Source: Patescibacteria group bacterium | Lineage (GTDB): Bacteria; Patescibacteriota; Minisyncoccia; Phycocordibacterales; DATDWN01 | Length of the DNA stretch: 64,000 nucleotides | Reading direction: 5' to 3' | NCBI GenBank assembly: GCA_040389125.1 | Contig: JAZKAN010000002.1 | Coordinates: forward strand, 1,232-65,231 | Part shown: piece after piece, positions 1 through 64,000 of the stretch | Numbering within the stretch: the stretch's first letter is position 1 | Layout of the letters: every line of letters starts with the position of its first letter | Made by a program: the position numbers and the translations under genes | The notes under the pieces: model-generated | What the model was told of the DNA's origin: nothing | Seen by the model: only the letters and a program-made list of their open reading frames with translations | Database searches by the model: none

Positions 1-209
1 GAGATGTGCTTGGAGTCAAAATCGAGCTTTCAGGACGACTCGGAGGTGCGTCAATGGCACGTCAGGAGAAAATCAAGCGTGGACGAATCCCACTTCAGAC
101 ATTCCGCGCAGATGTTGATTTTGTAAAATACGAAGCTCGTCTTCCATACGGTGCGATCGGTATCAAGGTTTGGATCTATAAAGGCGAGATCTTCGCAAAA
201 GAAAAATAA
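1..209 (+). CDS. rpsC: 30S ribosomal protein S3, C-terminal fragment (5' end lies outside the window)
   Basis: Translation [58 protein letters not shown] matches the conserved S3 C-terminus. It lies directly upstream of rplP, as in the canonical order. Confidence 0.9.
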
Positions 210-226
210 TTTTTTAATACACGACC

Positions 227-646
227 ATGTTAGTCCCAAAAAAAGTTAAATATCGAAAGTGGCATACTATGCGAAAAAACGACGCCAAAGTCGGCGTTGC
301 TTCACGTGGTACAACAATCTCTTTTGGCTCATATGCTATCAAGGCAACTGAAGGCAAACGTATCATGTCAAACCAGATCGAAGCTGCTCGAAAGGCACTT
401 TCCCGCGCTGTGGGTAAAACTGGCAAGGTATGGATTCGCATTTTCCCAGATATGCCACTCACTAAAAAGCCAGCCGAAGTAAAGCTTGGAAAGGGTAAGG
501 GAGATTTGTTTGGATACTGCGCACCGGTCAAGCCAGGACGCATTATCTTTGAAGTTGATGGTGTTACAGAGGCTGTTGCACGAGAGGCTCTCCGAAAGGC
601 GGGTACAAAACTTCCAGTCAAGACTCGTATCGTTTCTCGAGCATAA
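227..646 (+). CDS. rplP: 50S ribosomal protein L16
   Basis: 139 aa starting MLVPKKVKYRKWH, with GKGKGDLFGYCAPVKPGRIIFEV. This is the typical L16 signature and operon position. Confidence 0.97.
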   Translation: MLVPKKVKYRKWHTMRKNDAKVGVASRGTTISFGSYAIKATEGKRIMSNQIEAARKALSRAVGKTGKVWIRIFPDMPLTKKPAEVKLGKGKGDLFGYCAPVKPGRIIFEVDGVTEAVAREALRKAGTKLPVKTRIVSRA

Positions 647-660
647 TTTTACATATACAT

Positions 661-861
661 ATGAAAAAAGACGCTAAAAAAGAATTAATAAAGAAAAATC
701 CAAAGGAGTTGCAGGCTGCTATTTTGGAAAAACGAACAGCGCTTCAGACATTTCGATTTGCTGTTGCAGGTAGCAAGGCACGCAATGTAAAAGAAGGCCA
801 GACACTCAAGCGTGATATTGCTCGTATCGAGACACTCCTTACAGCACTCAAGAATAAATAA
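661..861 (+). CDS. rpmC: 50S ribosomal protein L29
   Basis: 66 aa, lysine-rich and helical (ELQAAILEKRTALQTFRF). It sits between rplP and rpsQ. Confidence 0.9.
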   Translation: MKKDAKKELIKKNPKELQAAILEKRTALQTFRFAVAGSKARNVKEGQTLKRDIARIETLLTALKNK

Positions 862-870
862 TACAAAACC

Positions 871-1146
871 ATGGCTACCAAAAATACAAAAAAAATAATT
901 TCTGAAAAAACACCAGTTGCATCAAAGGGTAAACAGCTCGTGGGCGTGGTGACTTCGGATAAAATGAAAGATACTGTCGTGGTGCAGGTTTCTAGATTTG
1001 TAAAACACCCAAAGTATGGTAAGTTCATAAACATGCACAAGAAATTCAAGGCGCATGATGCTGGAAATACCAAGAAAATAGGGGACAAAGTGACAATCGA
1101 GGAATGCAAACCAATTTCAAAAGACAAGCATTTCAAAATAGTATAA
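871..1146 (+). CDS. rpsQ: 30S ribosomal protein S17
   Basis: 91 aa with GVVTSDKMKDTVVVQVSRFVKHPKYGK, the S17 OB-fold signature, in the expected operon position. Confidence 0.93.
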   Translation: MATKNTKKIISEKTPVASKGKQLVGVVTSDKMKDTVVVQVSRFVKHPKYGKFINMHKKFKAHDAGNTKKIGDKVTIEECKPISKDKHFKIV

Positions 1147-1185
1147 TAATTGTGCAGACTTCCGAATAATTTTAATTAAAACACC

Positions 1186-1563
1186 ATGATACAGCCACAA
1201 TCAATCGTCAAAATATGCGACAACACAGGAGCCAAAATTGGGCGAGTGTTCAAGGTGCTCGGTAGTTCTAAAAAGCGATACGCATCGATCGGCGAACTCG
1301 TTGTGCTCTCTGTTCAAAAGGCAGAACCACGAAAAGGTACAAAGAAAAAAGACGTTGTGTATGCTCTTGTTGTACGACAACGAGCTCCATTTCGCCGAAA
1401 GGATGGATCATACATTCGATTTGATGAAAATGCAGTTGTAATTGTGAGTAAGGATCCAAAGAAAAAGGAGCCGGTTGCTGCACGTGTGTTCGGACCCATC
1501 CCACGAGAAATCGGTGAAGTGGGATACCAAAAGATAATTTCATTGGCACCAGAAGTCGTATAA
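1186..1563 (+). CDS. rplN: 50S ribosomal protein L14
   Basis: 125 aa starting MIQPQSIVKICDNTGAK, the hallmark L14 N-terminus. Confidence 0.97.
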   Translation: MIQPQSIVKICDNTGAKIGRVFKVLGSSKKRYASIGELVVLSVQKAEPRKGTKKKDVVYALVVRQRAPFRRKDGSYIRFDENAVVIVSKDPKKKEPVAARVFGPIPREIGEVGYQKIISLAPEVV

Positions 1564-1584
1564 TACTCCTTTAATTTTACATAT

Positions 1585-1830
1585 ATGAAAATCAAAAAAG
1601 ACGACAAGGTAATAGTAATCGCAGGCAAGGACAAGGGTAAATCTGGTTCTGTGGTCAAAGCGATGCCAAAGGAAAACAAAGTAGTTGTTTCTGGTGTAAA
1701 CATACTCAAGGTTCACAAGAAAGCTCGCAAGGGTGGTGAAAAGGGTCAGATCATCGACAAGACAATGCCAATTCACGTTTCAAACGTAAAGCTTGCAGAG
1801 AAAAAAGCCAAAGCAAAGAAAACAAAGTAA
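1585..1830 (+). CDS. rplX: 50S ribosomal protein L24
   Basis: 81 aa starting MKIKKDDKVIVIAGKDKGK (KOW motif). It follows rplN. Confidence 0.9.
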   Translation: MKIKKDDKVIVIAGKDKGKSGSVVKAMPKENKVVVSGVNILKVHKKARKGGEKGQIIDKTMPIHVSNVKLAEKKAKAKKTK

Positions 1831-1851
1831 TTTTAAACAACTAAAACTGCC

Positions 1852-2454
1852 ATGGAAACAACAAAAGACAAAGTAGCATCTGCGTTCACAGCCCTCAAGG
1901 GTGAGTTTGGATACAAGAACAAAATGCAGGCACCAAAGATTGTGAAATTGGTGGTTTCTTCTGGTGTGGGATCAATCAAAGATAAAAAGAAAATTGAACT
2001 CGTGATCGACCGTCTCGCTCGCATCACTGGTCAGAAACCAGTCAAGAAAGGCGCAAAGCAATCTGTGGCAGCGTTTAAGGTGCGAGAAGGGGACACAGTA
2101 GGAACACAGATCACTCTTCGAGGTGCGCGCATGTACGATTTTATTGACCGACTCATTCACATCGCTCTCCCTCGAACAAAGGACTTCCGTGGTATTTCTG
2201 CAAACGGCATTGATGAAATGGGTAACTACACAGTCGGCATCCGCGAGCACTCTATTTTCCCTGAAACAGGCGATGAGGAACTCAAAGATATTTTCGGTCT
2301 CGCTATCACTGTCGTCACAAACGTAAAGAATCCAAAAGAAACTCGTGCATTTTTGACTCACCTCGGATTTCCATTCAAGAAAGTAGAAACAAAGGAGGCA
2401 AAAGTTGCAAAGGTTATAGAAACCAAAGGCAAAGCAAAATTCGGTAAAAAATAG
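1852..2454 (+). CDS. rplE: 50S ribosomal protein L5
   Basis: 200 aa with YKNKMQAPKIVKLVVSSGVG and GISANGIDEMGNYTVGIREHSIFPE, which are conserved L5 blocks. Confidence 0.97.
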   Translation: METTKDKVASAFTALKGEFGYKNKMQAPKIVKLVVSSGVGSIKDKKKIELVIDRLARITGQKPVKKGAKQSVAAFKVREGDTVGTQITLRGARMYDFIDRLIHIALPRTKDFRGISANGIDEMGNYTVGIREHSIFPETGDEELKDIFGLAITVVTNVKNPKETRAFLTHLGFPFKKVETKEAKVAKVIETKGKAKFGKK

Positions 2455-2481
2455 AACTTTCAATTTTCAAAATCTCAAATC

Positions 2482-2510
2482 AAAACACCCCACTCGGGGT
2501 GTTTTGATTT
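2482..2510 (+). terminator. Intrinsic terminator directly after rplE
   Basis: Stem AACACCCC (2484-2491), loop ACTC, stem GGGGTGTT (2496-2503), followed by TTGATTT. Confidence 0.75.
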
Positions 2511-2562
2511 ACTTGTATTTTCTTGAAAAGTATGGTTTTATATTGTAGGAGGCTGTAAAGAG

Positions 2563-2958
2563 ATGACGGCGGATACAATCATATTGATTTGTTGGATAGG
2601 CCTTGGCTTGTCCGTGCTTTGCTTGATTCGAGGGTGGCAACTCAGACTCCGTGCTCGACGTAGAGAGCTCGTGCAGAAAGTCACTCTGTACATGAAAGGT
2701 GGAGCATCGGCAAACACCTACCACAAAATCATTATTCGAGTGGTTGCAGGTCGTCAAGTGGTGGCTATCTGCTATGACAAAGGTCGCGAAATAGTCGTCG
2801 CTAAGGTGACTGTGGGGAATTGGACTGTTCAAACCGAGTCCATTCCCAATGAACTCAATCTCTATTCCGACATTAGCGAGGGGGAAGAAATCCTGGAATG
2901 GCTGAATCAAATTGCAGGATATTTGCGCACCTATAACATACCACTTGTGGCGGCGTGA
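2563..2958 (+). CDS. Hypothetical membrane-anchored protein (orphan cassette 1 inside the r-protein operon)
   Basis: 131-aa ORF with an AGGAGG Shine-Dalgarno site upstream. The N-terminus has a hydrophobic helix (IILICWIGLGLSVLCLI). It has its own terminator and is visibly GC-richer than its neighbours. Confidence 0.6.
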   Translation: MTADTIILICWIGLGLSVLCLIRGWQLRLRARRRELVQKVTLYMKGGASANTYHKIIIRVVAGRQVVAICYDKGREIVVAKVTVGNWTVQTESIPNELNLYSDISEGEEILEWLNQIAGYLRTYNIPLVAA

Positions 2959-2977
2959 AATGCCACCACCAAATCAA

Positions 2978-3009
2978 GCCGGCGTACCCACATGGGTCCG
3001 CCGGCTTTT
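2978..3009 (+). terminator. Intrinsic terminator of cassette 1
   Basis: GCCGGCG (2978-2984) pairs with CGCCGGC (2999-3005), followed by TTTT. The tail GCCGGCTTTTCACATGC recurs at 4237-4253. Confidence 0.7.
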
Positions 3010-3069
3010 CACATGCTCAAAACTTGTTTTAAATATGAGAGTATGTTTCCATTATATGAGGAGGGAGAT

Positions 3070-3477
3070 ATGCATAGGCTAACGCTCAGCATGGCCAGTT
3101 TCATCAGTGGGGAATTGGTAAAGGATCTTTGGAGGATGACGGACGGTAGCAATACCTGCTTTAGCTATCTCGACCGCGGGCATTTTGAGGCAGGGGTGGA
3201 GATATGTGAATTTTTTGTTGACATTGGGAGTATGAAAAAAAGACTTGAGTCTACTGGACCTCAATCTCACCCTTGCTCAAGGTTCAATTTTTCCCTGGAG
3301 CTGAGTGAGTCAGCACGAGCAAAGCCAAATGGAATGCTTGTGTTGGGCGTGTTGCAGAGTATGTCCAAACCCACTCAATGCCTTTTGTCTCGTTTGCTAA
3401 ACGGGAGAAATCTGCGTGAGCATCATCTGCAAGCGATAGAAGATTTCTTTTTTGAATTACATCGGCTCCTAGCATGA
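3070..3477 (+). CDS. Hypothetical protein (orphan cassette 2)
   Basis: In-frame ATG at 3070 preceded by GAGGAGGGAG. The track ORF start at 2992 would overlap the previous terminator hairpin. 135 aa with no recognisable motif. Confidence 0.5.
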   Translation: MHRLTLSMASFISGELVKDLWRMTDGSNTCFSYLDRGHFEAGVEICEFFVDIGSMKKRLESTGPQSHPCSRFNFSLELSESARAKPNGMLVLGVLQSMSKPTQCLLSRLLNGRNLREHHLQAIEDFFFELHRLLA

Positions 3478-3494
3478 CTTGTATCCGTTCACCA

Positions 3495-3527
3495 GCTGGC
3501 GTACCCTATCTCGGTCCGCCAGCTTTT
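3495..3527 (+). terminator. Intrinsic terminator of cassette 2
   Basis: GCTGGCG (3495-3501) pairs with CGCCAGC (3517-3523), followed by TTTT. It is homologous in layout and sequence to the terminators at 2978 and 4215. Confidence 0.65.
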
Positions 3528-3583
3528 CGTGTCTACACCATATAAATTTAAATTAAGCTCTCAACCCAGCCTTTTTCTACCCC

Positions 3584-3612
3584 TTGCATTTTATTCTTAT
3601 GTGTGATATAAT
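3584..3612 (+). promoter_or_regulatory. Sigma70-like promoter of cassette 3
   Basis: TTGCAT (3584-3589), 17-nt spacer, TATAAT (3607-3612). Confidence 0.5.
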
Positions 3613-3693
3613 ACAGGAGAAAGCTGAAGTGGGGCAGCTATAGACTCCATTCGCCGTCGGGCGTTAAATAGATCATTGATAAGGTGGTAGAAA

Positions 3694-4194
3694 ATGTTTG
3701 AAACGAATCAGACCCTCACAATTCAGTGGCCAGCACCCCTGGTCATTGTAGCGTCCCTCGCGTTTGCAATTCTGATAGTTGGTGGAGGTGCATGGTACCT
3801 TCATTGGCGAATCAAGGTAGTTATCGAGAAAGCTCTGAGCAAAGGAAAGGGTCTAAGTCATAAAGACGCTCAGCTCCAGACTACTCGCTACAATCTTGCT
3901 GGGCAGATTAAAAATACTCTGGCAACAACTGCAAAAGATCACCCAGTAAGTGATTTCATTCATGTGGAAAACTTATCGGATCGAGCAGAACTTTGCAGGT
4001 ATGTTGTGACAGCTTTCTATGTAAAAAGAAGCGTTGAATTGATTGTCCAAGTGACTGTGATGAAAGACTCGATTACTGCTCAAACTGCTTCTGGTCCGCA
4101 CAGTAGTCTGGGGTGCAGGGCTGATAGCGGAGACATGCTACTTTTTTTGGAAGGAATAAAAGATGAGGTCAGGGAGTTTAGGCCTAAATCCTAA
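3694..4194 (+). CDS. Hypothetical membrane-anchored protein (orphan cassette 3)
   Basis: 166-aa ORF with AAGGTGG 7 nt upstream. It has an N-terminal TM helix (LVIVASLAFAILIVGGGAWYL) and the same overall layout as cassette 1. Confidence 0.6.
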   Translation: MFETNQTLTIQWPAPLVIVASLAFAILIVGGGAWYLHWRIKVVIEKALSKGKGLSHKDAQLQTTRYNLAGQIKNTLATTAKDHPVSDFIHVENLSDRAELCRYVVTAFYVKRSVELIVQVTVMKDSITAQTASGPHSSLGCRADSGDMLLFLEGIKDEVREFRPKS

Positions 4195-4214
4195 ACACTT
4201 GAATCATCATACTA

Positions 4215-4246
4215 GCCGGTGCGTCCTTCGGGACGCGCCGGCTTTT
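4215..4246 (+). terminator. Intrinsic terminator of cassette 3
   Basis: GCCGGTGCGTCC, loop TTCG, GGACGCGCCGGC, followed by TTTT. Confidence 0.75.
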
Positions 4247-4273
4247 CACATGCAAAAAATTACGTACCCACTA

Positions 4274-4443
4274 GCATTACAGAAGCATGAGCATTTTTGG
4301 AGACCCCGCAGGCCTGAAGCATGGTTCTGTCAACGACCCGCCTTTTAGGGGCGGGCTCATTGACAGATTCAGGTCGAGGAAATGCTGAAAGTCCCGCAGG
4401 GGACTTGAAGGAATCTCCAAAAATGCTCATGCTTCTGTAATGC
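4274..4443 (+). repeat. Nested-palindrome repeat, family A, copy 1
   Basis: A 30-nt outer arm GCATTACAGAAGCATGAGCATTTTTGGAGA (4274-4303) is exactly complementary to 4414-4443. The inner core CCGCAGGCCTGAAGCATGGTTCTGTCAACGAC..CTCATTGACAGATTCAGGTCGAGG is shared with 41795-41951 and 43798-43984. Confidence 0.7.
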
Positions 4444-4454
4444 GAACTCTTAGT

Positions 4455-4483
4455 TTGACTCCCACACGGTAATCTGATAGTAT
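4455..4483 (+). promoter_or_regulatory. Sigma70-like promoter that restarts the r-protein operon at rpsN
   Basis: TTGACT (4455-4460), 17-nt spacer, TAGTAT (4478-4483), about 30 nt upstream of rpsN. Confidence 0.5.
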
Positions 4484-4514
4484 GACCCCAGCTTGTAAAA
4501 GCTAATTTTATTTC

Positions 4515-4700
4515 ATGGCAAAAACATCAGTAAAAGCACGAGCAGCTAAAACCCCGAAATTCGGGACACGAGCGGTAAACCGTTGCTTTCGATGTAGTCG
4601 AAAACACGGATTCATGCGTGATTTCGGTCTCTGCAGAATCTGTTTTCGAGAGTTAGCAAACGAGGGAAAAATCCCTGGAATAAAAAAGTCCTCATGGTAG
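4515..4700 (+). CDS. rpsN: 30S ribosomal protein S14, short zinc-ribbon (type Z) form
   Basis: 61 aa with CFRCSRKHGFMRDFGLCRICFRE (CxxC...CxxC) and a C-terminal KSSW. Confidence 0.93.
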   Translation: MAKTSVKARAAKTPKFGTRAVNRCFRCSRKHGFMRDFGLCRICFRELANEGKIPGIKKSSW

Positions 4701-4777
4701 AGGCGCAAAACTAGTTGTCTCGGTAAGTCAGAGAATCTCTTCTCTCGATACTACCCAGATATAATACACAACACACA

Positions 4778-5167
4778 ATGCACGACCCAATTGGAGATAT
4801 GATTATCCGAATAAAGAACGCCTCAGACTCACGAAAAGAATCTGTGGTATTTCCGCATTCAAAACTCAAACTGGCTATTCTCGACACACTTCTAAAGGAA
4901 GGTTACGTAAAGTCATTTGGAAAGAAAGGTAAAAAGGTAGCAAAATTCATCGAGGTTGTTCTCGTATACGTAGACGGAGCACCACGAATCACTGGTGTCG
5001 AGCGTGTGTCAAAAACATCAAAGCGAATCTACACAAAGTCACAGGAGATTCGATCTGTAAAAAGTGGAATGGGATCGCTCATTCTCTCGACTCCACAGGG
5101 AATTATGACAGACAAGGCTGCTAAAAAGGCAAATGTTGGAGGCGAGGCTCTCTTTAAAATCTGGTAA
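4778..5167 (+). CDS. rpsH: 30S ribosomal protein S8
   Basis: 129 aa starting MHDPIGDMIIRIKNA and ending GGEALFKIW, a typical S8. Confidence 0.96.
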   Translation: MHDPIGDMIIRIKNASDSRKESVVFPHSKLKLAILDTLLKEGYVKSFGKKGKKVAKFIEVVLVYVDGAPRITGVERVSKTSKRIYTKSQEIRSVKSGMGSLILSTPQGIMTDKAAKKANVGGEALFKIW

Positions 5168-5177
5168 TACAAAACAT

Positions 5178-5711
5178 ATGTCACGAATCGGAAAAAAAAT
5201 AATAGCAATTCCAGAGAAAACAACAGTCACTACAGACGGTCTGAATTTTACTGTAGTTGGACCACTCGGAACACTCACAAAAAAGTTCAAGTCTGATATC
5301 GTGATCACGATAGGAGACAAAGAAATCACTCTCGAACCAAAACGCGTGACACTTGAAAACAAGGCACTGTGGGGAACATATGCATCCCACCTCATGAATA
5401 TGGTAAACGGCGTTACAACTCCATTTTCTAAAAAACTGATCATCGAGGGAATCGGATATAAATCTGAAGTCAAAGGCGACAACCTCGTCATGGCTCTCGG
5501 ATTTTCACACCCTGTTATTGTTCCGATTCCAAAGGGCTTGAAAGTAACTGCAGAGAAAAATATCATCACTGCAACAGGTATCGACAAAGAAGTCGTGGGA
5601 GAGTTTGTTGCAAACATACGATCACTCAAGAAACCAGAACCATACAAAGGTAAGGGTATTCGATACGAGGGAGAAGTGGTCAAGCGTAAACAAGGCAAGA
5701 AATCTGCATAA
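5178..5711 (+). CDS. rplF: 50S ribosomal protein L6
   Basis: The in-frame ATG at 5178 gives MSRIGKKIIAIPEKTTV, the canonical L6 N-terminus. The track start at 5133 overlaps rpsH. Confidence 0.95.
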   Translation: MSRIGKKIIAIPEKTTVTTDGLNFTVVGPLGTLTKKFKSDIVITIGDKEITLEPKRVTLENKALWGTYASHLMNMVNGVTTPFSKKLIIEGIGYKSEVKGDNLVMALGFSHPVIVPIPKGLKVTAEKNIITATGIDKEVVGEFVANIRSLKKPEPYKGKGIRYEGEVVKRKQGKKSA

Positions 5712-5730
5712 TCTCAATATATAAAATAGT

Positions 5731-6081
5731 ATGAAATCATTAAACATTAAAAACGAAAAGAGAGTACGACGACACGCGAGAATTCGCTACAGTGTTGTGG
5801 GTACTCCTACAAAGCCCCGCCTCTCTGTATTCAAGTCAAACAAACACATCGCTGTTCAGCTGATCGATGATGAAAACGCAGTCACACTCGCGTCAGTACA
5901 TTCTCGAGATGTTAAAGGTAAAACAATGATGGAAAAGTCGAGAGCAGTCGGAGAGGCAATCGCTACAAAAGCGGCTGCCAAGAAAATTGAGACGGTTGTT
6001 TTTGACCGAGGAGGATTCCGATACATTGGGTGTGTGGAGGCTCTCGCAGAAGGCGCACGCAAAGGCGGACTCAAATTTTAA
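5731..6081 (+). CDS. rplR: 50S ribosomal protein L18
   Basis: 116 aa with RRHARIR, PRLSVFKSNKHIAVQLIDD and FDRGGFRYIG. Confidence 0.95.
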   Translation: MKSLNIKNEKRVRRHARIRYSVVGTPTKPRLSVFKSNKHIAVQLIDDENAVTLASVHSRDVKGKTMMEKSRAVGEAIATKAAAKKIETVVFDRGGFRYIGCVEALAEGARKGGLKF

Positions 6082-6089
6082 AAAATATT

Positions 6090-6683
6090 ATGGATACAGA
6101 AATTAAAAAAACAGAAGGTGATGTGGTAAGTGCAGGAGCACCTGATTCTCGCGATAATGCGCAGGGTGGTAGTCAAGGTTCATCGCGTGAATTTCGAAAG
6201 AATACTCGCAAGGCACCTCCACGCCGTGAGGCTCGCGTCAAGCCTGAATTCGATCAGAAGATCGTCAGCATTCGCCGCGTGACTCGAGTGGTAACAGGAG
6301 GCCGACGATTCAGTTTCTCTGTTGGTATTGTGATTGGTGACCGCAAGGGTCGCGTCGGTGTGGGACAAGGCAAGGCAGGAGACACTCCGATCGCTATCGA
6401 CAAGGCTGTTCGTGATGCTCGCAAAAACATGATCACTGTCCCTATGACCAAAAATGGTTCGATTCCACACGAAGTTGACGCAAAGTTCTCGAGCTCTCGA
6501 GTACACATCATGCGTGCACCAGGCAAGGGTATTCTCGCTGGATCGTCTGTTCGAACAGTACTTGAATTCGCTGGCGTAAAAGAAGTCAGTGCAAAAATCT
6601 TTTCTCGAAGCAAGAACAAAGTAAACAATGCCAAAGCAGCAGTAAAGGCTCTCGCAACACTCAAGTTGCCAAAGAATAAATAA
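6090..6683 (+). CDS. rpsE: 30S ribosomal protein S5
   Basis: ATG at 6090. The protein contains RRVTRVVTGGRRFSFSVGIVIGDRKGRVGVGQGKA, the S5 dsRBD signature. Confidence 0.95.
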   Translation: MDTEIKKTEGDVVSAGAPDSRDNAQGGSQGSSREFRKNTRKAPPRREARVKPEFDQKIVSIRRVTRVVTGGRRFSFSVGIVIGDRKGRVGVGQGKAGDTPIAIDKAVRDARKNMITVPMTKNGSIPHEVDAKFSSSRVHIMRAPGKGILAGSSVRTVLEFAGVKEVSAKIFSRSKNKVNNAKAAVKALATLKLPKNK

Positions 6684-6690
6684 AAATACC

Positions 6691-7131
6691 ATGCAAACTC
6701 ATAATCTAAAGCGAACACACGCAAATAAAAAAGCACGACAAGTAGGTCGTGGGGGAACTCGTGGAAAAACAGCAGGACGTGGAACAAAAGGACAGAACGC
6801 GCGTGCGGGTCACAAGAAACGACCAGAAATCCGAGATTTCATCAAACGTCTTCCTAAACTTCGTGGACGAGGTAAAAATATCAACACAAGTATTCAAACA
6901 AAACCAGTTGTTGTGAATTTAAAGGACCTCAAAAAATGTAAAGATGGAGATACTGTATCTCCTCGAACACTCGTAAAACATGGTATAGTGAGTAAGGTCG
7001 CTGGTGACCTTCCTCGAATCAAAATCCTGGGCAGTGGTACAGTTGAGGTGAAACTGACTGTAAAAGACTGCGAAGTCTCAGCTAGTGCAAAGGAGGCAAT
7101 CGAGAAAGCTGGAGGGACGGTTGTTCTTTAA
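6691..7131 (+). CDS. rplO: 50S ribosomal protein L15
   Basis: 146 aa with KKARQVGRGGTRGKTAGRGTKGQNARAG. It starts 7 nt after the rpsE stop, so no rpmD lies between them. Confidence 0.95.
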   Translation: MQTHNLKRTHANKKARQVGRGGTRGKTAGRGTKGQNARAGHKKRPEIRDFIKRLPKLRGRGKNINTSIQTKPVVVNLKDLKKCKDGDTVSPRTLVKHGIVSKVAGDLPRIKILGSGTVEVKLTVKDCEVSASAKEAIEKAGGTVVL

Positions 7132-7250
7132 AATCTCATTCTCCTCATGGCTTTTTAAAACACGGAGTCGCTCGGGGCACTCGCGCTCCTCGCTCTCGGG
7201 CCGTCGCCCCGCGTACGGTTTTAAAAAGTCATGAGTCAACGAGATTTTAA
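7128..7250 (+). repeat. Nested-palindrome repeat, family B, copy 1 (overlaps the rplO stop codon)
   Basis: 7132-7246 matches 25592-25706 at 111 of 115 positions by hand alignment. Ends are AATCTC...GAGATT, the stem is CTCATGRCTTTTTAAAAC, and the core is GC-rich. Confidence 0.75.
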
Positions 7251-7300
7251 AGAATACTCGCCTCTGCGCCGGGGTGGTAAAAGAAAATTCAAAAAATACA

Positions 7301-8572
7301 ATGAAAGACTTTTTTAATAAATTTACACTCGTTTTCCAGGATGCAGTTTTACGAAAACGAATTCTGTTTACACTACTCGCCCTAGTGATTTTCCGCGTAC
7401 TTGCTGTTATTCCAATACCAGGCATTGACCATGCACGACTTACACAATTTTTCGCAAGTAGTGAGTTTTTCGGACTCCTCAACATTTTCTCTGGAGGGGG
7501 ACTCGCACAGGTGTCTATTGTGCTCCTCGGTGTAGGTCCATATATTACTGGTTCTATCATCATGCAGCTTCTCACAGTTATGTCACCGAGACTCAAGGAA
7601 ATGTACCAGGAGGATGGCGAGGCTGGCCGACGCAAGTTTGCTCAGTACGGACGACTCCTTACTATTCCACTTGCACTACTTCAAGCATTTAGTTTTATTA
7701 AAATTCTTCAGAACCAACAGGTACTTGGAGCACTGTCTCCGCTCCAGCTCTCGACTGATCTTATTGTGATTACCGCTGGATCGGTCCTGCTGATGTGGAT
7801 CGGTGAGCTCATTTCTGAGTACGGTATTGGTAACGGTGTGTCCCTCATTATTTTCTCTGGTATTGTGGCGGCTTTGCCTACAACCATTAGTCAACTCATC
7901 TTTACATTTGATGCAGCCCAGCTTCCACTGTACCTCGTATTTCTCGTTGTTGCAGCAATCGTCATCGTTGCGGTGGTAGTGGTAACAGAAGCAGAGCGAC
8001 CAATTCCGGTCACATATGCAAAACAGGTTCGAGGGTCACGCGTGTACGGTGGTTCGTCAACATACCTTCCACTTCGTATGAATCAGAGTGGTGTTATGCC
8101 AATCATTTTTGGTCTTGCGATTCTCTCATTCCCACAACTCATATTGCGTTTCTTTCAGAATTCATCAGTTGATATTGTCCGCAGCATCTCGACACACGTC
8201 CTCTCGGTTCTCGCAAACTCATGGTTCTACGCGATTCTCTATTTCTTCTTTGTATTCGTGTTTACATATTTCTACACAGCGGTGACATTTGATCCAGACC
8301 AGATTTCAACCAACCTTCAGAAAAACGGCGCATTCATCCCAGGTGTTCGCCCAGGCAAACCTACTGCAGAACACATCGGACGCGTAGTCACTCGCATCAC
8401 GCTCGTCGGAGCACTCTTCCTCGGTATCATTGCGATTCTTCCGCTCATTATGCGAGGCCTCACAGGCATCACGGCAGTGTCAGTCGGGGGAACAGCACTC
8501 CTCATCGTGGTATCTGTCGTAATAGACCTAGTAAAAAAAATCGACGCTCAGGTATCAATCAGAGAATATTAA
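7301..8572 (+). CDS. secY: Preprotein translocase subunit SecY
   Basis: About 423 aa and multi-pass, with LFTLLALVIFRVLAVIPIPGID and GGTALLIVVSVVIDL. It sits between rplO and adk. The start is either ATG 7301 or GTG 7274. Confidence 0.95.
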   Translation: MKDFFNKFTLVFQDAVLRKRILFTLLALVIFRVLAVIPIPGIDHARLTQFFASSEFFGLLNIFSGGGLAQVSIVLLGVGPYITGSIIMQLLTVMSPRLKEMYQEDGEAGRRKFAQYGRLLTIPLALLQAFSFIKILQNQQVLGALSPLQLSTDLIVITAGSVLLMWIGELISEYGIGNGVSLIIFSGIVAALPTTISQLIFTFDAAQLPLYLVFLVVAAIVIVAVVVVTEAERPIPVTYAKQVRGSRVYGGSSTYLPLRMNQSGVMPIIFGLAILSFPQLILRFFQNSSVDIVRSISTHVLSVLANSWFYAILYFFFVFVFTYFYTAVTFDPDQISTNLQKNGAFIPGVRPGKPTAEHIGRVVTRITLVGALFLGIIAILPLIMRGLTGITAVSVGGTALLIVVSVVIDLVKKIDAQVSIREY

Positions 8573-8604
8573 AGAAGCCACCTTGGTTCGGAAAACTCAC
8601 AAAA

Positions 8605-8629
8605 AGCCCCTATTTTTAGGGGTATTTTT
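8605..8629 (+). terminator. Intrinsic terminator after secY
   Basis: CCCCT, loop ATTTTT, AGGGG, followed by TATTTTT. Confidence 0.6.
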
Positions 8630-8645
8630 GTGCCTCAAAATGTCC

Positions 8646-8674
8646 TTGACAAGAGATGTGAAAGGGTGTATAAT
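8646..8674 (+). promoter_or_regulatory. Consensus sigma70 promoter of the secY-adk orphan cassette
   Basis: TTGACA (8646-8651), 17-nt spacer, TATAAT (8669-8674). Confidence 0.6.
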
Positions 8675-9025
8675 ATAGGGTAGATGACCAACACACAGAG
8701 TTTTCTCATAGCTCGCTAAAAATGAGATTGGACATGTACTTCTCATAATGTCCTAGGGGCGGAAAGCACCCGAGAGAAAAGGTAATAACCGGCCTTGCTT
8801 AAAATGCGTTGCGTTTTGAGTAAAAGAGATTATGTGGAGACTAAGGGTTGCCACTGACGGATACTGGAACTTTCCTAAAGCTAGTATCAAATACCCTCCG
8901 TTTTTTTGGAGCCAACCAACGATTTGGTTGGCTCCAGTATTCAGAACCAGGAGTTGAATTGATTCTAATTCGATTTGTGGAATGATTCTGGAAATTCAAA
9001 AAGAAGTTCTTTGGAGAGAAAATCA

Positions 9026-9418
9026 ATGACAACCTGGCACCGACCAACGGGTCCGCAAGTAGAACTTGGGGATCACATTTCAAATCTGCTGGGAGTGTGG
9101 ATGGCACAGAACTTTCACACCAAAATGAGCATGACAATGAATCCGGACAAAGACGGAGCGTATGTCATCTCTGCTGGATGGAGGGAGCATAGCGGATACG
9201 ACAGCGTCGGCTGGTTAGATCCCAAACCTATCCTCACGATTCGAGTCAAACTCGACGAGAATCCGGCAATCAGGGTGACCTACGCACCGCCTTTCGAAAT
9301 CAACGAAGGGGTGCGGACATCATTCGGGATCGAAAATCACGAAGTCGCTGAGATGGTTATCGGGATTGGCAATACTCTTGCCCACTTTAATCCGCGAAAC
9401 CATCCTGAGATCCGCTAG
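9026..9418 (+). CDS. Hypothetical protein (orphan cassette between secY and adk)
   Basis: 130 aa from ATG 9026, preceded by GGAGAG. The region is GC-richer and has its own promoter and terminator. Confidence 0.5.
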   Translation: MTTWHRPTGPQVELGDHISNLLGVWMAQNFHTKMSMTMNPDKDGAYVISAGWREHSGYDSVGWLDPKPILTIRVKLDENPAIRVTYAPPFEINEGVRTSFGIENHEVAEMVIGIGNTLAHFNPRNHPEIR

Positions 9419-9468
9419 GTTGCTTTCAAAAATTGCCGGACTCACTCCAGCGCATTCAGTAGTACACA

Positions 9469-9516
9469 CCGCCCAACTCGGGACGAAAATTCGTCCAGAG
9501 GCTTGGGCGGATTTTT
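9469..9516 (+). terminator. Intrinsic terminator of the secY-adk cassette
   Basis: CCGCCCAA pairs with CTTGGGCGG, enclosing the inner hairpin GGACGAAAATTCGTCC. It is followed by ATTTTT. Confidence 0.65.
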
Positions 9517-9540
9517 GTTGTAGAAAAAATAACCACTAAA

Positions 9541-9663
9541 CAAATCTCGTCGACCAAATGCTTTTCCGGCGCATCACGGAATGAGTGAATACATGAGTGC
9601 GAGGAAAATTTTCAGCAGAAAATTATTCCGGCGACGGAAAAGCTTTTGGGAGAAAGAGATTTG
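9541..9663. repeat. Long imperfect palindrome (singleton) with family-B-like ends
   Basis: CAAATCTC...GAGATTTG termini. The internal stem GCTTTTCCG pairs with CGGAAAAGC, and CCAAA pairs with TTTGG (5 bp). Confidence 0.6.
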
Positions 9664-9738
9664 TGCGGTTTGGCAATGTAAAATCTCTCCCATCTCTGGT
9701 ACAATTAGCACATTAGTATTTCATATATATTTCATACC

Positions 9739-10329
9739 ATGCCTCCATTTACATTTATTTTCATCGGACGATCGGGATGCGGAAAAGGAACACAAGCAGA
9801 CCTCCTCCAAGATGTGCTCAAAACAAAATACGCTGACAACCCGATATTCTACCTAGAAACCGGTCAGCGATTCCGCGAGTTTATCCAGGGTCAAAACTAT
9901 TCGAACCAGCTGTCTAAAAAAATGTACGAAGTGGCAGATCCTCAGCCGAGTTTCCTTGCAATCTGGATGTGGTCGCATTTTCTCGTAGAGGATTTCAAAG
10001 GCAACGAGCATCTTGTCATTGATGGCACACCACGATCGTACTCAGAGGCGCTGGTACTCACCACCGCAATGAAATTCTACGGTCGCAAACCGTTTGTGAT
10101 CTACCTCGATGTGTCGCGCGAGTGGTCAGAGGAACGTCTCATGAATCGCGGACGGGTGGATGATGTAAAACCAGAGGATGTAAAGAAGCGTCTCGACTGG
10201 TTTGACAAGGACATCATGCCGGCAGTAGAGTACTTTAGGTCAAATCCAGACTATACCTTTGTGGATGTAAATGGGGAGAGGAGTATAGAGGAGATACATG
10301 CGGATTTGGTAGGAAGAATTGGAATGTAA
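9739..10329 (+). CDS. adk: Adenylate kinase family protein
   Basis: P-loop FIFIGRSGCGKGTQADLL. The position is the conserved secY-adk-map one. Confidence 0.85.
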   Translation: MPPFTFIFIGRSGCGKGTQADLLQDVLKTKYADNPIFYLETGQRFREFIQGQNYSNQLSKKMYEVADPQPSFLAIWMWSHFLVEDFKGNEHLVIDGTPRSYSEALVLTTAMKFYGRKPFVIYLDVSREWSEERLMNRGRVDDVKPEDVKKRLDWFDKDIMPAVEYFRSNPDYTFVDVNGERSIEEIHADLVGRIGM

Positions 10330-10337
10330 CTATTTAA

Positions 10338-11105
10338 ATGATTAAATTAAAAACAAAGGAAGAAATAGAGATAATGAGGGAGGGTGGCAGGCGCCATGCC
10401 TTTATTTTGGCTGAACTTGCAAAAAAAGTTGTGCCTGGGATCTCGACGCAAACACTCGAGGATGAGGCACGGAGGATGATCAAGGAGGGAGGAGACAGTG
10501 CGTCATTTTTAAACTACACACCGAGGGGAGCACGACGTGCGTACCCTGCGGCACTGTGTGTATCGGTCAACAACGAAATTGTGCACGGTATACCAAACGA
10601 AAAGCCAACAATACTGCAAGAGGGCGACGTGGTGACCCTCGATCTGGGACTGACACATGACGGTCTGATTACAGACAGTGCCGTTACGGTTGGTGTGGGT
10701 AAAATCGCCGAGGAAGATAGAAAAATGCTTGAGCACTGCAAGGAGGCGCTTATGCTCGGAATCAAAGCGGCTCGCGGAGGAGGACGAGTTGGGGATATTG
10801 GGCATGCTATCGAGTCGTTTGTACGACCGCTGGGCTACGGGATGGCCGAGGGGCTCGCTGGGCACGGTGTAGGCTACAAGGTTCACGAGGAGCCGTTTGT
10901 ACCAAACGAAGGTCGCAAGGGTACCGGCGAGCTGCTACGGGCAGGGATGGTTATTGCTATTGAGCCAATGCTCACGCGCGGGACCGGACGTGTCACTCTG
11001 GCGCGAGATGGCTACACATACAAAACTACTGATGGCTCGAACGCCTGTCATTTTGAACATACAGTTGCGATTACGGATGGCGATCCGATTGTGTTGACGA
11101 AGTAA
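10338..11105 (+). CDS. map: Methionine aminopeptidase, type I
   Basis: 255 aa with VCVSVNNEIVHGIP, GDVVTLDLG, GHGVGYKVHEEP and IAIEPM, which supply the metal ligands. Confidence 0.95.
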   Translation: MIKLKTKEEIEIMREGGRRHAFILAELAKKVVPGISTQTLEDEARRMIKEGGDSASFLNYTPRGARRAYPAALCVSVNNEIVHGIPNEKPTILQEGDVVTLDLGLTHDGLITDSAVTVGVGKIAEEDRKMLEHCKEALMLGIKAARGGGRVGDIGHAIESFVRPLGYGMAEGLAGHGVGYKVHEEPFVPNEGRKGTGELLRAGMVIAIEPMLTRGTGRVTLARDGYTYKTTDGSNACHFEHTVAITDGDPIVLTK

Positions 11106-11123
11106 ATTTTAATATAGTTCTGA

Positions 11124-11160
11124 AAATCCGGTTGCTGTTGTGGCACCCGGATTTTCCTTT
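11124..11160 (+). terminator. Intrinsic terminator after map
   Basis: AAAATCCGG pairs with CCGGATTTT, followed by a T-rich tail. Confidence 0.7.
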
Positions 11161-11199
11161 TTGGTATATAATGTGATTTAACATTAATTTAAAAGTCAC

Positions 11200-11805
11200 A
11201 TGCAACACCCCAAGAAAGAACGATCACTGACCATCATAAAGCCGGACGGAATTCAACGGACACTTGTTGCGGAAATTATTGGACGATATGAAAGGATGGG
11301 GCTCAAACTTATTGGAATCAAAATGTGTGTGCCAACAGAGGAGCAGATTGTAAAACACTACACACTTGACCCCGAGTGGCGCCGGATAACAGGCGAAAAG
11401 AGAATTAATGCTGCAAGGGAAAAAGGGGAGACTCCGCCTTCAACTGACCCACTTGAAATCACTCGGATCGTTTTGGAAAAATTAAAAAAATACATGACAT
11501 CTGGTCCGGTGATCGCTATGGTCTGGGAGGGTGCGCACGTGGTGGAAATCATACGCAAACTGACAGGTAGTACCGAACCTCGTATGTCTGATGTTGGTAC
11601 GATCCGTGGCGATTATGTTCTTGACTCATATCTGATGTCTGACGCAGACGGCCGTTCGATACGCAACCTCGTCCATGCATCCGGCTCGGCAAAGGAAGCC
11701 GAAGCAGAAATCGCTCACTGGTTTCGAGCTGACGAACTCATGGATTACACACTCATCGCCGAGAAAATTCTGTACGATGTGAATCTGGATGGGATTGGGG
11801 AGTAG
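11200..11805 (+). CDS. ndk: Nucleoside diphosphate kinase (long form)
   Basis: ERSLTIIKPDGIQR at the N-terminus and NLVHASGS, which carries the active-site His. It is about 60 aa longer than typical Ndk. Confidence 0.9.
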   Translation: MQHPKKERSLTIIKPDGIQRTLVAEIIGRYERMGLKLIGIKMCVPTEEQIVKHYTLDPEWRRITGEKRINAAREKGETPPSTDPLEITRIVLEKLKKYMTSGPVIAMVWEGAHVVEIIRKLTGSTEPRMSDVGTIRGDYVLDSYLMSDADGRSIRNLVHASGSAKEAEAEIAHWFRADELMDYTLIAEKILYDVNLDGIGE

Positions 11806-11825
11806 AGAGAATCGTAAATTTTATA

Positions 11826-11867
11826 ATAAAAAACCGCGTGGTGCCCAGATAGGCGCATCACGCGGTT
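11826..11867 (-). terminator. Intrinsic terminator for the minus-strand GC-rich operon
   Basis: On the minus strand, AACCGCGTG pairs with CACGCGGTT and is followed by TTTTTATTATAA. Confidence 0.6.
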
Positions 11868-11887
11868 GGATGATCAGACGATCAAAT

Positions 11888-12040
11888 CTACTTCTCTTCA
11901 TCGGGGAAGTTCACATATGCGTGATATCTCCCTCCTGTTTGGGCGCAGTTCATGCACGGGCACATTGCCCGAGCCTTCGTCTCTGTGGTACCTTCGACGT
12001 TTTCTTCGACGGTATTGTCTTTTTTTTCGATCTCGTTCAT
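11888..12040 (-). CDS. Putative 50-aa cysteine-containing peptide (not in the ORF track, below 60 aa)
   Basis: Minus-strand ATG at 12040 preceded by GGAGAAAAAG. Translation is MNEIEKKDNTVEENVEGTTETKARAMCPCMNCAQTGGRYHAYVNFPDEEK. The terminator follows directly. Confidence 0.4.
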   Translation of the reverse strand: MNEIEKKDNTVEENVEGTTETKARAMCPCMNCAQTGGRYHAYVNFPDEEK

Positions 12041-12179
12041 CTTTTTCTCCAAGGAACTTCAACTCGATTTTGGATCGTACTAATCAAGTTGTCTTTAGAA
12101 ACAACAAAATTTACATTTGCATTCTCTAAAGATTGGGAGGGTGGGGCTTGCGAGCCTAACACCGCTCCCGAAAGGACAA

Positions 12180-12713
12180 TTACTTGCTGATTTGCGCCAC
12201 TAGGTGGCGGTATGCGACTGCCGCGACGGCCGAGTCATAGAGGGGGTTGTGAGTTCCGCCCTCGAACTTGCCGACGGACAACCCGTGCTTTTTCACGTAG
12301 CTGTCGACCGACGTCGGGTCTTCACCTGCTTGCTGCAGATTCCCCGATACGTCGAGCATCGGGTAAGGACCGTCCCAGTCGCCGATGACACCCTGGGCGT
12401 GCATGTCGCGGAGCAACCCTGCCTCCACGATGTACCCCATGTGCACGAGAATGTCCGCGTCGGCTTTGTTCGCGAGATAAAACTTCGCGAAGTCAGCAAG
12501 CAATCCCTTGTACGTGTCGTGCGTTACCGGCACACCAGCAAGGGTGGGGAGGACATTCTCCTTTACCCACTGTTCGGTCACTGCCGAGTCTGGCAAGCGA
12601 CCGATAAAGCGGGCGATCTCAGTGCCTTGCTCGTCGTAGACGAGCGCACCGATTGCGAAAGCCTTGCCCCAGAGACCGTTGGTCTCTGCGTCGAACGAAA
12701 ACATCTTTTTCAT
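12180..12713 (-). CDS. DEDDh-type 3'-5' exonuclease (DnaQ/RNase T-like fold)
   Basis: FSFDAETNGL is an Exo I (DxE) motif and GGTHNPLYDSAVAA is an Exo III (Hx4D) motif. ATG 12713 is preceded by GGAGACGGAGA. The gene is strongly GC-rich relative to the window. Confidence 0.8.
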   Translation of the reverse strand: MKKMFSFDAETNGLWGKAFAIGALVYDEQGTEIARFIGRLPDSAVTEQWVKENVLPTLAGVPVTHDTYKGLLADFAKFYLANKADADILVHMGYIVEAGLLRDMHAQGVIGDWDGPYPMLDVSGNLQQAGEDPTSVDSYVKKHGLSVGKFEGGTHNPLYDSAVAAVAYRHLVAQISK

Positions 12714-12990
12714 TTTTTCTCCGTCTCCTAGTCGGAATAATATCAACATTTATTTTGTAGATATTAACATTCTTCCGGCCATGAAACATTTGAAACTTTT
12801 TCGTCCTTTCGGACTCATCAGTCAGGCTTTTCCATTTCTGGACATCCTGAGAAAGTTGGAGCGTCACATACGTAATCGCCCCATGTGGAACGATAGTTGG
12901 ATCGTTCCACCATTTCACTTCTTCCGCCAACTCGGAATGTATAACATGACATTTCTTTATGAGTCGTAGTCATTGACGACTTCGCCGATG

Positions 12991-13662
12991 TTACTTGGGT
13001 TGCTGATCTGCGATGATCGCCTGCAACTCCTCGTCTGTCATTTGGCTCGGACTAGCCGAGACCCATTTGACAAACAAATCTTCCTCCTCTTTAATCACTA
13101 GTACTAACAAGTAATTTTTTTTCTTCCGATATATTCGCCTTTGTTCTTGCCACGGCTTGCCAATTGGTCGCGGCTCGTAGGGGTGATACGCTTGGTTTGC
13201 TTTCCACTTTCCCTCCAAAATGAGAGGGAGGGTTAGGTGCTCATTCAGAAGAGATTGCTTTTCCTCCGCCTGAACGACACCATTAAGCTCTCGGAGCTCA
13301 TCTAATTTTCGATGATAGTCTGAGTTTGCGTCCCCAAGTTGATTGAGCAGTTTTCTGCTCCTCAATGTCCATTCGGCAGATTCCAGGCTTGGATTTCTTT
13401 CATGGTTTTCCCGTTCTTCCATGATTTCATCCCTTTTTTCTTTGAGTCTATCAACCTCATTTTTGAGGGTTTTATATTTCCCCTCAAAAACAATTCCAAA
13501 CCATTCGGTTTGAAATTTTGGTCGCGGAACTGTATCTGACGGCTGAGTCGGGGCAAAGCTGTTTTCTTTAATCACGACCGGAGTGGCGGTCACCACCCCT
13601 TTTACCTCGTTGGTGGCATTGCTGCCACCAAAAAAATTCTTGAAAAAATTCCAAATTGTCAT
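12991..13662 (-). CDS. Hypothetical coiled-coil protein
   Basis: 223-aa ORF with a GAGGAG Shine-Dalgarno site 6 nt upstream. The central part has charged heptad-like stretches (NEVDRLKEKRDEIMEERENHERN). Confidence 0.6.
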   Translation of the reverse strand: MTIWNFFKNFFGGSNATNEVKGVVTATPVVIKENSFAPTQPSDTVPRPKFQTEWFGIVFEGKYKTLKNEVDRLKEKRDEIMEERENHERNPSLESAEWTLRSRKLLNQLGDANSDYHRKLDELRELNGVVQAEEKQSLLNEHLTLPLILEGKWKANQAYHPYEPRPIGKPWQEQRRIYRKKKNYLLVLVIKEEEDLFVKWVSASPSQMTDEELQAIIADQQPK

Positions 13663-14052
13663 ACTATCTCCTCATCCGTCCATTGGGCGGACACCTTTCT
13701 CGGCATGTGAATGTTACCCAGCCCTTTGGGCTGACCGAGCGGGATTGTTTTGCAACCCCTCTTTCCAGCACTAACTAATAATGAATTATTGCTGGAGAAG
13801 AGGAATAACAATAGAGTCGTCACAGAGTGACTGTTATTCTCTGTTATCCTAACTTCTCTATACTCAAATAATCTTGCTCGCAAGCTCTTTTATATGAGGT
13901 TTGTCAAAGTACGTACCTTGTATGTATATGATAGCATATTTAATAAATAATGTCAAGTAAAATCAGATAATATGGCTTAAAATATGATTTATAGTCAAAT
14001 TCTATGCCTTCTTTTTAGTGGTATGGGAAGTGCACGTGAATAGCATATAGGG

Positions 14053-14245
14053 TATAATTCATAGTGGATTACGTGTGATACTTTCTTCTTAACCATTTTT
14101 TAGGGAGTCCGATTTCATTGTGTCACGATGAGCGTCGCAAGACATTCTGACGAGCACATGTTAGGGCACCCACCTAGTTGCTTACTAGGGGAGTATCACC
14201 GTAGTCCAATTAAGTCACCCACCGATAACCCCGTGTGGGTGTTTT
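14053..14245 (+). promoter_or_regulatory. Candidate structured 5' leader or small RNA ending in an intrinsic terminator
   Basis: TATAAT at 14053-14058. A long-range stem pairs GTGATACT (14075-14082) with AGTATCAC (14192-14199). An internal hairpin is CCTAGT..ACTAGG. The terminator is CACCCAC..GTGGGTG followed by TTTT (14216-14245). Confidence 0.3.
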
Positions 14246-14330
14246 AAATATAGGGATTTATTCTGTTTCTAAAAAACACACAACGAGAAAGAGTTTTGTA
14301 TTTAAGTCTCTAACACGTTACAATTACCTC

Positions 14331-14738
14331 ATGATGAAAACCAAATTATTTAAGACAACCCTTTTTCTATTACTTCTTGTGGCAGCACTTAATGAATTTG
14401 GTACTATATTTTATTTATATTGGACAACAAAATGGTTTGACATGATTACACATTTTCTGGGCGGTGCTACTGCGGGTTTGGGAGTGATTTTGTTTTTTGT
14501 ATATATTTTGAAAAAACAAAACGTGAGTCGAAGGCAAATTATCTGGATCGGTATTGTGGGAACATTTGTTATTGGAATATTGTGGGAAGTGTATGAACTA
14601 TCGTTTGGCATCACATCATTTTCAGATGGAATGTACTACGTTCTAGATACCAGCAAAGATATAACCATGGATATGCTCGGAGGAATTTTGGGATCACTAT
14701 ATGCCGCAAAACAACAAATACAAATCGATCATGAATAA
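14331..14738 (+). CDS. Small multi-pass membrane protein
   Basis: ATGATG at 14331 lies downstream of the terminator hairpin that the track start (14235) would overlap. About four hydrophobic helices. Confidence 0.7.
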   Translation: MMKTKLFKTTLFLLLLVAALNEFGTIFYLYWTTKWFDMITHFLGGATAGLGVILFFVYILKKQNVSRRQIIWIGIVGTFVIGILWEVYELSFGITSFSDGMYYVLDTSKDITMDMLGGILGSLYAAKQQIQIDHE

Positions 14739-16128
14739 TACACAACGAACCAATAACGAAAATTTACACATGACTTTCTGGGGAGGCGTCGGCAGTGTCA
14801 CTGGTGCAAATTTCCTTATGGAGTCACCTCGTACTCGCATACTGGTTGACTGCGGATTACTCCAGGGCTCACCCGAGGCATCCACTGAAAACAACGCGAC
14901 GTTTCCCTACGATCCAAAAACGATAGACTATCTATTTGTGACACATGCACACATGGATCATATTGGGAAAATAGGAAAACTGGTCAAGGATGGATTTAAA
15001 GGAATCATTTACTCCACTCCTGAAACAAAAGAACTGGCACATGTCATGATTCTTGACGCTCTCAAAGTAATGGAAATGAATGCACGTGAATCGATTGGAG
15101 ACAAAACTCAGAAACCGTTGTATGGTGCAGAACATGTGGCAACCGCATTCTCGTTGTGGAAGACAATTCCATATCATACCGATACCAAACTAAATGATGA
15201 GTTTTCGGTCTTTGTTATGGATGCGGGGCACATTCTCGGATCATCCATGTACAAGTTTTCATACGGTGGCAAACGCATTGTGTTCACGGGCGACTCGGGC
15301 AATTCCCCGACACCACTTCTGCGAGAGACAGACAGGATTATTGATGCAGACTATATAGTCATGGACAGTGTGTACGGTGATCGAAATCATGAACCAAAAG
15401 ACGAACGAGATGCAAAATTCCGTAGGATTGTAACGGAGAGTATCGGTCGTGGAGGGGCTCTTGTTATTCCCGCATTCTCACTCGAACGTACACAAGTGAT
15501 TTTATACGAACTGAACAATCTGGTAGAAGAAAAGAAAATTCCGAGTGTGCCGGTGTATCTGGATTCACCCCTTGCACTCAAGGTCACTGATATTTATAAA
15601 CAATTTACAAAGGATTTTAATGTCGGTGTGCAAAGTGAGATAAAGGGGGGAGATGACCTATTCAACTTTCCACGACTATCAATAACACACGGTTCGCGCG
15701 ACTCACACGCCATAGAGGATCGTCCAAATCCAAAAATAATCATTGCCGGTTCTGGTATGTCGTCAGGTGGGCGAGTGGTGTGGCATGAGGAAAACTTTTT
15801 GCCCGATCCAAAAAGTACAATACTCCTCATGGGGTACCAAGCGGTAGGAACTCTCGGTAGACGGATTCAGGATGTGCCAAGTCAGGTTGAAATAAATGGA
15901 AAGATGATACCTGTTCGCGCGCGAATTGAAATGATTTCTGGCTATTCATCACACAAGGATTCTGACAATCTAGTTCGGATGATAGAGGACACGCAGGAAA
16001 CAGTCAAAAAAGTGTTTGTGGTTATGGGCGAGCCAAAAGCCTCGACGTACCTTGCTCAACGTCTCCAAAATGAAGCAGGTGTAGATGCGATTTATCCAGA
16101 AAGAGGTGTGATATATGAACTGGAATAG
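14731..16128 (+). CDS. MBL-fold beta-CASP hydrolase (RNase J/CPSF-like RNA-metabolising family)
   Basis: VTHAHMDHIG is an HxHxDH motif, with DAGHILGS, and SGHAD replaced by YSSHKD near the C-terminus. The start overlaps the upstream stop (ATGAATAA). Confidence 0.85.
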   Translation: MNNTQRTNNENLHMTFWGGVGSVTGANFLMESPRTRILVDCGLLQGSPEASTENNATFPYDPKTIDYLFVTHAHMDHIGKIGKLVKDGFKGIIYSTPETKELAHVMILDALKVMEMNARESIGDKTQKPLYGAEHVATAFSLWKTIPYHTDTKLNDEFSVFVMDAGHILGSSMYKFSYGGKRIVFTGDSGNSPTPLLRETDRIIDADYIVMDSVYGDRNHEPKDERDAKFRRIVTESIGRGGALVIPAFSLERTQVILYELNNLVEEKKIPSVPVYLDSPLALKVTDIYKQFTKDFNVGVQSEIKGGDDLFNFPRLSITHGSRDSHAIEDRPNPKIIIAGSGMSSGGRVVWHEENFLPDPKSTILLMGYQAVGTLGRRIQDVPSQVEINGKMIPVRARIEMISGYSSHKDSDNLVRMIEDTQETVKKVFVVMGEPKASTYLAQRLQNEAGVDAIYPERGVIYELE

Positions 16129-16131
16129 TGT

Positions 16132-16554
16132 CTAGGATTGTTTTCGTGAACCAAAACCAAATAAAAGAAACAGAATCCCCACAGCCAATATGTAGGGGTA
16201 CGATTTTGTCTCCCTCTGTGCTGGAAATGATGCTGGTTTATTGAAATATGGAAGGAATGGTAAGTATGTGATAGTAATGCTGCTTCCAGTAGACAAAGTA
16301 ACTCGGTTTACAACACCCGTTTGCGTACTTCCATTGGATAATGTGAATTCATAATATGTAACACCGCTGTTGCCACCACTAGTGGATGAAGTGACATGCC
16401 CCGAGGTTTCTTGTCCGTAGGTAGTATATGTGTACTGGAGAAGCATGAGCCAACCCGCAATTCCGGTGAGAATGAGTCCAAATAATATCGTCATCACACG
16501 AGCAACTTTATTCTGTCCCGACGATTGTGGTTTTTGATTGTTTATTATTTGCAT
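16132..16554 (-). CDS. Hypothetical membrane protein (two terminal TM helices, DUF3592-like layout)
   Basis: 140-aa ORF with N- and C-terminal hydrophobic helices flanking a Ser/Thr/Gly-rich beta region. Confidence 0.6.
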   Translation of the reverse strand: MQIINNQKPQSSGQNKVARVMTILFGLILTGIAGWLMLLQYTYTTYGQETSGHVTSSTSGGNSGVTYYEFTLSNGSTQTGVVNRVTLSTGSSITITYLPFLPYFNKPASFPAQRETKSYPYILAVGILFLLFGFGSRKQS

Positions 16555-16585
16555 ATATATAGTATAGCAAGTATGTGAAATAAAT

Positions 16586-16616
16586 AATAAAAAACCCGAC
16601 GAGATGTCGGGCCTTT
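16586..16616 (-). terminator. Intrinsic terminator after rplT (bidirectional shape)
   Basis: CCCGAC..GTCGGG hairpin flanked by an A-run and a T-run. Confidence 0.75.
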
Positions 16617-16618
16617 TA

Positions 16619-17005
16619 CTATTTTGCTACTGTTGTTTTGGTTTTTGGAGCCTCTGGTGCGAGGAGGGCCATGTCTACAATTTTTTTGAAAGTTGCTGTG
16701 TTTTCTGTGGCGAGTGTTGCGAGAATCTTGCGATCGAGGAGAACACCTTTTTTCTTGAGTGCCCCCATCATTTTACTATATGAAATACCCAGATCCTTGG
16801 ATGCGTATGAAATCTTTACATTCCAGTTTTTTCGAGCGTCACTTTTTTTGTCTTTTCGGTGAGCAAAAGAATATGTTCCAGCGTGGAAAATAGCCTCAGT
16901 TGCCTGTCGTTCCTTTGTAGATCGTCCGTTTCGGTAACCCTTTACCTTGCGGAGAACATTTTTTCTTGATTTCAGGGCGTTAACGCCTTTTTTTACTCGT
17001 GTCAT
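16619..17005 (-). CDS. rplT: 50S ribosomal protein L20
   Basis: MTRVKKGVNALKSRKNVLRKVKGYRNGRS is the canonical L20 N-terminus. Confidence 0.95.
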   Translation of the reverse strand: MTRVKKGVNALKSRKNVLRKVKGYRNGRSTKERQATEAIFHAGTYSFAHRKDKKSDARKNWNVKISYASKDLGISYSKMMGALKKKGVLLDRKILATLATENTATFKKIVDMALLAPEAPKTKTTVAK

Positions 17006-17051
17006 GTTGGTGTGTTACTTCTTTCTAAATTATTTGCTGTTATGTAATATG

Positions 17052-17237
17052 CTATTTAATATAAAACGCTTTGTCCTTGTTTGAAACTTGAAAGGGAACT
17101 GACTTTTTCTTTGCAAGCTGTGATCGTCGTTTTTCCTTTATATTGAAATGATTCTGTCCTGTCGCTCGTGAAAGAATCTTGCCGTTTTTGGTAAGTTTCA
17201 GACGTTTTGTAAATGATTTGTTTGTTTTTGTTGACAT
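17052..17237 (-). CDS. rpmI: 50S ribosomal protein L35
   Basis: 61 aa and basic, with KTNKSFTKRLKLTKNGKI. It lies between infC and rplT. Confidence 0.9.
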   Translation of the reverse strand: MSTKTNKSFTKRLKLTKNGKILSRATGQNHFNIKEKRRSQLAKKKSVPFQVSNKDKAFYIK

Positions 17238-17242
17238 GGTAT

Positions 17243-17752
17243 TTAGATTTTCTCAATAACAACGCTTAGACCCTTTGGTGATTTTTTTGCCTCATCAGCT
17301 ATCCTGAACTCCTCGGTAATGAGTTTGAGTACTCGATCCATTCTCTCCTTTAGGAACTTGAGATCCATGTACTTGGTTCTACCCGGGAGAAAGAGATCGA
17401 TTTTGATGCGATGACCCTCTTTGAGCCATTCAGAAGCTTTTTTGGCCTTGAGCTGGAGATCATTGTCTCCGGTGCCCACTTTTACCTGTATATTTTTGAC
17501 TTCTACTGTATGGGCCTTTGCTTTAGCCACCTTTTGCTTCTTGTTTTCAGCATACTGAAATTTACCATAATCCATGATTTTTGCAACTGGTGGCACAGCT
17601 TTTGGAGAAATTTCAATGAGGTCCATCCCGAGGTCACGAGCCTTGTCGAGCGCATCTTTAAATGAGAGTACTCCCAGGTTTTCTCCTTCTTCGAGAATTA
17701 CCCGTAGTTCCGGAGCTTGAATTTGATTGTTTATTCGGACGTATGTACTCAA
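17243..17752 (-). CDS. infC: Translation initiation factor IF-3
   Basis: RINNQIQAPELRVI and GMDLIEISPKAVPPVAKIMDYGKFQY. The start codon reads TTG, consistent with the atypical starts known for infC. Confidence 0.93.
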   Translation of the reverse strand: MSTYVRINNQIQAPELRVILEEGENLGVLSFKDALDKARDLGMDLIEISPKAVPPVAKIMDYGKFQYAENKKQKVAKAKAHTVEVKNIQVKVGTGDNDLQLKAKKASEWLKEGHRIKIDLFLPGRTKYMDLKFLKERMDRVLKLITEEFRIADEAKKSPKGLSVVIEKI

Positions 17753-17835
17753 ATGTGATAATTAGCTTGTAAAAAGTTTAAATGACTTCGCACCAATATA
17801 GCACTAATTTGCTGTATGTGCAAAGCCGTTTCAAT

Positions 17836-18471
17836 CTAATTTACTGTGAGGGTTGTAAAAATTGAATTTAGGATTTCCGCCTCTCTTTCTTTAGAAATCA
17901 CGCCGGGAACGAGAAGTGCCTGTCTGCCCTGATCCGCATCGATTGCTCCCGAGAAAATAGTAATGAATTCCTGTTTTGCGACAAGTGTTTTCTGATTCCC
18001 TACAGGGAAGTAGTATGTCGTCTGTCCGCAGCCTTCTGCACCTTCAAATATTTTGAAACCCTTGAGCTCGCCATATGTGACACTGTCAATAAAACCAGGG
18101 GATTCTACTACCTCACCATTTATATAGTTTTCCTCGGGAATGTATGGACTCTGTGAATGCATAGTGTCAATTAAGTTTTTGCTTACGACTTGCATCGCAA
18201 CATTAAAATCAGTTAGTGTTGGAACTGTGGTTGTTGCCTCGCCCTTGAAATCGCAGTAGTCATGATGCTCAAACGGGATAGAGTGATGGATGTCCACTAT
18301 ATTGCCTGTTGTGCCCACCTCCAAAATTTTTGGATAGGTAAATGAAACACCCACAGCGGAACTGGAGTATCGAGTAACAGTGGTATCAACTGGCACGTGG
18401 TGTGAACGAGAGTATACCAGACCACCAATCGCGATTATGAGTAGAATAATTATAAAAACAATTTTTTTCAT
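17836..18471 (-). CDS. Hypothetical exported or membrane-anchored protein
   Basis: 211-aa ORF with an N-terminal signal or anchor (MKKIVFIIILLIIAIGGLV). Confidence 0.6.
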   Translation of the reverse strand: MKKIVFIIILLIIAIGGLVYSRSHHVPVDTTVTRYSSSAVGVSFTYPKILEVGTTGNIVDIHHSIPFEHHDYCDFKGEATTTVPTLTDFNVAMQVVSKNLIDTMHSQSPYIPEENYINGEVVESPGFIDSVTYGELKGFKIFEGAEGCGQTTYYFPVGNQKTLVAKQEFITIFSGAIDADQGRQALLVPGVISKEREAEILNSIFTTLTVN

Positions 18472-18586
18472 ATATTTAGTATATCATAGTACAACCTGTA
18501 CTCTCGATGAATGAGTTTGTCTAATGGGGTAGAATAATAATGTATGGTATCATATTTTCATATTACTAGTTTTCAAAACTATATAC

Positions 18587-19165
18587 ATGAAATTAAAAAT
18601 CGCCGTAATTATAGTAATCATTTTAATTCTAGTGGGAGTAGGATCGGTCTATTGGAGCACACAGACATCTTCAAGATCAATTGAGAAAATAAATTTTATA
18701 CCATATCTGGCGCAAAAATATGAAACTCCGAGTTCAGCAAATGCGGGGGATCCGTGTGTGGCAGGCTCAACACAACGTGTATTTGATACTACAGAAAATG
18801 CTGATGCCTACGGAGACGTCACGGGTGATGGAATTGAGGAGGCAGTTATAGATTATCGCACGTGTAATAATGGAACCGGCGGAGGAGAATCAGAAGTGTA
18901 TACGTTGGATAAGGCAGGTAATCTTGTAAATATAACTCCGAATTCGACAAAACTTTCGATGTCGGATTATGAAAAAATACTTGAGGGGACTCGGGGTCAT
19001 GGATATTTTGATATCAAAGACTCAAAATTGATTCTTACATATCCACTGTATGTTGACGGGGATTCAAACGCAAGTCCATCGGGTGGAACGCGCACAATTA
19101 CTTTTGATTGGGATGGAAATACCTTTGTGTATGGTAAAGTCTCTGACGAAGTTCAATCAGAGTAG
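18587..19165 (+). CDS. Hypothetical membrane-anchored protein
   Basis: 192-aa ORF with an N-terminal anchor. DVTGDGIEEAVIDY resembles an FG-GAP/VCBS-type motif. Confidence 0.6.
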   Translation: MKLKIAVIIVIILILVGVGSVYWSTQTSSRSIEKINFIPYLAQKYETPSSANAGDPCVAGSTQRVFDTTENADAYGDVTGDGIEEAVIDYRTCNNGTGGGESEVYTLDKAGNLVNITPNSTKLSMSDYEKILEGTRGHGYFDIKDSKLILTYPLYVDGDSNASPSGGTRTITFDWDGNTFVYGKVSDEVQSE

Positions 19166-19206
19166 ACAGGTACAAAAAATCATACTGCTCGCATGATCTC
19201 GCAATC

Positions 19207-19236
19207 AAAAACACGCCTTGGGTAAGGCGTGTTTTT
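19207..19236 (+). terminator. Intrinsic terminator
   Basis: AAAAACACGCCTT, loop GGGT, AAGGCGTGTTTTT. Confidence 0.75.
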
Positions 19237-19664
19237 GTAATTGTGGACATAAGGGCTAATATATCGAAACGGCTAACTGACTACCTTTCTCGGTTTTGGC
19301 ATTACTACCAATCAAGCCCAACTTTGCAAAAAGCCCTTGAAAACAATAGCTATACAGTGATTGCATAGTCACAAGTTGGCATTAAAAAATAGCATTCGAC
19401 CGAAGGGAGAATGCTGACTCTCGACCTCAGGAGAGAGTCCAACCCTGAGCCCTGGGTGGGGTGCGGGGAGGGCGCGTAAAAAATCGCGCGCAATCCCGCA
19501 CCATCGGTTGGGTTTTGTGTATGTAGAAGAGATTAACCTCAATCAAGTATATGAGGAAATCAGGTTTTGACCTTTTCACACCGCACCATTGACACATTTT
19601 CATAAAAGTGCTAACATACTTTTTAGTAGTACATTCCAATTCCTCTTATGAAGGAGCTTTACAA

Positions 19665-20477
19665 ATGAAGAAGAAACAGGTTCTCACACGTCTGGACACC
19701 CACATCAAACGTGGAAACATCCAAGTTAAGGGCGAGATTGCTTTCGCTCAATTTTTTCACTGGTGGCTCGGAAAGCTCACCATTCCTGCTGATGAGAAGT
19801 ACGACTTCTATCAGATCGAACATTTCCTTCCCCAGCTTGCTGTGGATGCATGGGAAGCGATGCGGACTGGTACAGACGAAGTTGCTCTTCTCTATCGCCA
19901 AAGATACGAACAGAGCACTAGTCGGTTGCCTGTAAACCTGATGGAACTCGGCGAGAACATTCTCCAGCAAGCTTCAGGCATCACCGTTATCCGTTACGTC
20001 TTGTCAGCAGTTGTTGGCGAGCGATGGATTGAAGACAAGGTGGACGCCTATTGCCATGCTCAGAGCACCGCGCTCCAAGGCATGTTCGATAAGTTTCTCC
20101 GCCTCGTCTACGGCAGAGGTCTGTTCGAAGTCATCCAAGCTTCCAAATCCAGCGGGATGAACGGGAGATTTGGTTCTACCGATCTTCGAACCTGGGTCTC
20201 TGCGGGGCGCACGATGTTCACCTTTGCTCGACCCAAGAAGAAAGGGGACGAGGTGAGTGTCTCGTTCGTTGCAGGCGATGATGATGCACTGGCTCTTGAA
20301 GCTGGCATCCAGTCTGTCGAGGCAAATCTACCAACGGCGTTCAGCATGATTGAAGATGTCATCGCAAGATGGCCGAACACGCGAGAGAAGCAGGAAGCGA
20401 TCTTCAGGGATAGCACCGTCGCTCCTCTTGCAGTTCATGCAATGAGGGCTCGGGCGAAAGCTGAAGGGAAGAAGTAG
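19665..20477 (+). CDS. Hypothetical protein (GC-richer orphan cassette)
   Basis: 270 aa from ATG 19665, preceded by GAAGGAG. A possible promoter is TTGACA, 17-nt spacer, TAACAT at about 19589-19617. It has its own terminator. Confidence 0.6.
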   Translation: MKKKQVLTRLDTHIKRGNIQVKGEIAFAQFFHWWLGKLTIPADEKYDFYQIEHFLPQLAVDAWEAMRTGTDEVALLYRQRYEQSTSRLPVNLMELGENILQQASGITVIRYVLSAVVGERWIEDKVDAYCHAQSTALQGMFDKFLRLVYGRGLFEVIQASKSSGMNGRFGSTDLRTWVSAGRTMFTFARPKKKGDEVSVSFVAGDDDALALEAGIQSVEANLPTAFSMIEDVIARWPNTREKQEAIFRDSTVAPLAVHAMRARAKAEGKK

Positions 20478-20496
20478 GAAGGAATAACGTAAGTAC

Positions 20497-20533
20497 GGGG
20501 TCGTGTGGTATAAAAACCACGCGACCCTATTTC
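20497..20533 (+). terminator. Intrinsic terminator of the 19665 cassette
   Basis: GGGGTCGTGTGG pairs with CCACGCGACCC, followed by TATTTC. Confidence 0.6.
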
Positions 20534-20611
20534 TGTATTCGAACAATTTCCCTTAAGAAAAGGAGTTTCGCAGGGAAAGAAAATGGTGTAAATTTTTGAT
20601 ATAATTTTTTT

Positions 20612-21088
20612 ATGAAAGAAAAACTTATTAAACTCCTCAGAGAGCTTGAAAACAGAAGTGGCTTTGAAAATAAATATTTTGACTATGATCCAACCTACCA
20701 AAGCAATTATTCTATCGTTGAATATATTGATTTCCCAAATTATTTAACTGTTATCGAAAATTTCAATATCATGTATAAGGTAATTTCTGAAGCTGGTCTT
20801 ATTATTGTCCATCCATCTAATGCTATAAGGGCAGAATTAAAGAGGATGGAGTCGGAGGGGCTTATAATGATAGGAACTCAAAATGGTCTTAAATCAGGCA
20901 CAACAACAGATTCTCACGCTCCAGATTTTGATGAACCTATAAAATTTACTTGTGAAAGTATTATTCTTACAACCAAAGGAAAAAGTACATGGCAGTATCT
21001 TATCTATAAAGCAACGGAAGAAAATCCTCTTGCTACTGTACTATCTCTTGTAGCAATCATTGTTTCTGTATTTGCACTATTTTTCTAA
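20612..21088 (+). CDS. Hypothetical tail-anchored membrane protein
   Basis: 158-aa ORF with a C-terminal hydrophobic helix (LATVLSLVAIIVSVFALFF). The region is very AT-rich. Confidence 0.6.
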   Translation: MKEKLIKLLRELENRSGFENKYFDYDPTYQSNYSIVEYIDFPNYLTVIENFNIMYKVISEAGLIIVHPSNAIRAELKRMESEGLIMIGTQNGLKSGTTTDSHAPDFDEPIKFTCESIILTTKGKSTWQYLIYKATEENPLATVLSLVAIIVSVFALFF

Positions 21089-21282
21089 AATTATAGTTTA
21101 TTCACTTTTTTTGTAGGCAAAGATAAAGGTTGCTTAAAATGTGAGAATGAGGCAATTTTCCACAACAATTATACAAATAACACTTGACATTCTCGGTGGT
21201 TTTGCGAAAATATATTTACCTTCTCATGAAGGTCACCGGTTTTAACACATATTCGTATGAAAGTTTCTCTATAATAAAATAT

Positions 21283-21391
21283 AAAAAAGCTCTAATCACG
21301 GATATTTGTAAGGTCGAATAGATCTTGCAAATGCAAGGTTGAAATCAAGTAATTGCTTTCGACTTCAAATACCGGTGAGTAGAGCTTTTTT
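21283..21391. other. 109-nt branched hairpin flanked by A6 and T6 (bidirectional terminator-like, or a small RNA)
   Basis: AAAAAAGCTCTA pairs with TAGAGCTTTTTT. Inner stems are CACGG/CCGgTG and TATTTGtAAGGTCGAA/TTCGACTTCAAATA, plus two apical mini-hairpins. Confidence 0.5.
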
Positions 21392-21495
21392 ACTAAAAGT
21401 TTGGTAGTTTTCCCATCTTGAGCTCGTGATTTTAAAAAGATGTGCGGGAGAGCAAGTCGAAGTTCTTATCCAAAACTACTTGAGACTCATCATAT

Positions 21496-21648
21496 ATGAC
21501 TCATAAAAAGAGGGAGAATTTTTGCTCCATCTGCGGTCGGCGAAAGATCTTTAGATCTATAGTTTGTCCAAAGGGTGTGTGTAGGAATTCGTGGCACTAC
21601 GGACTGAGGTCGTGGCCACCATTTTGTCCCGTTCATCAGTTGTTTTAA
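21496..21648 (+). CDS. Possible 50-aa zinc-ribbon peptide (below the ORF-track cutoff)
   Basis: Translation is MTHKKRENFCSICGRRKIFRSIVCPKGVCRNSWHYGLRSWPPFCPVHQLF, with CxxC-x11-Cx4C. Two hairpins follow at about 21657-21685 and 21737-21757. No Shine-Dalgarno site. Confidence 0.3.
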   Translation: MTHKKRENFCSICGRRKIFRSIVCPKGVCRNSWHYGLRSWPPFCPVHQLF

Positions 21649-21940
21649 ACTAAAAAACAATCATCTTTATAAAATGATTGTTCTCTAGTTTGCTCTTGAG
21701 GGTGAATTCGTTCGAAAGTTTTTATCCTTACATTAAACACCTTGTACAGGGTGTTTTTTGTTTCATCTTTATTCTATCAAGTATATGTCTGAATCAACAA
21801 TGTGTACTTGTGGACAACAGGTTACTCGACTTCATCTTTTTTGTCAATTTGAGCCCGTTTTTGAGGCTTTTGCCCGAAAATTCCTCTAAAAATGGTATAA
21901 TTGATTTTATAAAATATAGACGAATTTACCATCTTAATTT

Positions 21941-23212
21941 ATGAGAGAAAAAATCAAAGAACAGTTAATAAAACTTTTTGAAAAACCTAACTGGAAAGAA
22001 GAAATAGATGAATTTTATTCATCTATGCGCGAAGAAGTTATTTGGGTGATGTCTGACTTCGTAAAGGAAAAGAAGTATATTTCTCAAGCTATGGAGATAG
22101 CTGAAATTTTTGTTAGTGACCCCAACCCTACGATTGAAGATAAAACTAATCAAGATTTATTGAAAGGGGAGGATGTGAGGTATATAACTTCTGTTAGAGG
22201 TAGTCTTTGTTGGCTTCTTAATTCTATTGGTGCAACTCTTGATACTACATATTATACAAGGATTATTGATCTTCTCGAAAAATTAGCCAAGGATCCTGTT
22301 ATTTATGTACGAATACAAGCGACCTACCCACTCGCTGGGTTAATGCAAAATGTAAAAGCAGAACGCAATAAAGATGGAACTCCATTTGAGTATACAAAAG
22401 CAGATAAAGATCGTGTTATTGCATTGGCATTCTACATGTTGGAGAAAAACAGGATGTACCCACCAATGATTGAAGTTTTAACAAATGTCTTTGATAAGAT
22501 GCGTTTTATATCTGAGGCAGAAGCAATGTTTGTACTCAAGGCTTTTATGTATACAGATGAAAAAAAGAAATTATTTCAAAAAGATAAGTTTATAGAAAAT
22601 GTAGCACCTCTTCTATTGTTCTTTGCAGAATTTTCTCCAGAATACACTCCAACTTTTAAAAACAGAGAATTTCAAGGATTATTAAGGGAGGTGATTGTTA
22701 CAGCCTCACCACGATTCAAATCAAATATAGTTTGGCATATCTGGAAGACAATAGAAACAAGTCCAGAAACATATCCTCGTTTCAAGGAGTATTTACCATT
22801 ATTTTTTGAAGGTGATTTTCAAGAGGAACCACTTGGTCAATATGAATTCTTGATAGAAAAAATAATGCTTCAATCTCCTGAAGATGCTATTAAACTGTTC
22901 GAAAGCGAGATTCAATACATAAAACGTGCTTTGCCACATATTAAATCCGAAGCAGGAGGTAGAATGTGGTTCTATAGCGTGGAAAACGTTATAGAAAAGG
23001 TTGCAGAATTAAAGCCTGAGATATTGCCCGAAATCCTTTTTGTTTTGAAAGAATTATACACAAAACGTTCTTATATAGGTGACGTTGTAAGAATTTATTC
23101 TGCATATAAAAAAGTTCCACAAGCTATCCAAGATGAATTAGATCTTCCTAAAAAGATAAATCTTTTGTATGAACAACTGCGACACAGATTCGATAATCTT
23201 CCTCCTTTATAG
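21941..23212 (+). CDS. Hypothetical all-alpha repeat protein (HEAT/ARM-like by eye), first gene of a 4-gene operon
   Basis: 423-aa ORF behind the extended -10 TGgTATAAT (21893-21901). The sequence is helix-rich and repetitive, with no catalytic motif recognised. Confidence 0.7.
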   Translation: MREKIKEQLIKLFEKPNWKEEIDEFYSSMREEVIWVMSDFVKEKKYISQAMEIAEIFVSDPNPTIEDKTNQDLLKGEDVRYITSVRGSLCWLLNSIGATLDTTYYTRIIDLLEKLAKDPVIYVRIQATYPLAGLMQNVKAERNKDGTPFEYTKADKDRVIALAFYMLEKNRMYPPMIEVLTNVFDKMRFISEAEAMFVLKAFMYTDEKKKLFQKDKFIENVAPLLLFFAEFSPEYTPTFKNREFQGLLREVIVTASPRFKSNIVWHIWKTIETSPETYPRFKEYLPLFFEGDFQEEPLGQYEFLIEKIMLQSPEDAIKLFESEIQYIKRALPHIKSEAGGRMWFYSVENVIEKVAELKPEILPEILFVLKELYTKRSYIGDVVRIYSAYKKVPQAIQDELDLPKKINLLYEQLRHRFDNLPPL

Positions 23213-23221
23213 TTAAAAACC

Positions 23222-23716
23222 ATGGCTTATTCGTTTCTTCAAGATCTAAAGGATATAAAGGAGCTCTACAGTTATGGGAGTAAACATTATAGTGCGTTGC
23301 CTAATCAGGCCTCGGAGGAACTAAAAAACAATCAAGCCTTACTTTCTATCGTAGTTGAAACTGTTAATCAAAAGAGTGCAACTTTTAATTTTTTGACCCG
23401 AAAGATGGTTCCTATAATGCTTTGTAGTGCGTGGGACTCATTTCAGAAAAATTTGTCACAAGATCCCCAAGAATCTCATAGACATATAACACATTTCATA
23501 GACCCATATTATAAATGGCACAATCAAGATATCCACGAAATATCTTTATTAAGGAATTGTATAGTTCATAATCATGGGGAAATAGATCAGAAATATTTAG
23601 ATAAAAGTACGATACTTAAATTCAAAATACTTGGGGAAGTCGTAGATTTTTCTGAACTTGAAATCAGTTTACAATTCAGAGTCTTTGAAGATGCTTACAA
23701 TAAAATAATGGGCTAA
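23222..23716 (+). CDS. Putative HEPN-like protein (RNxxxH motif)
   Basis: 164-aa ORF starting 9 nt after the upstream stop. LLRNCIVHNHG (R111..H116, nt 23552-23569) fits the HEPN Rx4-6H motif in form and in relative position. Confidence 0.55.
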   Translation: MAYSFLQDLKDIKELYSYGSKHYSALPNQASEELKNNQALLSIVVETVNQKSATFNFLTRKMVPIMLCSAWDSFQKNLSQDPQESHRHITHFIDPYYKWHNQDIHEISLLRNCIVHNHGEIDQKYLDKSTILKFKILGEVVDFSELEISLQFRVFEDAYNKIMG

Positions 23717-23742
23717 TTAAATATTTTTATGCAAACAACTTA

Positions 23743-24309
23743 ATGTATTTACTTAAATATATGACTCATTTATATCCATACAAAGCAAAAAGATATCTTC
23801 GAGAAGCACGAAGTAATTTAGACATTATGAAAAAAACTCAAAGCGTTGATGAATTAAAACGCGCCCATACTTCATTTTTAAATGCTTCAAGATTTTCAAC
23901 TCAACAACTTTTAACCGAGATGAGTCATCTTCACGGTTTCGATGAGTGGTGGGTACCCAAGGCAGAATTTATGGATTCAAATGATTTGTGTTCGTATTTT
24001 AAAAAGCAACGCAATAATGTTACTAAGGGAGGTGATGACGTTCTTGATGTTTATTATCATATCAGTAAACTTACTCTAAATGGTCCTGCACAGATTGGTA
24101 ATGAGGGAATTTTAGTTGGTAAAGTTGGCAAAAATGGCCCCGAATGGATTCCTTACGAGACGGACGCCTTTACCATAACTAGTTGGAATTTTAAAAATAA
24201 GCCCGAAGATTACTCCTTGGTTGGTGCGATCAAAATGTGTGAAGATTACCTAGATATACTCGAGTCCATTGTTGATGAATCAATTCAAAAGTTTGCATCA
24301 TTAAAATAG
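23743..24309 (+). CDS. Hypothetical protein, third gene of the operon
   Basis: 188-aa ORF, 26 nt after the upstream stop. No motif recognised. Confidence 0.65.
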   Translation: MYLLKYMTHLYPYKAKRYLREARSNLDIMKKTQSVDELKRAHTSFLNASRFSTQQLLTEMSHLHGFDEWWVPKAEFMDSNDLCSYFKKQRNNVTKGGDDVLDVYYHISKLTLNGPAQIGNEGILVGKVGKNGPEWIPYETDAFTITSWNFKNKPEDYSLVGAIKMCEDYLDILESIVDESIQKFASLK

Positions 24310-24320
24310 AAAAACGGAGT

Positions 24321-24716
24321 ATGAATCAAACCTCTACATCTTTTGGGTCAGATTTTTATAAAGACCTTGTCACTAGGTTTTTCCAAGCTATTGATGAGGG
24401 AACAAAGAAGGCATATCACATGCTATGGGATATTGGGTTTGTGATACTAAAACAACATTGGGTATCAATCCTTATTCTGCTCGCACTCGTACTGGTGGTC
24501 GCCATTGTAAGGGCTTTAACGGGTCGATGGGGGATGTTAGGTAGTGTTCTATATAACTATCTCTATTTCGGCACTCTATTCTTCATTGGCTGGATTTGGG
24601 GCGCCGAGATATATGCTAATGATTACTTCCAGATAGTACTAGCAGTCTTATATGTAGTCTGTTTTCTTCTTGTAGGTAAGATCCTACGTGATACAGGGTT
24701 ACGAAGAACATGGTAA
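24321..24716 (+). CDS. Hypothetical 3-TM membrane protein, fourth gene of the operon
   Basis: 131-aa ORF, 11 nt after the upstream stop, with three hydrophobic helices (VSILILLALVLVVAIV, YLYFGTLFFIGWIWG, IVLAVLYVVCFLLVG). Confidence 0.7.
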   Translation: MNQTSTSFGSDFYKDLVTRFFQAIDEGTKKAYHMLWDIGFVILKQHWVSILILLALVLVVAIVRALTGRWGMLGSVLYNYLYFGTLFFIGWIWGAEIYANDYFQIVLAVLYVVCFLLVGKILRDTGLRRTW

Positions 24717-24863
24717 ATAGACATTGTAAGACCAAGTAGCATGTGTTTACCTAGGCTAAGAAGCTATGTCTCTTTTTTTTCATTTTTATTTCTTTAAGAA
24801 ATCTATATTTCTAGGCTTTAGTTACACTACAAGTACACTAAAAAATAGTATAATGGTACACAA

Positions 24864-25091
24864 ATGAGTACACAAGAATATCAAGCTACCCCCGCCCAAA
24901 AAGAATTTCTCGTAGCACTGAAAAAATCAGGAATTATTGAACGTGCATGTAAAGAAGCTGGTATTTCAAGAACTACTTTCTACAGGTGGGATGATAGAGA
25001 AGATGATTTTAGTGCACTCGTCCTTGAAGCAATGTACGAAGCCAACCCTCGATATAAAGGAACAGCACGAGCTATTCTTCTTTATCTTTGA
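24864..25091 (+). CDS. Small helix-turn-helix DNA-binding protein (phage-type HTH)
   Basis: 75 aa. ACKEAGISRTTFYRWDDREDDF is a typical HTH followed by W..D..F, as in phage small-terminase or regulator HTH families. Confidence 0.6.
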   Translation: MSTQEYQATPAQKEFLVALKKSGIIERACKEAGISRTTFYRWDDREDDFSALVLEAMYEANPRYKGTARAILLYL

Positions 25092-25192
25092 TGAGAAACT
25101 CAAATATAGCAAAAAGGAAGGCTATCGAAACGATAATCTTCCTTGTGCTGTAAGGCTATTTGAGGAATTTGTTACCTCAAATACTCTAGATG

Positions 25193-25578
25193 TGGAGATG
25201 GCGACATCGAAGTCGCATGCATAGAGAGAATTGAAGCGGGTCTACAGCGCGTAGTTTGTTTTAGTGTTTTAAATCATACTGCTCGGAACAAACAAAATAC
25301 AGTATGATCGAGTCATCTTTTTTTCGAAACATACTCGAGACTAAATATGTTTCTAACCTGCGTTTTATATCAATCAACTTCCCGTAGCGGGTGTGAGGGA
25401 AGCGACCGTCGTTTAGGCGTTAGCGTAAGCGAAGGAGAAATCATTTACAGTGAAGTAAGGAGATTTAACCTTTGTAACTAAGTTGTTTACACTTAAGTTT
25501 TTCGTGCTGTTTTAGGAGGACACGATACTCCGCGTTGCGCGAATCAATTGGCAAACTATGTCAAAACCTGTCATCCCC
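25193..25578 (-). ncRNA. ssrA: tmRNA (SsrA)
   Basis: The minus-strand 5' end is GGGGATGACAGGTTTTGACA. The 3' end is GCGAC-TTCGAT-GTCGC, then CATCTCC, then A. This gives a 7-bp acceptor stem with a G3:U70 pair. The in-frame tag candidate ends NDFSFAYANA then TAA. smpB is adjacent. Confidence 0.85.
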
Positions 25579-25586
25579 GATGTTAA

Positions 25587-25710
25587 TATACAATCTCTTT
25601 CTCCTCATGACTTTTTAAAACACGGAGTCGCTCGGGGCACTCGCGCTCCTCGCTCTCGGGCCGTCGCCCTGTGTACGGTTTTAAAAAGTCATGAGTCAAC
25701 GAGATTGTAT
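25587..25710 (+). repeat. Nested-palindrome repeat, family B, copy 2
   Basis: 25592-25706 matches 7132-7246 at 111 of 115 positions. It lies between the ssrA 5' end and the smpB stop. Confidence 0.75.
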
Positions 25711-25738
25711 CTCTAACATCGGGTCAGGTATTGTTTTG

Positions 25739-26182
25739 TCAACGATCTTTTAAATCACGCTCGATATCGCGTCCAGACTCACGTTTCTTTATGGTCTCGC
25801 GTTTGTCGAACTTCTTCTTGCCTTTTACAGACGCAATATCGAGCTTTACCTTACTGCCTTTATTATACACCGAAAGTGGCACTATTGTCAACCCCTTTGT
25901 ACCCTCGATTTTACTCAGGTCATGAATCTCGGTTTTTTTGAGCAGGAGCCTGCGGTTGCGGTATGGGTCGTACTCCGTAGGAGTGTTGCCGACTTGGTAT
26001 GGTGGTATGAACATACCCACCACAAATGCCTCGTTCCCGCGGATAGTGACGTGTGCTCCCTCGAGCGAGCCCTGACTCTGTTTGAGTGCCTTCACTTCAA
26101 AGCCAAAAAGCTCTATGCCCGCAGAGTATTTATCGAGTATTTCATGGTTGAAACTGGCTTTGTGGTTCGTAATGAGAGACAT
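25739..26182 (-). CDS. smpB: SsrA-binding protein SmpB
   Basis: 147 aa with YSAGIELFGFEVKALK, PYRNRRLLLKKTEI and IVPLSVYNKGSKVKLDIA. Confidence 0.95.
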   Translation of the reverse strand: MSLITNHKASFNHEILDKYSAGIELFGFEVKALKQSQGSLEGAHVTIRGNEAFVVGMFIPPYQVGNTPTEYDPYRNRRLLLKKTEIHDLSKIEGTKGLTIVPLSVYNKGSKVKLDIASVKGKKKFDKRETIKKRESGRDIERDLKDR

Positions 26183-26250
26183 GGGGCTATAATATCATAT
26201 TGAAATATAATTGGTGCAAAAAACTATCTTTTGTGTATAATTGCCGTACT

Positions 26251-28188
26251 ATGAATACCCCCGAAAAACCAAACAAGCCAACAAAAATAATTATTAAAAA
26301 AAGTGAGAATGGAGAAAAAGGTCCAGATGAAGGATCGATCGTCAAATACGTGGTTTCTATTCTTATCGTATTTGTTTTGCTGTCGACTCTCTACTCGGTT
26401 ATTACAACAAAATCAAAAAAGATTGAGCAGATTCCACTTTCGCAAGTTGCAACCGATGTTGCGTCGAGTACGGTCGCATCTATTACAGTGAGTGGAGATG
26501 ACCTCTCGCTCGTATATGTAAACGGTGATACCAAAACTTCTAAAAAGGAACCAGGAGAGGCTCTCACGCAGACGCTTGTAAACTATGGCGTGACAAAAGC
26601 TGAACTGCAACCAATTAAAATAAATGTTAAGGATGAGGGCGGATTTGTGTACTGGCTTGTTAATTTCTCGCCTACTATTATTTCTATTTTATTTATTCTT
26701 GTATTTATTTGGTTCATCACTCGTCAGGTCAGGGGGGCGGGAATGCAGGCGCTGACATTTGGACAGTCCAAGGCACGCATGATTGATCCCAATGACAAGG
26801 AACAACGCGTAACATTTAAAGATGTTGCAGGTGCAAAAGAAGCCAAGGAAGAACTTGCAGAAATTGTGGATTTCCTACGATTCCCAAAAAAGTTTCTTGA
26901 TATCGGTGCGCGCATTCCAAAAGGAATTCTGCTCATGGGTGCACCGGGAACAGGTAAAACACTTCTCGCGCGAGCGGTTGCAGGAGAAGCCGGCGTAGCA
27001 TTTTTCTCTATTTCCGGTTCAGAGTTCGTAGAAATGTTTGTGGGTGTTGGTGCGTCTCGCGTGCGTGATCTCTTTATGCTTGCCAAAAAAACTGCACCAG
27101 CAATTATTTTTGTAGATGAAATTGATGCAGTCGGACGAGTGCGAGGTGTAGGAGCGGGTGGGGGAAACGATGAACGAGAGCAGACACTCAACCAAATTTT
27201 GGTAGAAATGGATGGATTTGAGCCAAATGAAAAAGTGATCGTGATGGCCGCGACAAACCGACCGGATGTTTTGGACCCCGCACTCCTTCGACCGGGACGT
27301 TTTGACCGCCGTGTGACTTTGGATTTGCCAGATCGTGGTGATCGCGAGGAAATTTTGAAAGTCCACAGTACCAAAAAGCCATTTGCAGAGGATGTGAACT
27401 TGTCAGTTATTGCAGAGCGAACTCCAGGGTTCTCTGGTGCGGATTTGTTCTCTCTCATGAATGAGGGCGCAATTTTGGCTGCACGAGAAAACCGTACAAA
27501 AATTTCTCAGTACGACCTCATACGATCAATTGAAAAAGTGATGCTCGGACCAGAACGCAAAAGTCACATTTTGTCGAAGAAAGAAAAGGAAATCACGGCG
27601 TATCACGAGGCTGGACATGCGGTTCTCGCTTCACTTCTGCCGTATGCAGATCCAGTACATAAAATTTCTATTATTTCTCGTGGACGAGCAGCGGGCTATG
27701 TGCTCAAACTTCCGCTCGAGGACCGCAAACTGCAATCCAAAAAGGAGTTTCTCGATGATATTGCAATGTCTCTCGGTGGATATGTGACAGAGAAAATGTT
27801 GTTTGATGATCTGACTACGGGTCCATCAAACGATCTCCAGGTATCAACTGCTCTCGCACGTGACATGGTCACGAAATACGGTATGTCAGATATGCTTGGT
27901 CCTGTTGCACTCGAGGGACAGGGCGGCAAGGTTTTGTTTGGACGTGGAGTCGAGGAGAAGGAATTTTCAGAAAAGGTGGCAACTGACATTGATGCAGAGG
28001 TGTCGCGAATTATGAAAGAAGCACATGACAAGGCAGAAAAGGTGATTACACAGAACAGAAAACTTCTCGATGCAATTGCTGCACGGCTGATCGAAGCAGA
28101 AACTATCGAGCGAACAGAGTTTGAAAGTATTTTGGTTGCACATGGTATCGTGCCAAAAAAGAAATTAGATATTGAACATCAGGTGTAG
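26251..28188 (+). CDS. ftsH: ATP-dependent zinc metalloprotease FtsH
   Basis: Walker A GAPGTGKT, Walker [13 protein letters not shown] region, and HEAGHA zinc site. ATG 26251 lies behind a TATAAT. Confidence 0.96.
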
Positions 28189-28243
28189 GGAGGTTGCAGA
28201 TTTGTACAGGATGTTGTAGTGTTTTAAGTAGAGGAGATTTAGC

Positions 28244-28474
28244 ATGAACGCACAAAATCGCAACCTTCATCCTACTGGGCAGATGGTTGGAGGCCAAATG
28301 CTTTATTGCCAAGGGGTATCGGTCAACGTCGACAGGCAAGGGTTGGTAGAAAGCCTGGTCTGCGGTCGTTGCGGTCAACGTCGACTACAAGCTACTGTCG
28401 GCAACGGGATTCCTCAGATCGAACTCTGGAAAACCCACTTAGCGAAGATTCCGTACTCGCTTGTTGCTCGTTAA
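28244..28474 (+). CDS. Hypothetical small protein (GC-richer orphan cassette)
   Basis: 76-aa ORF with GAGGAG 8 nt upstream. It contains CGRCG and is followed by a strong terminator. Confidence 0.45.
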   Translation: MNAQNRNLHPTGQMVGGQMLYCQGVSVNVDRQGLVESLVCGRCGQRRLQATVGNGIPQIELWKTHLAKIPYSLVAR

Positions 28475-28493
28475 TACGGCGCGAACTCCAATC

Positions 28494-28525
28494 AAAAAAG
28501 CCGAGGGACACACCCTCGGCTTTTT
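28494..28525. terminator. Bidirectional intrinsic terminator
   Basis: AAAAAA, GCCGAGGG, loop ACACA, CCCTCGGC, TTTTT. It lies between convergent genes. Confidence 0.8.
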
Positions 28526-28536
28526 CCTATATTATT

Positions 28537-28788
28537 TTAATCGTTCCAGTGCCACCCTGGTTTTTCTCCACGGGTATAGCAAATAATCAAAAGAAAAATA
28601 GTTAGTACTACAAATGGTACCGCAAACTGTAGAAGAGCATCACTGCCTGAATGCGCTTTGTTTGCCTTGACTGCATAGGGAATGAGAGCGAATGCGTATA
28701 ACAACGTAACAACCCAGCCTTGCCACGAGACAGGTGTCCACCCCCACCCCCATCTTTTTGCCCGAAACCACATTTTTTTGTTTTCCAT
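28537..28788 (-). CDS. Small membrane protein (WGWGW motif)
   Basis: MENKKMWFRAKRWGWGWTPVSWQGW followed by two TM helices. The internal ATG at 28788 is the preferred start. Confidence 0.65.
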   Translation of the reverse strand: MENKKMWFRAKRWGWGWTPVSWQGWVVTLLYAFALIPYAVKANKAHSGSDALLQFAVPFVVLTIFLLIICYTRGEKPGWHWND

Positions 28789-28869
28789 ATGGATGTAGTA
28801 TAGCAAAAATTTTCAGCTGATGGTTCAGTTTTCCACTCAGTGTTTTTGTGCTAGTATGCTAATATAAAT

Positions 28870-28942
28870 GCGCGTGTAGCTCAGTTGGTAGAGCGTTCGT
28901 CTTATACACGAATGGCCGGGGGTCCGAATCCCTCCACGCGCA
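28870..28942 (+). tRNA. tRNA-Ile, anticodon UAU
   Basis: Hand-folded cloverleaf. Acceptor GCGCGTG/CACGCGC, D arm GCTC-AGTTGGTA-GAGC, anticodon arm TTCGT-CTTATAC-ACGAA (TAT at 28913-28915), T arm GGGGG-TCCGAAT-CCCTC. No encoded CCA. Confidence 0.8.
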
Positions 28943-29103
28943 CAAAAAATTATATTTACAATGAAAAGAGAAGACAAAATTTTGATAATATCGATCGGTG
29001 TTCTAATTCTTGTATACATCCTTATACAATTTGTCCGTGTGAACTGGAACTGGTATCAAAATGAAAAGGCGATGAGGGCTGAATCCTCATTACAAATTTT
29101 TTC

Positions 29104-29922
29104 CTAGTTTTTTGGAAATTCATCCAAAAGTTCATTTGAGTTGTAGAAATCTCCAGCGAGCGTTCCAAAACTATATACTTTGTCGCCAACTGGTATTTGT
29201 GCGCCACCAGAACTCGGGTTCGGATTTGGTTTGGAATTTTTGAAACCAATGTTGTAAAGAGTCGAGAGAATTTCTGGTCTGTCTGAAATATCGAATCCTG
29301 CGTTTTTCCATTGAGTTACGATTTGTTTTAAATACAATCCCGCATAGAGGTAGCTATAGTAGTGGGCATGTTGATCTGTCATACGAACAAATCGTTCCTG
29401 CTTGATACTGTCAGTACTTGTCGAGGTTTTGAATTCGAGTGCCTGCTCGTACGTGGGACCAAGATAAAATGGAGAGTTTTTGTTTCGTAGATTTTGTTCA
29501 ATCTGAATCGCTGTATCCTCCTTGATTCCCATTACTCCCCAGGAAAATTTGGTTTGACTACCAAGGATTTTGAGCGGTTCAAAAAACTTTTTGTATGATT
29601 CGCGGTCGTCAAAGAAAAATCGCAGTTGCTCGGTCACGAGCTGTGCAACAATAAGACGTGCGGGCACACCAGACGCAACACTCGCACGATAAATCAGTTC
29701 CTTGTCTTTTGTTACAGCTTCTTTGAGCGTAGTCCATTCTGGAAGGGAAGACCATTCGGGAGAGGTGGTCGCAAATTCACCAGAGAGAAAGTTTTCACGT
29801 TGTTTGTCTACAATACCTTTAGTATTTGTCAGCCCAAAACGTACTGCAAAATATCCGGCAGTGAGGCCAAACCCAATCAAGGCGAATGCGTATATGAAGA
29901 TAGTAAAAATTTTCTTTGGCAT
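29104..29922 (-). CDS. Hypothetical membrane-anchored protein
   Basis: ORF with internal start MPKKIFTIFIYAFALIGFGLTAGYF (signal anchor). No catalytic motif recognised. Confidence 0.65.
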   Translation of the reverse strand: MPKKIFTIFIYAFALIGFGLTAGYFAVRFGLTNTKGIVDKQRENFLSGEFATTSPEWSSLPEWTTLKEAVTKDKELIYRASVASGVPARLIVAQLVTEQLRFFFDDRESYKKFFEPLKILGSQTKFSWGVMGIKEDTAIQIEQNLRNKNSPFYLGPTYEQALEFKTSTSTDSIKQERFVRMTDQHAHYYSYLYAGLYLKQIVTQWKNAGFDISDRPEILSTLYNIGFKNSKPNPNPSSGGAQIPVGDKVYSFGTLAGDFYNSNELLDEFPKN

Positions 29923-29964
29923 TATGAAATCTATGTATATCACATCTCTTCAAAAACACAAAAA

Positions 29965-32133
29965 TTATTCAAAATGAATCTTGTTTTTATTCTCCTCAAA
30001 GTATTTTTTGATTTTGGGATATTTTGAAAAATCAGACGATTCCTCGACAATTCGCAATGCCTCAGTCCTACTTGCCTCGACCATCTTAATATTTTTTATT
30101 GCTTCCATGGCGAGATCAGAAATACCCCACTGTTTACGACCGTAGAGTTCACCCGCACCACGTTGGGCAAGGTCGAATTCAGCAAGTTCAAACCCATTTT
30201 TAGCAGTAGTTAGCGCTTTTAAACGATCACGCGTTTTCTCACTTTTGCTATCGGTAAATATGTAGCAGTATGCCTGGTGGTTCGAGCGTATGACACGTCC
30301 ACGGAGCTGGTGGAGTTGTGAGAGACCGAATCGCTCTGCTCCCTCGATAATTATCATGGTTGCATTTGGTACATTAACCCCCACCTCGACGACGGACGTC
30401 GCGACGAGTATGTCGGTTTTGTGATTTTCAAAGTCATTCATCACTGATTCCTTTTCCGCTGGAGTCATTTTGCTATGCAGAATATCAATCGCAAACTCCT
30501 TGAACACATCTCTCTGTAGCCTCTCTGCTTCCTCGGTCACAGATTTTGCAATAATCGCATTCTCTTTAGTTGGATCGGCTTCATTAATTCGCGGGCAGAT
30601 GACGTATAGTTGTCGTCCGGTTTTGAGTTCCTTTCGGATTTCCTCATATGTGTTATCTCTCTGAGTTGGCAAAATGATTTTGGTAATAATCGGTTTGCGA
30701 CCGTGAGGCATGCCCTCGAGGAGAGTTAAATCCAAATCGCCATAGATGGTGAGTGACAATGTGCGTGGAATAGGTGTTGCGGTCATGGAGAGTAGGTGCG
30801 GCGACACTTCATTTTTGGTTGTCAGCTTTTGTCGCTGCAATGTTCCAAACCGATGTTGCTCGTCGATGACCACATATGCCAGATGTTTAAACGCCACACT
30901 TTTGTATATGAGTGCATGTGTACCGATAAGTATCGGCACTTCGCCATTTGCTACCCATTTTAAAAGTTGTGCACGTGAAATTCGAGTTGGTTTGGTTTTG
31001 TCGCTTTTTGATGGAAAAATCTTACACTCGCTTCCAGTGATGAGGCCGATTTTTATCGGCAAATGTTTGAAATACGAAATGAAGTTTTCGTAGTGCTGTT
31101 TGGCAAGGATTTCTGTGGGCACCATGTAGCCTGTTTGCAAGTTGCCATAATCCTTGCCTTTGGGGCGTGCCTTGGTTACTGCATATATGGTAGTAGCTGC
31201 TACTGCTGTTTTGCCTGAACCCACATCGCCCTCGAGAAGTCGTGCCATTGGATATCCGCGTGTAAAGTCTGTGACGATCGAGTCGATAGCGTGGAGTTGC
31301 GACTCAGTCGGCTTGAACGGAAAGCGAGATACAAACTCCGCGATATCTTTTTTGCTCGTTTCAATCTCAAATGCTTCTTTTGTATTCCAGAGTTTTCGTT
31401 CCTGCTGTTTCTCCAGTTGAATAAAAAATATTTCTTGGAATGCAAATCGTTTGCGCGACGCTAGTGCATCGGACTCCTTTTTCGGGGTATGAATCCAGAT
31501 GAATGCAGACCGGATGGAGGGGAGTGTGTATTTTTTTAAAACATCATCGGGTATCGGATCTTCTACTGTGTCTAAAATTCCGCTTGAAAATATTTTTTGT
31601 ATTGTGTGATAAATCCAGTGAGATGTAACACCTTTGCTTTCTGGATATACAGGATAGAGAACATGCGTATCATTTTCCGCCATTCCATTATTACTAAATA
31701 GGGACTCACCAACAGCAGTCGGCAGTGTATCAACTACCTCGATTTTGGGATTGCTCATGTATCGCTCGTTTTTCCTTTCTGTCACTTTGCCCTCGACACG
31801 CACGAGTTGTCCCTCGTGAATCATTTTAGCAATGTATGGTTGGTTGAACCAAACGATTTTGATATGTCCTGTGTCGTCCGTGACCGTCGCTTCTGCCATT
31901 GGGATTTTCTTTACAAATGCCTTACTTGTTTTGAGTCCCGAGATTTTACCAAACACAGTCGCGTCATCGCCCTTTGCGAGGGTTTCTACATTGCGCATCT
32001 GGCTTGTGTTGCCGTATCGAATAGGGAAATAGTAGAGTAAATCCTCCACAGTCACAATACCCATTTTACTGAGTGCCTTTTTTTGCATTTCTACGAGCCG
32101 GAATTCCGTTGAGAGAGGAGAGGTGAGTTTCAT
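29965..32133 (-). CDS. recG: ATP-dependent DNA helicase RecG
   Basis: 722 aa with an N-terminal wedge/OB region, DVGSGKT (motif I), VIDEQHRFG (motif II) and QLRGRVIRS (motif VI). Confidence 0.95.
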   Translation of the reverse strand: MKLTSPLSTEFRLVEMQKKALSKMGIVTVEDLLYYFPIRYGNTSQMRNVETLAKGDDATVFGKISGLKTSKAFVKKIPMAEATVTDDTGHIKIVWFNQPYIAKMIHEGQLVRVEGKVTERKNERYMSNPKIEVVDTLPTAVGESLFSNNGMAENDTHVLYPVYPESKGVTSHWIYHTIQKIFSSGILDTVEDPIPDDVLKKYTLPSIRSAFIWIHTPKKESDALASRKRFAFQEIFFIQLEKQQERKLWNTKEAFEIETSKKDIAEFVSRFPFKPTESQLHAIDSIVTDFTRGYPMARLLEGDVGSGKTAVAATTIYAVTKARPKGKDYGNLQTGYMVPTEILAKQHYENFISYFKHLPIKIGLITGSECKIFPSKSDKTKPTRISRAQLLKWVANGEVPILIGTHALIYKSVAFKHLAYVVIDEQHRFGTLQRQKLTTKNEVSPHLLSMTATPIPRTLSLTIYGDLDLTLLEGMPHGRKPIITKIILPTQRDNTYEEIRKELKTGRQLYVICPRINEADPTKENAIIAKSVTEEAERLQRDVFKEFAIDILHSKMTPAEKESVMNDFENHKTDILVATSVVEVGVNVPNATMIIIEGAERFGLSQLHQLRGRVIRSNHQAYCYIFTDSKSEKTRDRLKALTTAKNGFELAEFDLAQRGAGELYGRKQWGISDLAMEAIKNIKMVEASRTEALRIVEESSDFSKYPKIKKYFEENKNKIHFE

Positions 32134-32140
32134 GACTGTA

Positions 32141-32965
32141 TTATACCTTAATCATAAACAGATTTTTTGATTTCTGAATCAGCCCTTCTTTTATCATCGA
32201 CTCTAAGTTTTTAGATACAACATTTGTCTCATACTCAAGAGCCTTGACCAACTCCTTTTCTGTGTGTGGTTTCTGGAGAATTAGTTTCAATATTTTTGCT
32301 CGTTTTTCTCTATTTGATCCCTTGAATGCAGATTGTTTGGTGTGATGGCTACTTCGACGACTTGGATTGTGAGTTTCTTTTAGAAATGCACCGTAGTCAA
32401 ACAGTGCCCAGTACCATTCACGTGGATTTTCCATATCGAGAGTTTTTTCAATGAGTGGCAAAATTTCACTATCTGAAATTTTTGTTAAAACTTTCGCTGA
32501 ATCTTTTTCTACATCTGGAAAAAAGAAATGGATAAATACACTGCGAATATTTGTTTCGATAAGTGGCACGGGGATGTTCCACGCGAACGCCAGTATGTCG
32601 CCAGCGGTCGCAGGTCCAATGCCGGGTAGGGAACACAATAGTTTGAAATCCTTTGGAAATTTTCCGTCAAATTCGCTCTCAATTTTTTCCGCACATTTTT
32701 TCAAATACACCGCACGCCTGTTGTAGCCGAGCCCTTGCCATTCTAAAAGCACCTCGGAAAGTTCTGCTTCTGTGAGTATTTTTGTATTCGGGAACTTTTT
32801 CAAAAATGACCTATATTTTGAAACTACTCGTGGTGCTTGTGTCTGCTGAAGCATGATTTCAGAAACCAGAATTTTGTACGGATCGCGAGTCCTGCGCCAC
32901 GGGAAATCCCGTTTGTGAGTTTTGTAGCGAGTCCAGATAATTTTCTTAAATTTTGCTACCTGCAT
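32141..32965 (-). CDS. HhH-GPD DNA glycosylase, MutY/Nth-like, without the Fe-S cysteine motif
   Basis: DFPWRRTRDPYKILVSEIMLQQTQ and LPGIGPATAGDILAFAWN (the HhH element). No Cx6Cx2Cx5C cluster is present in the C-terminal part. Confidence 0.8.
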   Translation of the reverse strand: MQVAKFKKIIWTRYKTHKRDFPWRRTRDPYKILVSEIMLQQTQAPRVVSKYRSFLKKFPNTKILTEAELSEVLLEWQGLGYNRRAVYLKKCAEKIESEFDGKFPKDFKLLCSLPGIGPATAGDILAFAWNIPVPLIETNIRSVFIHFFFPDVEKDSAKVLTKISDSEILPLIEKTLDMENPREWYWALFDYGAFLKETHNPSRRSSHHTKQSAFKGSNREKRAKILKLILQKPHTEKELVKALEYETNVVSKNLESMIKEGLIQKSKNLFMIKV

Positions 32966-33000
32966 AACTTCAGTCTAGCAGATTTGTGACAAAGAGGAAT

Positions 33001-33498
33001 CTAATACACAACATTCCACGGATACTCGCTCCGTGTGATTTTCCACGTATTTTCTTTGATTGTTACAATATTTTTAATTTCAGTCACGTATTTTCGAACG
33101 CCAGCTTTATATTTTTCCATGTCCGGTTTGCCAGAAATATCTTGATCAGCCCATAGTTTGTTTTCTGTAATATAAAAAGAGTTTGGACCAAAACCGAGAC
33201 CATTTGGATATATCTCTAGGGACTTCTGGTTAAAAAGTTTAGACACGCCGTCACTGTATTTGCACCGTGATGCCGCCCCTCCCGTGTATTTCATATCATG
33301 ACAACCTTGTGTTTCAAGTTTTGTTTTTATATCTGCGAGAGAAACGGTTTCAATACTTACGTACCCTTCGTATAATGTACGTGCGCTCAGATCAGTTTTG
33401 ACGGGAATGATTTTTTTTACTGAATTAGATTTCGCAGCTACAAATCCCGCGACTAGAATAATGAGTGTTAGTAATATTATTTTAATTGATGTGGTCAT
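33001..33498 (-). CDS. Hypothetical exported protein
   Basis: 165-aa ORF with an N-terminal signal or anchor (IKIILLTLIILVAGFVAA). Confidence 0.6.
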   Translation of the reverse strand: MTTSIKIILLTLIILVAGFVAAKSNSVKKIIPVKTDLSARTLYEGYVSIETVSLADIKTKLETQGCHDMKYTGGAASRCKYSDGVSKLFNQKSLEIYPNGLGFGPNSFYITENKLWADQDISGKPDMEKYKAGVRKYVTEIKNIVTIKENTWKITRSEYPWNVVY

Positions 33499-33551
33499 AG
33501 TGTAAGTATATCAAATATGATGTTGCTTTATACATATAAGGCAGATAGTAT

Positions 33552-34253
33552 TTGTATATGAAAAAAATAATAATGCTCGGCATCACACTTCTTGTTCTGG
33601 GGGTAGCAACATATGTATATAATCCATTGTCGATTAAAGGAAATTCTACTGATTCAATACCCCAGAGTGGACAGAGTGGTATCGCACCCTTCTCCTGGCC
33701 AGAGAGGTTTCGAGTGGATGTAAAAAGAGTAAGTGTAGATGATAGAACGGGAACACAGACGGTGAATGTCAATTATCATTATTTGGCTGATGGTCAAAAA
33801 ATAAAGGACGTGCCGATTGATCAGCCGGTTGACTCAACTATTTTTCGACTTGATACACACGTTATGTATTCTATAAACAATGCAACCAAAGTATACAAAA
33901 CAACATCCTTGCGTCCCGACATGTCGCGCTCACTTCCATTTTATACTGTAGATACTACATGGACATTTGAGAAAAAAGATACCGAAAGTGGTGTATCGTG
34001 CGACAGGTATCACATCTCCAGACCTCTAACGGGTAATAAGCCTGCAAATCCAGAATATATATGCATTGATCCGATTCGCAATATTCCAGTGTATCGCAGT
34101 ATCGGATACATAGAGGAGAAAAATGGGACGTATATAGTTCACCCAGTAGGGTTTATTGATACATATTCAAATTACAGCTCTGATCCAATCCCGGCGTCAG
34201 AGTTTGAGGTACCGCCAGGATATATAAATTTTGACGAAATACCAACTCACTGA
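33552..34253 (+). CDS. Hypothetical exported protein
   Basis: 233-aa ORF with an N-terminal signal (MKKIIMLGITLLVLGVATYV). Confidence 0.6.
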   Translation: MYMKKIIMLGITLLVLGVATYVYNPLSIKGNSTDSIPQSGQSGIAPFSWPERFRVDVKRVSVDDRTGTQTVNVNYHYLADGQKIKDVPIDQPVDSTIFRLDTHVMYSINNATKVYKTTSLRPDMSRSLPFYTVDTTWTFEKKDTESGVSCDRYHISRPLTGNKPANPEYICIDPIRNIPVYRSIGYIEEKNGTYIVHPVGFIDTYSNYSSDPIPASEFEVPPGYINFDEIPTH

Positions 34254-34355
34254 GCCATTTGATGTGTTAATTTGATAAATAACAATAAATATATATTGAC
34301 AAACGATAATCAGTTGATTAAGATATAGGTATTAGTATTTTAGTAACAAATATTT

Positions 34356-34835
34356 ATGAAAAAAAGCTCAACAGTGTTTCTTCAGATGGTTGTTTTGGCT
34401 CTGGGGGTTGGTGCCCTTGCTCTTCTCCTGTGGGAACCACAAATCGAGGGGGTGAATGCACACGCTACAAATTTTGAAATATATTTCAAAGACCCCTTTC
34501 TGGCTCTTATGTATATAGGATCTATTCCATTTTTTGTGGCACTATGGCAGGCGTACAAACTACTCCGATATGCTGGGCAAAACAAAGTGTTCTCTCAGCC
34601 TGCGGTAAACGCTCTTCGAACTATAAAATACTGTGCACTGACAATCATAGGTTTTGTTGTATTGGAAGAAATTTTTATCATGCTGAATCATGGTACCGAT
34701 GATGCAGCGGGCGGAGTTTTCATGGGTGTTCTCATTACTTTCGGATCAGTTGTTATTGCAACTGCGGCGGCGATGTTTGAGCGAATTTTGCAAAATGCTC
34801 TCGATATCAAATCTGAAAACGATTTAACTGTCTAA
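34356..34835 (+). CDS. Multi-pass membrane protein (DUF2975-like)
   Basis: 159 aa with four hydrophobic helices. It lies immediately upstream of a YozG-type HTH gene, a known conserved pairing. Confidence 0.65.
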   Translation: MKKSSTVFLQMVVLALGVGALALLLWEPQIEGVNAHATNFEIYFKDPFLALMYIGSIPFFVALWQAYKLLRYAGQNKVFSQPAVNALRTIKYCALTIIGFVVLEEIFIMLNHGTDDAAGGVFMGVLITFGSVVIATAAAMFERILQNALDIKSENDLTV

Positions 34836-34839
34836 AACT

Positions 34840-35043
34840 ATGGCAATAATAATAAACATAGACGTCATGCTCGCAAAACGAAAAATGAGTGTCACTGAAC
34901 TCGCCGAAAGAGTTGGTATCACAATGGCCAACATCTCCATTTTGAAAAATGGAAAGGCAAAAGCAATCCGCCTGGGAACGCTTGAGGCAATTTGCAAGGC
35001 GCTTGAGTGTCAGCCAGGGGATGTGTTGGAGTACAGAAAGTAA
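34840..35043 (+). CDS. XRE-family helix-turn-helix transcriptional regulator (YozG-like)
   Basis: 67 aa with MLAKRKMSVTELAERVGITMANISILKNGKAKAIRLGTLEAICKALECQPGDVLEY. Confidence 0.85.
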   Translation: MAIIINIDVMLAKRKMSVTELAERVGITMANISILKNGKAKAIRLGTLEAICKALECQPGDVLEYRK

Positions 35044-35055
35044 ATGAGGGGGGCT

Positions 35056-36657
35056 TTACTTTACGTTGGCGTATTTCTGATACCATTTGTTCGTAAAAAT
35101 TTCTGACGAATCAAATTTCTTTTTCGTTTCAAAGAAAGCATCAACTTCTGGATACGCCTTATGTAATTGTTCTTCTGAATAATACAACTGATAGGGTAGA
35201 TAGTAAGTACCACCAAGATTTGTTGCAACATCGATGAGATCAGTTGTTGTCTTTTGTAATATCTTGCTTTCTTTTTCATTTAATTTCTGGTTGAAGTACA
35301 GAACAAATGCAAATCTGTCATCTTTGGCATATGGGAGAGCCGTAATAGTATCTTTATGAACTATTCGGATTGTTACGTTGAGTAGATTTGCACCATTTGA
35401 TTTTACTGTTGTTCTGAGACCATCTATGAAATCTGCCATTTTTTCTTCCGGAATAAAATACTCTTGAAGAATATCAGTGTCTTGGAGTTTGTTTTTTAAA
35501 TATCCCATCGAGTCGTACATTTCTTGGTTACGAGAAACATCACAGACTTCATTTGGACTCATGGCTTCATTTCGTGTCACACATGAATGAAACCGTGGCT
35601 CAATATTTTTCTCTAAAGCCCAGCGTACCCATTTACCCAAACTACTTGTTTTAGAAAAGTTAATCACCAGTCTATTAAACCATGTCAACTTTGCAGGTTT
35701 TAATTCTGGTATTGGTTTGTCCCATTCTATTTTTTCAAATGTATGTACTGCAGTTTGTGTGAGGTAGCTTGTTGGGGAGATAGAAATACGTGCGTACATG
35801 AGACCGAGAGTATCGTTATTTTCAATATTTTTCTTGTAGTATGTTGTAAAATCTTTGTAATTCATGTATGTCGTAGACCACTTGTACACCTCGTTTGGTA
35901 CCACGTCGAGATCAACATCGAGGATAACGCCAAATAGCCCGTAGCCTCCAAGTGCGTGACTAAAAAGCTCTGTATTTTGAGTTGGACTTGCTGTAACAAT
36001 ATTTCCATTTGCGGTCATGATATGCATTTGTCTGACTGTGGGCGCCACTTGACCAGGATTATGTGCTACACCATGTGCGTTGACAGAGAGTGTGCCACCA
36101 ACAGTGAAGATGTTGATTGATTGCATCGCCTTGACCGACAAACCTTCTTTATCGAGAAGTTCCTGAACTTTTGCCCAGGTTACTCCAGTTTGCACATTAA
36201 TAACTTTGTTTTCTTTATCTAGTTTCATGGCATTGAAACTTCTCATATCGAGTACAAGTCCATTTTGTACAAACGACTGTCCTCCCATACTGTGTTTTTG
36301 TCCGGCACTTGTTATTTTTAAATTATTATCTTTGGCATACTGCAGAGCGTTTTTGACGTCAGTTGTAGAAGTAACTTTTACAACACCATATACTGCAGTT
36401 TTGTTGAGACAGCTTGCATCGTTTATGAGACCACCTTTTTGTTCAAATGTAATCGTGGTTGTGCTGTGTTTTAGAGTAATTGTAGTTAATTTTGTTTGAT
36501 CAGTAGTGTCTGGGTATATAAAGTCGCAGTCCTTGTCTTTGTTTGGTGCAGAAGCGTATTCAACAGCTTTTTTGATTCCGAGAAAAATAAAAATCACAGC
36601 CATAATACCTGCTGTGACGATTTTTTTGTTTTGAAAATTTTTTTTGACAATTATCAT
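35056..36657 (-). CDS. FAD-binding (PCMH-type) oxidoreductase, membrane-anchored
   Basis: Internal start MIIVKK at 36657 followed by a TM helix. The FAD-binding 4-like region is ITSAGQKHSMGGQSFVQNGLVLDM. Confidence 0.8.
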   Translation of the reverse strand: MIIVKKNFQNKKIVTAGIMAVIFIFLGIKKAVEYASAPNKDKDCDFIYPDTTDQTKLTTITLKHSTTTITFEQKGGLINDASCLNKTAVYGVVKVTSTTDVKNALQYAKDNNLKITSAGQKHSMGGQSFVQNGLVLDMRSFNAMKLDKENKVINVQTGVTWAKVQELLDKEGLSVKAMQSINIFTVGGTLSVNAHGVAHNPGQVAPTVRQMHIMTANGNIVTASPTQNTELFSHALGGYGLFGVILDVDLDVVPNEVYKWSTTYMNYKDFTTYYKKNIENNDTLGLMYARISISPTSYLTQTAVHTFEKIEWDKPIPELKPAKLTWFNRLVINFSKTSSLGKWVRWALEKNIEPRFHSCVTRNEAMSPNEVCDVSRNQEMYDSMGYLKNKLQDTDILQEYFIPEEKMADFIDGLRTTVKSNGANLLNVTIRIVHKDTITALPYAKDDRFAFVLYFNQKLNEKESKILQKTTTDLIDVATNLGGTYYLPYQLYYSEEQLHKAYPEVDAFFETKKKFDSSEIFTNKWYQKYANVK

Positions 36658-36721
36658 ATTTAATATTTTGTGTGTTAGAATATTATTGTACCATTTAATA
36701 TTAATTATCCAAGGAATTTTT

Positions 36722-37156
36722 ATGCTTAAAAAAATAAGTGTCATTCAGTGGCTTGCCTGGTTCTATGCTCTTAACTTTTTATTTATTTTTGTTATCTGTC
36801 ATTGGCCAGGACTTACCGATGCACATGGAAAACTCCTTGGTTTATATCAAATCGATCCTGTTGATGACGTGTTTCATCTTTTATCAGGGCTACTTGCGGT
36901 TGTTGTTGCACTTCGCTCGAGAACATGGTCAGTTAATTATTTCAAATATGTTGGAATTCCATACGGCATTGATGCTGTTGTCGGGCTTTTCTTCAGTACT
37001 CAGTTTTTAAACGGGGATGTTTTTACAAAACCACTCGGGGGGATTGATTTCAGTTCAAGTAACTTAATGGTTAACCTTCCACATATTGCAATTTTGGTGA
37101 CAATGTTAGTTATTGGTTTTTGGTTGAGTAAAAGAGTTGATACACAAACTCAATAA
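36722..37156 (+). CDS. Small multi-pass membrane protein (DUF4383-like)
   Basis: ATG at 36722. Hydrophobic helices, with DDVFHLLSGLLAVVVAL resembling the DUF4383 N..H...G motif. Confidence 0.65.
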   Translation: MLKKISVIQWLAWFYALNFLFIFVICHWPGLTDAHGKLLGLYQIDPVDDVFHLLSGLLAVVVALRSRTWSVNYFKYVGIPYGIDAVVGLFFSTQFLNGDVFTKPLGGIDFSSSNLMVNLPHIAILVTMLVIGFWLSKRVDTQTQ

Positions 37157-37162
37157 TATTTT

Positions 37163-38200
37163 ATGGATCACGCTCGCACCCGACAAACTTTCGTTTGTAG
37201 ATTTTTAAAATGGTTGTTTTACATTTTTGTTGGACTTGTGGTTGTGATAGGAGTGATTCTAATATTTTTCAAGGTGAGTGCAACTAGTCGAGAGGTAAAA
37301 CTCTCGTCTGATGTAGCTCCCGCAACGGGTCATTTTGTCCAAACTTTTGATGCAAAGATTTTTGTTCAGGAAAGCGGTCCTATGACAGGCCAGCCAGTGT
37401 TGTTGATTCCTGGAACTGGCGCGTGGAGTGAGATTTGGAGAGATACTATAGATCCTCTCGCTACAGCGGGTTACCGTGTAATTGCAATTGACTTGCCACC
37501 ATTTGGTTTTTCAGAAAAGCTAATTGGAGTATCAAAATACAGTCGAGAGAATCAAGCTAAAAGAATCATTGGTATTTTGGATGTACTCGGTATTCATACA
37601 GTAATACTTGTGGGGCATTCAGTGGGTGCGCGTCCGACTATCGAAGCGGCACTTGAAAATCCTGAACGTGTAGCAAAGCTTGTTCTTGTTGATCCTGCGC
37701 TTGGGTTTCAAGAAGATAAAGAGGATACGCCGCATTTTGAGCAAAACCATCCATCATTTATTGTGCACGTGTTGTTTGGAATTGACTCGTTACGAAATGC
37801 TATCTTGTCGGTGTATGGAACAAATCCTATATCCATCAAGCCACTTGTGTCATCATTTGTGTTCCAAAAATCTGCAATAACAGATGCGAGAGTCGCCATG
37901 CTTCAACGTGGTCTTGTTATCAAAGATGTGACACAGGCAAATGGGGATTGGCTTGAGTACCTCACAGTCAGAACAGATACATCTCTTTCAAATGATTTTA
38001 CAAATTTTAAAAAACTAACAATGCCGGTTGGTATTTTGTGGGGCAGGGAAGATACCGTTACTCCACTGTGGCAAGGTGAAGCACTGAAAAAACTTATCCC
38101 AAACTCACAATTAGTGGTTTTGGACAATGTCGGACATATCCCTTTTATTGAGGATACTAATAGTTTTAACTTAGCACTCTTTGAGCTTTTGAAAAAATAA
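37163..38200 (+). CDS. Alpha/beta-fold hydrolase, membrane-anchored
   Basis: Nucleophile elbow GHSVGA and an HGxxxxxxxW-like N-terminal block (IPGTGAWSEIW). The catalytic His lies near the C-terminus (VGHIPFIED). Confidence 0.85.
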   Translation: MDHARTRQTFVCRFLKWLFYIFVGLVVVIGVILIFFKVSATSREVKLSSDVAPATGHFVQTFDAKIFVQESGPMTGQPVLLIPGTGAWSEIWRDTIDPLATAGYRVIAIDLPPFGFSEKLIGVSKYSRENQAKRIIGILDVLGIHTVILVGHSVGARPTIEAALENPERVAKLVLVDPALGFQEDKEDTPHFEQNHPSFIVHVLFGIDSLRNAILSVYGTNPISIKPLVSSFVFQKSAITDARVAMLQRGLVIKDVTQANGDWLEYLTVRTDTSLSNDFTNFKKLTMPVGILWGREDTVTPLWQGEALKKLIPNSQLVVLDNVGHIPFIEDTNSFNLALFELLKK

Positions 38201-38204
38201 AACC

Positions 38205-39350
38205 ATGAGAAAAGTGATAGAAATAATTAAACAAATATTCAAAACAAGGATTGTTAAAATTGTTGTTGGATTATTTTTATTTTTTCTTATAGTTGGGATT
38301 ATCCTTGCGGTATCTTTTAATGCACGTTGCAGTTCTGTACAACCAAACTTTAAAACTATAAACGACCAGATTCCAGAGCAAATAAAAATAGCAGAAAATA
38401 ATATACAAAATTATTCTCGCACAGAAGAGACAACATACCTGTCTTTTCCCGAATGGTATCTCGTTTTTAATCCTCAGGAATATGGAATATATATTGGAGC
38501 ACATAAACCGAGCGAATTCCCATATTTCACTTCAATCCATCAATTTTGGAGTGGATATTGCGATGTCTATGGTATTACAAAAAAGAATTATCCATTCAAC
38601 GGTGGAGACCATCTCACGGAGGTGGTTATTGGTACGAGTTTTACGGTAGAGTACGGGATAAAAGGAGCTTGGGAAAATACTGTTGGTAGAATTTCAGAAT
38701 GGACAGCGGATGGAGAGCAAACTGAAGAAGATTTTTTTGCCGCAAAAGTCGCACAGGATTATGGCAATTTTATTCCAACAAAACCATGGTATGAATTTCC
38801 ATTTGGACAGCGATTTGGACAACTGTGGACTCAGACCCCTTTTTTTGGGCAACATTTTTTACGTAAGATTGAACGAAAAATTTTCCTGAGTTTTGAATAT
38901 GGAATGAAATCTGTGTATGCATTAGTTATTCGAGTTGCAACGCATGCTGTATACGGTGTAGCTGATACAGAAGTGTATGTATCCGCCACACATGTTCCAG
39001 ACAGTATTTTCCAAAACCCTCAGATTCGTATGGTGAGTGATTTGGGAAATGATAAATATATTATTGCTGTACCTCATTACCAAGGATTTACTGATACAGT
39101 TCCAGGGCTTGCGATGAAGGGATTGCTATTTGTGGATATTGCGGGCAATGATGAGATATTGGTAACTGCAGTTGCTCCGCAAAGTTGGAAATTTGATTTA
39201 CCAGATGGTTCACTTTTATTTACAATGAATATGATGACAGACGATAGTCAAAAGAGAATTGTTCTTCAGGTGCCCGTTCGATCACTTGGTCAGATACTTA
39301 TACAGCTTAAAACAGAAGAAGTGAGAATTGAGCATCTATATGATTATTAG
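38205..39350 (+). CDS. Hypothetical membrane-anchored protein
   Basis: 381-aa ORF starting 4 nt after the hydrolase stop, with an N-terminal TM helix. Confidence 0.65.
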   Translation: MRKVIEIIKQIFKTRIVKIVVGLFLFFLIVGIILAVSFNARCSSVQPNFKTINDQIPEQIKIAENNIQNYSRTEETTYLSFPEWYLVFNPQEYGIYIGAHKPSEFPYFTSIHQFWSGYCDVYGITKKNYPFNGGDHLTEVVIGTSFTVEYGIKGAWENTVGRISEWTADGEQTEEDFFAAKVAQDYGNFIPTKPWYEFPFGQRFGQLWTQTPFFGQHFLRKIERKIFLSFEYGMKSVYALVIRVATHAVYGVADTEVYVSATHVPDSIFQNPQIRMVSDLGNDKYIIAVPHYQGFTDTVPGLAMKGLLFVDIAGNDEILVTAVAPQSWKFDLPDGSLLFTMNMMTDDSQKRIVLQVPVRSLGQILIQLKTEEVRIEHLYDY

Positions 39351-39436
39351 TTTTATTTTATAGCGGAGAGTATGGTGTAGCTAAGAACATACACTAAAAT
39401 GAAAGGGCTTGCCATTACGCACGCCCTTCTCAGTTC

Positions 39437-39598
39437 TTATTTTGAGTGCTCAGTGAATGCTCTCATGAGCGGAACTCCGATTGAGATTCCCAATACTGCG
39501 AGGCTAGCACACCAACCCCATGCTGACATATTAGCTGCTACTCCTGTTCCGATCACTGCAAGCAACCATGCTACAAGAAATTTTTGTCTTCGTGTCAT
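39437..39598 (-). CDS. Possible 53-aa two-helix membrane peptide (preferred over the plus-strand track ORF 39399..39611)
   Basis: Minus-strand translation is MTRRQKFLVAWLLAVIGTGVAANMSAWGWCASLAVLGISIGVPLMRAFTEHSK. The hairpin AAGGGC..GCCCTT with a T-rich tail lies downstream. Confidence 0.4.
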   Translation of the reverse strand: MTRRQKFLVAWLLAVIGTGVAANMSAWGWCASLAVLGISIGVPLMRAFTEHSK

Positions 39599-39638
39599 GA
39601 ATTTAAATTAGTATATTAAATTATATCTTGTTCATATG

Positions 39639-39725
39639 CGGAGGATGTGAGATTTGAACTCACGGTCCAGTTTCCCGGACGGCGGTTTAGTAAACCGCTG
39701 GTTTAAACCACTCACCCAATCCTCC
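39639..39725 (-). tRNA. Class II tRNA (Ser-like: long variable arm, G73) with apparent anticodon ACU
   Basis: Acceptor GGAGGAT/ATCCTCC. Anticodon arm GCGGT-TTACTAA-ACCGC. Variable arm GTCCGG-GAAA-CTGGAC. T arm GTGAG-TTCAAAT-CTCAC. Discriminator G. Confidence 0.75.
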
Positions 39726-39792
39726 AATGCGTAGACTGAGACAGTCTAGCATTTTTTATTTTTTTATTCGAGCTTTTCGTTTGCTACTGTTT

Positions 39793-40215
39793 TTACCACA
39801 AGCTAATCACTATTCCCATTGCAACCATGACGATACCACTACTAAACGCCTCAAACATCCAGAGCTTGCATGATCGTCCCATCCAGACAACCTCGATATA
39901 CGAAGATGTTGCGAGAAATCCGATCCAGACGAGTAGGGCAGAATAGATTCCATTGCACAGAGCTGAATTGAGCATGGTGTATGACGAACTCATCATGAGA
40001 TTCCACACAACAGCGAGTGCATATGCAGTAATAATATTTACAACAAGGTTTGAAAACATTTTGCCGTACATGTCCGACAACTTTTCATTGCCAGTTGGAT
40101 GTATGTTTGCAAGACGCATCCACAGTTTGCCTGCAACTGGTCCATGCATGAGAAACCCGATAATAAACGCAACTACTGCTGCAATAAGAACTGCAAGAAT
40201 ATTAACATCAAACAT
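39793..40215 (-). CDS. Membrane protein (DUF1761-like)
   Basis: 140 aa with MFDVNILAVLIAAVVAFIIGFLMHGPVAGKLWM, typical of the DUF1761 N-terminus. Confidence 0.65.
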   Translation of the reverse strand: MFDVNILAVLIAAVVAFIIGFLMHGPVAGKLWMRLANIHPTGNEKLSDMYGKMFSNLVVNIITAYALAVVWNLMMSSSYTMLNSALCNGIYSALLVWIGFLATSSYIEVVWMGRSCKLWMFEAFSSGIVMVAMGIVISLW

Positions 40216-40313
40216 ATTTTTTTATTTTAAAAATAATATAGTAAGTGTAGCAGGGATGGGGAAGTGTGTCATTGTGTAATGCATTGTTGCCTAGCAAAAC
40301 ACCTGATGCTAAT

Positions 40314-41000
40314 TTACTCACTTTTTAACATTTTACCTAGTTCTACCTCGCCGAGTATGCGATCGTCCTTAGAGAGCTTCAAACTTTCTTTCATATCTTG
40401 CCAGAAATCTTTTTTGAGCATCATGTTGATGAGGAAGATAATACCAGCCGCGATGCACGCCCCAATGATTGCCATGAGCATGTCTTTTTGTGCGTCCCAA
40501 ATATCTCCCTGGCTACCGAGGAATGCGAGTCCCGAAAGAGGATCAACTGCCTTGGCCGCTTGCCACTCGATGATTTCGTAGATTGCGGAAAACGAGCCGA
40601 GAAGATCGATGGGAAGAATGTATGCCCAAATGCCTTTGACTTTGGCCAGTCGCATGAACATTTCCCGAATAGGATAAAACAATAGAAATCCACATGAGAA
40701 ATGCACCAATCGATCATACATGTTTCTGTTTTCTCCAAACCAATGCTGTAGTGTGTAGCCAAACGGCACATGCTCGTACGTATAGTGTGAACCGATGAGA
40801 TGCAAGATGAGGAAAAGGGTGATGAGGGTGTATGAAACTTTGGAAAGTTTAAAAAAATAACCGAGAATAAGAATAATTGGTACGGAAATAAATACTAAAT
40901 AGTTTTCAAGTAACCAATCGTGAGGGAATACCGGATGTATCGCCGCCCATACCCATACTGCTACAAATGTAACCAAAAGAAACCAGTGATATTTTTTCAT
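40314..41000 (-). CDS. Membrane protein (DUF2238/YjdF-like)
   Basis: The internal ATG at 41000 (MKKYHWFLLVTF) avoids overlap with the tRNA. Multi-pass, with HLIGSHYTYEHVPFG. Confidence 0.65.
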   Translation of the reverse strand: MKKYHWFLLVTFVAVWVWAAIHPVFPHDWLLENYLVFISVPIILILGYFFKLSKVSYTLITLFLILHLIGSHYTYEHVPFGYTLQHWFGENRNMYDRLVHFSCGFLLFYPIREMFMRLAKVKGIWAYILPIDLLGSFSAIYEIIEWQAAKAVDPLSGLAFLGSQGDIWDAQKDMLMAIIGACIAAGIIFLINMMLKKDFWQDMKESLKLSKDDRILGEVELGKMLKSE

Positions 41001-41046
41001 GAATATATTGTAGCAGAAGTATTTACAAATTTGTACGGTTTTTTTG

Positions 41047-41135
41047 CGGAGACGGGCGGATTCGAACCGCCGGTGCCGTTTAAAGGGCACACCTCTTTAG
41101 CAAAGAGGCACATTAGACCGCTCTGACACGTCTCC
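41047..41135 (-). tRNA. tRNA-Ser, anticodon GCU
   Basis: Acceptor GGAGACG/CGTCTCC. Anticodon arm CCTCT-TTGCTAA-AGAGG. Long variable arm. T arm GGCGG-TTCGAAT-CCGCC. Discriminator G. Confidence 0.85.
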
Positions 41136-41226
41136 ATATTAATCGAACTGTAACTCACAGTATCATATCGAACATGCCTCGTAAATGAAATGATTTACAG
41201 CTATGTGTTTGTGATATAATAGTCAG

Positions 41227-41781
41227 ATGAAAAATAAATCATATTTATTTATTGGCATTATTTTGGTTTTAATTTTAGTTGGTTTTCTTGTGTACAGAAA
41301 TTCTGGTAACATTGATTCAGTCGCGAATTCTGGTACACAGACCGCGACTACTACAACTCAGGCCAACACTCCGCAGGCGGTGGAGTACAAAAATACAGAG
41401 TATGGGTTTACATTTTTGCTTCCACAGAGTTGGAAAGGGTATTCGATCATAGAAGACGAGTGGGGAGAGGATGGAAGCTGGACAGATGGCTCAGAGAGAA
41501 ATCCTGGTGGAGAAAGTGGCCCGCTCATTTCTATTCGCCATCCAGATTGGGAGTACAAGAGTCCACGCCAGGACATACCAATAATGGTTTTCACTATAAA
41601 ACAATGGAACGACATGCAGGCAGAGAAATTTCATATTGGTGCGGCACCGATAAATCCAAGCGAGCTCGGTCGTAACACAAAATACGTATTTGCACTTCCT
41701 GCGAGATACAATTTTGCCGATGCGGTCGGTATGGAGGAAGTGAATCAGATTATTGAAGGCAAACCCCTCAAAACGTTTTAA
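41227..41781 (+). CDS. Hypothetical membrane-anchored or exported protein
   Basis: 184-aa ORF with an N-terminal anchor (YLFIGIILVLILVGFLVY). Confidence 0.6.
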   Translation: MKNKSYLFIGIILVLILVGFLVYRNSGNIDSVANSGTQTATTTTQANTPQAVEYKNTEYGFTFLLPQSWKGYSIIEDEWGEDGSWTDGSERNPGGESGPLISIRHPDWEYKSPRQDIPIMVFTIKQWNDMQAEKFHIGAAPINPSELGRNTKYVFALPARYNFADAVGMEEVNQIIEGKPLKTF

Positions 41782-41794
41782 GTATTTTTACGAG

Positions 41795-41951
41795 CCCGCC
41801 CATTAATACATTTTGAAACATCCGCAAGCCTCGAGCACGGTCCTGTCAACGACTCAAGTATTCTCTTGAGCTCATTGACAGGTCGAGGCTGAGGACCGAA
41901 CGAACTTTTCGCCGGAAAAGTGAGTGTTTTCAAAATGTATTAATGGGTGGG
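41795..41951 (+). repeat. Nested-palindrome repeat, family A, copy 2
   Basis: The outer arm CCCGCCCATTAATACATTTTGAAACA pairs with 41925-41951. The core is CCGCAAGCCTCGAGCACGGTCCTGTCAACGAC..CTCATTGACAGGTCGAGG, with a second hairpin CTTTTCGCCGGAAAAG. Confidence 0.7.
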
Positions 41952-41966
41952 TGAGTTTACTAAGTC

Positions 41967-42623
41967 TTAATGCGCGATTGTAAATGCGTACACATCTTTT
42001 GCTCCAGCACTGAGTAGTGTGTGACGTGCTTCGGAGAGAGTGCTACCTGTAGTGACCACATCGTCAATTAAAATAATATACTTACCTGCCACTCGCGGAT
42101 CCGCTTCGAAACATCCTGTCAGGTTGTGCATGCGTTCCTCCCTAGACTGGCTACGACTTTGTTTTGGTGTGTCCACTGTTTTTTGAAACCATTGTGGTGC
42201 ATACAGTAGTGTGTGTGCCGTGTCACAGTTAAACACCGCCTTTGCAATATACTCGCTCTGGTTGTACCCACGTTCTGTCCGACGGAGAACAGAAATAGGA
42301 ATGGGAATAAGTAGAAACTCTGCGTCACTATCAAAAATCACAATGTCAGAAACGAGAGCAACGATTTCTTCATACAACAGAGTTCCGATATGATCGAGTG
42401 GTAGAGTATTTTCCCTATATTTGAGTTCCCAAATTATTGCTTTTACTTTTGGATTTTTGTAATAAAACAAAGGGTGAATCCAGTCTGCATTTTCCACATG
42501 TGGATTTCTCGGTAGTTCAAAAATATCCTTAGCAGTCAGTTTTCTAACAATATCAAAGTCTGTTCGAGGAGGAAGAATAATATCAAGAAAGGTACAGATA
42601 ATTTCTTTCAATCTTTTCAACAT
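41967..42623 (-). CDS. comFC: ComF family protein (ComFC, phosphoribosyltransferase domain)
   Basis: 218 aa with a C-terminal PRTase motif KYIILIDDVVTTGSTLSEA. Confidence 0.85.
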   Translation of the reverse strand: MLKRLKEIICTFLDIILPPRTDFDIVRKLTAKDIFELPRNPHVENADWIHPLFYYKNPKVKAIIWELKYRENTLPLDHIGTLLYEEIVALVSDIVIFDSDAEFLLIPIPISVLRRTERGYNQSEYIAKAVFNCDTAHTLLYAPQWFQKTVDTPKQSRSQSREERMHNLTGCFEADPRVAGKYIILIDDVVTTGSTLSEARHTLLSAGAKDVYAFTIAH

Positions 42624-42678
42624 AGCTGTATTATACCGTACTCAAATATGCTATACTACATTTTTCATCACATCACGT

Positions 42679-43797
42679 ATGTTTGATTTTCTTTCCAACC
42701 TATTCAAAAAGCCGAACCAAAGTGTTTTAGGTATTGATATTGGTTCGTCTGCGATAAAAATAGTGCAACTCAGGCGCAAGGGCGGTCGCGCAATACTCGA
42801 AACATACGGTGAACTTTCTCTCGGTCCATATGCAAACAAAAGTATCGGTGAGAGCACTAACCTATCCGAGGAGAAAATAATCGAGGCACTCAACAATCTC
42901 ATAAAGGAAAAAGAAGTAAATGTTACATCTCGCGAATGTGGTATCGCTATTCCATTTTCAGCATCACTCATGTCTGTTATCGAGTTGCCCCCGGTCAATA
43001 TGAAACAAATTGCGAGCATCGTTCCACTAGAGGCACGCAAATATATTCCCGTACCGATTTCCGAAGTGTCACTTGATTGGTCTGTTATTCCGCCCGACAG
43101 AAATCCTGGTGTAGAGCAGAAATTGGATATGGATGGCAAACCAATTCCACCAAAAACAGAAGTGCTGATTGTGGCAATACATAATGATACGATCACACGA
43201 TACAAAAATATTGTGGCGGCAACTGGACTGTCTGCGTCATTTTTTGAAATAGAGATTTTTAGCACACTGCGCTCGATTCTCGATCAGGAAGTCACTCCAA
43301 TGCTTATCGTAGACATGGGTGCGACAAGTACAAAAGTCTATATAGTCGAGCGGGGAATTCTCCGTGCGTCACACATGATCAATCGTGGTGGTCAGAGTAT
43401 TACGACAGTGTTATCCAAATCGTTGGGTCTGTCTGTTGATGATGCGGAAATAATGAAACGTGACAAAGGAATTCAGGGAACAGCAAACGGTATTGGAGTC
43501 AAAGATGTGGTGACTGTCACTCTTGATTTTATTTTCAGCGAGGCAAACCACGTCGTGCTCGCGTATCAAAAGAAATACAACAAAAATGTGAGCAAGGTGA
43601 TCCTCGTAGGAGGGGGAAGTGCACTCAAGGGCGTTGTGGATGTTGCCAAGCGGAACTTTCAGACAGAGGTAATAGGCGGTGACCCGTTTTCAAAGGTGGT
43701 TGCTCCGGCGTTTCTCGAAAACATACTCAAGGAGACCGGTCCGGAGTTTGCTGTGGCAGTGGGAGTTGCACTACGCAAGTTGCAAGAATTAGGTTGA
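42679..43797 (+). CDS. pilM: Type IV pilus assembly protein PilM (actin-like ATPase)
   Basis: 372 aa with VLGIDIGSSAIKIVQL and VDMGATSTKVYIV. It heads the pilus cluster. Confidence 0.85.
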   Translation: MFDFLSNLFKKPNQSVLGIDIGSSAIKIVQLRRKGGRAILETYGELSLGPYANKSIGESTNLSEEKIIEALNNLIKEKEVNVTSRECGIAIPFSASLMSVIELPPVNMKQIASIVPLEARKYIPVPISEVSLDWSVIPPDRNPGVEQKLDMDGKPIPPKTEVLIVAIHNDTITRYKNIVAATGLSASFFEIEIFSTLRSILDQEVTPMLIVDMGATSTKVYIVERGILRASHMINRGGQSITTVLSKSLGLSVDDAEIMKRDKGIQGTANGIGVKDVVTVTLDFIFSEANHVVLAYQKKYNKNVSKVILVGGGSALKGVVDVAKRNFQTEVIGGDPFSKVVAPAFLENILKETGPEFAVAVGVALRKLQELG

Positions 43798-43984
43798 GAA
43801 AACTTTTCAAACTCCTCTCCCCAAACCCGTTTCAGAGACGCTCGCTTTTCCTGCGAAAAGCTCTCTCGGTCCTCGACCTGAATCCGTCAATGAGCCCAAG
43901 TATTCTCTTGGGTCGTTGACGGAACCATGCTTCAGGTCTGCGGATGCTCTGAAACCGGTTCGGGTCGACGAGCTTGAAAAGTTT
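43798..43984 (-). repeat. Nested-palindrome repeat, family A, copy 3 (inverted orientation)
   Basis: The reverse complement carries CCGCAGACCTGAAGCATGGTTCCGTCAACGAC..CTCATTGACGGATTCAGGTCGAGG and CTTTTCGCAGGAAAAG. It begins at the base after the pilM stop codon. Confidence 0.7.
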
Positions 43985-44089
43985 AATTTTCAAAACAAAC
44001 CTCATTTTTGACATGATTCAAAAATACTCATATTTAAAGCCGTATTTTCACTACTCAAAAAAGAAAATGCAATTTTGCATGAAATTCGC

Positions 44090-44118
44090 TTGACTTTGTA
44101 TGCACACCGTGCTATGCT
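44090..44118 (+). promoter_or_regulatory. Sigma70-like promoter of the GC-rich unit
   Basis: TTGACT (44090-44095), 17-nt spacer, TATGCT (44113-44118). Confidence 0.5.
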
Positions 44119-44124
44119 TTACTC

Positions 44125-44499
44125 ATAATCGTTCATTAGAAGTATTGTAGTTGGGATGCAGTTGAGTGGGTTTGGAGGACTTGAGCCTTCGCCCACAATG
44201 GAGAATACCATGCACAACCGCGGATCCACGGCGCACGGCGCCTACGTCAACCATCATAGCGCCCATTTGAGCCATGTCCCGATGATCGTCACCACCGCGC
44301 GCGCCAACCATCGCAAGTAACCCGGCGCCGGCGGCCGGCGAGTGCGAGCGACCACACGGTCGCTGCGCTTGCCAGGCGAGAATGAGAAGTATTCCAGTCC
44401 GATCGCGGGCGCCAGCTTTGGGAAATATCGAAAGATAAAATCCCTAACGCTACGCCCGCAGGCCCCAGCCCCCGACCACAAATCGGGGGTGTTTTTTTG
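44125..44499 (+). other. GC-rich transcription unit of unknown function (short His-rich ORF or ncRNA), promoter to terminator
   Basis: This is visibly the most GC-rich stretch of the window. The ORF 44198-44320 encodes MENTMHNRGSTAHGAYVNHHSAHLSHVPMIVTTARANHRK with strongly G/C-biased third codon positions. The terminator is CCCCCGA..TCGGGGG followed by T7 (44469-44499). Confidence 0.3.
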
Positions 44500-44515
44500 T
44501 ATAAAAACTATTAAG

Positions 44516-44733
44516 TGAATAAATCCAGAATAATATAATTTTGGAAACTCCGGAAACGATTAGGAAACAACGACGAATGAAGAGGAGTCCGAAGCACTGT
44601 TTGAGCACAGGTACTCCTGGCGAGTTTGCGAGAGGACTCTGGAATGAGGACGATTGTTTCCTTGATCGTTGAGGTAGAGGAAAAAGTCACCAGACTTTTA
44701 TCCGTTTTTCAAAATTATATTATTCTGGATTCA
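44516..44733 (+). repeat. Nested-palindrome repeat, family C, copy 1
   Basis: The outer arm AATCCAGAATAATATAATTTTG pairs with CAAAATTATATTATTCTGGATT. The core CCGAAGCACTGTTTGAGCACAGGTACTCCTGGCGAGTTTGCGAGAGG is shared, in reverse complement, with 58384-58594. Confidence 0.7.
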
Positions 44734-44827
44734 TGAACCACTTTGTCCACAGCTCCCACTGTGTTTTTTATTTCCATATTCTTGTATACTTACTCTAGTA
44801 TTTGTGCGCGAATTCACACACTAACTC

Positions 44828-45433
44828 ATGGAACCAAAATTTCAAACATCGTTCATTCCAAAAAATTCAGGCACGATGGGATCGGGCAATATCATCGAGG
44901 CTGTTCACACCACAAACCTATTTACTGTTATTAGTTCGGTTGTATTTATCGCTACACTTCTCGCATCTGGCGGGGCATTTGCATACAAAAAATATTTAAC
45001 TGACCAAGTAAACAAAGCCAGCAGTGAACTCGGTAGCGCCACAGAAGCATTTGCACCAGATAAAATTCAAGAACTTGTAGACGCGAGTTCGCGTTTGGCC
45101 ACAACAAAACACCTACTCGTAAATCATGTGACCGTTTCAGAAGTTTTTAGTTTATTGCAGTCGCTTACTGTGTCCAAAGTTAGATTTACCAGTTTTGAAT
45201 TTTCAATAAAGGAAAATCACATGAGTGTCGCAATGGATGGTGAGTCGCAGACATACAATGCACTCGCCAACCAATCTGATGCGTTTTCACAGAATTCATT
45301 TATTATTGCCCCATTATTTTCAGATGTGAATCTGACAACCCAGGGAAATATCGGTTTCAAGTTTGTCGCGACGCTTAATCCCGATCTCGTATCCTACAAA
45401 AAAGCGATTGAAGCACTAAAATCAAACCCATAA
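44828..45433 (+). CDS. pilN: PilN-like pilus assembly protein
   Basis: 201 aa with a single TM helix, then a coiled region and an alpha/beta C-terminal domain. It lies between pilM and the pilO-like gene. Confidence 0.6.
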   Translation: MEPKFQTSFIPKNSGTMGSGNIIEAVHTTNLFTVISSVVFIATLLASGGAFAYKKYLTDQVNKASSELGSATEAFAPDKIQELVDASSRLATTKHLLVNHVTVSEVFSLLQSLTVSKVRFTSFEFSIKENHMSVAMDGESQTYNALANQSDAFSQNSFIIAPLFSDVNLTTQGNIGFKFVATLNPDLVSYKKAIEALKSNP

Positions 45434-45434
45434 T

Positions 45435-45983
45435 ATGAAAGCAATTCTTACCATTGTCATAGTTACCATCGGGATCGGAATGTATATTCTGTATATTAGT
45501 CCTACAATAGGTGACATACGGTCGTTGCAACAACAAAAAGATGAATACACTCGCACACTTGCTACATCCAAAGAACTCAAAATTCGTCGAGATACGCTCA
45601 TGGATGCATACAACAGTATTGCTCCGGCGGATTTGGATCGTTTGAATAAAATTATTCCAGTTACATTTGATCAAGTTCGTTTTGCAAAAGACATGTACGC
45701 TATTTCACAGCTTGATTCTATTTCAATAAAAAATATTAAGATTTCAACTGCACCAATAGATTCAGCGGGGAATATTGGGACAGCGGCAACAAACCCAGTA
45801 AGTTATAAAACTATTTCCGTTTCCTACACTGCCTCGGGGACGTATGACCAGTTTATTCGATATCTCCGGGACGTAGAACAGGATCTGCAACTTATGGATG
45901 TGACTTCGATAGTGGTCAAACCGTCCGACAAGAGTAATGTGTATGACTACGCAATGACACTTACAACTTATTCACTACGATAA
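45435..45983 (+). CDS. pilO: PilO-like pilus assembly protein
   Basis: 182 aa with an N-terminal TM helix, a coiled segment (SLQQQKDEYTRTLATSKELKIRRD) and a C-terminal ferredoxin-like region. Confidence 0.6.
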   Translation: MKAILTIVIVTIGIGMYILYISPTIGDIRSLQQQKDEYTRTLATSKELKIRRDTLMDAYNSIAPADLDRLNKIIPVTFDQVRFAKDMYAISQLDSISIKNIKISTAPIDSAGNIGTAATNPVSYKTISVSYTASGTYDQFIRYLRDVEQDLQLMDVTSIVVKPSDKSNVYDYAMTLTTYSLR

Positions 45984-45984
45984 T

Positions 45985-46374
45985 ATGGAATTTTTCACAA
46001 AAAACAAAAAAGTAATTATTGGCATCATCATTCTTATTGGTTTGATTTATTTTGGATACGCAACCGTTTTTTCAACTTCTTCGTCTGATATTGCCGAGGG
46101 GGATACACCAGCCGTTTTGCAGGACAGTGGACCAGCTAAAGAAATATTAAATGCAGTAGATAAATTCAAAAATGTATCAATAGACCCAGAAATATTTACA
46201 TCGGATTTGTTTAAAAATCTTAAAGATTTTACAAGTATTGTTACACCTGAACAACGAGGCAGATCAAATCCTTTTGCTGTGTTTGGTGCAATAAATAGCA
46301 CAACTGGTGCAGAAAACACTCCATTTCAAACTACGCCTGTACAATCTACAACCCGTTCCACTCGTAATATATAA
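45985..46374 (+). CDS. Pilus-cluster membrane-anchored protein, function unknown
   Basis: 129-aa ORF starting 1 nt after the upstream stop, with an N-terminal TM helix. Confidence 0.55.
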   Translation: MEFFTKNKKVIIGIIILIGLIYFGYATVFSTSSSDIAEGDTPAVLQDSGPAKEILNAVDKFKNVSIDPEIFTSDLFKNLKDFTSIVTPEQRGRSNPFAVFGAINSTTGAENTPFQTTPVQSTTRSTRNI

Positions 46375-46386
46375 CTGTCATATAGA

Positions 46387-48120
46387 ATGGATATAATCAA
46401 TTTACTCATTGAAAAAGGTTTACTAACTCCTGAACAGGTTACTGCGGTCAAGAAAGAAAGGGCACAAACAGGTATTACAGCAGAACAAGCCTTGCTTAAA
46501 CACGGTATCTCCCCAGAAGTCATTTTGAATGCAAAGGGAGAGTATTTTGAGGTGCCTGTACGTAGTCTAGAGGGGGTAGATGTTCCCGGGAAAGTGCTTG
46601 AGTATATTCCAGAGGAGTCCGCAAGACATTATAAATTTATTCCACTTGCGATTGTAGATGGCGCGCTCGAAATAGGTATGGTAGATCCAGATGATATTGA
46701 GGCACACGATGCACTCAACTTCATTTCTTCTAAAATTCAGATGCCGTTCAAAACCTTTATCATCACAGAAGAGGATTTTGAGAAAACAGTGGCGTTGTAC
46801 AAGGGTTTGTCGGGGGAAGTGTCAAAGGCACTTTCGGAACTCGAGAATGAACTCAAGATCGAGACATCATCTGTGGATATGGAAAAAAATAAGACAGATG
46901 CGGAAAATGATAAAGCGGACGGTGAAGCGACTAAAATTGCAGAGGATGCTCCGGTGACTAAAATTGTTGCGACAATACTCAGATATGCAACTGACGGCAA
47001 TGCATCCGATATTCACATTGAGCCATGGCGTGAAAATATTCGTGTACGTTTTCGTGTTGATGGTGTGATGAATACAAGTCTCGTACTGCCACTCAAAGTG
47101 CACTCGGCAGTTGTTGCGCGTATTAAAATCCTTTGTAATATGCGACTCGATGAAAAAAGAAAGCCCCAAGATGGTCGTTTTACCGCACGTATCGAGGGTA
47201 GAAAAATCGATTTTCGTGTTTCAACATTTCCAACATTTTTTGGTGAGAAAGTCGTGATGCGACTTCTCGACCAGGAAAAAGGTGTAAAAAAACTAGATCA
47301 GCTCGGTATTAGCAAGAAAAATTTGGAACTTATAAAAAAAGCAATTGATAAACCATACGGACTAATTCTTATTTCTGGACCGACCGGCTCTGGAAAAACG
47401 ACAACTCTGTATTCAATGCTAAACGAAGTTGATCGTGAGCATCAAAACGTACTTTCACTCGAAGATCCTATCGAATACAACATCGAGGGAATGTCTCAGT
47501 CGCAGGTTAAACCTGAAATAGGGTACACGTTTGGAGAGGGACTCCGAACAACCCTTCGTCAGGACCCTGACGTAATCATGGTGGGAGAGATTCGAGACAA
47601 AGAAACTGCGCAGTTGGCTATCCAAGCGGCTCTGACTGGTCACCTTGTGCTATCCACTATCCACACGAACTCGGCAGTCGGTGTGATTCCGCGTCTTATT
47701 GATATGGGAATTGATCCGTATCTTATTGCGCCGACTCTGATTCTGGCAATCGCTCAACGACTGGTGCTTGGACTCTGTCCTGGTGGGGGTGAGGCGTTAC
47801 CTATCGAAGGTAGTCTAAAAGCAATGATAGATGATCAGTTTAGTGACTTGCCTCAAAAATATATTGATGAACAGGAGTTTACAGACAAGGTCTATAAAGC
47901 AGTTCCAACTCCAGAATGTCCAAATGGTACTCGCGGACGAATTGCGGTGATGGAAGTTATGGAAATGGACAAGGAAATCGAGAGTGTGATTTTGAAAAGT
48001 GCAACAGAATTGGATATTACAAAAGTTGCACGTGCAAAAGGAATGCTCACAATGAAAGAAGACGCGATTTTGAAAGCAATGCAGAGAGTTATTCCTTTTG
48101 AAGAAGTGAGTACATTGTAG
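46387..48120 (+). CDS. pilB: Type IV pilus assembly ATPase PilB (GspE family)
   Basis: 577 aa with an N-terminal MshEN-like domain, Walker A GPTGSGKTTT, Asp and His boxes, and Walker B IMVGEIRD. Confidence 0.93.
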   Translation: MDIINLLIEKGLLTPEQVTAVKKERAQTGITAEQALLKHGISPEVILNAKGEYFEVPVRSLEGVDVPGKVLEYIPEESARHYKFIPLAIVDGALEIGMVDPDDIEAHDALNFISSKIQMPFKTFIITEEDFEKTVALYKGLSGEVSKALSELENELKIETSSVDMEKNKTDAENDKADGEATKIAEDAPVTKIVATILRYATDGNASDIHIEPWRENIRVRFRVDGVMNTSLVLPLKVHSAVVARIKILCNMRLDEKRKPQDGRFTARIEGRKIDFRVSTFPTFFGEKVVMRLLDQEKGVKKLDQLGISKKNLELIKKAIDKPYGLILISGPTGSGKTTTLYSMLNEVDREHQNVLSLEDPIEYNIEGMSQSQVKPEIGYTFGEGLRTTLRQDPDVIMVGEIRDKETAQLAIQAALTGHLVLSTIHTNSAVGVIPRLIDMGIDPYLIAPTLILAIAQRLVLGLCPGGGEALPIEGSLKAMIDDQFSDLPQKYIDEQEFTDKVYKAVPTPECPNGTRGRIAVMEVMEMDKEIESVILKSATELDITKVARAKGMLTMKEDAILKAMQRVIPFEEVSTL

Positions 48121-48153
48121 TATACTTTAGAAAATCTGTAATTATTAATTTTC

Positions 48154-48549
48154 ATGCCAACAGAAAATACACAAGTAAAAATACTACTGATAGATGATGA
48201 TAGATTTTTGCTTGATATGTATTCTATTAAGTTCAGTAAACATGGATTAAAAATCGATACTGCTTCATCAAGTATTTCTGCACTTGCTAAACTCCGTGCC
48301 GGGGAAACATACGATATTATTGTGCTTGATATTATTATGCCATCTATGGATGGACTCGAGCTTCTTGAAGTTATCAGAAAAGAAAAACTTGTGCCTACTG
48401 CAGTTGTAATTATGTTAACAAACCAAGCCGATGATTTAGAAAAAGCAAAATCCCTTGGAATTGATGGGTATATAATAAAGGCGATGAATATTCCGTCAGA
48501 GGTAGTGCGTCAAGTTATTCAAATTTATAAAACTAAAACACAATCATAA
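48154..48549 (+). CDS. Stand-alone response-regulator receiver domain (CheY-like)
   Basis: 131 aa with ILLIDDD, IIVLDIIMPSMDG and K at IIKA. There is no output domain. Confidence 0.9.
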   Translation: MPTENTQVKILLIDDDRFLLDMYSIKFSKHGLKIDTASSSISALAKLRAGETYDIIVLDIIMPSMDGLELLEVIRKEKLVPTAVVIMLTNQADDLEKAKSLGIDGYIIKAMNIPSEVVRQVIQIYKTKTQS

Positions 48550-49616
48550 TGGCACTGGATTACAAAAAAGAACTCGAGGATCTCATTGGCATTGTTCAAA
48601 AAGAAGATGCGTCAGATTTGCATTTGTCAGAAGGACGTCAGCCGATTATTCGTGTAGCAGGGTTTCTGATTACGCTCGTAAAACATCCGGTGTTGTCGCG
48701 AGTTGATATAAAGGGAATTCTCGATGAGCTACTCGAACCACAAAAAAAAGATATCTTTTTGGATAAAAAAGAAGTGGATTTTGCGTATGATCACAAAGAC
48801 GTTACTCGTTTTCGTGGAAATGCGTTTTTTAGAATTGGTAAAATCAGTATCGCACTACGCCTCATTCCAAAGAAAATCAAAACACTCGAGGAACTACAGT
48901 TGCCGGGAATACTTGAAACATTTGTAAATAAACAACAAGGATTTTTCCTGGTTGTAGGACCGACAGGCCAAGGAAAAAGTACAACTCTCGCTGCGATGGT
49001 TGAAATGATTAACGAAAGACGGCTTGAACATATTATCACCATTGAGGATCCAATTGAATATATTTTTGATTCCAAAAAATCTATTATTGATCAGCGTGAG
49101 GTACTTCAGGATACGCCGGATTTTCACTCTGCACTCAAGGGAATGTTTCGACAAGACACAGACGTGATGATGATTGGGGAAATGCGTACGCCAGAGACTA
49201 TTTCGACCGCTGTAACTGCGGCAGAAACTGGACATCTTGTGTTCTCGACGTTGCATACCAACACCGCTGCGCAGACTATTGCTCGTATTATTGACTCGTT
49301 TGGAAATGAGCAACAGGCTCAGATTCGTATGCAACTCTCTGCATCTCTGCTTGGTATTTTTTCGCAACGCCTTGTACCTCGTATTTCTGGAGGACTTATT
49401 CCCGCATGCGAACTCCTTATCAATAACAATGCGGTATCAAACCTGATCCGTGAAAATCGTACCCACGAGATCAATACAGTGATTGAAACGGGTATGGATA
49501 TCGGAATGATTGATCTGAACAGATACCTGAGCGAACTGGTACGAGCAGGGGAGATTACGGTGGAGAATGCATATTTGTATTCACAGGATCCAAAAAGTCT
49601 AGAACGTATGATTTAG
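48549..49616 (+). CDS. pilT: Twitching-motility retraction ATPase PilT
   Basis: 355 aa with ASDLHL, Walker A GPTGQGKSTT, MMIGEMR and GHLVFSTLHTN. Confidence 0.93.
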   Translation: MALDYKKELEDLIGIVQKEDASDLHLSEGRQPIIRVAGFLITLVKHPVLSRVDIKGILDELLEPQKKDIFLDKKEVDFAYDHKDVTRFRGNAFFRIGKISIALRLIPKKIKTLEELQLPGILETFVNKQQGFFLVVGPTGQGKSTTLAAMVEMINERRLEHIITIEDPIEYIFDSKKSIIDQREVLQDTPDFHSALKGMFRQDTDVMMIGEMRTPETISTAVTAAETGHLVFSTLHTNTAAQTIARIIDSFGNEQQAQIRMQLSASLLGIFSQRLVPRISGGLIPACELLINNNAVSNLIRENRTHEINTVIETGMDIGMIDLNRYLSELVRAGEITVENAYLYSQDPKSLERMI

Positions 49617-49651
49617 AGTTGAATATGATAAAATAAACTGCATAAGACACT

Positions 49652-50857
49652 ATGATTTATAAATACAAAGCTCTGACGCCAACAGGTGAAATTTCACAAG
49701 GAGAAGTTGAGGCAATCAATGTTGATGTTGCTATTGCCCAACTTCAGAAACGAGGCCTTGTTATTTCTGAGATTCATGGGGCAGAGGACAAGGGTATGAA
49801 AATTCCTGCCTTTGCATTTTTCAATGGAGTTTCTGTCAAAGATGTTGTGATTTTGTCTCGGCAAATGGCAACTCTGTTTCAGTCACAGGTGTCAGCGCTT
49901 CGCATCTTTCGCCTCATCGGCTCTCAGGTAGATAATGCAGAATTACAGAAACAACTGACTCAGATAGCCGATGATATTCAGGGAGGAAGTCCAATCTCTA
50001 CTGCTCTCGCTCGTCATCCAGATACTTTTTCTGCTTTTTATGTAAACATGGTTCGTGCCGGAGAGGAGTCTGGAAAACTAGACGAGACATTTAACTATCT
50101 CGCTGACTATCTAGACCGTACATATGAAGTCACTTCCAAAGCCAAAAATGCGCTGATCTACCCTGCATTCGTTATTGCCACATTTATTGGGGTTATGGTT
50201 ATTATGCTTACGGTTATTATTCCTAAAATCGCTCTGATGCTCACATCATCTGGTCAAGAAATACCTATCTATACCAGAATCGTTCTCGGTATCAGTAATA
50301 TATTTGTGAATTATGGAATATTTCTTGCTATTGCTGTTGTCATTTTAGGGTTTATGTACTGGAAATATTCAAAAACAGAAACTGGCGCGATAAATCTGGA
50401 TAAAATACGTTTGGATATCCCATATCTCGGGGATTTGTATCGAAAACTCTATCTTTCTCGTATTGCGGACAACCTAAATACTATGATTATCAGTGGTATT
50501 CCGATTTTGCGCGCACTGGAAATCACATCTGCAGTGGTAGAAAACCGGATTTATAAGGCAATTCTCGATAGGACACTGACAGAGGTTAAAGGGGGTAGCT
50601 CTCTTTCAGCCTCATTCGGCCAGTACAAGGAAATTCCAGGTATTATGGTTCAGATGATAAAAGTGGGAGAAGAAACTGGAGAGGTCGGTAATATTTTGAA
50701 AACGCTTGCCAAATTCTATCAACGCGAAGTAACTACATCTGTGGACACTCTCGTAGGACTTATTGAACCGGTCATGATTGTGGCACTCGGTGCAGGGGTG
50801 GGAATACTCCTTGCTGCAGTACTCATGCCTATCTACAACATCGCCTCAGCGGGATAG
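49652..50857 (+). CDS. pilC: Type IV pilus platform protein PilC (GspF family)
   Basis: 401 aa with duplicated T2SSF domains and three TM segments. Confidence 0.92.
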   Translation: MIYKYKALTPTGEISQGEVEAINVDVAIAQLQKRGLVISEIHGAEDKGMKIPAFAFFNGVSVKDVVILSRQMATLFQSQVSALRIFRLIGSQVDNAELQKQLTQIADDIQGGSPISTALARHPDTFSAFYVNMVRAGEESGKLDETFNYLADYLDRTYEVTSKAKNALIYPAFVIATFIGVMVIMLTVIIPKIALMLTSSGQEIPIYTRIVLGISNIFVNYGIFLAIAVVILGFMYWKYSKTETGAINLDKIRLDIPYLGDLYRKLYLSRIADNLNTMIISGIPILRALEITSAVVENRIYKAILDRTLTEVKGGSSLSASFGQYKEIPGIMVQMIKVGEETGEVGNILKTLAKFYQREVTTSVDTLVGLIEPVMIVALGAGVGILLAAVLMPIYNIASAG

Positions 50858-51037
50858 AATTCATGGTTTATCCACAGAGAGACTTCTCATTCATTGTATA
50901 TAGCCGTATAATAGACTACATACGTTTGAATACTAATGTATTCTTTCGGGAAGTGAGGTTTCTCTACAAAGAGAGCAGTGGTCGAAAACAATAAAAATCA
51001 GTCATTACAAGAATTTAATAATTTACATATTTAATTT

Positions 51038-51493
51038 ATGAAAAAGAGTCTTTCACGAGGTTTCACACTCATTGAACTTTTGGTTGTTATCGCTATCATC
51101 GGTATCTTGTCATCAGTTGTTCTCGCATCACTCAACACAGCACGAACAAAGGGTGCAGATGCAGCTATAAAGAGCAACCTAAACAATACACGTGCTCAGG
51201 CAGAACTTATATATGACCCAGCAGGTTCATATGCAACTGTTTGTGCTGATACAACAACAATTCAGAAAGCTATGGCAGCGGCTCATGTTGCTGCAGGTCT
51301 CACTGGTGCAGATACATACGCTTTTGCTACAGCAGGAACTTCTAACACTGTTGCTTGTCAGTCACAGGCTGGTTCATGGGCTATTGAAGCGCCTCTAAAG
51401 GGAGGTGGATACTGGTGTGTAGATAGTACAGGATTTTCTGGAGCACGAGTAAGTGTTCTTGCAGCATCTGCAGGTGCTTGCCCAGCTACATGA
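51038..51493 (+). CDS. Type IV pilin (prepilin N-terminal cleavage/methylation motif)
   Basis: The N-terminus MKKSLSRG/FTLIELLVVIAIIGILSSVVLASL is a class III signal. A C-terminal Cys pair is present. Confidence 0.88.
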   Translation: MKKSLSRGFTLIELLVVIAIIGILSSVVLASLNTARTKGADAAIKSNLNNTRAQAELIYDPAGSYATVCADTTTIQKAMAAAHVAAGLTGADTYAFATAGTSNTVACQSQAGSWAIEAPLKGGGYWCVDSTGFSGARVSVLAASAGACPAT

Positions 51494-51521
51494 TTCTGTG
51501 TTCGACTATTTAGTTAGTAAT

Positions 51522-51547
51522 AAAAAAACCGGCTTGCCGGTTTTTTT
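51522..51547. terminator. Strong intrinsic terminator after the first pilin
   Basis: AAAAAAACCGG, loop CTTG, CCGGTTTTTTT. The flanking TAGTTAGTAAT/ATTACTAACA extends the palindrome. Confidence 0.85.
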
Positions 51548-51623
51548 ATTACTAACAGTGGACAGGGTTTCTATAATAAAAATATAGTATATAATATATA
51601 TTGAATTTGGTTATATACCTGAC

Positions 51624-52046
51624 ATGCATCATTCGCGCACACATGGATTTACACTCATTGAACTTTTGGTAGTTATCTCAATCATTGGGGTATTGAGTTC
51701 TATTGTCCTTGCTTCACTAACAAATGCACGAAGCAAAGGAGCGGATTCTGCTATAAAATCTAATTTAAATAATATACGTTCGCAGGCAGAATTGTCCTAT
51801 GATAACGGTGCAAATGGATATCAAGGTGCATGTACATTTGGAAATAATACTGATTTGTACAATGCTGCAAAAGCCGCTGCAGGGTGTGGAGGAGCAACGT
51901 GTGGGGCGTGTGCAAACAGTACTGGTGCGTGGTCAGTGTGGGTTCAACTCAAAACGGTTCCTGCAGATGCCTGGTGTGTGGATTACAAGGGGAGCGCTAA
52001 AACAGTCAGTCCAAAACCTGCTGCCCCTATAACTTCCTGCCCCTAG
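51624..52046 (+). CDS. Type IV pilin, second paralogue
   Basis: The N-terminus is MHHSRTHG/FTLIELLVVISIIGVLSSIVLASL. Confidence 0.88.
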   Translation: MHHSRTHGFTLIELLVVISIIGVLSSIVLASLTNARSKGADSAIKSNLNNIRSQAELSYDNGANGYQGACTFGNNTDLYNAAKAAAGCGGATCGACANSTGAWSVWVQLKTVPADAWCVDYKGSAKTVSPKPAAPITSCP

Positions 52047-52109
52047 TCTCCAAAAGGTTATCGGGATAACCTTGTTTCTCTCGCAGTGTATTTACTATAT
52101 AATACAAAC

Positions 52110-52967
52110 ATGGATATATTGTCTTACGTTTATATTTTTATTTTTGGAATGCTTATTGGTAGTTTTATAAACGTGGTTGCACTGCGATATGGTACAGGAC
52201 TTTCTCCGTCTCAGGGACGCTCTATTTGTTTTTCTTGTAATAAAACTTTGCGGTGGTATGAACTCATTCCTCTTTTTAGTTTTCTGTTTCAACGTGGCAA
52301 ATGTCGCGAGTGTCACAGTCCACTCTCGTGGCAGTATCCGATTGTTGAATTTTTATCCGGGATTTTGTTTGTAGTTATTGCTCTGCGTCAGGTAGCACTG
52401 TGGCCTATTTATAGTGTGTTTCAGTATGGACTAATATATTCGGCATCCTTCTTTTTTTACTATGCGTTTATATTCAGCCTCTTATTTGTCATTGTCATAT
52501 ACGATATTAAACACAAAATAATTCCTGACAAACTCGTCTATACATTTATAGGAGTTAGTCTTTTTAAATTGGTTTTATTTTTCGTGCTGATGGGATCTAC
52601 GGCAAGCACGGTGAATATACTGGATTTGTTTGCACCTATTGTGTTGTTTGTTCCGTTTGCACTCTTGTGGTTTGTTTCGCAGGGGAAGTGGATAGGATTT
52701 GGAGATGCTAAATTGGCTTTTGGTATTGGAGCACTCCTTGGATTTGTTTCTGGAATCTCTGCAATAATTCTTGCATTTTGGATTGGAGCAGTGTGGAGTA
52801 TCGGCATGCTCATCCTGAGTCGTATTCATGCGTATCATAACCAAAGTGTCGGAATGAAAACAGAAATACCGTTTGCACCGTTTCTCATTCTTGCTACGGT
52901 TGTACTTTTTTTCTGCCACATCGATATTCTCGGATTGGGAACATTTCTCAATTTCTTTACTCAATAA
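52110..52967 (+). CDS. pilD: Prepilin peptidase PilD (A24 family)
   Basis: ATG at 52110. Zn-binding CFSC...CREC, multi-pass membrane protein, with GFGDAKL carrying a catalytic Asp. Confidence 0.9.
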   Translation: MDILSYVYIFIFGMLIGSFINVVALRYGTGLSPSQGRSICFSCNKTLRWYELIPLFSFLFQRGKCRECHSPLSWQYPIVEFLSGILFVVIALRQVALWPIYSVFQYGLIYSASFFFYYAFIFSLLFVIVIYDIKHKIIPDKLVYTFIGVSLFKLVLFFVLMGSTASTVNILDLFAPIVLFVPFALLWFVSQGKWIGFGDAKLAFGIGALLGFVSGISAIILAFWIGAVWSIGMLILSRIHAYHNQSVGMKTEIPFAPFLILATVVLFFCHIDILGLGTFLNFFTQ

Positions 52968-52968
52968 T

Positions 52969-53607
52969 ATGAAACATACTTTACGATCCGGTTTTACACT
53001 GATTGAGCTCATGGTCACTATGGGTATTGTCACTGTTATCATGTCAATCGTGCTGTTTAGCTATTCGCGTTTCAATGACCGTCTGGCACTGACTACTGCT
53101 GCACAGGAACTAGCTATCACAATCCGCCAGGCTCAGTCGTATGGTCTCAATGTAAAAGAGTCAGGAGTCGGCAATGGCCAGTTTACATCTGCATATGGAA
53201 TATATTTTAATCCTCCGCACGCAGCATCTGCGTATGCAGGAGATCCCACGCATTATGTCCTCTTTGTTGATAATCAGACAGTAAACAAAACATATAATAG
53301 TGGATCTGGAACCTGCGGTAGTAGTTCGACCGAATGTGTAGAAATAGTGACACTCCGAAATGGTGTAACTATTTCTGCGGTGTGTGATGGTGCTGGAGAA
53401 TGTCCTCCTACTCGTGGTAGTGGAGGTACGCGCGCACTTAGTATTACATTTCTTCGTCCGAACCCAGATGCTGATATTAATTTTATCAACGCAGGTGGAA
53501 ATATTTTATTAGGTGGAGAGCCAACAGGAAAAGTGGTGCTCAAATCTCCTCAGGGCAATACGATAATGGTGGTGGTGGAGAAAACGGGTCAGATATCAAT
53601 CCAATAG
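52969..53607 (+). CDS. Minor pilin / pseudopilin
   Basis: ATG 52969 gives MKHTLRSG/FTLIELMVTMGIVTVIMSIVLF. Confidence 0.8.
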   Translation: MKHTLRSGFTLIELMVTMGIVTVIMSIVLFSYSRFNDRLALTTAAQELAITIRQAQSYGLNVKESGVGNGQFTSAYGIYFNPPHAASAYAGDPTHYVLFVDNQTVNKTYNSGSGTCGSSSTECVEIVTLRNGVTISAVCDGAGECPPTRGSGGTRALSITFLRPNPDADINFINAGGNILLGGEPTGKVVLKSPQGNTIMVVVEKTGQISIQ

Positions 53608-53608
53608 T

Positions 53609-54175
53609 ATGACATTACGTGAATCTACATTAAAAAATACAAAGAGTGTGAGAGGGTTTACTCTCATTGAGATGATGGTCTCTCTCGCGGTGTTTAGTGT
53701 GGTTGTTGTTCTCAGTATGAGTGCAATAGTGAGTGTCTTGGATTCTAATCAGAAATCACAAACACTGCGTTCGGCAATGGACAATCTAAATGTGACACTC
53801 GAAAGTATGACTAGAGCAATTCGTTTTGGGACTACATATCATTGTGGATTAACCGGTTCCGGTACAGCTGATTGTGGTGGAGGAGATACAGGTATGATGT
53901 TTATTGGATCTGATGGTGTGCGGGTACGATATAATCTAAGCGAAGGAAGAATCGTGCGTAGTAGCGATATTGGTGCGTATACTCCTATGACATCTGCAGA
54001 TATAATAATTGAAAAACTGACGTTTTATGTAAGCGGTTCTACTCCATATCCGGGTGATAATCTGCAACCCAGAGTGGTTATTGTTATAAAAGGATATACC
54101 GGAGCAAAAGCAAGTACAAAAACATCATTTGTATTATCGACCACAATTTCTCAGAGACAACTAGATTATCAATAG
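53609..54175 (+). CDS. Minor pilin / pseudopilin
   Basis: SVRG/FTLIEMMVSLAVFSVVVVL is a class III signal. Confidence 0.8.
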   Translation: MTLRESTLKNTKSVRGFTLIEMMVSLAVFSVVVVLSMSAIVSVLDSNQKSQTLRSAMDNLNVTLESMTRAIRFGTTYHCGLTGSGTADCGGGDTGMMFIGSDGVRVRYNLSEGRIVRSSDIGAYTPMTSADIIIEKLTFYVSGSTPYPGDNLQPRVVIVIKGYTGAKASTKTSFVLSTTISQRQLDYQ

Positions 54176-54178
54176 CAT

Positions 54179-54811
54179 ATGACTCTATTCAATTTCAAAA
54201 ACTCAAAAGGTTTTACACTAGTAGAAACAATGGTTGCAATTGCTATTTTGTCAGTATCCATTACTGCTACATTTACAGCTGCCCAAAAAGGATTGCAGTC
54301 TTCGTCATATGCAAAAGACCAAATCACCGCATTTTATTTAATACAGGATGCAATGGAATATATAGAAAATGTTAGAGATATAAATAGAATACAATCTATC
54401 GCATCACTTTCATCTGGAGGAAGTCGAGTTGGTTGGCTCACTGGTCTCTCTCAAAATAGTAGCGACCCATGCTGGTTTGCTGATCAGCCTGGGGGCAAAG
54501 TCTGTACTATTGACACTCGTCTTAACATTGCCGCCGCAACAGCTGCGGGACTAACTCAGGCGTGTACTGGAACATGGGCAAGTAATACATGCTCAAACGT
54601 GTACCAGGATACAGCAACAGCAAGCCCGACATATTTGTACGGCTACACCACAACTGCTGGATGGACGCAAACGTCATTCAAACGAGAGATTAAATTTGAA
54701 ACTGTATCACTCTCAAACCCTCCAGAGGTCAGGGTTACTGTGAGAGTCAGCTGGGCGAGTGGAGTGTTTGCAAAATCAATTAGTGTTTCAGAGGATCTTT
54801 TGGACCGATAA
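54179..54811 (+). CDS. Minor pilin / pseudopilin
   Basis: NSKG/FTLVETMVAIAILSVSITA is a class III signal. Confidence 0.8.
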   Translation: MTLFNFKNSKGFTLVETMVAIAILSVSITATFTAAQKGLQSSSYAKDQITAFYLIQDAMEYIENVRDINRIQSIASLSSGGSRVGWLTGLSQNSSDPCWFADQPGGKVCTIDTRLNIAAATAAGLTQACTGTWASNTCSNVYQDTATASPTYLYGYTTTAGWTQTSFKREIKFETVSLSNPPEVRVTVRVSWASGVFAKSISVSEDLLDR

Positions 54812-54816
54812 TATCT

Positions 54817-58381
<3,565 letters not shown>

Positions 58382-58383
58382 GT

Positions 58384-58594
58384 AAAGGAAATAAATATAT
58401 TTTCAGAGCACGCATAAAATTGTACTCAATTTTTGCTCTCGCTCAGAGATCAAGAAAATAATACACTCAATGCGTAGCCCTCTCGCAAACTCGCCAGGAT
58501 TACCTGTGCTCAAACAGTGCTTCGGGCTTACTTCATTTTCGCTGTTATTTTCTAATCTCTTCCGCAGTCTCAAAAAATTATATTTATTTTCTTT
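58384..58594 (-). repeat. Nested-palindrome repeat, family C, copy 2 (inverted)
   Basis: The reverse complement carries CCGAAGCACTGTTTGAGCACAGGTAATCCTGGCGAGTTTGCGAGAGG plus homologous arms. It starts 3 nt after the ligA stop. Confidence 0.7.
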
Positions 58595-58626
58595 ACTTTT
58601 GCTCATTTTCCAAAAAATGCTATTGT

Positions 58627-58932
58627 ATGAGTATGATAACAACTGATGAAATCAAACACCTTGCCGAGCTGGCACGCATGGAGCTTTCTCCAGGGGAAAT
58701 AGAAGGATTGACCGGACAAATTGACTCGATTCTGGGGTATGTAGGACAAATCAAAAACGCAACAGGCGATATGGTACAGGAATTACCCCCACTGAGAAAT
58801 GTTATGAGGGAAGATGTCGTAACAAATGCCTCCCGAGAATATACAGAGGATATTTTAGCCAACACTCCAAATCGCGAGGGTGATTATTTGAAAGTAAAGA
58901 AAATTCTTGGTAACAGCGACGATATTATTTAA
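58627..58932 (+). CDS. gatC: Asp/Glu-tRNA amidotransferase subunit C
   Basis: 101 aa with IKHLAELARMELSPGEIEGLTGQIDSILGYV. Confidence 0.9.
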   Translation: MSMITTDEIKHLAELARMELSPGEIEGLTGQIDSILGYVGQIKNATGDMVQELPPLRNVMREDVVTNASREYTEDILANTPNREGDYLKVKKILGNSDDII

Positions 58933-58938
58933 TTTTTT

Positions 58939-60363
58939 ATGATTGACCTTACAACTCTCACCATCGCTACTGCTAGAAAAAAACTTGACGCAAGGGAGTT
59001 TTCTGCTGTTGATTTAGCACAGGCGTATCTCACTGAAATAGAAAAGAAAAATCCTGAACTCAATGCGTATCTCGAAGTATATGATGATGTGTTGGAACAG
59101 GCAAAAAATGCAGATGAAAAAATTGCCAAAGGTGAGTCATGTCCACTTTTGGGCATTCCACTTGCGGTTAAAGATGTTATTTTAATTAAAAATAGGAAAG
59201 TCACTGCCGCTTCAAAAATTTTGGAAGGCTATGTTGCTACATATGACGCTACGGTTATAGCGCGACTTCGAGAGCAGGGAGTAGTTTTTCTCGGTAGAAC
59301 GAATACAGATGAATTTGCTATGGGAGGATCAACAGAAAACTCTGCATTTGGTCCAACAAAAAACCCTCACGATACTTCACGTGTTTCCGGCGGTTCATCT
59401 GGCGGATCGATTGTTGCTGTCGCAGCACATATGGCTCTCGGTGCTTTGGGATCAGATACTGGCGGATCGGTACGTGAACCTGCAGCTTTTTGTGGAGTTG
59501 TTGGAATGAAACCAACATACGGCAGAGTATCTCGCTATGGACTCATTGCCATGGGATCATCACTTGATTGCATCGGTCCAATTGCAAAAACTGTAGAGGA
59601 TGTGCAGATTATGTATTCAGCAATCGAGGGACATGACAGGCTCGATAGCACTACTATTACTGACACAACGTATCCGAAAATTACTGAAAAAAAAGAAATG
59701 ACTATCGGTGTACCATGGGATTTGGTCAATGGGGAAGGTGTGGGTGGATCGGTTAAACAAAATTTTGCAGAGGCTGTAAAAAAGCTTGAACTTCAAGGCC
59801 ACACAATAAAAAATGTTTTCTTGCCAAATATGGCACTGGCACTGGCAGTGTATTACATTATTATGCCCGCAGAAGCCTCATCTAACCTCTCACGATTTGA
59901 TGGGGTAAAGTATGGATTGCATATTGATGGTAAAAATTTACTCGAAGATTACACCAAAACGCGTGGACAAGGTTTTGGTCCTGAAGTTCGACGAAGAATT
60001 CTCCTAGGAACATACGTTCTTTCTTCAGGTTATTATGATGCATATTATGCAAAAGCACAGCATGTACGAAGTATGCTTCGGAAAGAATTTGATGACGCAT
60101 TTAAAGATGTGGATCTTGTGCTCACCCCGACCGCACCTTTTGTTGCGTGGAAAATAGGGGAAAAAACTGACCCATTATCTATGTATCTTGCAGATATTTT
60201 TACAATTACGGCAAATATTATCGGGGTTCCAGCCATTTCCATACCTTCTGGATTTACAGAAGTCGAAGGAAAAAATTTGCCGCTCGGTATTCAATTCATG
60301 GCGCCACACGCGGGGGAGAATATTTTATTTGATATTGGTAAAAAGTTTCTGGGAGAAAAATAA
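58939..60363 (+). CDS. gatA: Asp/Glu-tRNA amidotransferase subunit A (amidase signature)
   Basis: 474 aa with GGSSGGS and the GSDTGGSVREPAAFCG amidase signature. Confidence 0.95.
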   Translation: MIDLTTLTIATARKKLDAREFSAVDLAQAYLTEIEKKNPELNAYLEVYDDVLEQAKNADEKIAKGESCPLLGIPLAVKDVILIKNRKVTAASKILEGYVATYDATVIARLREQGVVFLGRTNTDEFAMGGSTENSAFGPTKNPHDTSRVSGGSSGGSIVAVAAHMALGALGSDTGGSVREPAAFCGVVGMKPTYGRVSRYGLIAMGSSLDCIGPIAKTVEDVQIMYSAIEGHDRLDSTTITDTTYPKITEKKEMTIGVPWDLVNGEGVGGSVKQNFAEAVKKLELQGHTIKNVFLPNMALALAVYYIIMPAEASSNLSRFDGVKYGLHIDGKNLLEDYTKTRGQGFGPEVRRRILLGTYVLSSGYYDAYYAKAQHVRSMLRKEFDDAFKDVDLVLTPTAPFVAWKIGEKTDPLSMYLADIFTITANIIGVPAISIPSGFTEVEGKNLPLGIQFMAPHAGENILFDIGKKFLGEK

Positions 60364-60419
60364 ATTTTGTTGTACAATGAGAGTGTTAGTTTTTTCTAAT
60401 TTCTTATTTTTACATTTTT

Positions 60420-61388
60420 ATGGCAGATGAACCAAAGCCAAGCAAACCAGCTGACAAAGCACCTGCACCTGCTGCGGCACCGAGCAGGCCTGATCCATTT
60501 GTTGAGATTGTTTCATTTTTAATTGTTATTTTTTTGGCTAGTTTTATCGTAAACGGAGTCATTCGATCTGTTACTTCTAGTAGACTTTTTTCACAAGGAT
60601 GGAGTGCATTTACTCCGAGGGGAATACTTCTTTCTCATACTCGTTCTATTTCTTCTTTGGAAAATCCAGTCGGAGCTACTGTAGTGGTTACAAGTAAGGG
60701 TGAAATCGTCGTTCTCGATTCTGCAGGTGGAACAAGTATTGGTACACAGAAAATGGAAGTTCGTGGCAAAGTCATTCAGGGACCAGTCACTATCGGAACC
60801 CAGAGGTACTGGAATATTGATTTTGATACTGGTGTTGATGGTTGGGTTAATGAAAATGATATTGCATATTTAGAAAATACCTCGGGTCCCACGATTTTGG
60901 AGAGAATAATTTTATTTGCATGGACAGCGGGGAATTATATTAAAGTGATTTCTGTTATTCTCACTGTTTTGGCAATATATGGAATTATCCATTTCACTCG
61001 AAAACTAGGTGAAATGCGAAGAGCGGAGCATGCCATGTTGTATCCGCCACCCGTTGTTTCGTCCGCTGGGATTACTAATCCAAAATGGGATAGAGTATTG
61101 CAACATATTGAATCGAACAATGAAAATGACTGGCGACTTGCGATACTCGAGTCAGATATTATGCTGAGTGATATTTTGGATAATCTGGGATTGCCGGGGG
61201 AGACCATGGGAGAGAAATTAAAAGCTGTAGAGAAAAGTGATTTTCAAACTATAGATGCTGCATGGGAAGCACATAAAATACGTAATCAAATTGCACATGA
61301 AGGTGCCGATTTTGTCCTGAGTCAACGAGAAGCACGACGTGTGATCGAGTTGTATCGTGCCATTTTCGAAGAATTTCATACTATATAA
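60420..61388 (+). CDS. Hypothetical membrane protein with a C-terminal RNxxxH (DUF4145/HEPN-like) domain
   Basis: 322 aa with a Pro/Ala-rich N-terminus and two TM helices. The C-terminus has AWEAHKIRNQIAHEGADF (nt 61281-61298). Confidence 0.65.
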   Translation: MADEPKPSKPADKAPAPAAAPSRPDPFVEIVSFLIVIFLASFIVNGVIRSVTSSRLFSQGWSAFTPRGILLSHTRSISSLENPVGATVVVTSKGEIVVLDSAGGTSIGTQKMEVRGKVIQGPVTIGTQRYWNIDFDTGVDGWVNENDIAYLENTSGPTILERIILFAWTAGNYIKVISVILTVLAIYGIIHFTRKLGEMRRAEHAMLYPPPVVSSAGITNPKWDRVLQHIESNNENDWRLAILESDIMLSDILDNLGLPGETMGEKLKAVEKSDFQTIDAAWEAHKIRNQIAHEGADFVLSQREARRVIELYRAIFEEFHTI

Positions 61389-61398
61389 GTGATTAAAC

Positions 61399-61426
61399 AA
61401 AATCACCCCAAAAGGGTGATTTTGTT
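61399..61426 (+). terminator. Intrinsic terminator
   Basis: ATCACCC, loop CAAAA, GGGTGAT, followed by TTTGTT. Confidence 0.75.
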
Positions 61427-61432
61427 ATCTTG

Positions 61433-61776
61433 TTGCGGGACCAGGACTTGCACCTGGGTCTGAAGGTTATGCTTTCCACTATAGTTTTCACTACTTCCAA
61501 ATTTCAAAAATTTGTAATTTGTGGTCTGGACTATACCATTTCCTTTTTCAAACGAGTTTGAAGGTAAGGAATTCACCATCTAGTCTCTACACATTTATCA
61601 GTTGATTTTAGTCATCTGAATTTAGCTCGGAATTGTCTTTCTCTACTATACTATAGTAAAGAGAGGATTTCTCCGAATTTGGCGAATGCAATCCTAAAAA
61701 TTTCTTTTTAGGTGGCCCATACAGGATGCAAGATCCAATACTTGAGCCTTCCGAGATACTGCTTCTCTATCCCGCT
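61433..61776 (-). tRNA. Initiator-like tRNA(CAU) interrupted by a 273-nt group I intron in the anticodon loop
   Basis: The 5' exon (61776-61745) is AGCGGGA-TA-GAGA-AGCAGTA-TCTC-G-GAAGG-CT. The 3' exon (61471-61433) is CATAA-CCTTC-AGAC-CCAGG-TGCAAGT-CCTGG-TCCCGCA-A. The spliced loop is CTCATAA. Features are A11:U24 and a 1:72 mismatch. Confidence 0.75.
61472..61744 (-). mobile_element. Group I self-splicing intron (IC3/Azoarcus-like core)
   Basis: The minus strand contains GTGTAGAGACTAGATGG (plus-strand 61576-61592) and CAAATTCGGAGAAATCC (61665-61681). As recalled, these closely match the Azoarcus tRNA-Ile intron core segments. U precedes the 5' splice site and G ends the intron. Confidence 0.75.
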
Positions 61777-61847
61777 ATAGGGAATCATACAGTGTTTTGG
61801 TTTATATGCAAGTTGTTTTTGTACCATAGTTGTATTAATATATACCT

Positions 61848-62522
61848 ATGCACAATCCATCTATTAGATATAAGGCACTTGAATTACGTCAAAAAGGTAC
61901 AAGTCTAAATGAGATCGCAACTAGCCTTGAATTAAAAAAATCCACAGTAAGTTATTGGTGCAAGAATATTGTATTAAAAGAATCTGCAATCAAGAAAATT
62001 AAAATAAAGGGTAGGGAGAAATCTGTGCATGCACTACTACGATATTCTGAGATAAAAAGGAAAGAAAGAATTGAAAGAGATTTTGTTCAAAAGAAAGGTG
62101 GTGTAAATTTTGTAGGTGCGGTATCTAGAAGAGACATTCTTATGGCAGGATTCGGATTATATTGGGGAGAGGGATATAAGGTTGGGGAGCTTGGTTTTAC
62201 CAACAGTAATCCCAAAATTATTAAATTTTATCTTGCATGGATCAAGCAATTCGATGTCCAAAAAATTGATCTCATATTTCGCCTAACAATTAATCAGGCA
62301 TTTAAGTCATACGAAAAACAAATTAAGGATTTTTGGGTGAGGTTTCTCGGTGTTAAAGAAAATCAATTTTCCAAAACTACATGTATACAGACAATATTGA
62401 GAAAAGAGTTTATTCCTGACACGTCTAGTTATAAAGGAGTACTGCGTGTAAAAGTTAGAAGGGGACTATCACTTAAAAATAAGATTCTTGGTGCAATCGA
62501 ACATATTTCTACTTGTGTCTGA
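61848..62522 (+). CDS. HTH plus LAGLIDADG-like putative homing endonuclease (free-standing)
   Basis: 224 aa. The N-terminal HTH is GTSLNEIATSLELKKSTVSYWCKN. ILMAGFGLYWGEGYK (nt about 62139-62177) resembles a single LAGLIDADG motif. It lies 72 nt from the intron-containing tRNA. Confidence 0.5.
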   Translation: MHNPSIRYKALELRQKGTSLNEIATSLELKKSTVSYWCKNIVLKESAIKKIKIKGREKSVHALLRYSEIKRKERIERDFVQKKGGVNFVGAVSRRDILMAGFGLYWGEGYKVGELGFTNSNPKIIKFYLAWIKQFDVQKIDLIFRLTINQAFKSYEKQIKDFWVRFLGVKENQFSKTTCIQTILRKEFIPDTSSYKGVLRVKVRRGLSLKNKILGAIEHISTCV

Positions 62523-62568
62523 TTTTTTATCATGGTATTCTCTATTTGTTCAGTACCTAGTACTTGAC

Positions 62569-62639
62569 GTCGGTGTAGTTCAATGGTAGAACGGAGGACT
62601 CATAAGCCTTAAACCGTGGTCCGATTCCACGCATCGACA
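62569..62639 (+). tRNA. tRNA(CAU), probably elongator Met
   Basis: Acceptor GTCGGTG/CATCGAC. D arm GTTC-AATGGTA-GAAC. Anticodon loop CTCATAA. T arm CGTGG-TCCGATT-CCACG. Discriminator A. Confidence 0.8.
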
Positions 62640-62679
62640 CAAAATTTGTTTCTCGTGTGTATTCGTGCTAATCTAAATC

Positions 62680-63240
62680 ATGGTATTTAGAAATCATATC
62701 TCCATAACTGCAGACAGTGGGGTAGGGAGCACCACTACTGCAAAACGTCTTCACTCCATCCTGGGGTATGCTCCATGGCGTTGGGTTAATGCTGGTGCAA
62801 TCATGCGTATTTTTGCAAAGGAACTTGGTATGAGTATCGAGGATTTTGCGGTTTACAACAGCGAGCACCTGGAAGAAAAGTTTGATGAACGGTGTGACGA
62901 CATGATCAAACATTTTGGCGAGCAGGACTATGTGATTTTCGAAGGACGTCTTGTACACTATTTTGCGCCGCATGCATATCACGTTCGACTCGTCTGTGAT
63001 CCACAAATCCGTGCACAGAGACGGTCAAAAGAAATGCACATGTTCACAAAAGACGAGGTGCTCCAGAAAATCATAGACAGAGACAAAATGAATACAGAAC
63101 GGTATGTGAAAATTTACGGTAGCGAGGTATTGTGGCCGGACGAGAAATTTGATTTGGTGCTCGATACGGGTGTTTTTCCACCAGACATCATCGCCGAAAA
63201 GATTTTGGCAGGTCACACAGAGTGGCTAAAAGGGAAGTAG
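62680..63240 (+). CDS. Cytidylate-kinase-like P-loop family protein (degenerate Walker A)
   Basis: 186 aa with ISITADSGVGSTTTAKRL in place of GxxGxGKS/T. The overall layout resembles CMP/AMP kinase-like proteins. Confidence 0.6.
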   Translation: MVFRNHISITADSGVGSTTTAKRLHSILGYAPWRWVNAGAIMRIFAKELGMSIEDFAVYNSEHLEEKFDERCDDMIKHFGEQDYVIFEGRLVHYFAPHAYHVRLVCDPQIRAQRRSKEMHMFTKDEVLQKIIDRDKMNTERYVKIYGSEVLWPDEKFDLVLDTGVFPPDIIAEKILAGHTEWLKGK

Positions 63241-63295
63241 AGACGTCGTTGCTCTTCTGATTAAAATCTGTTACATTTTATCTGTTCCATTAAAT

Positions 63296-63370
63296 GCGGT
63301 CGTAGCTCAATTTGGTTAGAGCACTCCCCTGTCACGGGAGAGGTTGCCGGTTCAAGTCCGGTCGACCGCG
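63296..63370 (+). tRNA. tRNA-Asp, anticodon GUC
   Basis: Acceptor GCGGTCG/CGACCGC. Anticodon arm CTCCC-CTGTCAC-GGGAG. T arm GCCGG-TTCAAGT-CCGGT. Discriminator G. Confidence 0.9.
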
Positions 63371-63376
63371 CAAAGA

Positions 63377-63405
63377 AAATAGAGCCAATACTATGGCTCT
63401 ATTTT
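63377..63405 (+). terminator. Intrinsic terminator after tRNA-Asp
   Basis: AAAATAGAGCC, loop AATACTAT, GGCTCTATTTT. Confidence 0.75.
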
Positions 63406-63447
63406 CGTATACTGATTGGACGGGAGAACTGGTATACTTATTTGTAT

Positions 63448-64000
63448 ATGAACTGGATAAAATTTATTAGGATTTTCTTACTCGTTTTAATTGTTATTGG
63501 AGTTGGACTACTTATTACTCAAAAAATGCGGGTGCCGAAGTTGGTTGATAGAATTTTAAAAAATGAAAATAAAGGTCAGCAGATTTCGAATATCAATGCT
63601 GATTCAACCTTAATCCCTTCTTTTAAATTTATCTCAATTAAACCGGACGAAATACTAGAACTTGGAAAGTCATATAAAATACAATTAACTCCCTGTATTG
63701 AAAAAAATAATCCAGATATGCGATTAAGTCTGTGGGTAGATCAAGATACGGGTCGTGCATATGACACTGGTGTGGATTTAAATAATACAGCGTGCGACTC
63801 AAACTCTCATGTTTCGACTATACAGTGGACAGCAGATGAACCAAACTTTTTTGGTCCTAATAAATATGAGCCACTTAAATCCAAATTTACTTTACGCAGG
63901 GCGATTGGTAAAGGAAATAACGAAAATGAAGTTGCAATAGCGACAAGCACTACATTCTTTTTGGCAGGACCTTCATGGATCGGTGAGGCCGGTGATACGA
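63448..64000 (+). CDS. Hypothetical membrane-anchored protein, 3' end outside the window
   Basis: ATG 63448 stays open to the window edge by hand translation (MNWIKFIRIFLLVLIVIGVGLLITQK...). It has an N-terminal anchor. It is absent from the track, probably because it is open-ended. Confidence 0.55.
   Translation, partial: MNWIKFIRIFLLVLIVIGVGLLITQKMRVPKLVDRILKNENKGQQISNINADSTLIPSFKFISIKPDEILELGKSYKIQLTPCIEKNNPDMRLSLWVDQDTGRAYDTGVDLNNTACDSNSHVSTIQWTADEPNFFGPNKYEPLKSKFTLRRAIGKGNNENEVAIATSTTFFLAGPSWIGEAGDT

Follow-up and report, generated by a model that had tools for sequence, protein, structure and literature searches.

The S10-spc ribosomal-protein cluster is the textbook example of a frozen gene order, and most phylogenies and binning checks for uncultured bacteria are built on it. 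In the stretch of DNA analyzed here (64,000 nt from a Patescibacteria group bacterium, hereafter the window), rplE and rpsN are nevertheless separated by about 2 kb (2455–4514), which raises the question of whether a foreign array has recently broken into an intact spc operon or whether this junction has long been open in the lineage. A first-pass annotation favored the former. The elements that it listed (flanks, terminators, promoter, ORFs, and palindrome) are all present where it placed them or within a few bases, and it is the interpretation of these elements that changes below.

All features described here lie on the forward strand. The left conserved flank is rplE (ribosomal protein uL5, 1852–2454; Pfam Ribosomal_L5 E 1e-17 and Ribosomal_L5_C E 1e-29), whose product has 72–81% identity to the L5 of its closest relatives, and the right conserved flank is rpsN (zinc-ribbon uS14, 61 aa, 4515–4700; Pfam Ribosomal_S14 E 6.5e-23). 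The gap between them (the slot) contains three ORFs and, after them, a palindromic element of 170 nt; each ORF has a Shine-Dalgarno sequence and one of three related GC-rich hairpins. Binning did not create a chimera at this junction, because an independent Logan assembly of run SRR26324622 is 100% identical to positions 1218–4606. The gap is slightly richer in GC than the window (0.454 vs. 0.415), and the array, with three modules and a secondary insertion of the 170-nt repeat, is the largest seen in its clade. Pfam scans of the gap ORFs and of the 30 largest other ORFs submitted identified genes for housekeeping, repair, and type IV pili, but no integrase, transposase, phage gene, or recombinase.

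Module 1 (2547–2958) consists of a Shine-Dalgarno sequence (AGGAGG, 2547–2552) and ORF1 (2563–2958, 131 aa). It is preceded by a candidate weak promoter (TTGTAT-18-TTATAT, 2514–2544), which is absent from the consensus-scan results but resembles the promoter that follows the terminator in the relative L004 (CTTGTATTTT..TATGGTATAAT). The ORF1 product has one N-terminal hydrophobic helix (residues 4–22; mean Kyte-Doolittle value over 19 residues 2.32, from residue 4) followed by the positively charged RLRARRR, which implies a cytoplasmic C-terminal domain. Its codon log-odds score (0.15) is the best of the six frames and compares with 0.24 ± 0.09 for native genes. The AlphaFold2 model, of low confidence (pLDDT 51), comprises the transmembrane (TM) helix, four strands, and a C-terminal helix. 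A search of 5.8 billion proteins returned only ORF1 itself, and there was no match in Pfam, PHROG, PADLOC, NCBIfam, or PDB.

Module 2 (3058–3477) comprises the Shine-Dalgarno sequence GAGGAGGGAG (3058–3067) and ORF2 (3070–3477, 135 aa), for which alternative starts exist (3043 in the NCBI annotation, giving 144 aa, and 2992 for the longest ORF). The product would be soluble, without a hydrophobic helix. Its codon log-odds score of -0.07 is the best of six frames, yet falls within the range of shadow (non-coding) ORFs, and phmmer against 1.84 billion representatives found only ORF2 itself and two tandem-repeat artefacts, with no protein-family or PDB match. The coding status of ORF2 is doubtful: it could be a young gene, a decaying one, or no coding sequence at all. 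For modules 1 and 2, the promoter signals are weak or unclear. Module 3 (3681–4194) is preceded by a putative promoter with an extended -10 box (TTGCAT-17-(TGA)TATAAT, 3584–3612), whose -35 box matches the consensus at only 3 of 6 positions, so that the scan did not list it. The Shine-Dalgarno sequence AAGGTGGT (3681–3688) leads into ORF3 (3694–4194, 166 aa), which encodes an N-terminal membrane anchor (residues 16–34; mean Kyte-Doolittle value over 19 residues 2.35, from residue 16) and a cytoplasmic C-terminal domain. ORF3 has a codon log-odds score of 0.19 (best of six frames), a low-confidence AlphaFold2 model (pLDDT 53), and no match other than itself among 5.8 billion proteins. The TM layout noticed earlier for ORFs 1 and 3 is thus upheld, as is the orphan status of all three ORFs, ORF2 included, for none of which 5.8 billion proteins yielded a homologue. 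We infer that ORF1 and ORF3 encode real lineage-specific accessory proteins that are anchored in the membrane with their bulk in the cytoplasm. As a guess, the products of these ORFs have a dispensable and fast-evolving role, for example in interactions with phages or the host, and not a role in the ribosome.

Each ORF is followed by a hairpin: T1 (AGCCGGC hairpin 2976–3007, with the TTTTCACATG tail to 3015; dG -24 kcal/mol), T2 (AGCTGGC hairpin 3494–3524, with the TTTTCGTGTC tail to 3533; dG -16 kcal/mol), and T3 (AGCCGGT hairpin with one G.U pair, 4214–4243, with the TTTTCACATG tail to 4252; dG -25 kcal/mol). T2 differs from T1 by a compensatory pair of changes (C>T and G>A), and T1 and T3 are identical at 22 of 24 nt over the stem end and tail. 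The 17-nt stem-plus-tail pattern CGCCRGCTTTTCRYRTS has three matches in the window, all within the gap, against 0.17 expected. This pattern and the compensatory pair bear out the earlier view of a tandem array of autonomous gene modules with homologous terminators. With their stable GC-rich stem-loops (dG -16 to -25 kcal/mol) and TTTTC tails, T1–T3 have the sequence features of intrinsic terminators, as does the hairpin after rplE (stable stem-loop, T-rich tail), and transcripts are predicted to end at all four. Like ordinary terminators, T1–T3 place a GC-rich stem right after the stop codon and before a run of 4–5 T, and compensatory changes preserve the stem. Unusually for plain terminators, however, the stem sequence itself (AGCCGGC/GCCGGCT) is kept across genomes with 73–100% L5 identity and is confined to the slot: the 10 sites of the AGCYGRC..GYCRGCT hairpin in the 1.43 Mb examined are all inside rplE|rpsN slots, which make up 6% of that sequence. 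T1 matches the hairpin of a relative's module (L014) at about 23 of 29 positions by manual count; this module belongs to slot family F1 (members L008, L009, L014a, L019, and L031), and all three window modules carry the hairpin type of the F1 and F6 modules. Termination is perhaps not the sole role of the hairpin, because the L031 slot hairpin lacks a U-tract.

The array is closed, as had been noted, by a structured palindromic repeat of 170 nt (4274–4443), located between T3 and the rpsN promoter and bounded by 30-nt perfectly complementary outer arms. Its fold is very stable (MFE -105 kcal/mol, z = -13.9), and further copies of it, sharing the core, are located at 41795–41951 and 43800–43984 of the window and at L012:1458–1620. 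The consensus structure has 44 pairs, 23 of them with compensatory changes, and the repeat has no match in Rfam. It was considered as a MITE and rejected, as the sequence of the outer arms varies from copy to copy and an arm pairs only with its partner in the same copy; the conserved part is the inner core. Many relatives have no such insertion, and there the hairpin tail runs directly into the -35 box of rpsN.

The signals at the two slot edges are central to the age of the junction. On the left, rplE is followed by a putative intrinsic terminator (2477–2510), a two-way hairpin with A and T tracts, a 15-pair stem, and a T-rich tail (dG -19 to -21 kcal/mol). Orthologous terminators occur 3' of rplE in relatives, including L003, L005, L013, and L016, in which the slot is empty. 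On the right, rpsN has a predicted promoter (TTGACT-17-TAGTAT, 4455–4483) and a leader hairpin (AGCTT-GTAA-AAGCT, then a T-rich run, 4490–4510), the latter kept in the clade with stem covariation. The promoter was found by the consensus scan with 9 of 12 matches, a chance level (14 sites found vs. 14.2 expected), and it is taken as real because it is kept in relatives and not because of its score. It recurs throughout the clade as TTGACTTT..TTGCTAGTAT (TTGACTTT-N-TAGTAT), typically 60–63 nt upstream of the ATG and also before empty slots, and is present in L020, L024, and L087 without a terminator. In the sister clade, the rplE-rpsN junction measures 20 nt. Contrary to a classical spc operon, in which rplE and rpsN are adjacent and co-transcribed, the window and its clade thus show a predicted terminator after rplE and a conserved rpsN promoter. 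Since terminator, promoter, and leader hairpin are also kept in relatives with empty slots, the split of the operon is older than the window array. Judging from these sequence signals, an operon boundary already separated rplE and rpsN in this Parcubacteria/Paceibacteria clade before the array arose, and the earlier proposal that an insertion forced the operon to be re-promoted does not hold.

The premise that rplE and rpsN remain adjacent also fails in this lineage. In the wider group, whose records are titled as Parcubacteria/Paceibacteria MAGs, 62 of 117 sampled junctions are interrupted (gap ≥ 300 nt, duplicates removed). Gaps of at least 300 nt occur in 21 of 28 non-redundant loci with L5 identity ≥ 72%, in 17 of 32 at 65–72%, and in 24 of 57 below 65%; most of these relatives are MAGs, and some contigs could be chimeric. 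The genes in the slot vary among relatives. The 21 occupied closest relatives have 0.5–1.3 kb of other small genes, and the GC content of the gap exceeds that of the flanks in 21 of 21 (by 0.04 to 0.18). At least six cargo families are present in the clade, alongside several singletons. Among them are a DksA/TraR zinc-finger protein, a receiver domain, a lipoprotein, and soluble families. The slots of more distant relatives contain other genes, such as those for an MFS transporter and an ORF6N protein. Small proteins with an N-terminal anchor (membrane proteins or lipoproteins) account for about half of the cargo families. Homologues of the cargo were found only in slots, and no integrase or transposase gene was found among the slot cargo scanned. 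Modules of relatives open with consensus TTGACT-17-TGGTATAAT sequences, which are putative promoters. The dN/dS ratios of relatives' slot genes (0.25–0.54 vs. 0.02–0.10 for rplE) indicate fast evolution under weak purifying selection; these values describe the relatives' genes, as ORF1–ORF3 have no homologue for comparison.

Turnover is visible between close genomes. L014 and L085 have flanks that are about 99.5% identical, yet at a position where L014 carries a promoter-ORF-hairpin module of about 600 nt, only 85 nt and another hairpin are present in L085. The two module ends in L014 repeat about 35 nt. Compared with L083, L082 has an additional module, and the dS of their common module is 0.14 vs. 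0.91 for rplE, although the lower value could reflect constraint instead. Between L001 and L082, one module is 43–64% identical and the flanks 80–93%. The order of events was read from a rough neighbour-joining tree of three proteins.

Our preferred explanation, to which we assign a probability of about 0.7, is that the rplE|rpsN junction, an ancestral operon boundary, acts as a gene-turnover hotspot throughout the lineage and has grown to three modules in this genome. Transcription of rplE would end at its intrinsic terminator, and rpsN would be transcribed from its own conserved promoter through the conserved leader hairpin. In most members, one to three self-contained modules fill the space between, each made up of a promoter, a start signal (often a Shine-Dalgarno sequence), a small ORF, and a GC-rich hairpin whose tail often abuts the next -35 box. 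The patterns in a handful of genome pairs suggest that homologous recombination adds, removes, duplicates, and exchanges modules. It may act between the repeated module ends (hairpin, tail, and -35 box) and also between genomes, with the very conserved ribosomal genes on both sides acting as homology arms.

In comparative genomics, chromosomal gene-turnover hotspots are sites where variable accessory genes lie between two conserved core genes. The slot resembles them in its conserved core flanks, its differing content between related genomes, its mosaic divergence, and the presence or absence of whole units in near-identical genomes, with recent gain, loss, or exchange in the pairs L014/L085 and L082/L083. 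It differs in its location inside the ribosomal-protein supercluster, in its tiny promoter-ORF-hairpin modules with a slot-specific hairpin, in the lack of any integrase, transposase, or prophage gene seen here, and in a cargo that is GC-richer rather than AT-richer than the host. A published study of insertions found that three of the four analyzed in detail lie between operons, and that rpsN itself has been exchanged by recombination with breakpoints in the rplE-rpsN-rpsH segment. The insertions described here are likewise at a functional operon boundary. This boundary, however, is within what is a single operon (spc) in model bacteria, and in about half of the sampled lineage the slot contains ever-changing orphan genes and not a single stable insertion.

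An alternative is that a single ancestral gene for a membrane-anchored protein entered the slot at the base of the clade and then diverged until its relationships could no longer be recognized, with duplication in this genome, so that divergence would mimic turnover. Many slot proteins do have a common layout and size (an N-terminal anchor and a C-terminal part of 100–150 aa), the window modules and the F1 and F6 modules have the same hairpin type, and there are faint signals between proteins. ORF3 matches family F1 with an HMM E of 9e-4 (13 bits; about 250 slot ORFs in the set searched), a weak hint to which hhalign gives a P of 0.026 over 28 columns and that is lost without the TM helix (E 0.29). 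For the tandem duplication of one cassette proposed earlier, comparison of ORF1 and ORF3 did not show paralogy: BLASTP gave no match between them, and a Smith-Waterman alignment of their C-terminal domains gave a weak signal (z = 2.5, p = 0.02 vs. shuffles). A single origin is unlikely, as it is at odds with the clearly unrelated cargo, with the profile-profile comparisons between slot families, none of which was significant, and with the whole-module differences between near-identical genomes.

The original reading, in which a foreign or mobile cassette array entered an intact spc operon recently and in a single event and rpsN then needed a new promoter, is largely refuted by the retention of promoter, leader, and rplE terminator in relatives and is now quite improbable. 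It would account for the three orphan proteins, the raised GC content, the exceptional size of the array, and translation signals unlike those of the host, with Shine-Dalgarno sequences in 3 of 3 array ORFs vs. 2 of about 62 other window ORFs of at least 100 aa (Fisher p = 2e-4). Against this, the hairpin module is common to the slot genes of relatives, the codon usage of ORF1 and ORF3 is near-native, viral contigs contain no relatives of ORF1 or ORF3, and the Pfam scans of the gap and the 30 largest other ORFs returned no mobile-element or phage gene.

The module edges could have a more active role. The AGCCGGC hairpin, its tail, and the adjoining -35 box might together serve as the site at which a dedicated platform, fixed at the rplE|rpsN boundary, exchanges cassettes by recombination; a recombinase encoded elsewhere, or hairpin-directed template switching, would capture and shuffle small membrane-protein genes. 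We consider this a long shot. If true, the platform would place captured genes beside the most highly expressed genes of the cell and would be integron-like in function but built from different parts. An integron-like reading, in which the hairpins are attC-like sites for a site-specific recombinase encoded elsewhere that captures and shuffles cassettes at a fixed chromosomal site, is very unlikely. The slot does resemble integron arrays and CALINs (attC clusters without an integrase) in its tandem short ORFs, mostly of unknown function, each followed by an imperfect palindrome and varying in number between strains. The slot-specific hairpin with its conserved stem and compensatory changes, the gain and loss exactly at module edges, and the L031 hairpin would also fit. 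However, a regular-expression search of both strands of 2455–4514 found no R'' (RYYYAAC) and R' (GTTRRRY) pair 35–130 nt apart. An IntI tyrosine recombinase beside the array is required for a complete integron but not for a CALIN, and none was found among the scanned ORFs of the window. Integron cassettes are promoterless and under a common Pc, whereas module 3 and the modules of relatives have predicted promoters of their own. The hairpins have U-rich tails and the positions expected of terminators, the G.U pair in T3 suits an RNA rather than a DNA structure, and the site is fixed between two ribosomal genes.

That the ORFs are not genes at all, the gap being non-coding spacer or structured RNAs with frames open by chance or through raised GC, would agree with the absent homologues, the ORF2 codon score, and the low AlphaFold2 confidence, but is highly improbable given that only 2% of 5000 gap shuffles yielded even one forward-strand ORF of at least 131 codons and none yielded three, that each ORF has a well-spaced Shine-Dalgarno sequence and a hairpin just 3' of its stop codon, that TM helices are clear and codon usage is frame-specific in ORF1 and ORF3, that slot ORFs of relatives have dN/dS < 1, and that the gap has no Rfam family match.

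Among the sampled Parcubacteria/Paceibacteria, one junction of the S10-spc cluster is an open slot, with genes in it at about half of the loci, and the operons of these reduced genomes are more fragmented than those of model bacteria. A site for trying out new, fast-evolving small proteins is retained even in tiny genomes. The slot offers a simple and alignable locus to study the birth, exchange, and loss of orphan genes in unculturable organisms. Moreover, the pairing of Shine-Dalgarno sequences on the cargo with host genes that lack them is relevant to translation initiation in lineages that have reportedly lost the anti-Shine-Dalgarno sequence (PMC9297842).

The junction between rplE (1852-2454, + strand) and rpsN, of the short zinc-ribbon type (4515-4700, + strand), both assigned by Pfam, is split in the window by a slot of 2,060 nt holding three modules, each composed of a small ORF and a GC-rich hairpin, with promoters that are putative and, for modules 1 and 2, weak or unclear. 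A 15-pair hairpin with a T-rich tail directly follows rplE (2477-2510) and precedes ORF1 (131 aa, 2563-2958), ORF2 (135 aa, 3070-3477), and ORF3 (166 aa, 3694-4194), all on the + strand. Each ORF has a strong Shine-Dalgarno (SD) motif 5-10 nt on its 5' side and a GC-rich hairpin (T1, T2, and T3, respectively) no more than about 20 nt past its end. An element of about 170 nt with 30-nt perfect outer arms (4274-4443) and the rpsN promoter (TTGACT-17-TAGTAT, 4455-4483) complete the slot. An exact look-up of the S14 protein returned no match. The split junction and its three modules, reported in the first-pass annotation, are real, as positions 1218-4606 are identical in an independent Logan assembly of run SRR26324622, and 5,000 shuffles of the gap produced one + strand ORF of at least 131 codons in 2% of cases and three in none.

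Related loci were collected with the window L5 protein as query, 80 from species-representative genomes and 80 from metagenomes (best L5 identity to the window, 81%), with record titles naming Parcubacteria, Paceibacterota, Minisyncoccia, Zambryski- and Taylorbacteria. After duplicate removal, the gap from rplE to rpsN was at least 300 nt in 21 of 28 loci with L5 identity of at least 72% (median gap 749 nt, maximum 1,347 nt), in 17 of 32 loci at 65-72%, and in 24 of 57 loci below 65%, where gaps extend up to 5 kb. These counts show that the rplE-rpsN adjacency, initially assumed to be conserved, is not so in this lineage; no other member of the clade has as large an array as the window. In a rough neighbour-joining tree built from L5, S14, and S8, a sister clade shows a junction of 20 nt, the basal loci L020 and L087 have junctions of 56-63 nt holding a promoter only, the window branches next, and empty slots (L005, L013, and L016) are nested among occupied ones.

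Throughout the clade, an orthologous terminator follows rplE (TCAAAACCCCACATTTGTGGGGTTTTGA in L003 and TCAAAACACCCCACTCGGGGTGTTTTGA in the window), the sequence TTGACTTT-N-TTGCTAGTAT stands ahead of rpsN, typically 60-63 nt before the ATG, and the rpsN leader forms a hairpin (CCCAGCTT-GNAA-AAGCT) with a T run, the stem of which covaries between genomes. The window leader (4490-4510) has AGCTT-GTAA-AAGCT and then a T run at the same position as the clade loci. This hairpin could be an attenuator or a candidate binding site for ribosomal-protein autoregulation. In relatives with empty slots, terminator and promoter are a few bases apart, and elsewhere the genes carried in the slot (the cargo) sit exactly between these two. 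The suggestion that an insertion forced the operon to be re-promoted thus reverses cause and effect, and the framework of terminator, promoter, and leader hairpin is older than the cargo. We regard the junction as a lineage-wide slot of gene turnover at an ancestral operon boundary, occupied here by three modules (probability of roughly 0.7), and this reading replaces that of a recent foreign insertion. A small palindromic element (AACTTYCAAATTTGGAAGTT, sometimes bounding 40-140 nt) also recurs at either slot edge in relatives, just after rplE in L001, L004, and L011 and in the rpsN 5' UTR in L012, L015, L019, and L021; only a half-site-like version is present in the window, right after the rplE stop codon (2458-2475).

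The first terminator scan across the window was noisy and usable only for the strongest hairpins. A 17-nt degenerate stem-plus-tail pattern has just three matches in the 64 kb, all of them in the gap, against 0.17 expected, and the T2 stem is preserved by a compensatory C>T / G>A change, which upholds the proposed homology of the three gap terminators. Alignment of the sequences ahead of these hairpins gave a common motif, ACTTGNATC, and T3 contains one G.U pair, which would fit a structure acting in RNA. The cargo genes of relatives each end in a 12-14-bp GC hairpin, whose tail (TTTCG...) often leads straight into the next -35 box. A search of 1.43 Mb (the window and 161 loci) for the hairpin AGCYGRC...GYCRGCT found 10 sites, all 10 inside rplE-rpsN slots, which constitute 6% of the sequence searched: T1 and T2 in the window, L008/L084, two in L014, L019/L086, L031, and L085. 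T3 is a G.U variant of the same hairpin, and T1 is identical at about 23 of 29 positions (manual count) to the hairpin of the L014 module encoding a protein of slot family F1. The shared hairpin places the window modules in one lineage with those of relatives, despite ORFs that bear no recognisable resemblance.

Turnover is visible between close relatives. The rplE, rpsN, and rpsH genes of L014 and L085 share about 99.5% identity. From the rplE terminator to the point where TTTCG meets TTGACTTTTTTATAAT, L014 carries a roughly 600-nt module consisting of TTGACT-17-TGGTATAAT, the gene for a 180-aa membrane protein, and a hairpin of the AGCCGGC type, and L085 has at this position 85 nt with a different hairpin. 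A repeat of about 35 nt is common to the two module ends of L014. L082 exceeds L083 by one module; the module common to both is 85-98% identical, compared to 78-92% in the flanks, and has a dS of 0.14, compared to 0.91 for rplE. Between L001 and L082, one module is 43-64% identical and the flanks 80-93%. The dN/dS of slot genes (unsaturated dS only) is 0.25-0.54, as opposed to 0.02-0.10 for rplE in the same pairs, and the slot genes of relatives are real genes under weak constraint. Cargo GC exceeds that of the flanks in 21/21 occupied clade slots, by 0.04 to 0.18, which could arise from either higher-GC donors or GC-biased gene conversion at a recombination hotspot.

By phmmer, the clade cargo comprises six families and several singletons, and profile-profile comparison joined none of the families. 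Membrane proteins with an N-terminal anchor or lipoproteins make up about half of this cargo, one member is a DksA/TraR zinc-finger protein, and another is a stand-alone receiver domain; in more distant relatives the slot holds an MFS transporter, an ORF6N protein, a beta-helix protein, and a DKNYY protein. Excepting the receiver domain, homologues of the cargo occur in slots only, and no integrase or transposase was seen among the slot cargo. A single ancestral slot gene diverged beyond recognition would account for the common layout and the shared hairpin, but is unlikely, as it leaves unexplained both the unrelated cargo and the replacement of a module between near-identical genomes. The recent foreign or mobile insertion favored in the first-pass annotation, as a one-off event, is quite unlikely given the conserved framework and the hairpin common to relatives. 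An integron-like cassette platform is very unlikely: it would require promoter-less cassettes, whereas the modules have predicted promoters, there are no attC core sites in the gap, and no integrase was found among the 30 largest ORFs of the 64 kb scanned beyond the ribosomal cluster, whose products are housekeeping, repair, or type IV pilus proteins or lack any Pfam match.

The three proteins, from the NCBI MAG "Patescibacteria group bacterium" (locus tags V4473_01510 to V4473_01520), matched only themselves in a word-indexed search of 5.8 billion proteins, and the only additions from a full phmmer search with ORF2, which covered 1.84 billion representatives, were two tandem-repeat artefacts. 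Their description as orphans holds, with nothing significant in Pfam, PHROGs, PADLOC, NCBIfam, or PDB sequences and nothing usable in viral contigs or, by tblastn, in 161 related loci. AlphaFold2 without an alignment gave pLDDT values of 51-53 for ORF1 and ORF3, too low for fold matches to carry any meaning. A resemblance of ORF3 residues 91-130 to Csm6/Csx1 HEPN domains (E 0.04-0.06) was dismissed because the scores are far below the cut-offs and the R-x4-6-H motif is absent. In both ORF1 and ORF3, a single hydrophobic helix at the N terminus precedes a positively charged stretch, an arrangement that, by the positive-inside rule, would place their C-terminal 100-130 residues in the cytoplasm. 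Under a codon-usage log-odds model trained on 32 long window genes (0.24 ± 0.09), ORF1 (0.15) and ORF3 (0.19) each score highest of the six frames, whereas ORF2 (-0.07) is in its best frame yet within the range of shadow ORFs (-0.14 ± 0.17). A non-coding gap is highly improbable, failing for ORF1 and ORF3 and conceivable for ORF2.

Paralogy between ORF1 and ORF3 could not be demonstrated: BLASTP found no match between the two, Smith-Waterman alignment of their C-terminal domains gave z = 2.5 (p = 0.02), and no pairwise or profile comparison significantly linked the window ORFs to one another or the slot families to one another. ORF3 weakly matches the F1 profile (E 9e-4 in the slot set; hhalign P 0.026) through the TM helix and a "QxT..N[IL][AG]..I.N" motif. 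This link was first taken as real but fell to a non-significant E of 0.29 once the TM helix was removed from the profile, and offers only a hint of a relation.

Among about 65 window ORFs of at least 100 aa, SD motifs precede only the three gap ORFs, an ORF at 12991-13662 (minus strand), and one weak GAGG case (gap versus rest of the window, Fisher p = 2e-4). Native window genes almost entirely lack SD motifs; in many, a TATAAT box lies 5-8 nt ahead of the ATG, a hint that leaderless mRNAs may be widespread in the host. The 16S gene lies outside the window, and the scarcity of SD motifs fits the reported loss of the anti-SD motif from 16S rRNA in about half of Parcubacteria (PMC9297842). The SD-bearing ORF at 12991-13662 belongs to a region of several overlapping ORFs with no Pfam match and low or ambiguous codon scores (11789-13662), which may be a second variable islet.

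The 170-nt element sits between T3 and the rpsN promoter, where hairpin and promoter abut in many relatives, and is a secondary insertion outside the module system. Further copies lie at 41795-41951 (+) and 43800-43984 (-) in the window and at L012:1458-1620 (-). The outer arms differ among the three window copies and the L012 copy but pair within each; what is conserved is the inner core. Of the 44 pairs predicted by RNAalifold, 23 show compensatory changes. The copies fold into a long rod with a three-way core, and the copy in the slot has a folding energy of -105 kcal/mol (z = -13.9). Neither the gap nor the element matched Rfam at the gathering threshold or a permissive E-value, and a covariance-model search of 1.05 Mb of related loci yielded no additional copies; two viral contigs sharing an 18-mer did not match the profile. 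In its behaviour it resembles a structured element of RNA or DNA, not a classical MITE, and the family may represent a structured RNA that has not been described before or a mobile hairpin of an unusual kind. Two of the copies bracket a comF-like phosphoribosyltransferase gene and pilM.

Two other long-hairpin repeat families occur in the window. One is found in the rplO-secY spacer (7113-7265) and, as a 121-nt copy with 95% identity, at 25589-25709, adjoining the tmRNA gene (25190-25578). The other is a pair (44519-44734 and 58380-58598) whose outer arms measure 24-29 nt and whose 63-nt core shows 89% complementarity from one site to the other. A group I intron (Rfam, 61505-61735) interrupts a tRNA gene at about 61440-61795 (-) that ARAGORN did not call and that is probably a tRNA-Leu because of its acceptor halves (GCGGGAT and GTCCCGC) and anticodon loop (CTCAAG). 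ARAGORN identified tRNA-Ile with anticodon TAT (28870-28943) and tRNA-Ser with anticodon ACT (39638-39725), both uncommon anticodons in bacteria.

We found no description of the rplE-rpsN junction as variable in Patescibacteria in the literature searched. In the same supercluster of Gammaproteobacteria and Bacilli, three of four insertions analysed in detail lie between operons, and rpsN has been replaced by recombination with breakpoints in neighbouring sequence (PMC8046335). The turnover slot follows the same logic, in that operon boundaries tolerate insertions and conserved flanks permit exchange. It goes beyond those cases in the position of its boundary within spc, in a turnover that spans the lineage, and in the slot-specific hairpin common to its modules. 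Downstream, rpsH has an apparent GATATAAT box of its own shortly before the start codon (window about 4740-4777; same sequence in L014 at about 6390-6415), which suggests that rpsN may be a single-gene transcription unit in this clade.

Follow-up and report, generated by a model that had tools for sequence, protein, structure and literature searches.

INTRODUCTION

In Bacteroidia, the anti-Shine-Dalgarno (anti-SD) sequence is sequestered by bS21, bS18, and bS6, and an SD is retained on rpsU (PMC7797042, PMC13000453). For Parcubacteria, Tsurumaki et al. (2022; PMC9297842) reported anti-SD loss, the motif being undetected in about half of the 16S rRNA genes. The accessible text of that study deals with features of rRNA and ribosomal proteins; the sequence context of mRNA starts, a leaderless geometry, and accessory genes with SDs are not among its subjects, and it does not place Zambryskibacteria inside or outside the anti-SD-lacking group. 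Among the classes defined with GeneMarkS-2, class B comprises non-SD ribosome-binding sites (RBSs) and class C bacterial leaderless transcription together with SD on internal genes. The accessible part of that paper reads "atypical" genes as horizontally transferred and draws no link from them to a different RBS type (PMC6028130).

Here, we analyzed a 64,000-nucleotide (nt) stretch of contig JAZKAN010000002.1 (the window). The source organism, a tiny uncultured bacterium, belongs to the Paceibacteria (Parcubacteria, CPR) and resembles Candidatus Zambryskibacteria, from which its nearest SecY comes (78% identity). As in Bacteroidia, its core genes are SD-less and preceded by A-rich, G-poor sequence, and a strong SD is found on a small minority of genes. 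In Bacteroidia, however, the SD sits on a native, conserved ribosomal protein gene and serves autoregulation, whereas here the SDs belong to strain-specific, GC-richer insertions, and many first genes also look leaderless. Furthermore, the Bacteroidia anti-SD is present but hidden, whereas many Parcubacteria are reported to lack it. The reported anti-SD loss concerns the same broad lineage and, as far as the accessible text goes, predicts SD-less core genes such as those found here and in 80 relatives (PMC9297842). With the classes as described in the accessible part of the GeneMarkS-2 paper, the window shares the Pribnow box near the ATG of first genes (class C) and the non-SD context of other genes (class B), but unlike in class C its internal genes have no SD; the "atypical" genes resemble our insertions (PMC6028130).

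RESULTS

Native genes lack SDs, and many appear leaderless

The native genes referred to below are the following.

227..2454, plus strand: rplP-rpmC-rpsQ-rplN-rplX-rplE; A-rich, G-poor upstream sequences, no SD
4455..8572, plus strand: rpsN, then rpsH-rplF-rplR-rpsE-rplO-secY
4455-4483, plus strand: rpsN promoter TTGACT-17-TAGTAT; leader without SD
29965..32146, minus strand: recG, example of a leaderless-type start (ATG at 32133; TATAAT box ending 6 nt upstream)

As a separate observation, the uL30 gene is missing from the rpsE-rplO interval.

SD strength was calculated as the duplex energy of positions -20 to -3 with 5'-ACCUCCUUA-3'. Neither the window nor the 2.1 Mb of retrieved loci contained an rRNA gene, and scans of viral contigs for rRNA returned only unrelated rRNAs. 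The 69 native starts ranged from +3.5 to -4.6 kcal/mol (mean +0.35). None of them reached -6.4 kcal/mol, a value attained or exceeded in strength by 6.9% of 5000 random positions. Their upstream regions contained 8% G, compared with 34% for the cassettes described below. The preliminary description, which had noted SD-less housekeeping starts with A/T-rich upstream regions, was thus correct on this point. The SD was also absent from the native genes with predicted leaders (rpsN, ndk, rplX, and pilM).

In 11 native genes, including recG, a -10 hexamer ends exactly 6 nt upstream of the ATG, producing a sharp spacer peak. A -10 end located 4 to 10 nt from the ATG was detected in 21 of 69 native genes, at 4% of random positions, and in none of the nine cassettes. 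Leaderless transcription would be expected to place the end of the -10 element about 6 to 8 nt before the ATG, with no room for a leader, and we infer from the geometry seen that the first genes of native operons give rise to leaderless mRNAs.

Nine GC-richer cassettes carry canonical SDs

The cassettes are organized as follows.

2547..3012, plus strand: cassette 1, adjoining the 3' side of the rplE terminator (2477-2510)
2547-2552, plus strand: cassette 1 SD, AGGAGG
2563-2958, plus strand: cassette 1 CDS, 131 aa, N-terminal TM helix, singleton 90%-identity cluster
about 2976-3012, plus strand: cassette 1 terminator hairpin and TTTT
3058..3532, plus strand: cassette 2
3058-3067, plus strand: cassette 2 SD, GAGGAGGGAG
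3070-3477, plus strand: cassette 2 CDS, 135 aa (public calls: ATG 2992)
about 3494-3532, plus strand: cassette 2 terminator hairpin
3584..4248, plus strand: cassette 3
3584-3612, plus strand: cassette 3 promoter, TTGCAT-17-TG-TATAAT; leader of ~74 nt
3681-3687, plus strand: cassette 3 SD, AAGGTGG
3694-4194, plus strand: cassette 3 CDS, 166 aa
4214-4248, plus strand: cassette 3 terminator
8646..9520, plus strand: cassette 4, in the secY-adk interval
8646-8674, plus strand: cassette 4 promoter, perfect TTGACA-17-TATAAT; structured leader of ~344 nt
9013-9018, plus strand: cassette 4 SD, GGAGAG
9026-9418, plus strand: cassette 4 CDS, 130 aa
about 9469-9520, plus strand: cassette 4 terminator
11823..13956, minus strand: three-gene island, with ndk on one side and the next conserved gene on the other
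13956-13928, minus strand: island promoter, TTGACA-17-TG-TATCAT
13662-12991, minus strand: island CDS, 223 aa, near-orphan; SD GAGGAG at 13673-13668
12713-12180, minus strand: island CDS, DEDDh 3'-5' exonuclease, GC3 0.74; SD at 12729-12718
12040-11888, minus strand: island CDS, 50-aa ORF; SD GGAGA at 12050-12046
about 11867-11823, minus strand: island terminator
19589..20530, plus strand: cassette 8
19589-19617, plus strand: cassette 8 promoter, TTGACA-17-TG-TAACAT; leader of ~40 nt including TTCCTCTTATGAAGGAG
19651-19656, plus strand: cassette 8 SD, AAGGAG
19665-20477, plus strand: cassette 8 CDS, 270 aa
20497-20530, plus strand: cassette 8 terminator
28231..28530, plus strand: cassette 9, beginning 55 nt past ftsH
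28231-28236, plus strand: cassette 9 SD, GAGGAG
28244-28474, plus strand: cassette 9 CDS, 76 aa, CxxC pair
28495-28530, plus strand: cassette 9 terminator, strong

All nine cassette starts (2563, 3070, 3694, 9026, 19665, and 28244 on the plus strand; 12040, 12713, and 13662 on the minus strand) scored between -6.4 and -12.8 kcal/mol (mean -8.7), and every native start was weaker. Their motifs are AGGAGG, GAGGAGGGAG, AAGGTGG, GGAGAG, GAGGAG (two starts), GGAGA (two starts), and AAGGAG, located 5 to 11 nt before the ATG. A canonical SD, defined as a purine-rich motif about 4 to 12 nt upstream, is therefore present at 9/9 cassette and 0/69 native starts, and the split between native genes and GC-richer cassettes that had been claimed at the outset is real and strong. 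Start 3070 is our own choice within an ORF for which public calls place the start at 2992, and five of the nine starts were set downstream of the longest ORF start; seven agree with independent gene calls or homolog lengths. When any candidate start within the first 45 codons was admitted, an SD was found in 9/9 cassettes versus 7/69 native genes (Fisher p=6e-8).

Each cassette had also been said to possess its own promoter and terminator. Near-consensus -35/-10 pairs followed by long leaders were detected at four of the nine (3694, 9026, 13662, and 19665). Searches upstream of 2563, 3070, 12040, and 28244 detected no promoter, and 12713 has only a weak, distant match. Hairpins followed by a T-run lie downstream of seven of the nine ORFs. 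The claim thus holds for a part of the cassettes, not for all. The three minus-strand island genes may form one operon.

Integron cassettes were rejected as an explanation, since the units occupy five separate loci instead of a single array. Their hairpins carry terminator-like T-runs, a 17-mer (GCCGGCTTTTCACATGC) is common only to the terminators of cassettes 1 and 3, and an integrase was not seen in the ORF translations of the region. The flanks of the small cassettes revealed no integrase, transposase, or repeat-bounded element. A tmRNA-targeted island at 19.2-25.2 kb was likewise discarded: neither a duplication of the tmRNA 3' end nor an integrase domain was found there, and the sole repeat, a 15-nt exact match (19177-19191 and 25271-25285), is internal to tmRNA.

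Composition and codon use separate cassettes from core genes

The higher GC content of the cassettes, previously estimated by eye, was borne out by calculation (GC 0.495 versus 0.412 in native genes; GC3 0.541 versus 0.361, p=1.7e-5). The synonymous-codon score also differed (-0.067 versus +0.082, p=6e-6), and no native gene fell below the cassette median. The cassettes thus deviate from the host core in both composition and codon use. However, GC3 alone is not diagnostic, because native adk, map, ndk, and smpB reach 0.48-0.55 and have no SD. Accessory status by itself does not predict an SD either, since AT-rich orphan genes in the same window (16132-16554, 18587-19165, and 20612-25091) lack it.

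The cassettes are absent from the secY-region loci of relatives

In 80 relatives, an SD was present at 2.5% of 1080 orthologous core starts, at every GC content, showing that SD absence on core genes is clade-wide. Homologs of the cassette genes were not found in the ribosomal protein loci of these relatives (~10 kb around secY). The gap between rplE and rpsN exceeds 400 bp in 28 of 56 relatives and contains unrelated ORFs, many with a strong SD; insertions have hit this junction repeatedly, which makes it a hot spot. Across the relatives, 17.9% of strain-specific ORFs carried an SD versus 2.4% of conserved ORFs (odds ratio 8.8, p=2e-12), and the SD-bearing strain-specific ORFs were GC3-richer.

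Two cassette families are mobile and retain their composition

The preliminary description regarded all cassettes as orphans. This does not hold for the exonuclease, with 827 homologs, or for the 270-aa protein of cassette 8, with 21, and both families are found at sites other than those in the window. Four copies of the 270-aa gene, located in four different contexts, have promoter, leader, and SD in common. Their GC3 is 0.56-0.60, and their neighbors are AT-rich and leaderless. All four share, without a single change, a 17-nt stretch of the leader that includes the SD, although their proteins match the one encoded in the window at only 59-79% identity.

In other Patescibacteria, the chromosomal sites of the exonuclease homologs are unrelated, and one lies inside the gap between rplE and rpsN (L123). 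Family GC3 is about 0.7-0.86 regardless of host GC. Among 80 metagenome copies, GC exceeded that of the flanks by a mean of 0.123, and 65% had an SD 4 to 8 nt from the ATG, although the remaining upstream sequences are unrelated. As GC3 approaches host GC, SD frequency declines from 88% to 62%, 45%, and 20% (Spearman -0.35, p=0.009), a moderate trend with n=54 that rests on automated start calls. Fifteen IMG/VR contigs encode relatives of the exonuclease, and several of these contigs look like phage and are rich in SDs. Relatives also occur in larger SD-rich islands, which contain an IS66 transposase, a helicase, and a SAVED-domain protein. A PHROGs search gave no significant match for any cassette protein, and the cassette 3 protein had no homolog among 5.8 billion proteins.

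DISCUSSION

We consider it probable that the nine cassettes were acquired horizontally, as largely self-contained expression units, from a mobile gene pool that is richer in GC and uses SDs. Native translation initiation would proceed without SD pairing: operon first genes, whose -10 box ends ~6 nt from the ATG, would yield leaderless mRNAs, and operon-internal genes and the few leadered native ones are preceded by sequence rich in A and depleted in G, with a pyrimidine at -1. In the typical acquired unit, a promoter would be followed by a 40-340-nt leader bearing a canonical SD and then by the ORF and its terminator, and the pool would repeatedly enter intergenic hot spots of Paceibacteria (between rplE and rpsN, between secY and adk, and downstream of ndk). 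The proposal of an SD-using, higher-GC donor (host, phage, or another bacterium) is supported by the GC3 and codon contrast, by the lack of homologs in the ribosomal protein neighborhoods of relatives, and by the two mobile families that keep GC and SD, one of which also occurs on SD-rich phage-like contigs. From the latter we infer a phage-like source, and the pool may be at least partly phage-borne. A donor cannot be named, since six of the nine proteins either yielded no relatives or lay outside the wider searches. The initiation signals of phages usually match those of the host, so an SD-using pool of Paceibacteria phages would itself need explaining.

Single genes that stand out in composition, lie between conserved genes, and in some cases bring their own promoter and terminator are reminiscent of phage "morons," reportedly described by Hendrix and colleagues. 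Morons are defined inside prophage genomes, whereas our units are embedded in core loci of a bacterium, among them a ribosomal protein operon, and no prophage surrounds them. The fading of donor-type features with residence time resembles the amelioration of transferred genes, said to have been described by Lawrence and Ochman in 1997. In contrast to morons and ameliorated genes, the donor signature here extends to the translation-initiation signal.

Could the dichotomy instead arise within the host? One possibility, which we regard as rather unlikely but worth keeping in mind, is that the host has a usable anti-SD, starts its core genes in leaderless or A-rich contexts, and deliberately maintains a mobile or accessory class with SDs whose translation would differ, being perhaps conditional or preferential (compare the SD on rpsU in Bacteroidia). 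The leader TTCCTCTTATGAAGGAG, unchanged in four diverged 270-aa copies that all reside in AT-rich chromosomes of the leaderless type, fits such a regime, as do the canonical exonuclease SDs with their unrelated surroundings and the recurrence of SD-bearing strain-specific ORFs in many relatives. According to the accessible text of PMC9297842, moreover, the anti-SD motif is still present in about half of Parcubacteria 16S rRNA genes. The invariant and persistent SDs of the two families indicate purifying selection on the SD, which could act inside Paceibacteria; however, it could also have acted in an outside reservoir. A host-maintained regime also fits poorly with the loss of exonuclease SDs upon amelioration toward host composition, the absence of SDs from AT-rich accessory genes of this window, and the leadered native genes that do not use an SD.

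It is far less probable that the cassettes are native genes which have SDs merely because their long-leadered mRNAs need them, the GC difference being incidental. Consensus promoters do lie 40-344 nt upstream of four cassettes, and many native promoters are placed for leaderless transcription, but leadered or operon-internal native genes (rpsN, ndk, rplX, pilM, and all ribosomal protein genes) are SD-less. Together with the relatives' loci, which lack cassette homologs, and the distinct codon use, this observation largely refutes a native origin; the occurrence of two families at differing loci in different genomes also contradicts it. Even more improbable is an artefact, in the form of a chimeric metagenome-assembled contig, spurious ORFs, or start picking guided by the SD itself. 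The five starts set downstream, the six proteins with no detectable relatives or not widely searched, and the possible derivation of both assemblies from one read set would be compatible with it. Nevertheless, the Logan assembly of SRR26324622 reproduces L24-L5-cassettes 1-3 and adk-map-ndk-50aa-exo-223aa, seven starts are backed by public gene calls or homolog lengths, the dichotomy survives the admission of any candidate start, and dozens of unrelated assemblies show the same pattern.

If the cassettes come from an SD-using mobile pool, their SD is an imported signal of the source pool that stands outside the native initiation system of the host. SD use in this host would then be weak or dispensable.

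Shine-Dalgarno sites separate nine GC-richer genes from the native genes

The first 28 kb of the window and the remainder contain the following native genes:

First 28 kb: ribosomal genes rplP-rpmC-rpsQ-rplN-rplX-rplE, then rpsN-rpsH-rplF-rplR-rpsE-rplO-secY
First 28 kb: adk-map-ndk, infC-rpmI-rplT, smpB, tmRNA and ftsH
Remainder of the window: recG, type IV pilus cluster, ligA and gatCA

Nine further genes, here called cassettes, start at these positions:

2563, 3070 and 3694: cassettes 1-3, in the rplE-rpsN gap
9026: cassette 4, between secY and adk
13662, 12713 and 12040 (minus strand): three-gene island past ndk
19665: cassette 8, encoding a 270-aa protein
28244: cassette 9

The order rpsE-rplO lacks an intervening uL30 gene, and uL30 absence is given as a hallmark of the CPR (PMC9297842). 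The nearest SecY matches were from Candidatus Zambryskibacteria and other Paceibacteria MAGs (78-71% identity). An exact-sequence look-up found the cassette proteins also on Logan contigs of run SRR26324622.

Genes were called with a self-trained codon model, and starts were then corrected by eye. Shine-Dalgarno (SD) sites were scored as the duplex energy between positions -20 to -3 and the canonical anti-SD sequence ACCUCCUUA. All nine cassette starts scored between -6.4 and -12.8 kcal/mol, with motifs ending 5-11 nt upstream of the ATG, whereas the other 69 starts ranged from +3.5 to -4.6; -6.4 was reached by 6.9% of 5000 random window positions. When any candidate start within the first 45 codons was permitted, an SD was found for 9/9 cassettes and 7/69 native genes (p = 6e-8), showing that the split is not a product of picking starts by their SD. 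Seven of the nine cassette starts agree with public gene calls or homolog lengths, start 3070 being an exception. Cassettes and native genes also differed in GC (0.495 vs 0.412), GC3 (0.541 vs 0.361; p = 1.7e-5) and synonymous codon usage (p = 6e-6), and no native gene scored under the cassette median. The preliminary description had proposed both an SD on every one of these nine starts and on no native start, and a distinct cassette composition, and the data bear out both. It had named an equal SD frequency on core genes, or shared GC3 and codon usage, as counterevidence; neither was found.

Initiation contexts of the native genes

In 11 native genes, a -10-like hexamer ends exactly 6 nt upstream of the ATG. 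Such a hexamer lies 4-10 nt upstream in 21/69 native genes, a spacing shared by 4% of random positions but by no cassette. Leaderless mRNAs of first genes in native transcripts would be expected to show this geometry, and it matches "group C" of GeneMarkS-2 (PMC6028130). The remaining native starts are A-rich at -11 to -5, contain 0-9% G at -13 to -3 and, in 83% of cases, carry a pyrimidine at -1. In relatives, 1080 orthologous starts showed this upstream profile too. A leader is predicted for rpsN, ndk, rplX and pilM, and these native genes also lack an SD, so possession of a leader cannot account for the cassette SDs. That leadered mRNAs simply need an SD is thus ruled out by both the leadered and the operon-internal native genes. 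In the window, rpsN has gained its own promoter (4455-4483).

SD scarcity extends across the clade. In the ribosomal-protein loci of 80 relatives (GC 0.30 to 0.63), only 2.5% of the 1080 core starts reached -6.4 or lower, which is below the random-position rate of the window. This fits the published loss of the anti-SD in Parcubacteria: according to PMC9297842, only 48% of Parcubacteria 16S genes have a detectable CCTCCT motif, and the losses overlap the subgroup without uL1. A full-text literature search for work that connects the SD usage of mRNAs with Patescibacteria or Parcubacteria returned nothing. No rRNA was found in the window with Rfam, and 16S/23S motifs were absent from 185 loci totalling 2.1 Mb. 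Scans of viral contigs for universal 16S motifs detected only GC-rich reduced 16S, eukaryotic 18S and unrelated DNA.

One Yonathbacteria relative has a gene (locus L087, 452-1345, minus strand) with matches to PCRF/RF-1 release-factor domains. The gene has a short N terminus and begins directly at a promoter of the leaderless type. From inspection by eye, we take it to be prfB, which in many bacteria uses an SD-stimulated +1 frameshift site. If so, its short N terminus leaves no room for this site, which would be consistent with a lineage not dependent on anti-SD pairing.

Promoters, terminators and leaders of the cassettes

Each cassette had been described as having its own promoter and intrinsic terminator, and this held in part. 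Near-consensus -35/-10 pairs are present 40-344 nt upstream of 3694, 9026, 13662 and 19665; none was found upstream of 2563, 3070, 12040 and 28244, and 12713 has a weak, distant match only. A hairpin followed by a T-run lies downstream of 7/9 cassette ORFs. The minus-strand genes 13662, 12713 and 12040 may form one operon with a single terminator.

The leader of cassette 4 (8681-9025, 344 nt) begins at a perfect TTGACA-17-TATAAT promoter and has an unusual degree of structure (-110 kcal/mol, z = -5.35). Its role may be regulatory, or it may constitute a small RNA of its own. Even at permissive thresholds, Rfam detected no riboswitch or other known RNA in it or in the hairpin at 4274-4443. The similar hairpins past cassettes 1-3 prompted us to consider integron cassettes; we rejected this because the loci are scattered, the hairpins are followed by T-runs, no integrase is present and only a single 17-mer is shared.

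Cassette insertions and the rplE-rpsN hot spot

Homologs of all nine cassette proteins were sought in the loci of the 80 relatives (up to 10 kb on each side of secY), and none was found. The rplE-rpsN gap spans 2060 bp in the window (2455-4514) vs approximately 70-1200 bp in the closest relatives, and the gap from ndk to the next gene 2525 bp vs 300-530 bp. The rplE-rpsN gap exceeds 400 bp in 28/56 relatives (from among loci L002-L081) and reaches 6 kb, each time with unrelated ORFs, many of them behind AGGAGG-type SDs. This junction within a conserved ribosomal-protein operon is a recurrent insertion hot spot. Among the ORFs of the relatives, 17.9% of those without a homolog in other loci carry an SD vs 2.4% of the conserved ones (odds ratio 8.8, p = 2e-12), and the SD-bearing unshared ORFs have a GC3 above that of their own genome. 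The window is thus a single instance of a general pattern.

AT-rich accessory genes of the window (16132-16554, 18587-19165 and the block 20612-25091) lack SDs. The block comprises seven orphan ORFs (GC 0.32-0.37, GC3 0.21-0.38), with a weak HTH in the last ORF as the sole domain match, and borders the tmRNA gene (25190-25578, minus strand) at its 3' end. Unlike the cassettes, which are GC-rich and bear SDs, the block may represent a mobile element adapted to the host. A search there revealed neither an att duplication nor an integrase. A tmRNA-integrated island at 19.2-25.2 kb was considered and rejected, since the only repeat is a 15-nt exact match (19177-19191 and 25271-25285) that is internal to the tmRNA.

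Two cassette families can be traced in other genomes

No sequence match in Pfam or PDB was obtained for the 177-aa product of 12713-12180. Its structure is confidently modelled (pLDDT 90.6) as that of a putative DEDDh 3'-5' exonuclease, with TM-scores of 0.6-0.7 to RNase T, Pol III epsilon and TREX1. Of its 827 homologs, the best 120 share 71-88% identity, and the few named sources among these 120 are MAGs of Patescibacteria (Taylorbacteria, Yonathbacteria) or an unclassified bacterium. The gene occupies different sites in different genomes: after dnaE, near hrcA, near rpmG or beside infC-rpmI-rplT. In one locus (L123) a family member lies inside the rplE-rpsN gap; the copy of the window lies past ndk. 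In 80 metagenome copies, GC exceeds that of the flanks by a mean of 0.123, and GC3 is typically 0.7-0.86 vs a flank GC of 0.33-0.5. Of these copies, 65% have an SD at a distance of 4-8 nt from the ATG, while their upstream sequences are otherwise unrelated. SD frequency drops as GC3 nears host GC (88%, 62%, 45%, 20%; Spearman -0.35, p = 0.009). Distant relatives (43-67% identity) occur on 15 IMG/VR contigs, several of which are typical phage-like arrays of small SD-led ORFs, and some chromosomal copies lie within larger SD-rich, GC-rich islands with a DEAD/HA2 helicase, a SAVED-domain protein or an IS66 transposase. The family could alternatively be the vertically inherited native DnaQ of the lineage, and one genome does have it next to dnaE. 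We judge this unlikely: the location varies between genomes, GC3 stays at approximately 0.7 or higher in hosts of 0.33-0.45 GC, and copies reside on phage-like contigs.

The 270-aa protein has 21 homologs, and all observed copies sit in Paceibacteria-type chromosomes. Four copies in four different contexts have in common an ATTGACA-17-TAnnAT promoter, a GC3 of 0.56-0.60 and a leader of approximately 45 nt with the invariant segment TTCCTCTTATGAAGGAG; their neighbours are AT-rich genes with leaderless-type promoters. Homology spans from the -35 box to the stop codon, and the terminators differ. The leader segment (window 19635-19664; also in L187, L188 and L192) includes an upstream ATG. In 3/4 copies a mini-ORF of 6 codons begins at this ATG, and its TGA overlaps the main ATG (ATGA), by coincidence or perhaps as a coupling device.

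Only three distant relatives of the 223-aa protein (13662) were found among 1.84 billion representatives, and no homolog of the 166-aa protein (3694) among 5.8 billion proteins. PHROGs and PADLOC returned nothing significant for any cassette protein, and Pfam, PHROGs and PADLOC assigned no function to the orphan proteins.

Repeats and other features of the window

A family of structured elements of approximately 170-190 nt comprises:

4274-4443, plus strand: perfect 30-bp outer stem (-105 kcal/mol, z = -11.8); bordering the cassette 1-3 insertion on the right
41795-41951, and 43800-43984 on the minus strand: flanking the comF-pilM segment, in inverted orientation

They have a common core …CCGCAGGCCTGAAGCATGGTTCTGTCAACGAC…GCTCATTGACAGATTCAGGTCGAGGA…, and their inner and outer stems vary in sequence with pairing kept. 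None matched Rfam, and among 187 loci the core motif is confined to this organism. Two more intergenic repeat families have terminal inverted repeats and a MITE-like look: a 121-nt repeat (95% identity) at 7129-7249, between rplO and secY, and at 25589-25709, beside the tmRNA 5' end; and the pair 44519-44734 and 58380-58598, with a common 63-nt core (89% complementary).

A group I intron (61505-61735, minus strand; Rfam, 64 bits) has no recognisable host gene around it, with no rRNA match and no tRNA called there. The other strand bears an adjacent 224-aa ORF (61848-62522) that combines a LAGLIDADG-like motif with an HTH at its N terminus. Cassette 9 and a small membrane-protein gene are closely followed by a tRNA-Ile (28870-28943) whose anticodon, TAT, is generally uncommon in bacteria.

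Discussion

The data support the view that the cassettes are horizontally acquired islets that brought a foreign initiation signal into a CPR lineage whose own genes lack SDs. The foreign, GC-richer, SD-using source suggested from the window is supported, and it widens into a pattern across the clade, in which two mobile gene families can be traced. On the host side, published anti-SD loss in Parcubacteria is joined by a class-C-like leaderless geometry and class-B-like non-SD contexts. The cassettes resemble phage morons and the ordinary amelioration of transferred genes, with the difference that the donor signature includes a translation-initiation signal for which the recipient lineage appears to have no use. 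The closest parallel to a genome that lacks SDs except on a few genes comes from rpsU of the Bacteroidia (PMC7797042, PMC13000453); that gene is conserved and native, whereas the cassettes are imports.

Whether the SD is a relic or a working signal is a question on which the evidence points both ways. The fall in SD frequency as exonuclease GC3 approaches host GC, the lack of SDs on the AT-rich accessory genes of the window and the published anti-SD absence in many Parcubacteria count for a relic. The invariant SD leader of the 270-aa family, together with SD persistence amid diverged upstream sequence, indicates purifying selection on the SDs of these families and counts for function, as does the confinement of the observed 270-aa copies to Paceibacteria-type chromosomes. 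Such selection could have acted in a reservoir, a phage or another mobile element, that repeatedly delivers copies; the persistently high GC3 in copies 12-40% apart in protein argues for this source-sink dynamic. A tentative and rather doubtful reading is that Paceibacteria keep a working anti-SD, with SD-led initiation reserved for a circulating mobile pool of GC-rich genes and all core genes being leaderless or A-rich.

In Paceibacteria, whose genomes consist mostly of "hypothetical proteins", an SD may distinguish recent imports from native genes, adding to GC3. Since native starts are leaderless or non-SD and cassettes are SD-led, gene finders that fit a single RBS model to each genome are expected to place starts wrongly in these MAGs. 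The rplE-rpsN hot spot and the exonuclease family, with its GC3 of approximately 0.7-0.86 whatever the host GC, could serve as tracers of gene flow in uncultured CPR bacteria. The cassettes also permit a direct test of whether anti-SD-lacking Parcubacteria ribosomes can translate SD-led mRNAs and, if so, whether this offers mobile elements a route. If the reading of a reserved mobile pool were true, the SD would be a "mobile-gene channel" in this CPR clade, with the conserved 270-aa leader and the persistent exonuclease SD as its visible footprint. Phage and mobile-element mRNAs could then gain privileged or conditional access to ribosomes, with host mRNAs not competing for the anti-SD.

Follow-up and report, generated by a model that had tools for sequence, protein, structure and literature searches.

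Folded non-coding repeats with a conserved three-way-junction core form a multi-copy family in Patescibacteria

The DNA analyzed here, referred to below as the window, is a stretch of 64,000 nucleotides from a Patescibacteria (CPR) MAG whose PilM has its nearest proteins in Zambryskibacteria/Paceibacterota. It carries three copies of an intergenic element that we call family A, located at 4274 to 4443 on the + strand (copy 1), 41795 to 41951 on the + strand (copy 2), and 43798 to 43984 on the - strand (copy 3), in agreement with an initial annotation of the sequence. The common core claimed there was borne out by the sequence GCAYGGTYCYGTCAACGAC, which occurs exactly three times in the 64 kb (0.06 occurrences expected), a count reached by 0 of 100 shuffles. 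An exhaustive covariance-model (CM) scan of the window returned only these three copies, at 122 to 129 bits (4294 to 4424, 121.7 bits; 41810 to 41939, 128.4 bits; 43826 to 43955, 129 bits), and the next best match scored at most 15.6 bits. All copies had been described as beginning within a few nucleotides of stop codons. Copy 2 lies between the stops of an ORF at 41227 to 41781 (+) and a ComF-like ORF at 41967 to 42623 (-), starting 14 nt past the first and ending 16 nt short of the second, and in copy 3 it is the 3' end that directly abuts the pilM stop (43797). The description does not apply to copy 1, which starts 80 nt past the stop of the ORF at 3694 to 4194, an orphan hypothetical protein. 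Two features that belong to the context of copy 1 rather than to the element are a canonical terminator hairpin with a T-run (4215 to 4250, +), 24 nt on its 5' side, and a promoter-like site for the S14 gene (TTGACT-17-TGnTAGTAT, 4455 to 4483, +), 12 nt on its 3' side, the orthologous position of which is kept in locus L073.

In the ribosomal protein cluster, the L5-S14 junction (2455 to 4514) is split by three orphan ORFs (2563 to 2958, 2992 to 3477, and 3694 to 4194, with no Pfam match), the terminator, and copy 1; locus L073 has a different orphan ORF at this junction, whereas in locus L074 there is none. With a terminator and a promoter of its own, the site resembles a hot spot for insertions.

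The MFE fold of all three window copies is a three-way junction, with z scores against shuffles of -13.0, -10.4, and -10.3 for copies 1 to 3, respectively. The junction has a short CC/GG closure, is flanked by CCGCAG and CGAGGA, and is closed by a long stem, P1. In copy 1 (all features on the + strand), the 5' arm of P1 (4274 to 4303) pairs perfectly with the 3' arm (4414 to 4443), and the CC of CCGCAG (4306 to 4311) pairs with the GG of CGAGGA (4375 to 4380), a motif found in the cores of types B and C as well (see below). P2 (4312 to 4375) is long, starting with the base stem GCCUGAA/UUCAGGU and a 7-nt bulge (GCAUGGU at 4319 to 4325; GCAYGGU in the family), followed by the mid stem UCUGUCAA/UUGACAGA, a near-helical CGAC/CUCA segment, and a GC-rich tip hairpin (4338 to 4355). 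P3 is the hairpin AGUCCCGCAGGGGACU (4390 to 4405), capped by the conserved apex C-GCNG-G, and corresponds in the window copies to the second short hairpin of the initial annotation. The conserved unit is a core of ~110 to 130 nt made up of the ends, the junction, P2, and P3, with the consensus CCGCAG / CGAGGAC at the junction, AGCAYGGU in the P2 bulge, and C-GCNG-G at the P3 cap. It is bordered by the semi-conserved inverted ends cUUUUnnGAGAC ... GUCUCnnAAAAg, of ~10 to 12 bp, which lie within a longer variable stem.

The pairing of the core is supported by covariation. The score was 0.472, against 0.155 for column shuffles (0 of 500 reached the observed value) and at most 0.10 when pairing partners were slid; changes were found on both sides in 24 of 31 pairs, and 95.8% of cells were paired. 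The pattern had initially been attributed either to a structured RNA with covarying stems or to insertion into the center of pre-existing palindromes. With regard to the first alternative, there is indeed a three-way junction with covarying P2, P3, and junction-closing pairs, but the outer stem cannot be taken as a single covarying helix. In general terms, such covariation is expected of a structured functional RNA, and the complementarity fits the opposite strand or single-stranded DNA (ssDNA) equally well. Divergent copies may lack the CGAC/CUCA segment, the distal P2, or even the AGCAYGGU bulge; the ends, CCGCAG, CGAGGAC, and the P3 apex remain in them. Among the metagenome matches listed, the distal P2 is freely replaceable. 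Of the loop resemblances considered (K-turn, CsrA site, SD mimic, and tetraloop receptor), none agreed with the consensus closely enough to be put forward. Two copies (L002:4856-5016 and L015:635-798) carry a further small insert, GGGAACACUUAUGCAUGAGGUAAUCCU, placed precisely at a CGCNGG motif, which is the 5' junction in L002 and the P3 loop in L015; with this motif present twice in the element, it may be a recognition or insertion site. Two others (L032:5622-5892 and L042:7628-7878) are enlarged by an extra conserved module past P2, consisting of CGCAAGACCUUGA, a hairpin, and GAAAGGUGUACUGCUCCUGUAAGGAGAG.

Family A extends well beyond the window. A scan of a genome collection for the exact pattern, with one genome per species, gave 63 loci, ~57 of them with the full motif and all of these from Patescibacteria-type MAGs, with several contigs per MAG; the MAG records are labeled Saccharibacteria, Parcubacteria/Paceibacterota, Zambryskibacteria, or Minisyncoccia. 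Short copy-bearing contigs in a 'Nitrospira' bin are probably mis-binned. The initial annotation had proposed a search for further copies by covariance model, and such a model (R1) found 66 in 412 kb of scanned loci, including 8 divergent copies overlooked by the pattern and 4 within the 8-kb locus L055. A metagenome scan with a junction-based pattern added 9 CM matches in 8 of 120 loci, among the matches listed, and scans of viral contigs gave chance matches only. About 75 relatives are known from Patescibacteria MAGs, several per genome. Contigs of related MAGs tend to end at or near these elements (L072, a 1,063-nt contig, and several contigs of 1.8 to 5 kb), which suggests that these repeats fragment CPR assemblies.

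The initial annotation did not recognize the motif, consistent with the absence of any Rfam 15 match at the gathering threshold on family A elements; the families covered include twister-sister, hatchet, pistol, hammerhead, HEARO, Y RNA, and 6S. At E <= 10, only weak overlaps of 11.8 to 21 bits, far under the gathering scores, were obtained (CRISPR-DR17, SNORA71, and ncr1175 on copy 1; mir-2954 and snoU83B on copy 3), and we found no account of such an element in CPR in the literature and preprints searched. Family A is a previously uncatalogued multi-copy family in the tiny genomes of Patescibacteria. The lack of a match to any known family, together with the multi-copy, intergenic, compact three-way junction and its invariant unpaired purines, recalls the genomic signature of twister, hatchet, or pistol ribozymes, and the bulge and junction nucleotides might then form the active site of a new self-cleaving ribozyme or RNA-mediated mobile element. 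We consider this very improbable, however: similarity to ribozyme models was not seen even at E <= 10, the AGCAYGGU bulge and the distal P2 are absent from some otherwise intact copies, and no pseudoknot covariation was found.

The P1 arms are 30 nt and 100% complementary in copy 1, 24 nt and 96% complementary in copy 2 (41795 to 41818 and 41928 to 41951), and 38 nt and 84% complementary in copy 3 (43800 to 43837 and 43947 to 43984). The perfect 30-bp stem of copy 1 and the imperfect one of copy 3 are as first reported. Likewise, an outer stem completely different in each copy yet complementary had been described; the complementarity holds, but P1 is not wholly different between copies because its innermost ~10 bp (UUUUnnGAnAC / GUnUCnnAAAA) are similar in the window copies. 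The distal 20 nt of the copy 1 5' arm occur once in the window, and P1 arms have no other match there, so that a guide-RNA function was rejected. Across the family, the median P1 has 30 pairs and the median element length is 174 nt.

Many relatives have in common a framework hairpin, AAAUCUC-GUYGA ... GAGAAA-GAGAUUU, laid out as 5' AAAAUCUC-GUYGA-stem ... stem-(U)GAGAAA-GAGAUUUU 3'. Its DNA form, CTCGTYGA ... GAGAAAGAG, was found in ~16 to 30 of 61 family A copies (roughly a quarter to half), and copy 3 is a variant with a framework-like internal loop in P1 (CUC-GUCGA-CCC / GGG-GAGAG-GAG). P1 therefore lies outside the conserved unit and is either the shared framework or a hairpin of the local intergenic region, terminator-like and located where genes end. 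A further motif, YACCACUAAGCAAA, stands directly 5' of P1 in L010, L018, L023, L046, L062, and L063, often after an A/T-rich stretch, and in a degenerate form in L025, L038, L040, and at 4262 to 4276 of the window. This motif may mark the 5' end of a transcript or pair with UGGU in the P2 bulge; alternatively, it may belong to a different element.

The same framework also encloses other cores. An element with a core of type C (9544 to 9660, +) has the outer framework AAAUCUC-GUCGA ... GAGAAA-GAGAU as in family A, and 115-nt elements of this type sharing the framework were found at L030:186-300, L006:5327-5441, and L032:5025-5137; the type C core contains GCGAGGAAAAUUUUCAGCAGAAAAUU, the CGAGGA motif, and a P3-like hairpin. 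Two near-identical elements with a GC-rich core of type B are set in the framework form AAUCUC-GUUGA ... GAGAAA-GAGAUU, one between an L15-like ORF and secY (7133 to 7245, -) and the other (25593 to 25705, -) 15 nt upstream of the tmRNA gene (25190 to 25578, -). Rfam gave no match for types B and C. The larger type D (~215 nt) has the architecture of family A, with similar end and junction motifs, copy-specific closing stems of 24 to 29 bp, and a common core (CCGAAGCACUGUUUGAGCACAGGUA.UCCUGGCGAGUUUGCGAGAGG). It is represented in the window at 44519 to 44734 (+), with a unique 29-bp P1, a junction UUUUGGAAAC-UCCGGAA, a long P2, GAGAGGAC, and a P3-like hairpin, and at 58380 to 58598 (-), and in locus L066 at ~5370 to 5580 (+). 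The first of these lies with copy 3 in a single non-coding gap of ~1 kb. CGAGGA is found in cores A, B, and C and the related GAGAGGAC in D. The best explanation is a superfamily of folded non-coding repeats, of which family A forms one branch, with at least four core types (A to D) and eight elements in the 64-kb window; its members would populate intergenic DNA of Patescibacteria akin to Zambryskibacteria/Paceibacteria.

Comparison with relatives showed that these elements vary in presence and in core. In the sister genome represented by L066, whose PilM is 88% identical to that of the window, the copy 2 site holds only an AT-rich hairpin of ~17 bp flanked by A...T, between the same two convergent stops. 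Once the core is removed, the outer arms of copy 2 align partly to this hairpin; it is the only clean empty/filled pair that backs a pre-existing hairpin, and the alignment is soft, the sequences being AT-rich and palindromic. Downstream of pilM, L066 has an element whose P1 is orthologous to that of copy 3, with compensated substitutions and a compensated indel in the distal arm, and whose core is different, its P2 base and mid stem being identical to those of window copy 2. To judge from these sequences, the core can be exchanged while P1 stays in place. No element was present at the copy 2 or copy 3 site in L068 to L071 (PilM 74 to 79% identical). In the corresponding region of L068 (7117 to 7694), a 175-aa gene lies directly past pilM; this gene is absent from the window (43798 to 44827) and from L066, where 0.7 to 1 kb of non-coding DNA with one element each of family A and type D stands in its place. 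L002, L015, L032, and L042 contain nested or mosaic copies.

At the copy 1 site, the L5-S14 junction of two relatives consists of the terminator, the promoter, and S14, with no element and no palindrome. The upstream genes differ, leaving only the right boundary orthologous, and since the left flank is non-orthologous the comparison is half usable. The alternative of insertion into pre-existing palindromes finds support in the L066 hairpin at the copy 2 site but not at the copy 1 site. An old terminator cannot account for every P1, since the relatives have no palindrome and copy 1 is without a T-run, with an intact terminator just upstream. According to the initial annotation, empty sites in which the outer arms are ordinary pre-existing terminators unrelated to the core would speak against a covarying RNA, and the plain hairpin at the copy 2 site comes near to that case. 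Given the shared framework, the other cores found inside it, and the empty-site hairpin and core replacement in L066, P1 is not simply a covarying helix.

The genes flanking the copies are unrelated housekeeping genes (PheT, DnaK, MreB, EF-G, and RecA, among others), for which reason a conserved neighbor gene was rejected, and no transposase, RT, or recurrent partner gene was found among 95 flanking ORFs. Relative to the element strand, the neighboring genes are oriented '--' in 21 cases, '++' in 12, '+-' in 11, and '-+' in 3. At least one side adjoins the 3' end of a gene in 44 of the 47 fully classified copies, the other 3 lying between divergent genes, a setting that the elements avoid. In 37 of 55 copies, a convergent gene has its stop within ~25 nt of the element's 3' end. 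This location would fit a host-evolved cis element, such as an elaborate bidirectional terminator, an mRNA stabilizer, or an RNase III processing hairpin, which recombination would have duplicated and whose core would serve as a protein-binding platform. The A-run/U-run framework (AAAAUCUC ... GAGAUUUU) at the base of many relatives and the plain hairpin at the same place in the empty site are in line with such an origin, and from general knowledge complementary arms of 24 to 38 nt would suit RNase III. We nevertheless regard it as improbable. A terminator role leaves the three-way junction, the four core types, and the swapping of cores unexplained; copy 1 lacks a U-run past its stem and is preceded by a canonical terminator distinct from it, and a consensus terminator scan called none of the three window copies, copy 1 being without a T-run.

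The density of copies, their presence or absence among relatives, the replacement of cores, the several cores per framework, the nested copies, and the random neighbors lead us to read family A as a selfish or recombining repeat. We give about an even chance to the core being a structured, non-autonomous module which copying or conversion places in the apexes of hairpins at gene 3' ends, the composite being tolerated or exploited there as one long hairpin. As a piece of mobile or recombining DNA, the core would be comparable in function to REP/BIME, ERIC, BOX, or Correia-type repeats and would reach hairpin apexes by copying or gene conversion. The composite might persist because at gene ends it still folds as a single long hairpin that behaves as a terminator or 3'-end structure, and its arms would be kept complementary by selection on single-strand folding, probably also by palindrome-templated correction. 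We infer mobility as such, the targeting of hairpin loops, the terminator-like role, and the RNA or ssDNA state of the element. Against this module reading, no mobilizing enzyme, autonomous partner, or longer version was found in the loci examined (no long autonomous version with the 5' end motif in ~0.5 Mb), direct repeats at the flanks did not exceed the control level for a target-site duplication, and ordinary ectopic gene conversion, without transposition, could account for core exchange. The conserved unpaired nucleotides and the discrete P2 variants found across MAGs would also fit a family of host-functional RNA genes.

The latter is the main rival, in which the elements are small RNA genes of the host, present in multiple copies, the core being an ncRNA that acts in trans or binds protein and P1 a processing or terminator stalk. 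As a mere stalk, like rRNA processing stems, P1 would be free to vary while pairing. The strong covariation, the conserved unpaired CCGCAG, AGCAYGGU, CGAGGAC, and GCNG loop, and the recurrence of discrete P2 variants agree with it, as does the folding strand. Wobble bias was measured by a symmetric DNA-level count; a count from MFE helices (101 G.U vs 7 A.C in P1) was rejected as biased because such helices absorb G.U pairs and stop at A.C. On the element strand, P1 contains 61 G.U and 29 A.C pairs, with the strongest excess (22:6) where the element is antisense to both neighbors, and the asymmetry tracks the orientation of the element, not that of the genes. Whole elements fold better on this strand in 41 of 57 cases (p = 3e-6), a figure in which some bias remains, as boundaries were chosen on that strand. 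From the P1 wobble excess and the better fold, it appears that the element's own strand folds, be it as RNA or as ssDNA, the data fitting either.

Two features of position also favor small RNA genes: a same-strand terminator lies within 100 nt upstream in 10 of 56 copies, as would be the case for separate transcription units (a weak association, with 3 to 5 in control positions), and copy 1 sits between a terminator and a promoter. The YACCACUAAGC motif recurs 5' of P1 in ~6 to 10 copies. However, no convincing promoter was found upstream of the copies, many of which leave only 10 to 55 nt between P1 and the start of a neighboring divergent gene, and the core has no significant strand asymmetry (34 G.U vs 22 A.C, with no MFE difference). 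Presence/absence and core replacement among close relatives, nested and truncated copies, and the dispensability of P2 in some copies are also difficult to reconcile with small RNA genes. We thus view this possibility as unlikely on balance, although it deserves to be kept in mind.

The P1 wobble excess has another potential source in ssDNA transposition. Remnants of ssDNA transposons, like IS200/IS605-derived PATEs or REPINs moved in trans by a RAYT-type HUH enzyme, would insert into extruded ssDNA hairpins, which would explain both the loop targeting and the strand-specific wobble excess, the latter following element orientation. Structure is kept while sequence varies, copies are many and intergenic, and they occupy hairpin apexes. 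No target-site duplication (TSD) was detected, flanking direct repeats equaling those of a shifted-boundary control (the boundaries are uncertain), as in IS200/IS605. On the other hand, the 95 flanking ORFs include no Y1/HUH transposase, no GTAG/CGTC-type REP tag is visible, and the core has no significant G.T excess. The elements are, if anything, antisense to their neighbors (21 vs 12), which we take to be opposite to the expectation for the lagging template if genes follow replication. This origin seems rather unlikely to us. A broader and tentative view, which we rate as possible but somewhat doubtful, is that these are interchangeable three-way-junction RNA or ssDNA modules homing to the loops at the tips of intergenic or terminator hairpins, which would make them a new kind of genetic element dependent on structure, or else a new abundant class of functional ncRNA of Patescibacteria. 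In the case of loop homing, recognition or catalysis might proceed via CCGCAG / AGCAYGGU / CGAGGAC / GCNG, carried out by a protein or by RNA-mediated chemistry.

Several known systems resemble family A in part. ERIC/IRU and the pneumococcal BOX repeats are non-coding, multi-copy imperfect palindromes of 100 to 200 nt, intergenic, often transcribed, and found in either orientation; they are modular with internal insertions, form long stem-loops, and have no coding capacity, and we know of no dedicated transposase for them. Family A is also short, non-coding, multi-copy, intergenic, and folded, but it belongs to another phylum and has no sequence relation to them. Moreover, ERIC and BOX are conserved along the whole palindrome, whereas family A is conserved in the apical three-way junction and its basal stem is variable or framework. 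REP/BIME and REPIN sequences are extragenic palindromes that occur in high copy number at gene 3' ends and have side effects as terminators or mRNA stabilizers, and the insertion of IS1397/IS621-type elements into REP hairpins is a precedent for mobile DNA targeting an intergenic hairpin loop. However, REPs are simple hairpins of 20 to 40 nt with a GTAG/CGTC tag. In family A, no such tag was found at P1 or the core ends and no RAYT-like gene or IS was seen near the copies, and the inserted unit is a non-coding structured core, whereas the unit that targets REPs is an IS.

The Neisseria Correia MITEs are short, non-autonomous, located near genes, and bounded by terminal inverted repeats, and their transcribed hairpins are cut by RNase III. 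Family A differs in having no fixed TSD and only ~10 to 12 bp of semi-conserved inverted ends, and its internal sequence has structural covariation, which ordinary MITEs do not. In the attC sites of integrons, structure is kept while sequence varies, one strand folds, and the site is placed right after stops, the folded strand often being antisense to the upstream gene. Conservation is reversed with respect to family A, as attC sites have a conserved base (R/L boxes) and a variable apex, whereas the stem bases here are copy-specific or framework. attC sites also form part of cassette arrays, whereas family A copies are dispersed among housekeeping genes and have no GTTRRRY core sites. Neither do the copies resemble a retron msr-msd, no RT gene adjoining any of ~55 copies. 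The orphan ncRNAs (HEARO/omega RNA, GOLLD, ROOL, and raiA) are similar in being covarying multi-stem RNAs without a known function, sometimes multi-copy and linked to mobile DNA, but family A has no Rfam 15 match, much denser copies, insertion polymorphism, and module swapping. An unusual aspect of family A lies in its conserved unit, an apical three-way junction whose stems covary and whose unpaired nucleotides are invariant.

Patescibacteria genomes are roughly 1 Mb in size and have very little non-coding DNA, and eight folded non-coding elements of one superfamily make up ~2% of the window length. If mobile, these would be the first described REP/ERIC-like repeat system of CPR and an exceptionally clear example of hairpin apexes serving as nesting sites for a structured module, and would explain breaks in CPR MAG contigs. 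If they are host-functional RNAs, they would form a new abundant ncRNA class in a group whose RNA biology is almost unexplored. In both cases, annotation, strain typing, and experiments can make immediate use of the covariance model and the framework motif.

Two other structured features were observed in the window. One is a further 27-nt inverted repeat with 89% complementarity around 57 nt, at 21282 to 21392. The other, at 61505 to 61735 (-) near a tRNA cluster, is a group I intron match of 64 bits, above the gathering threshold.
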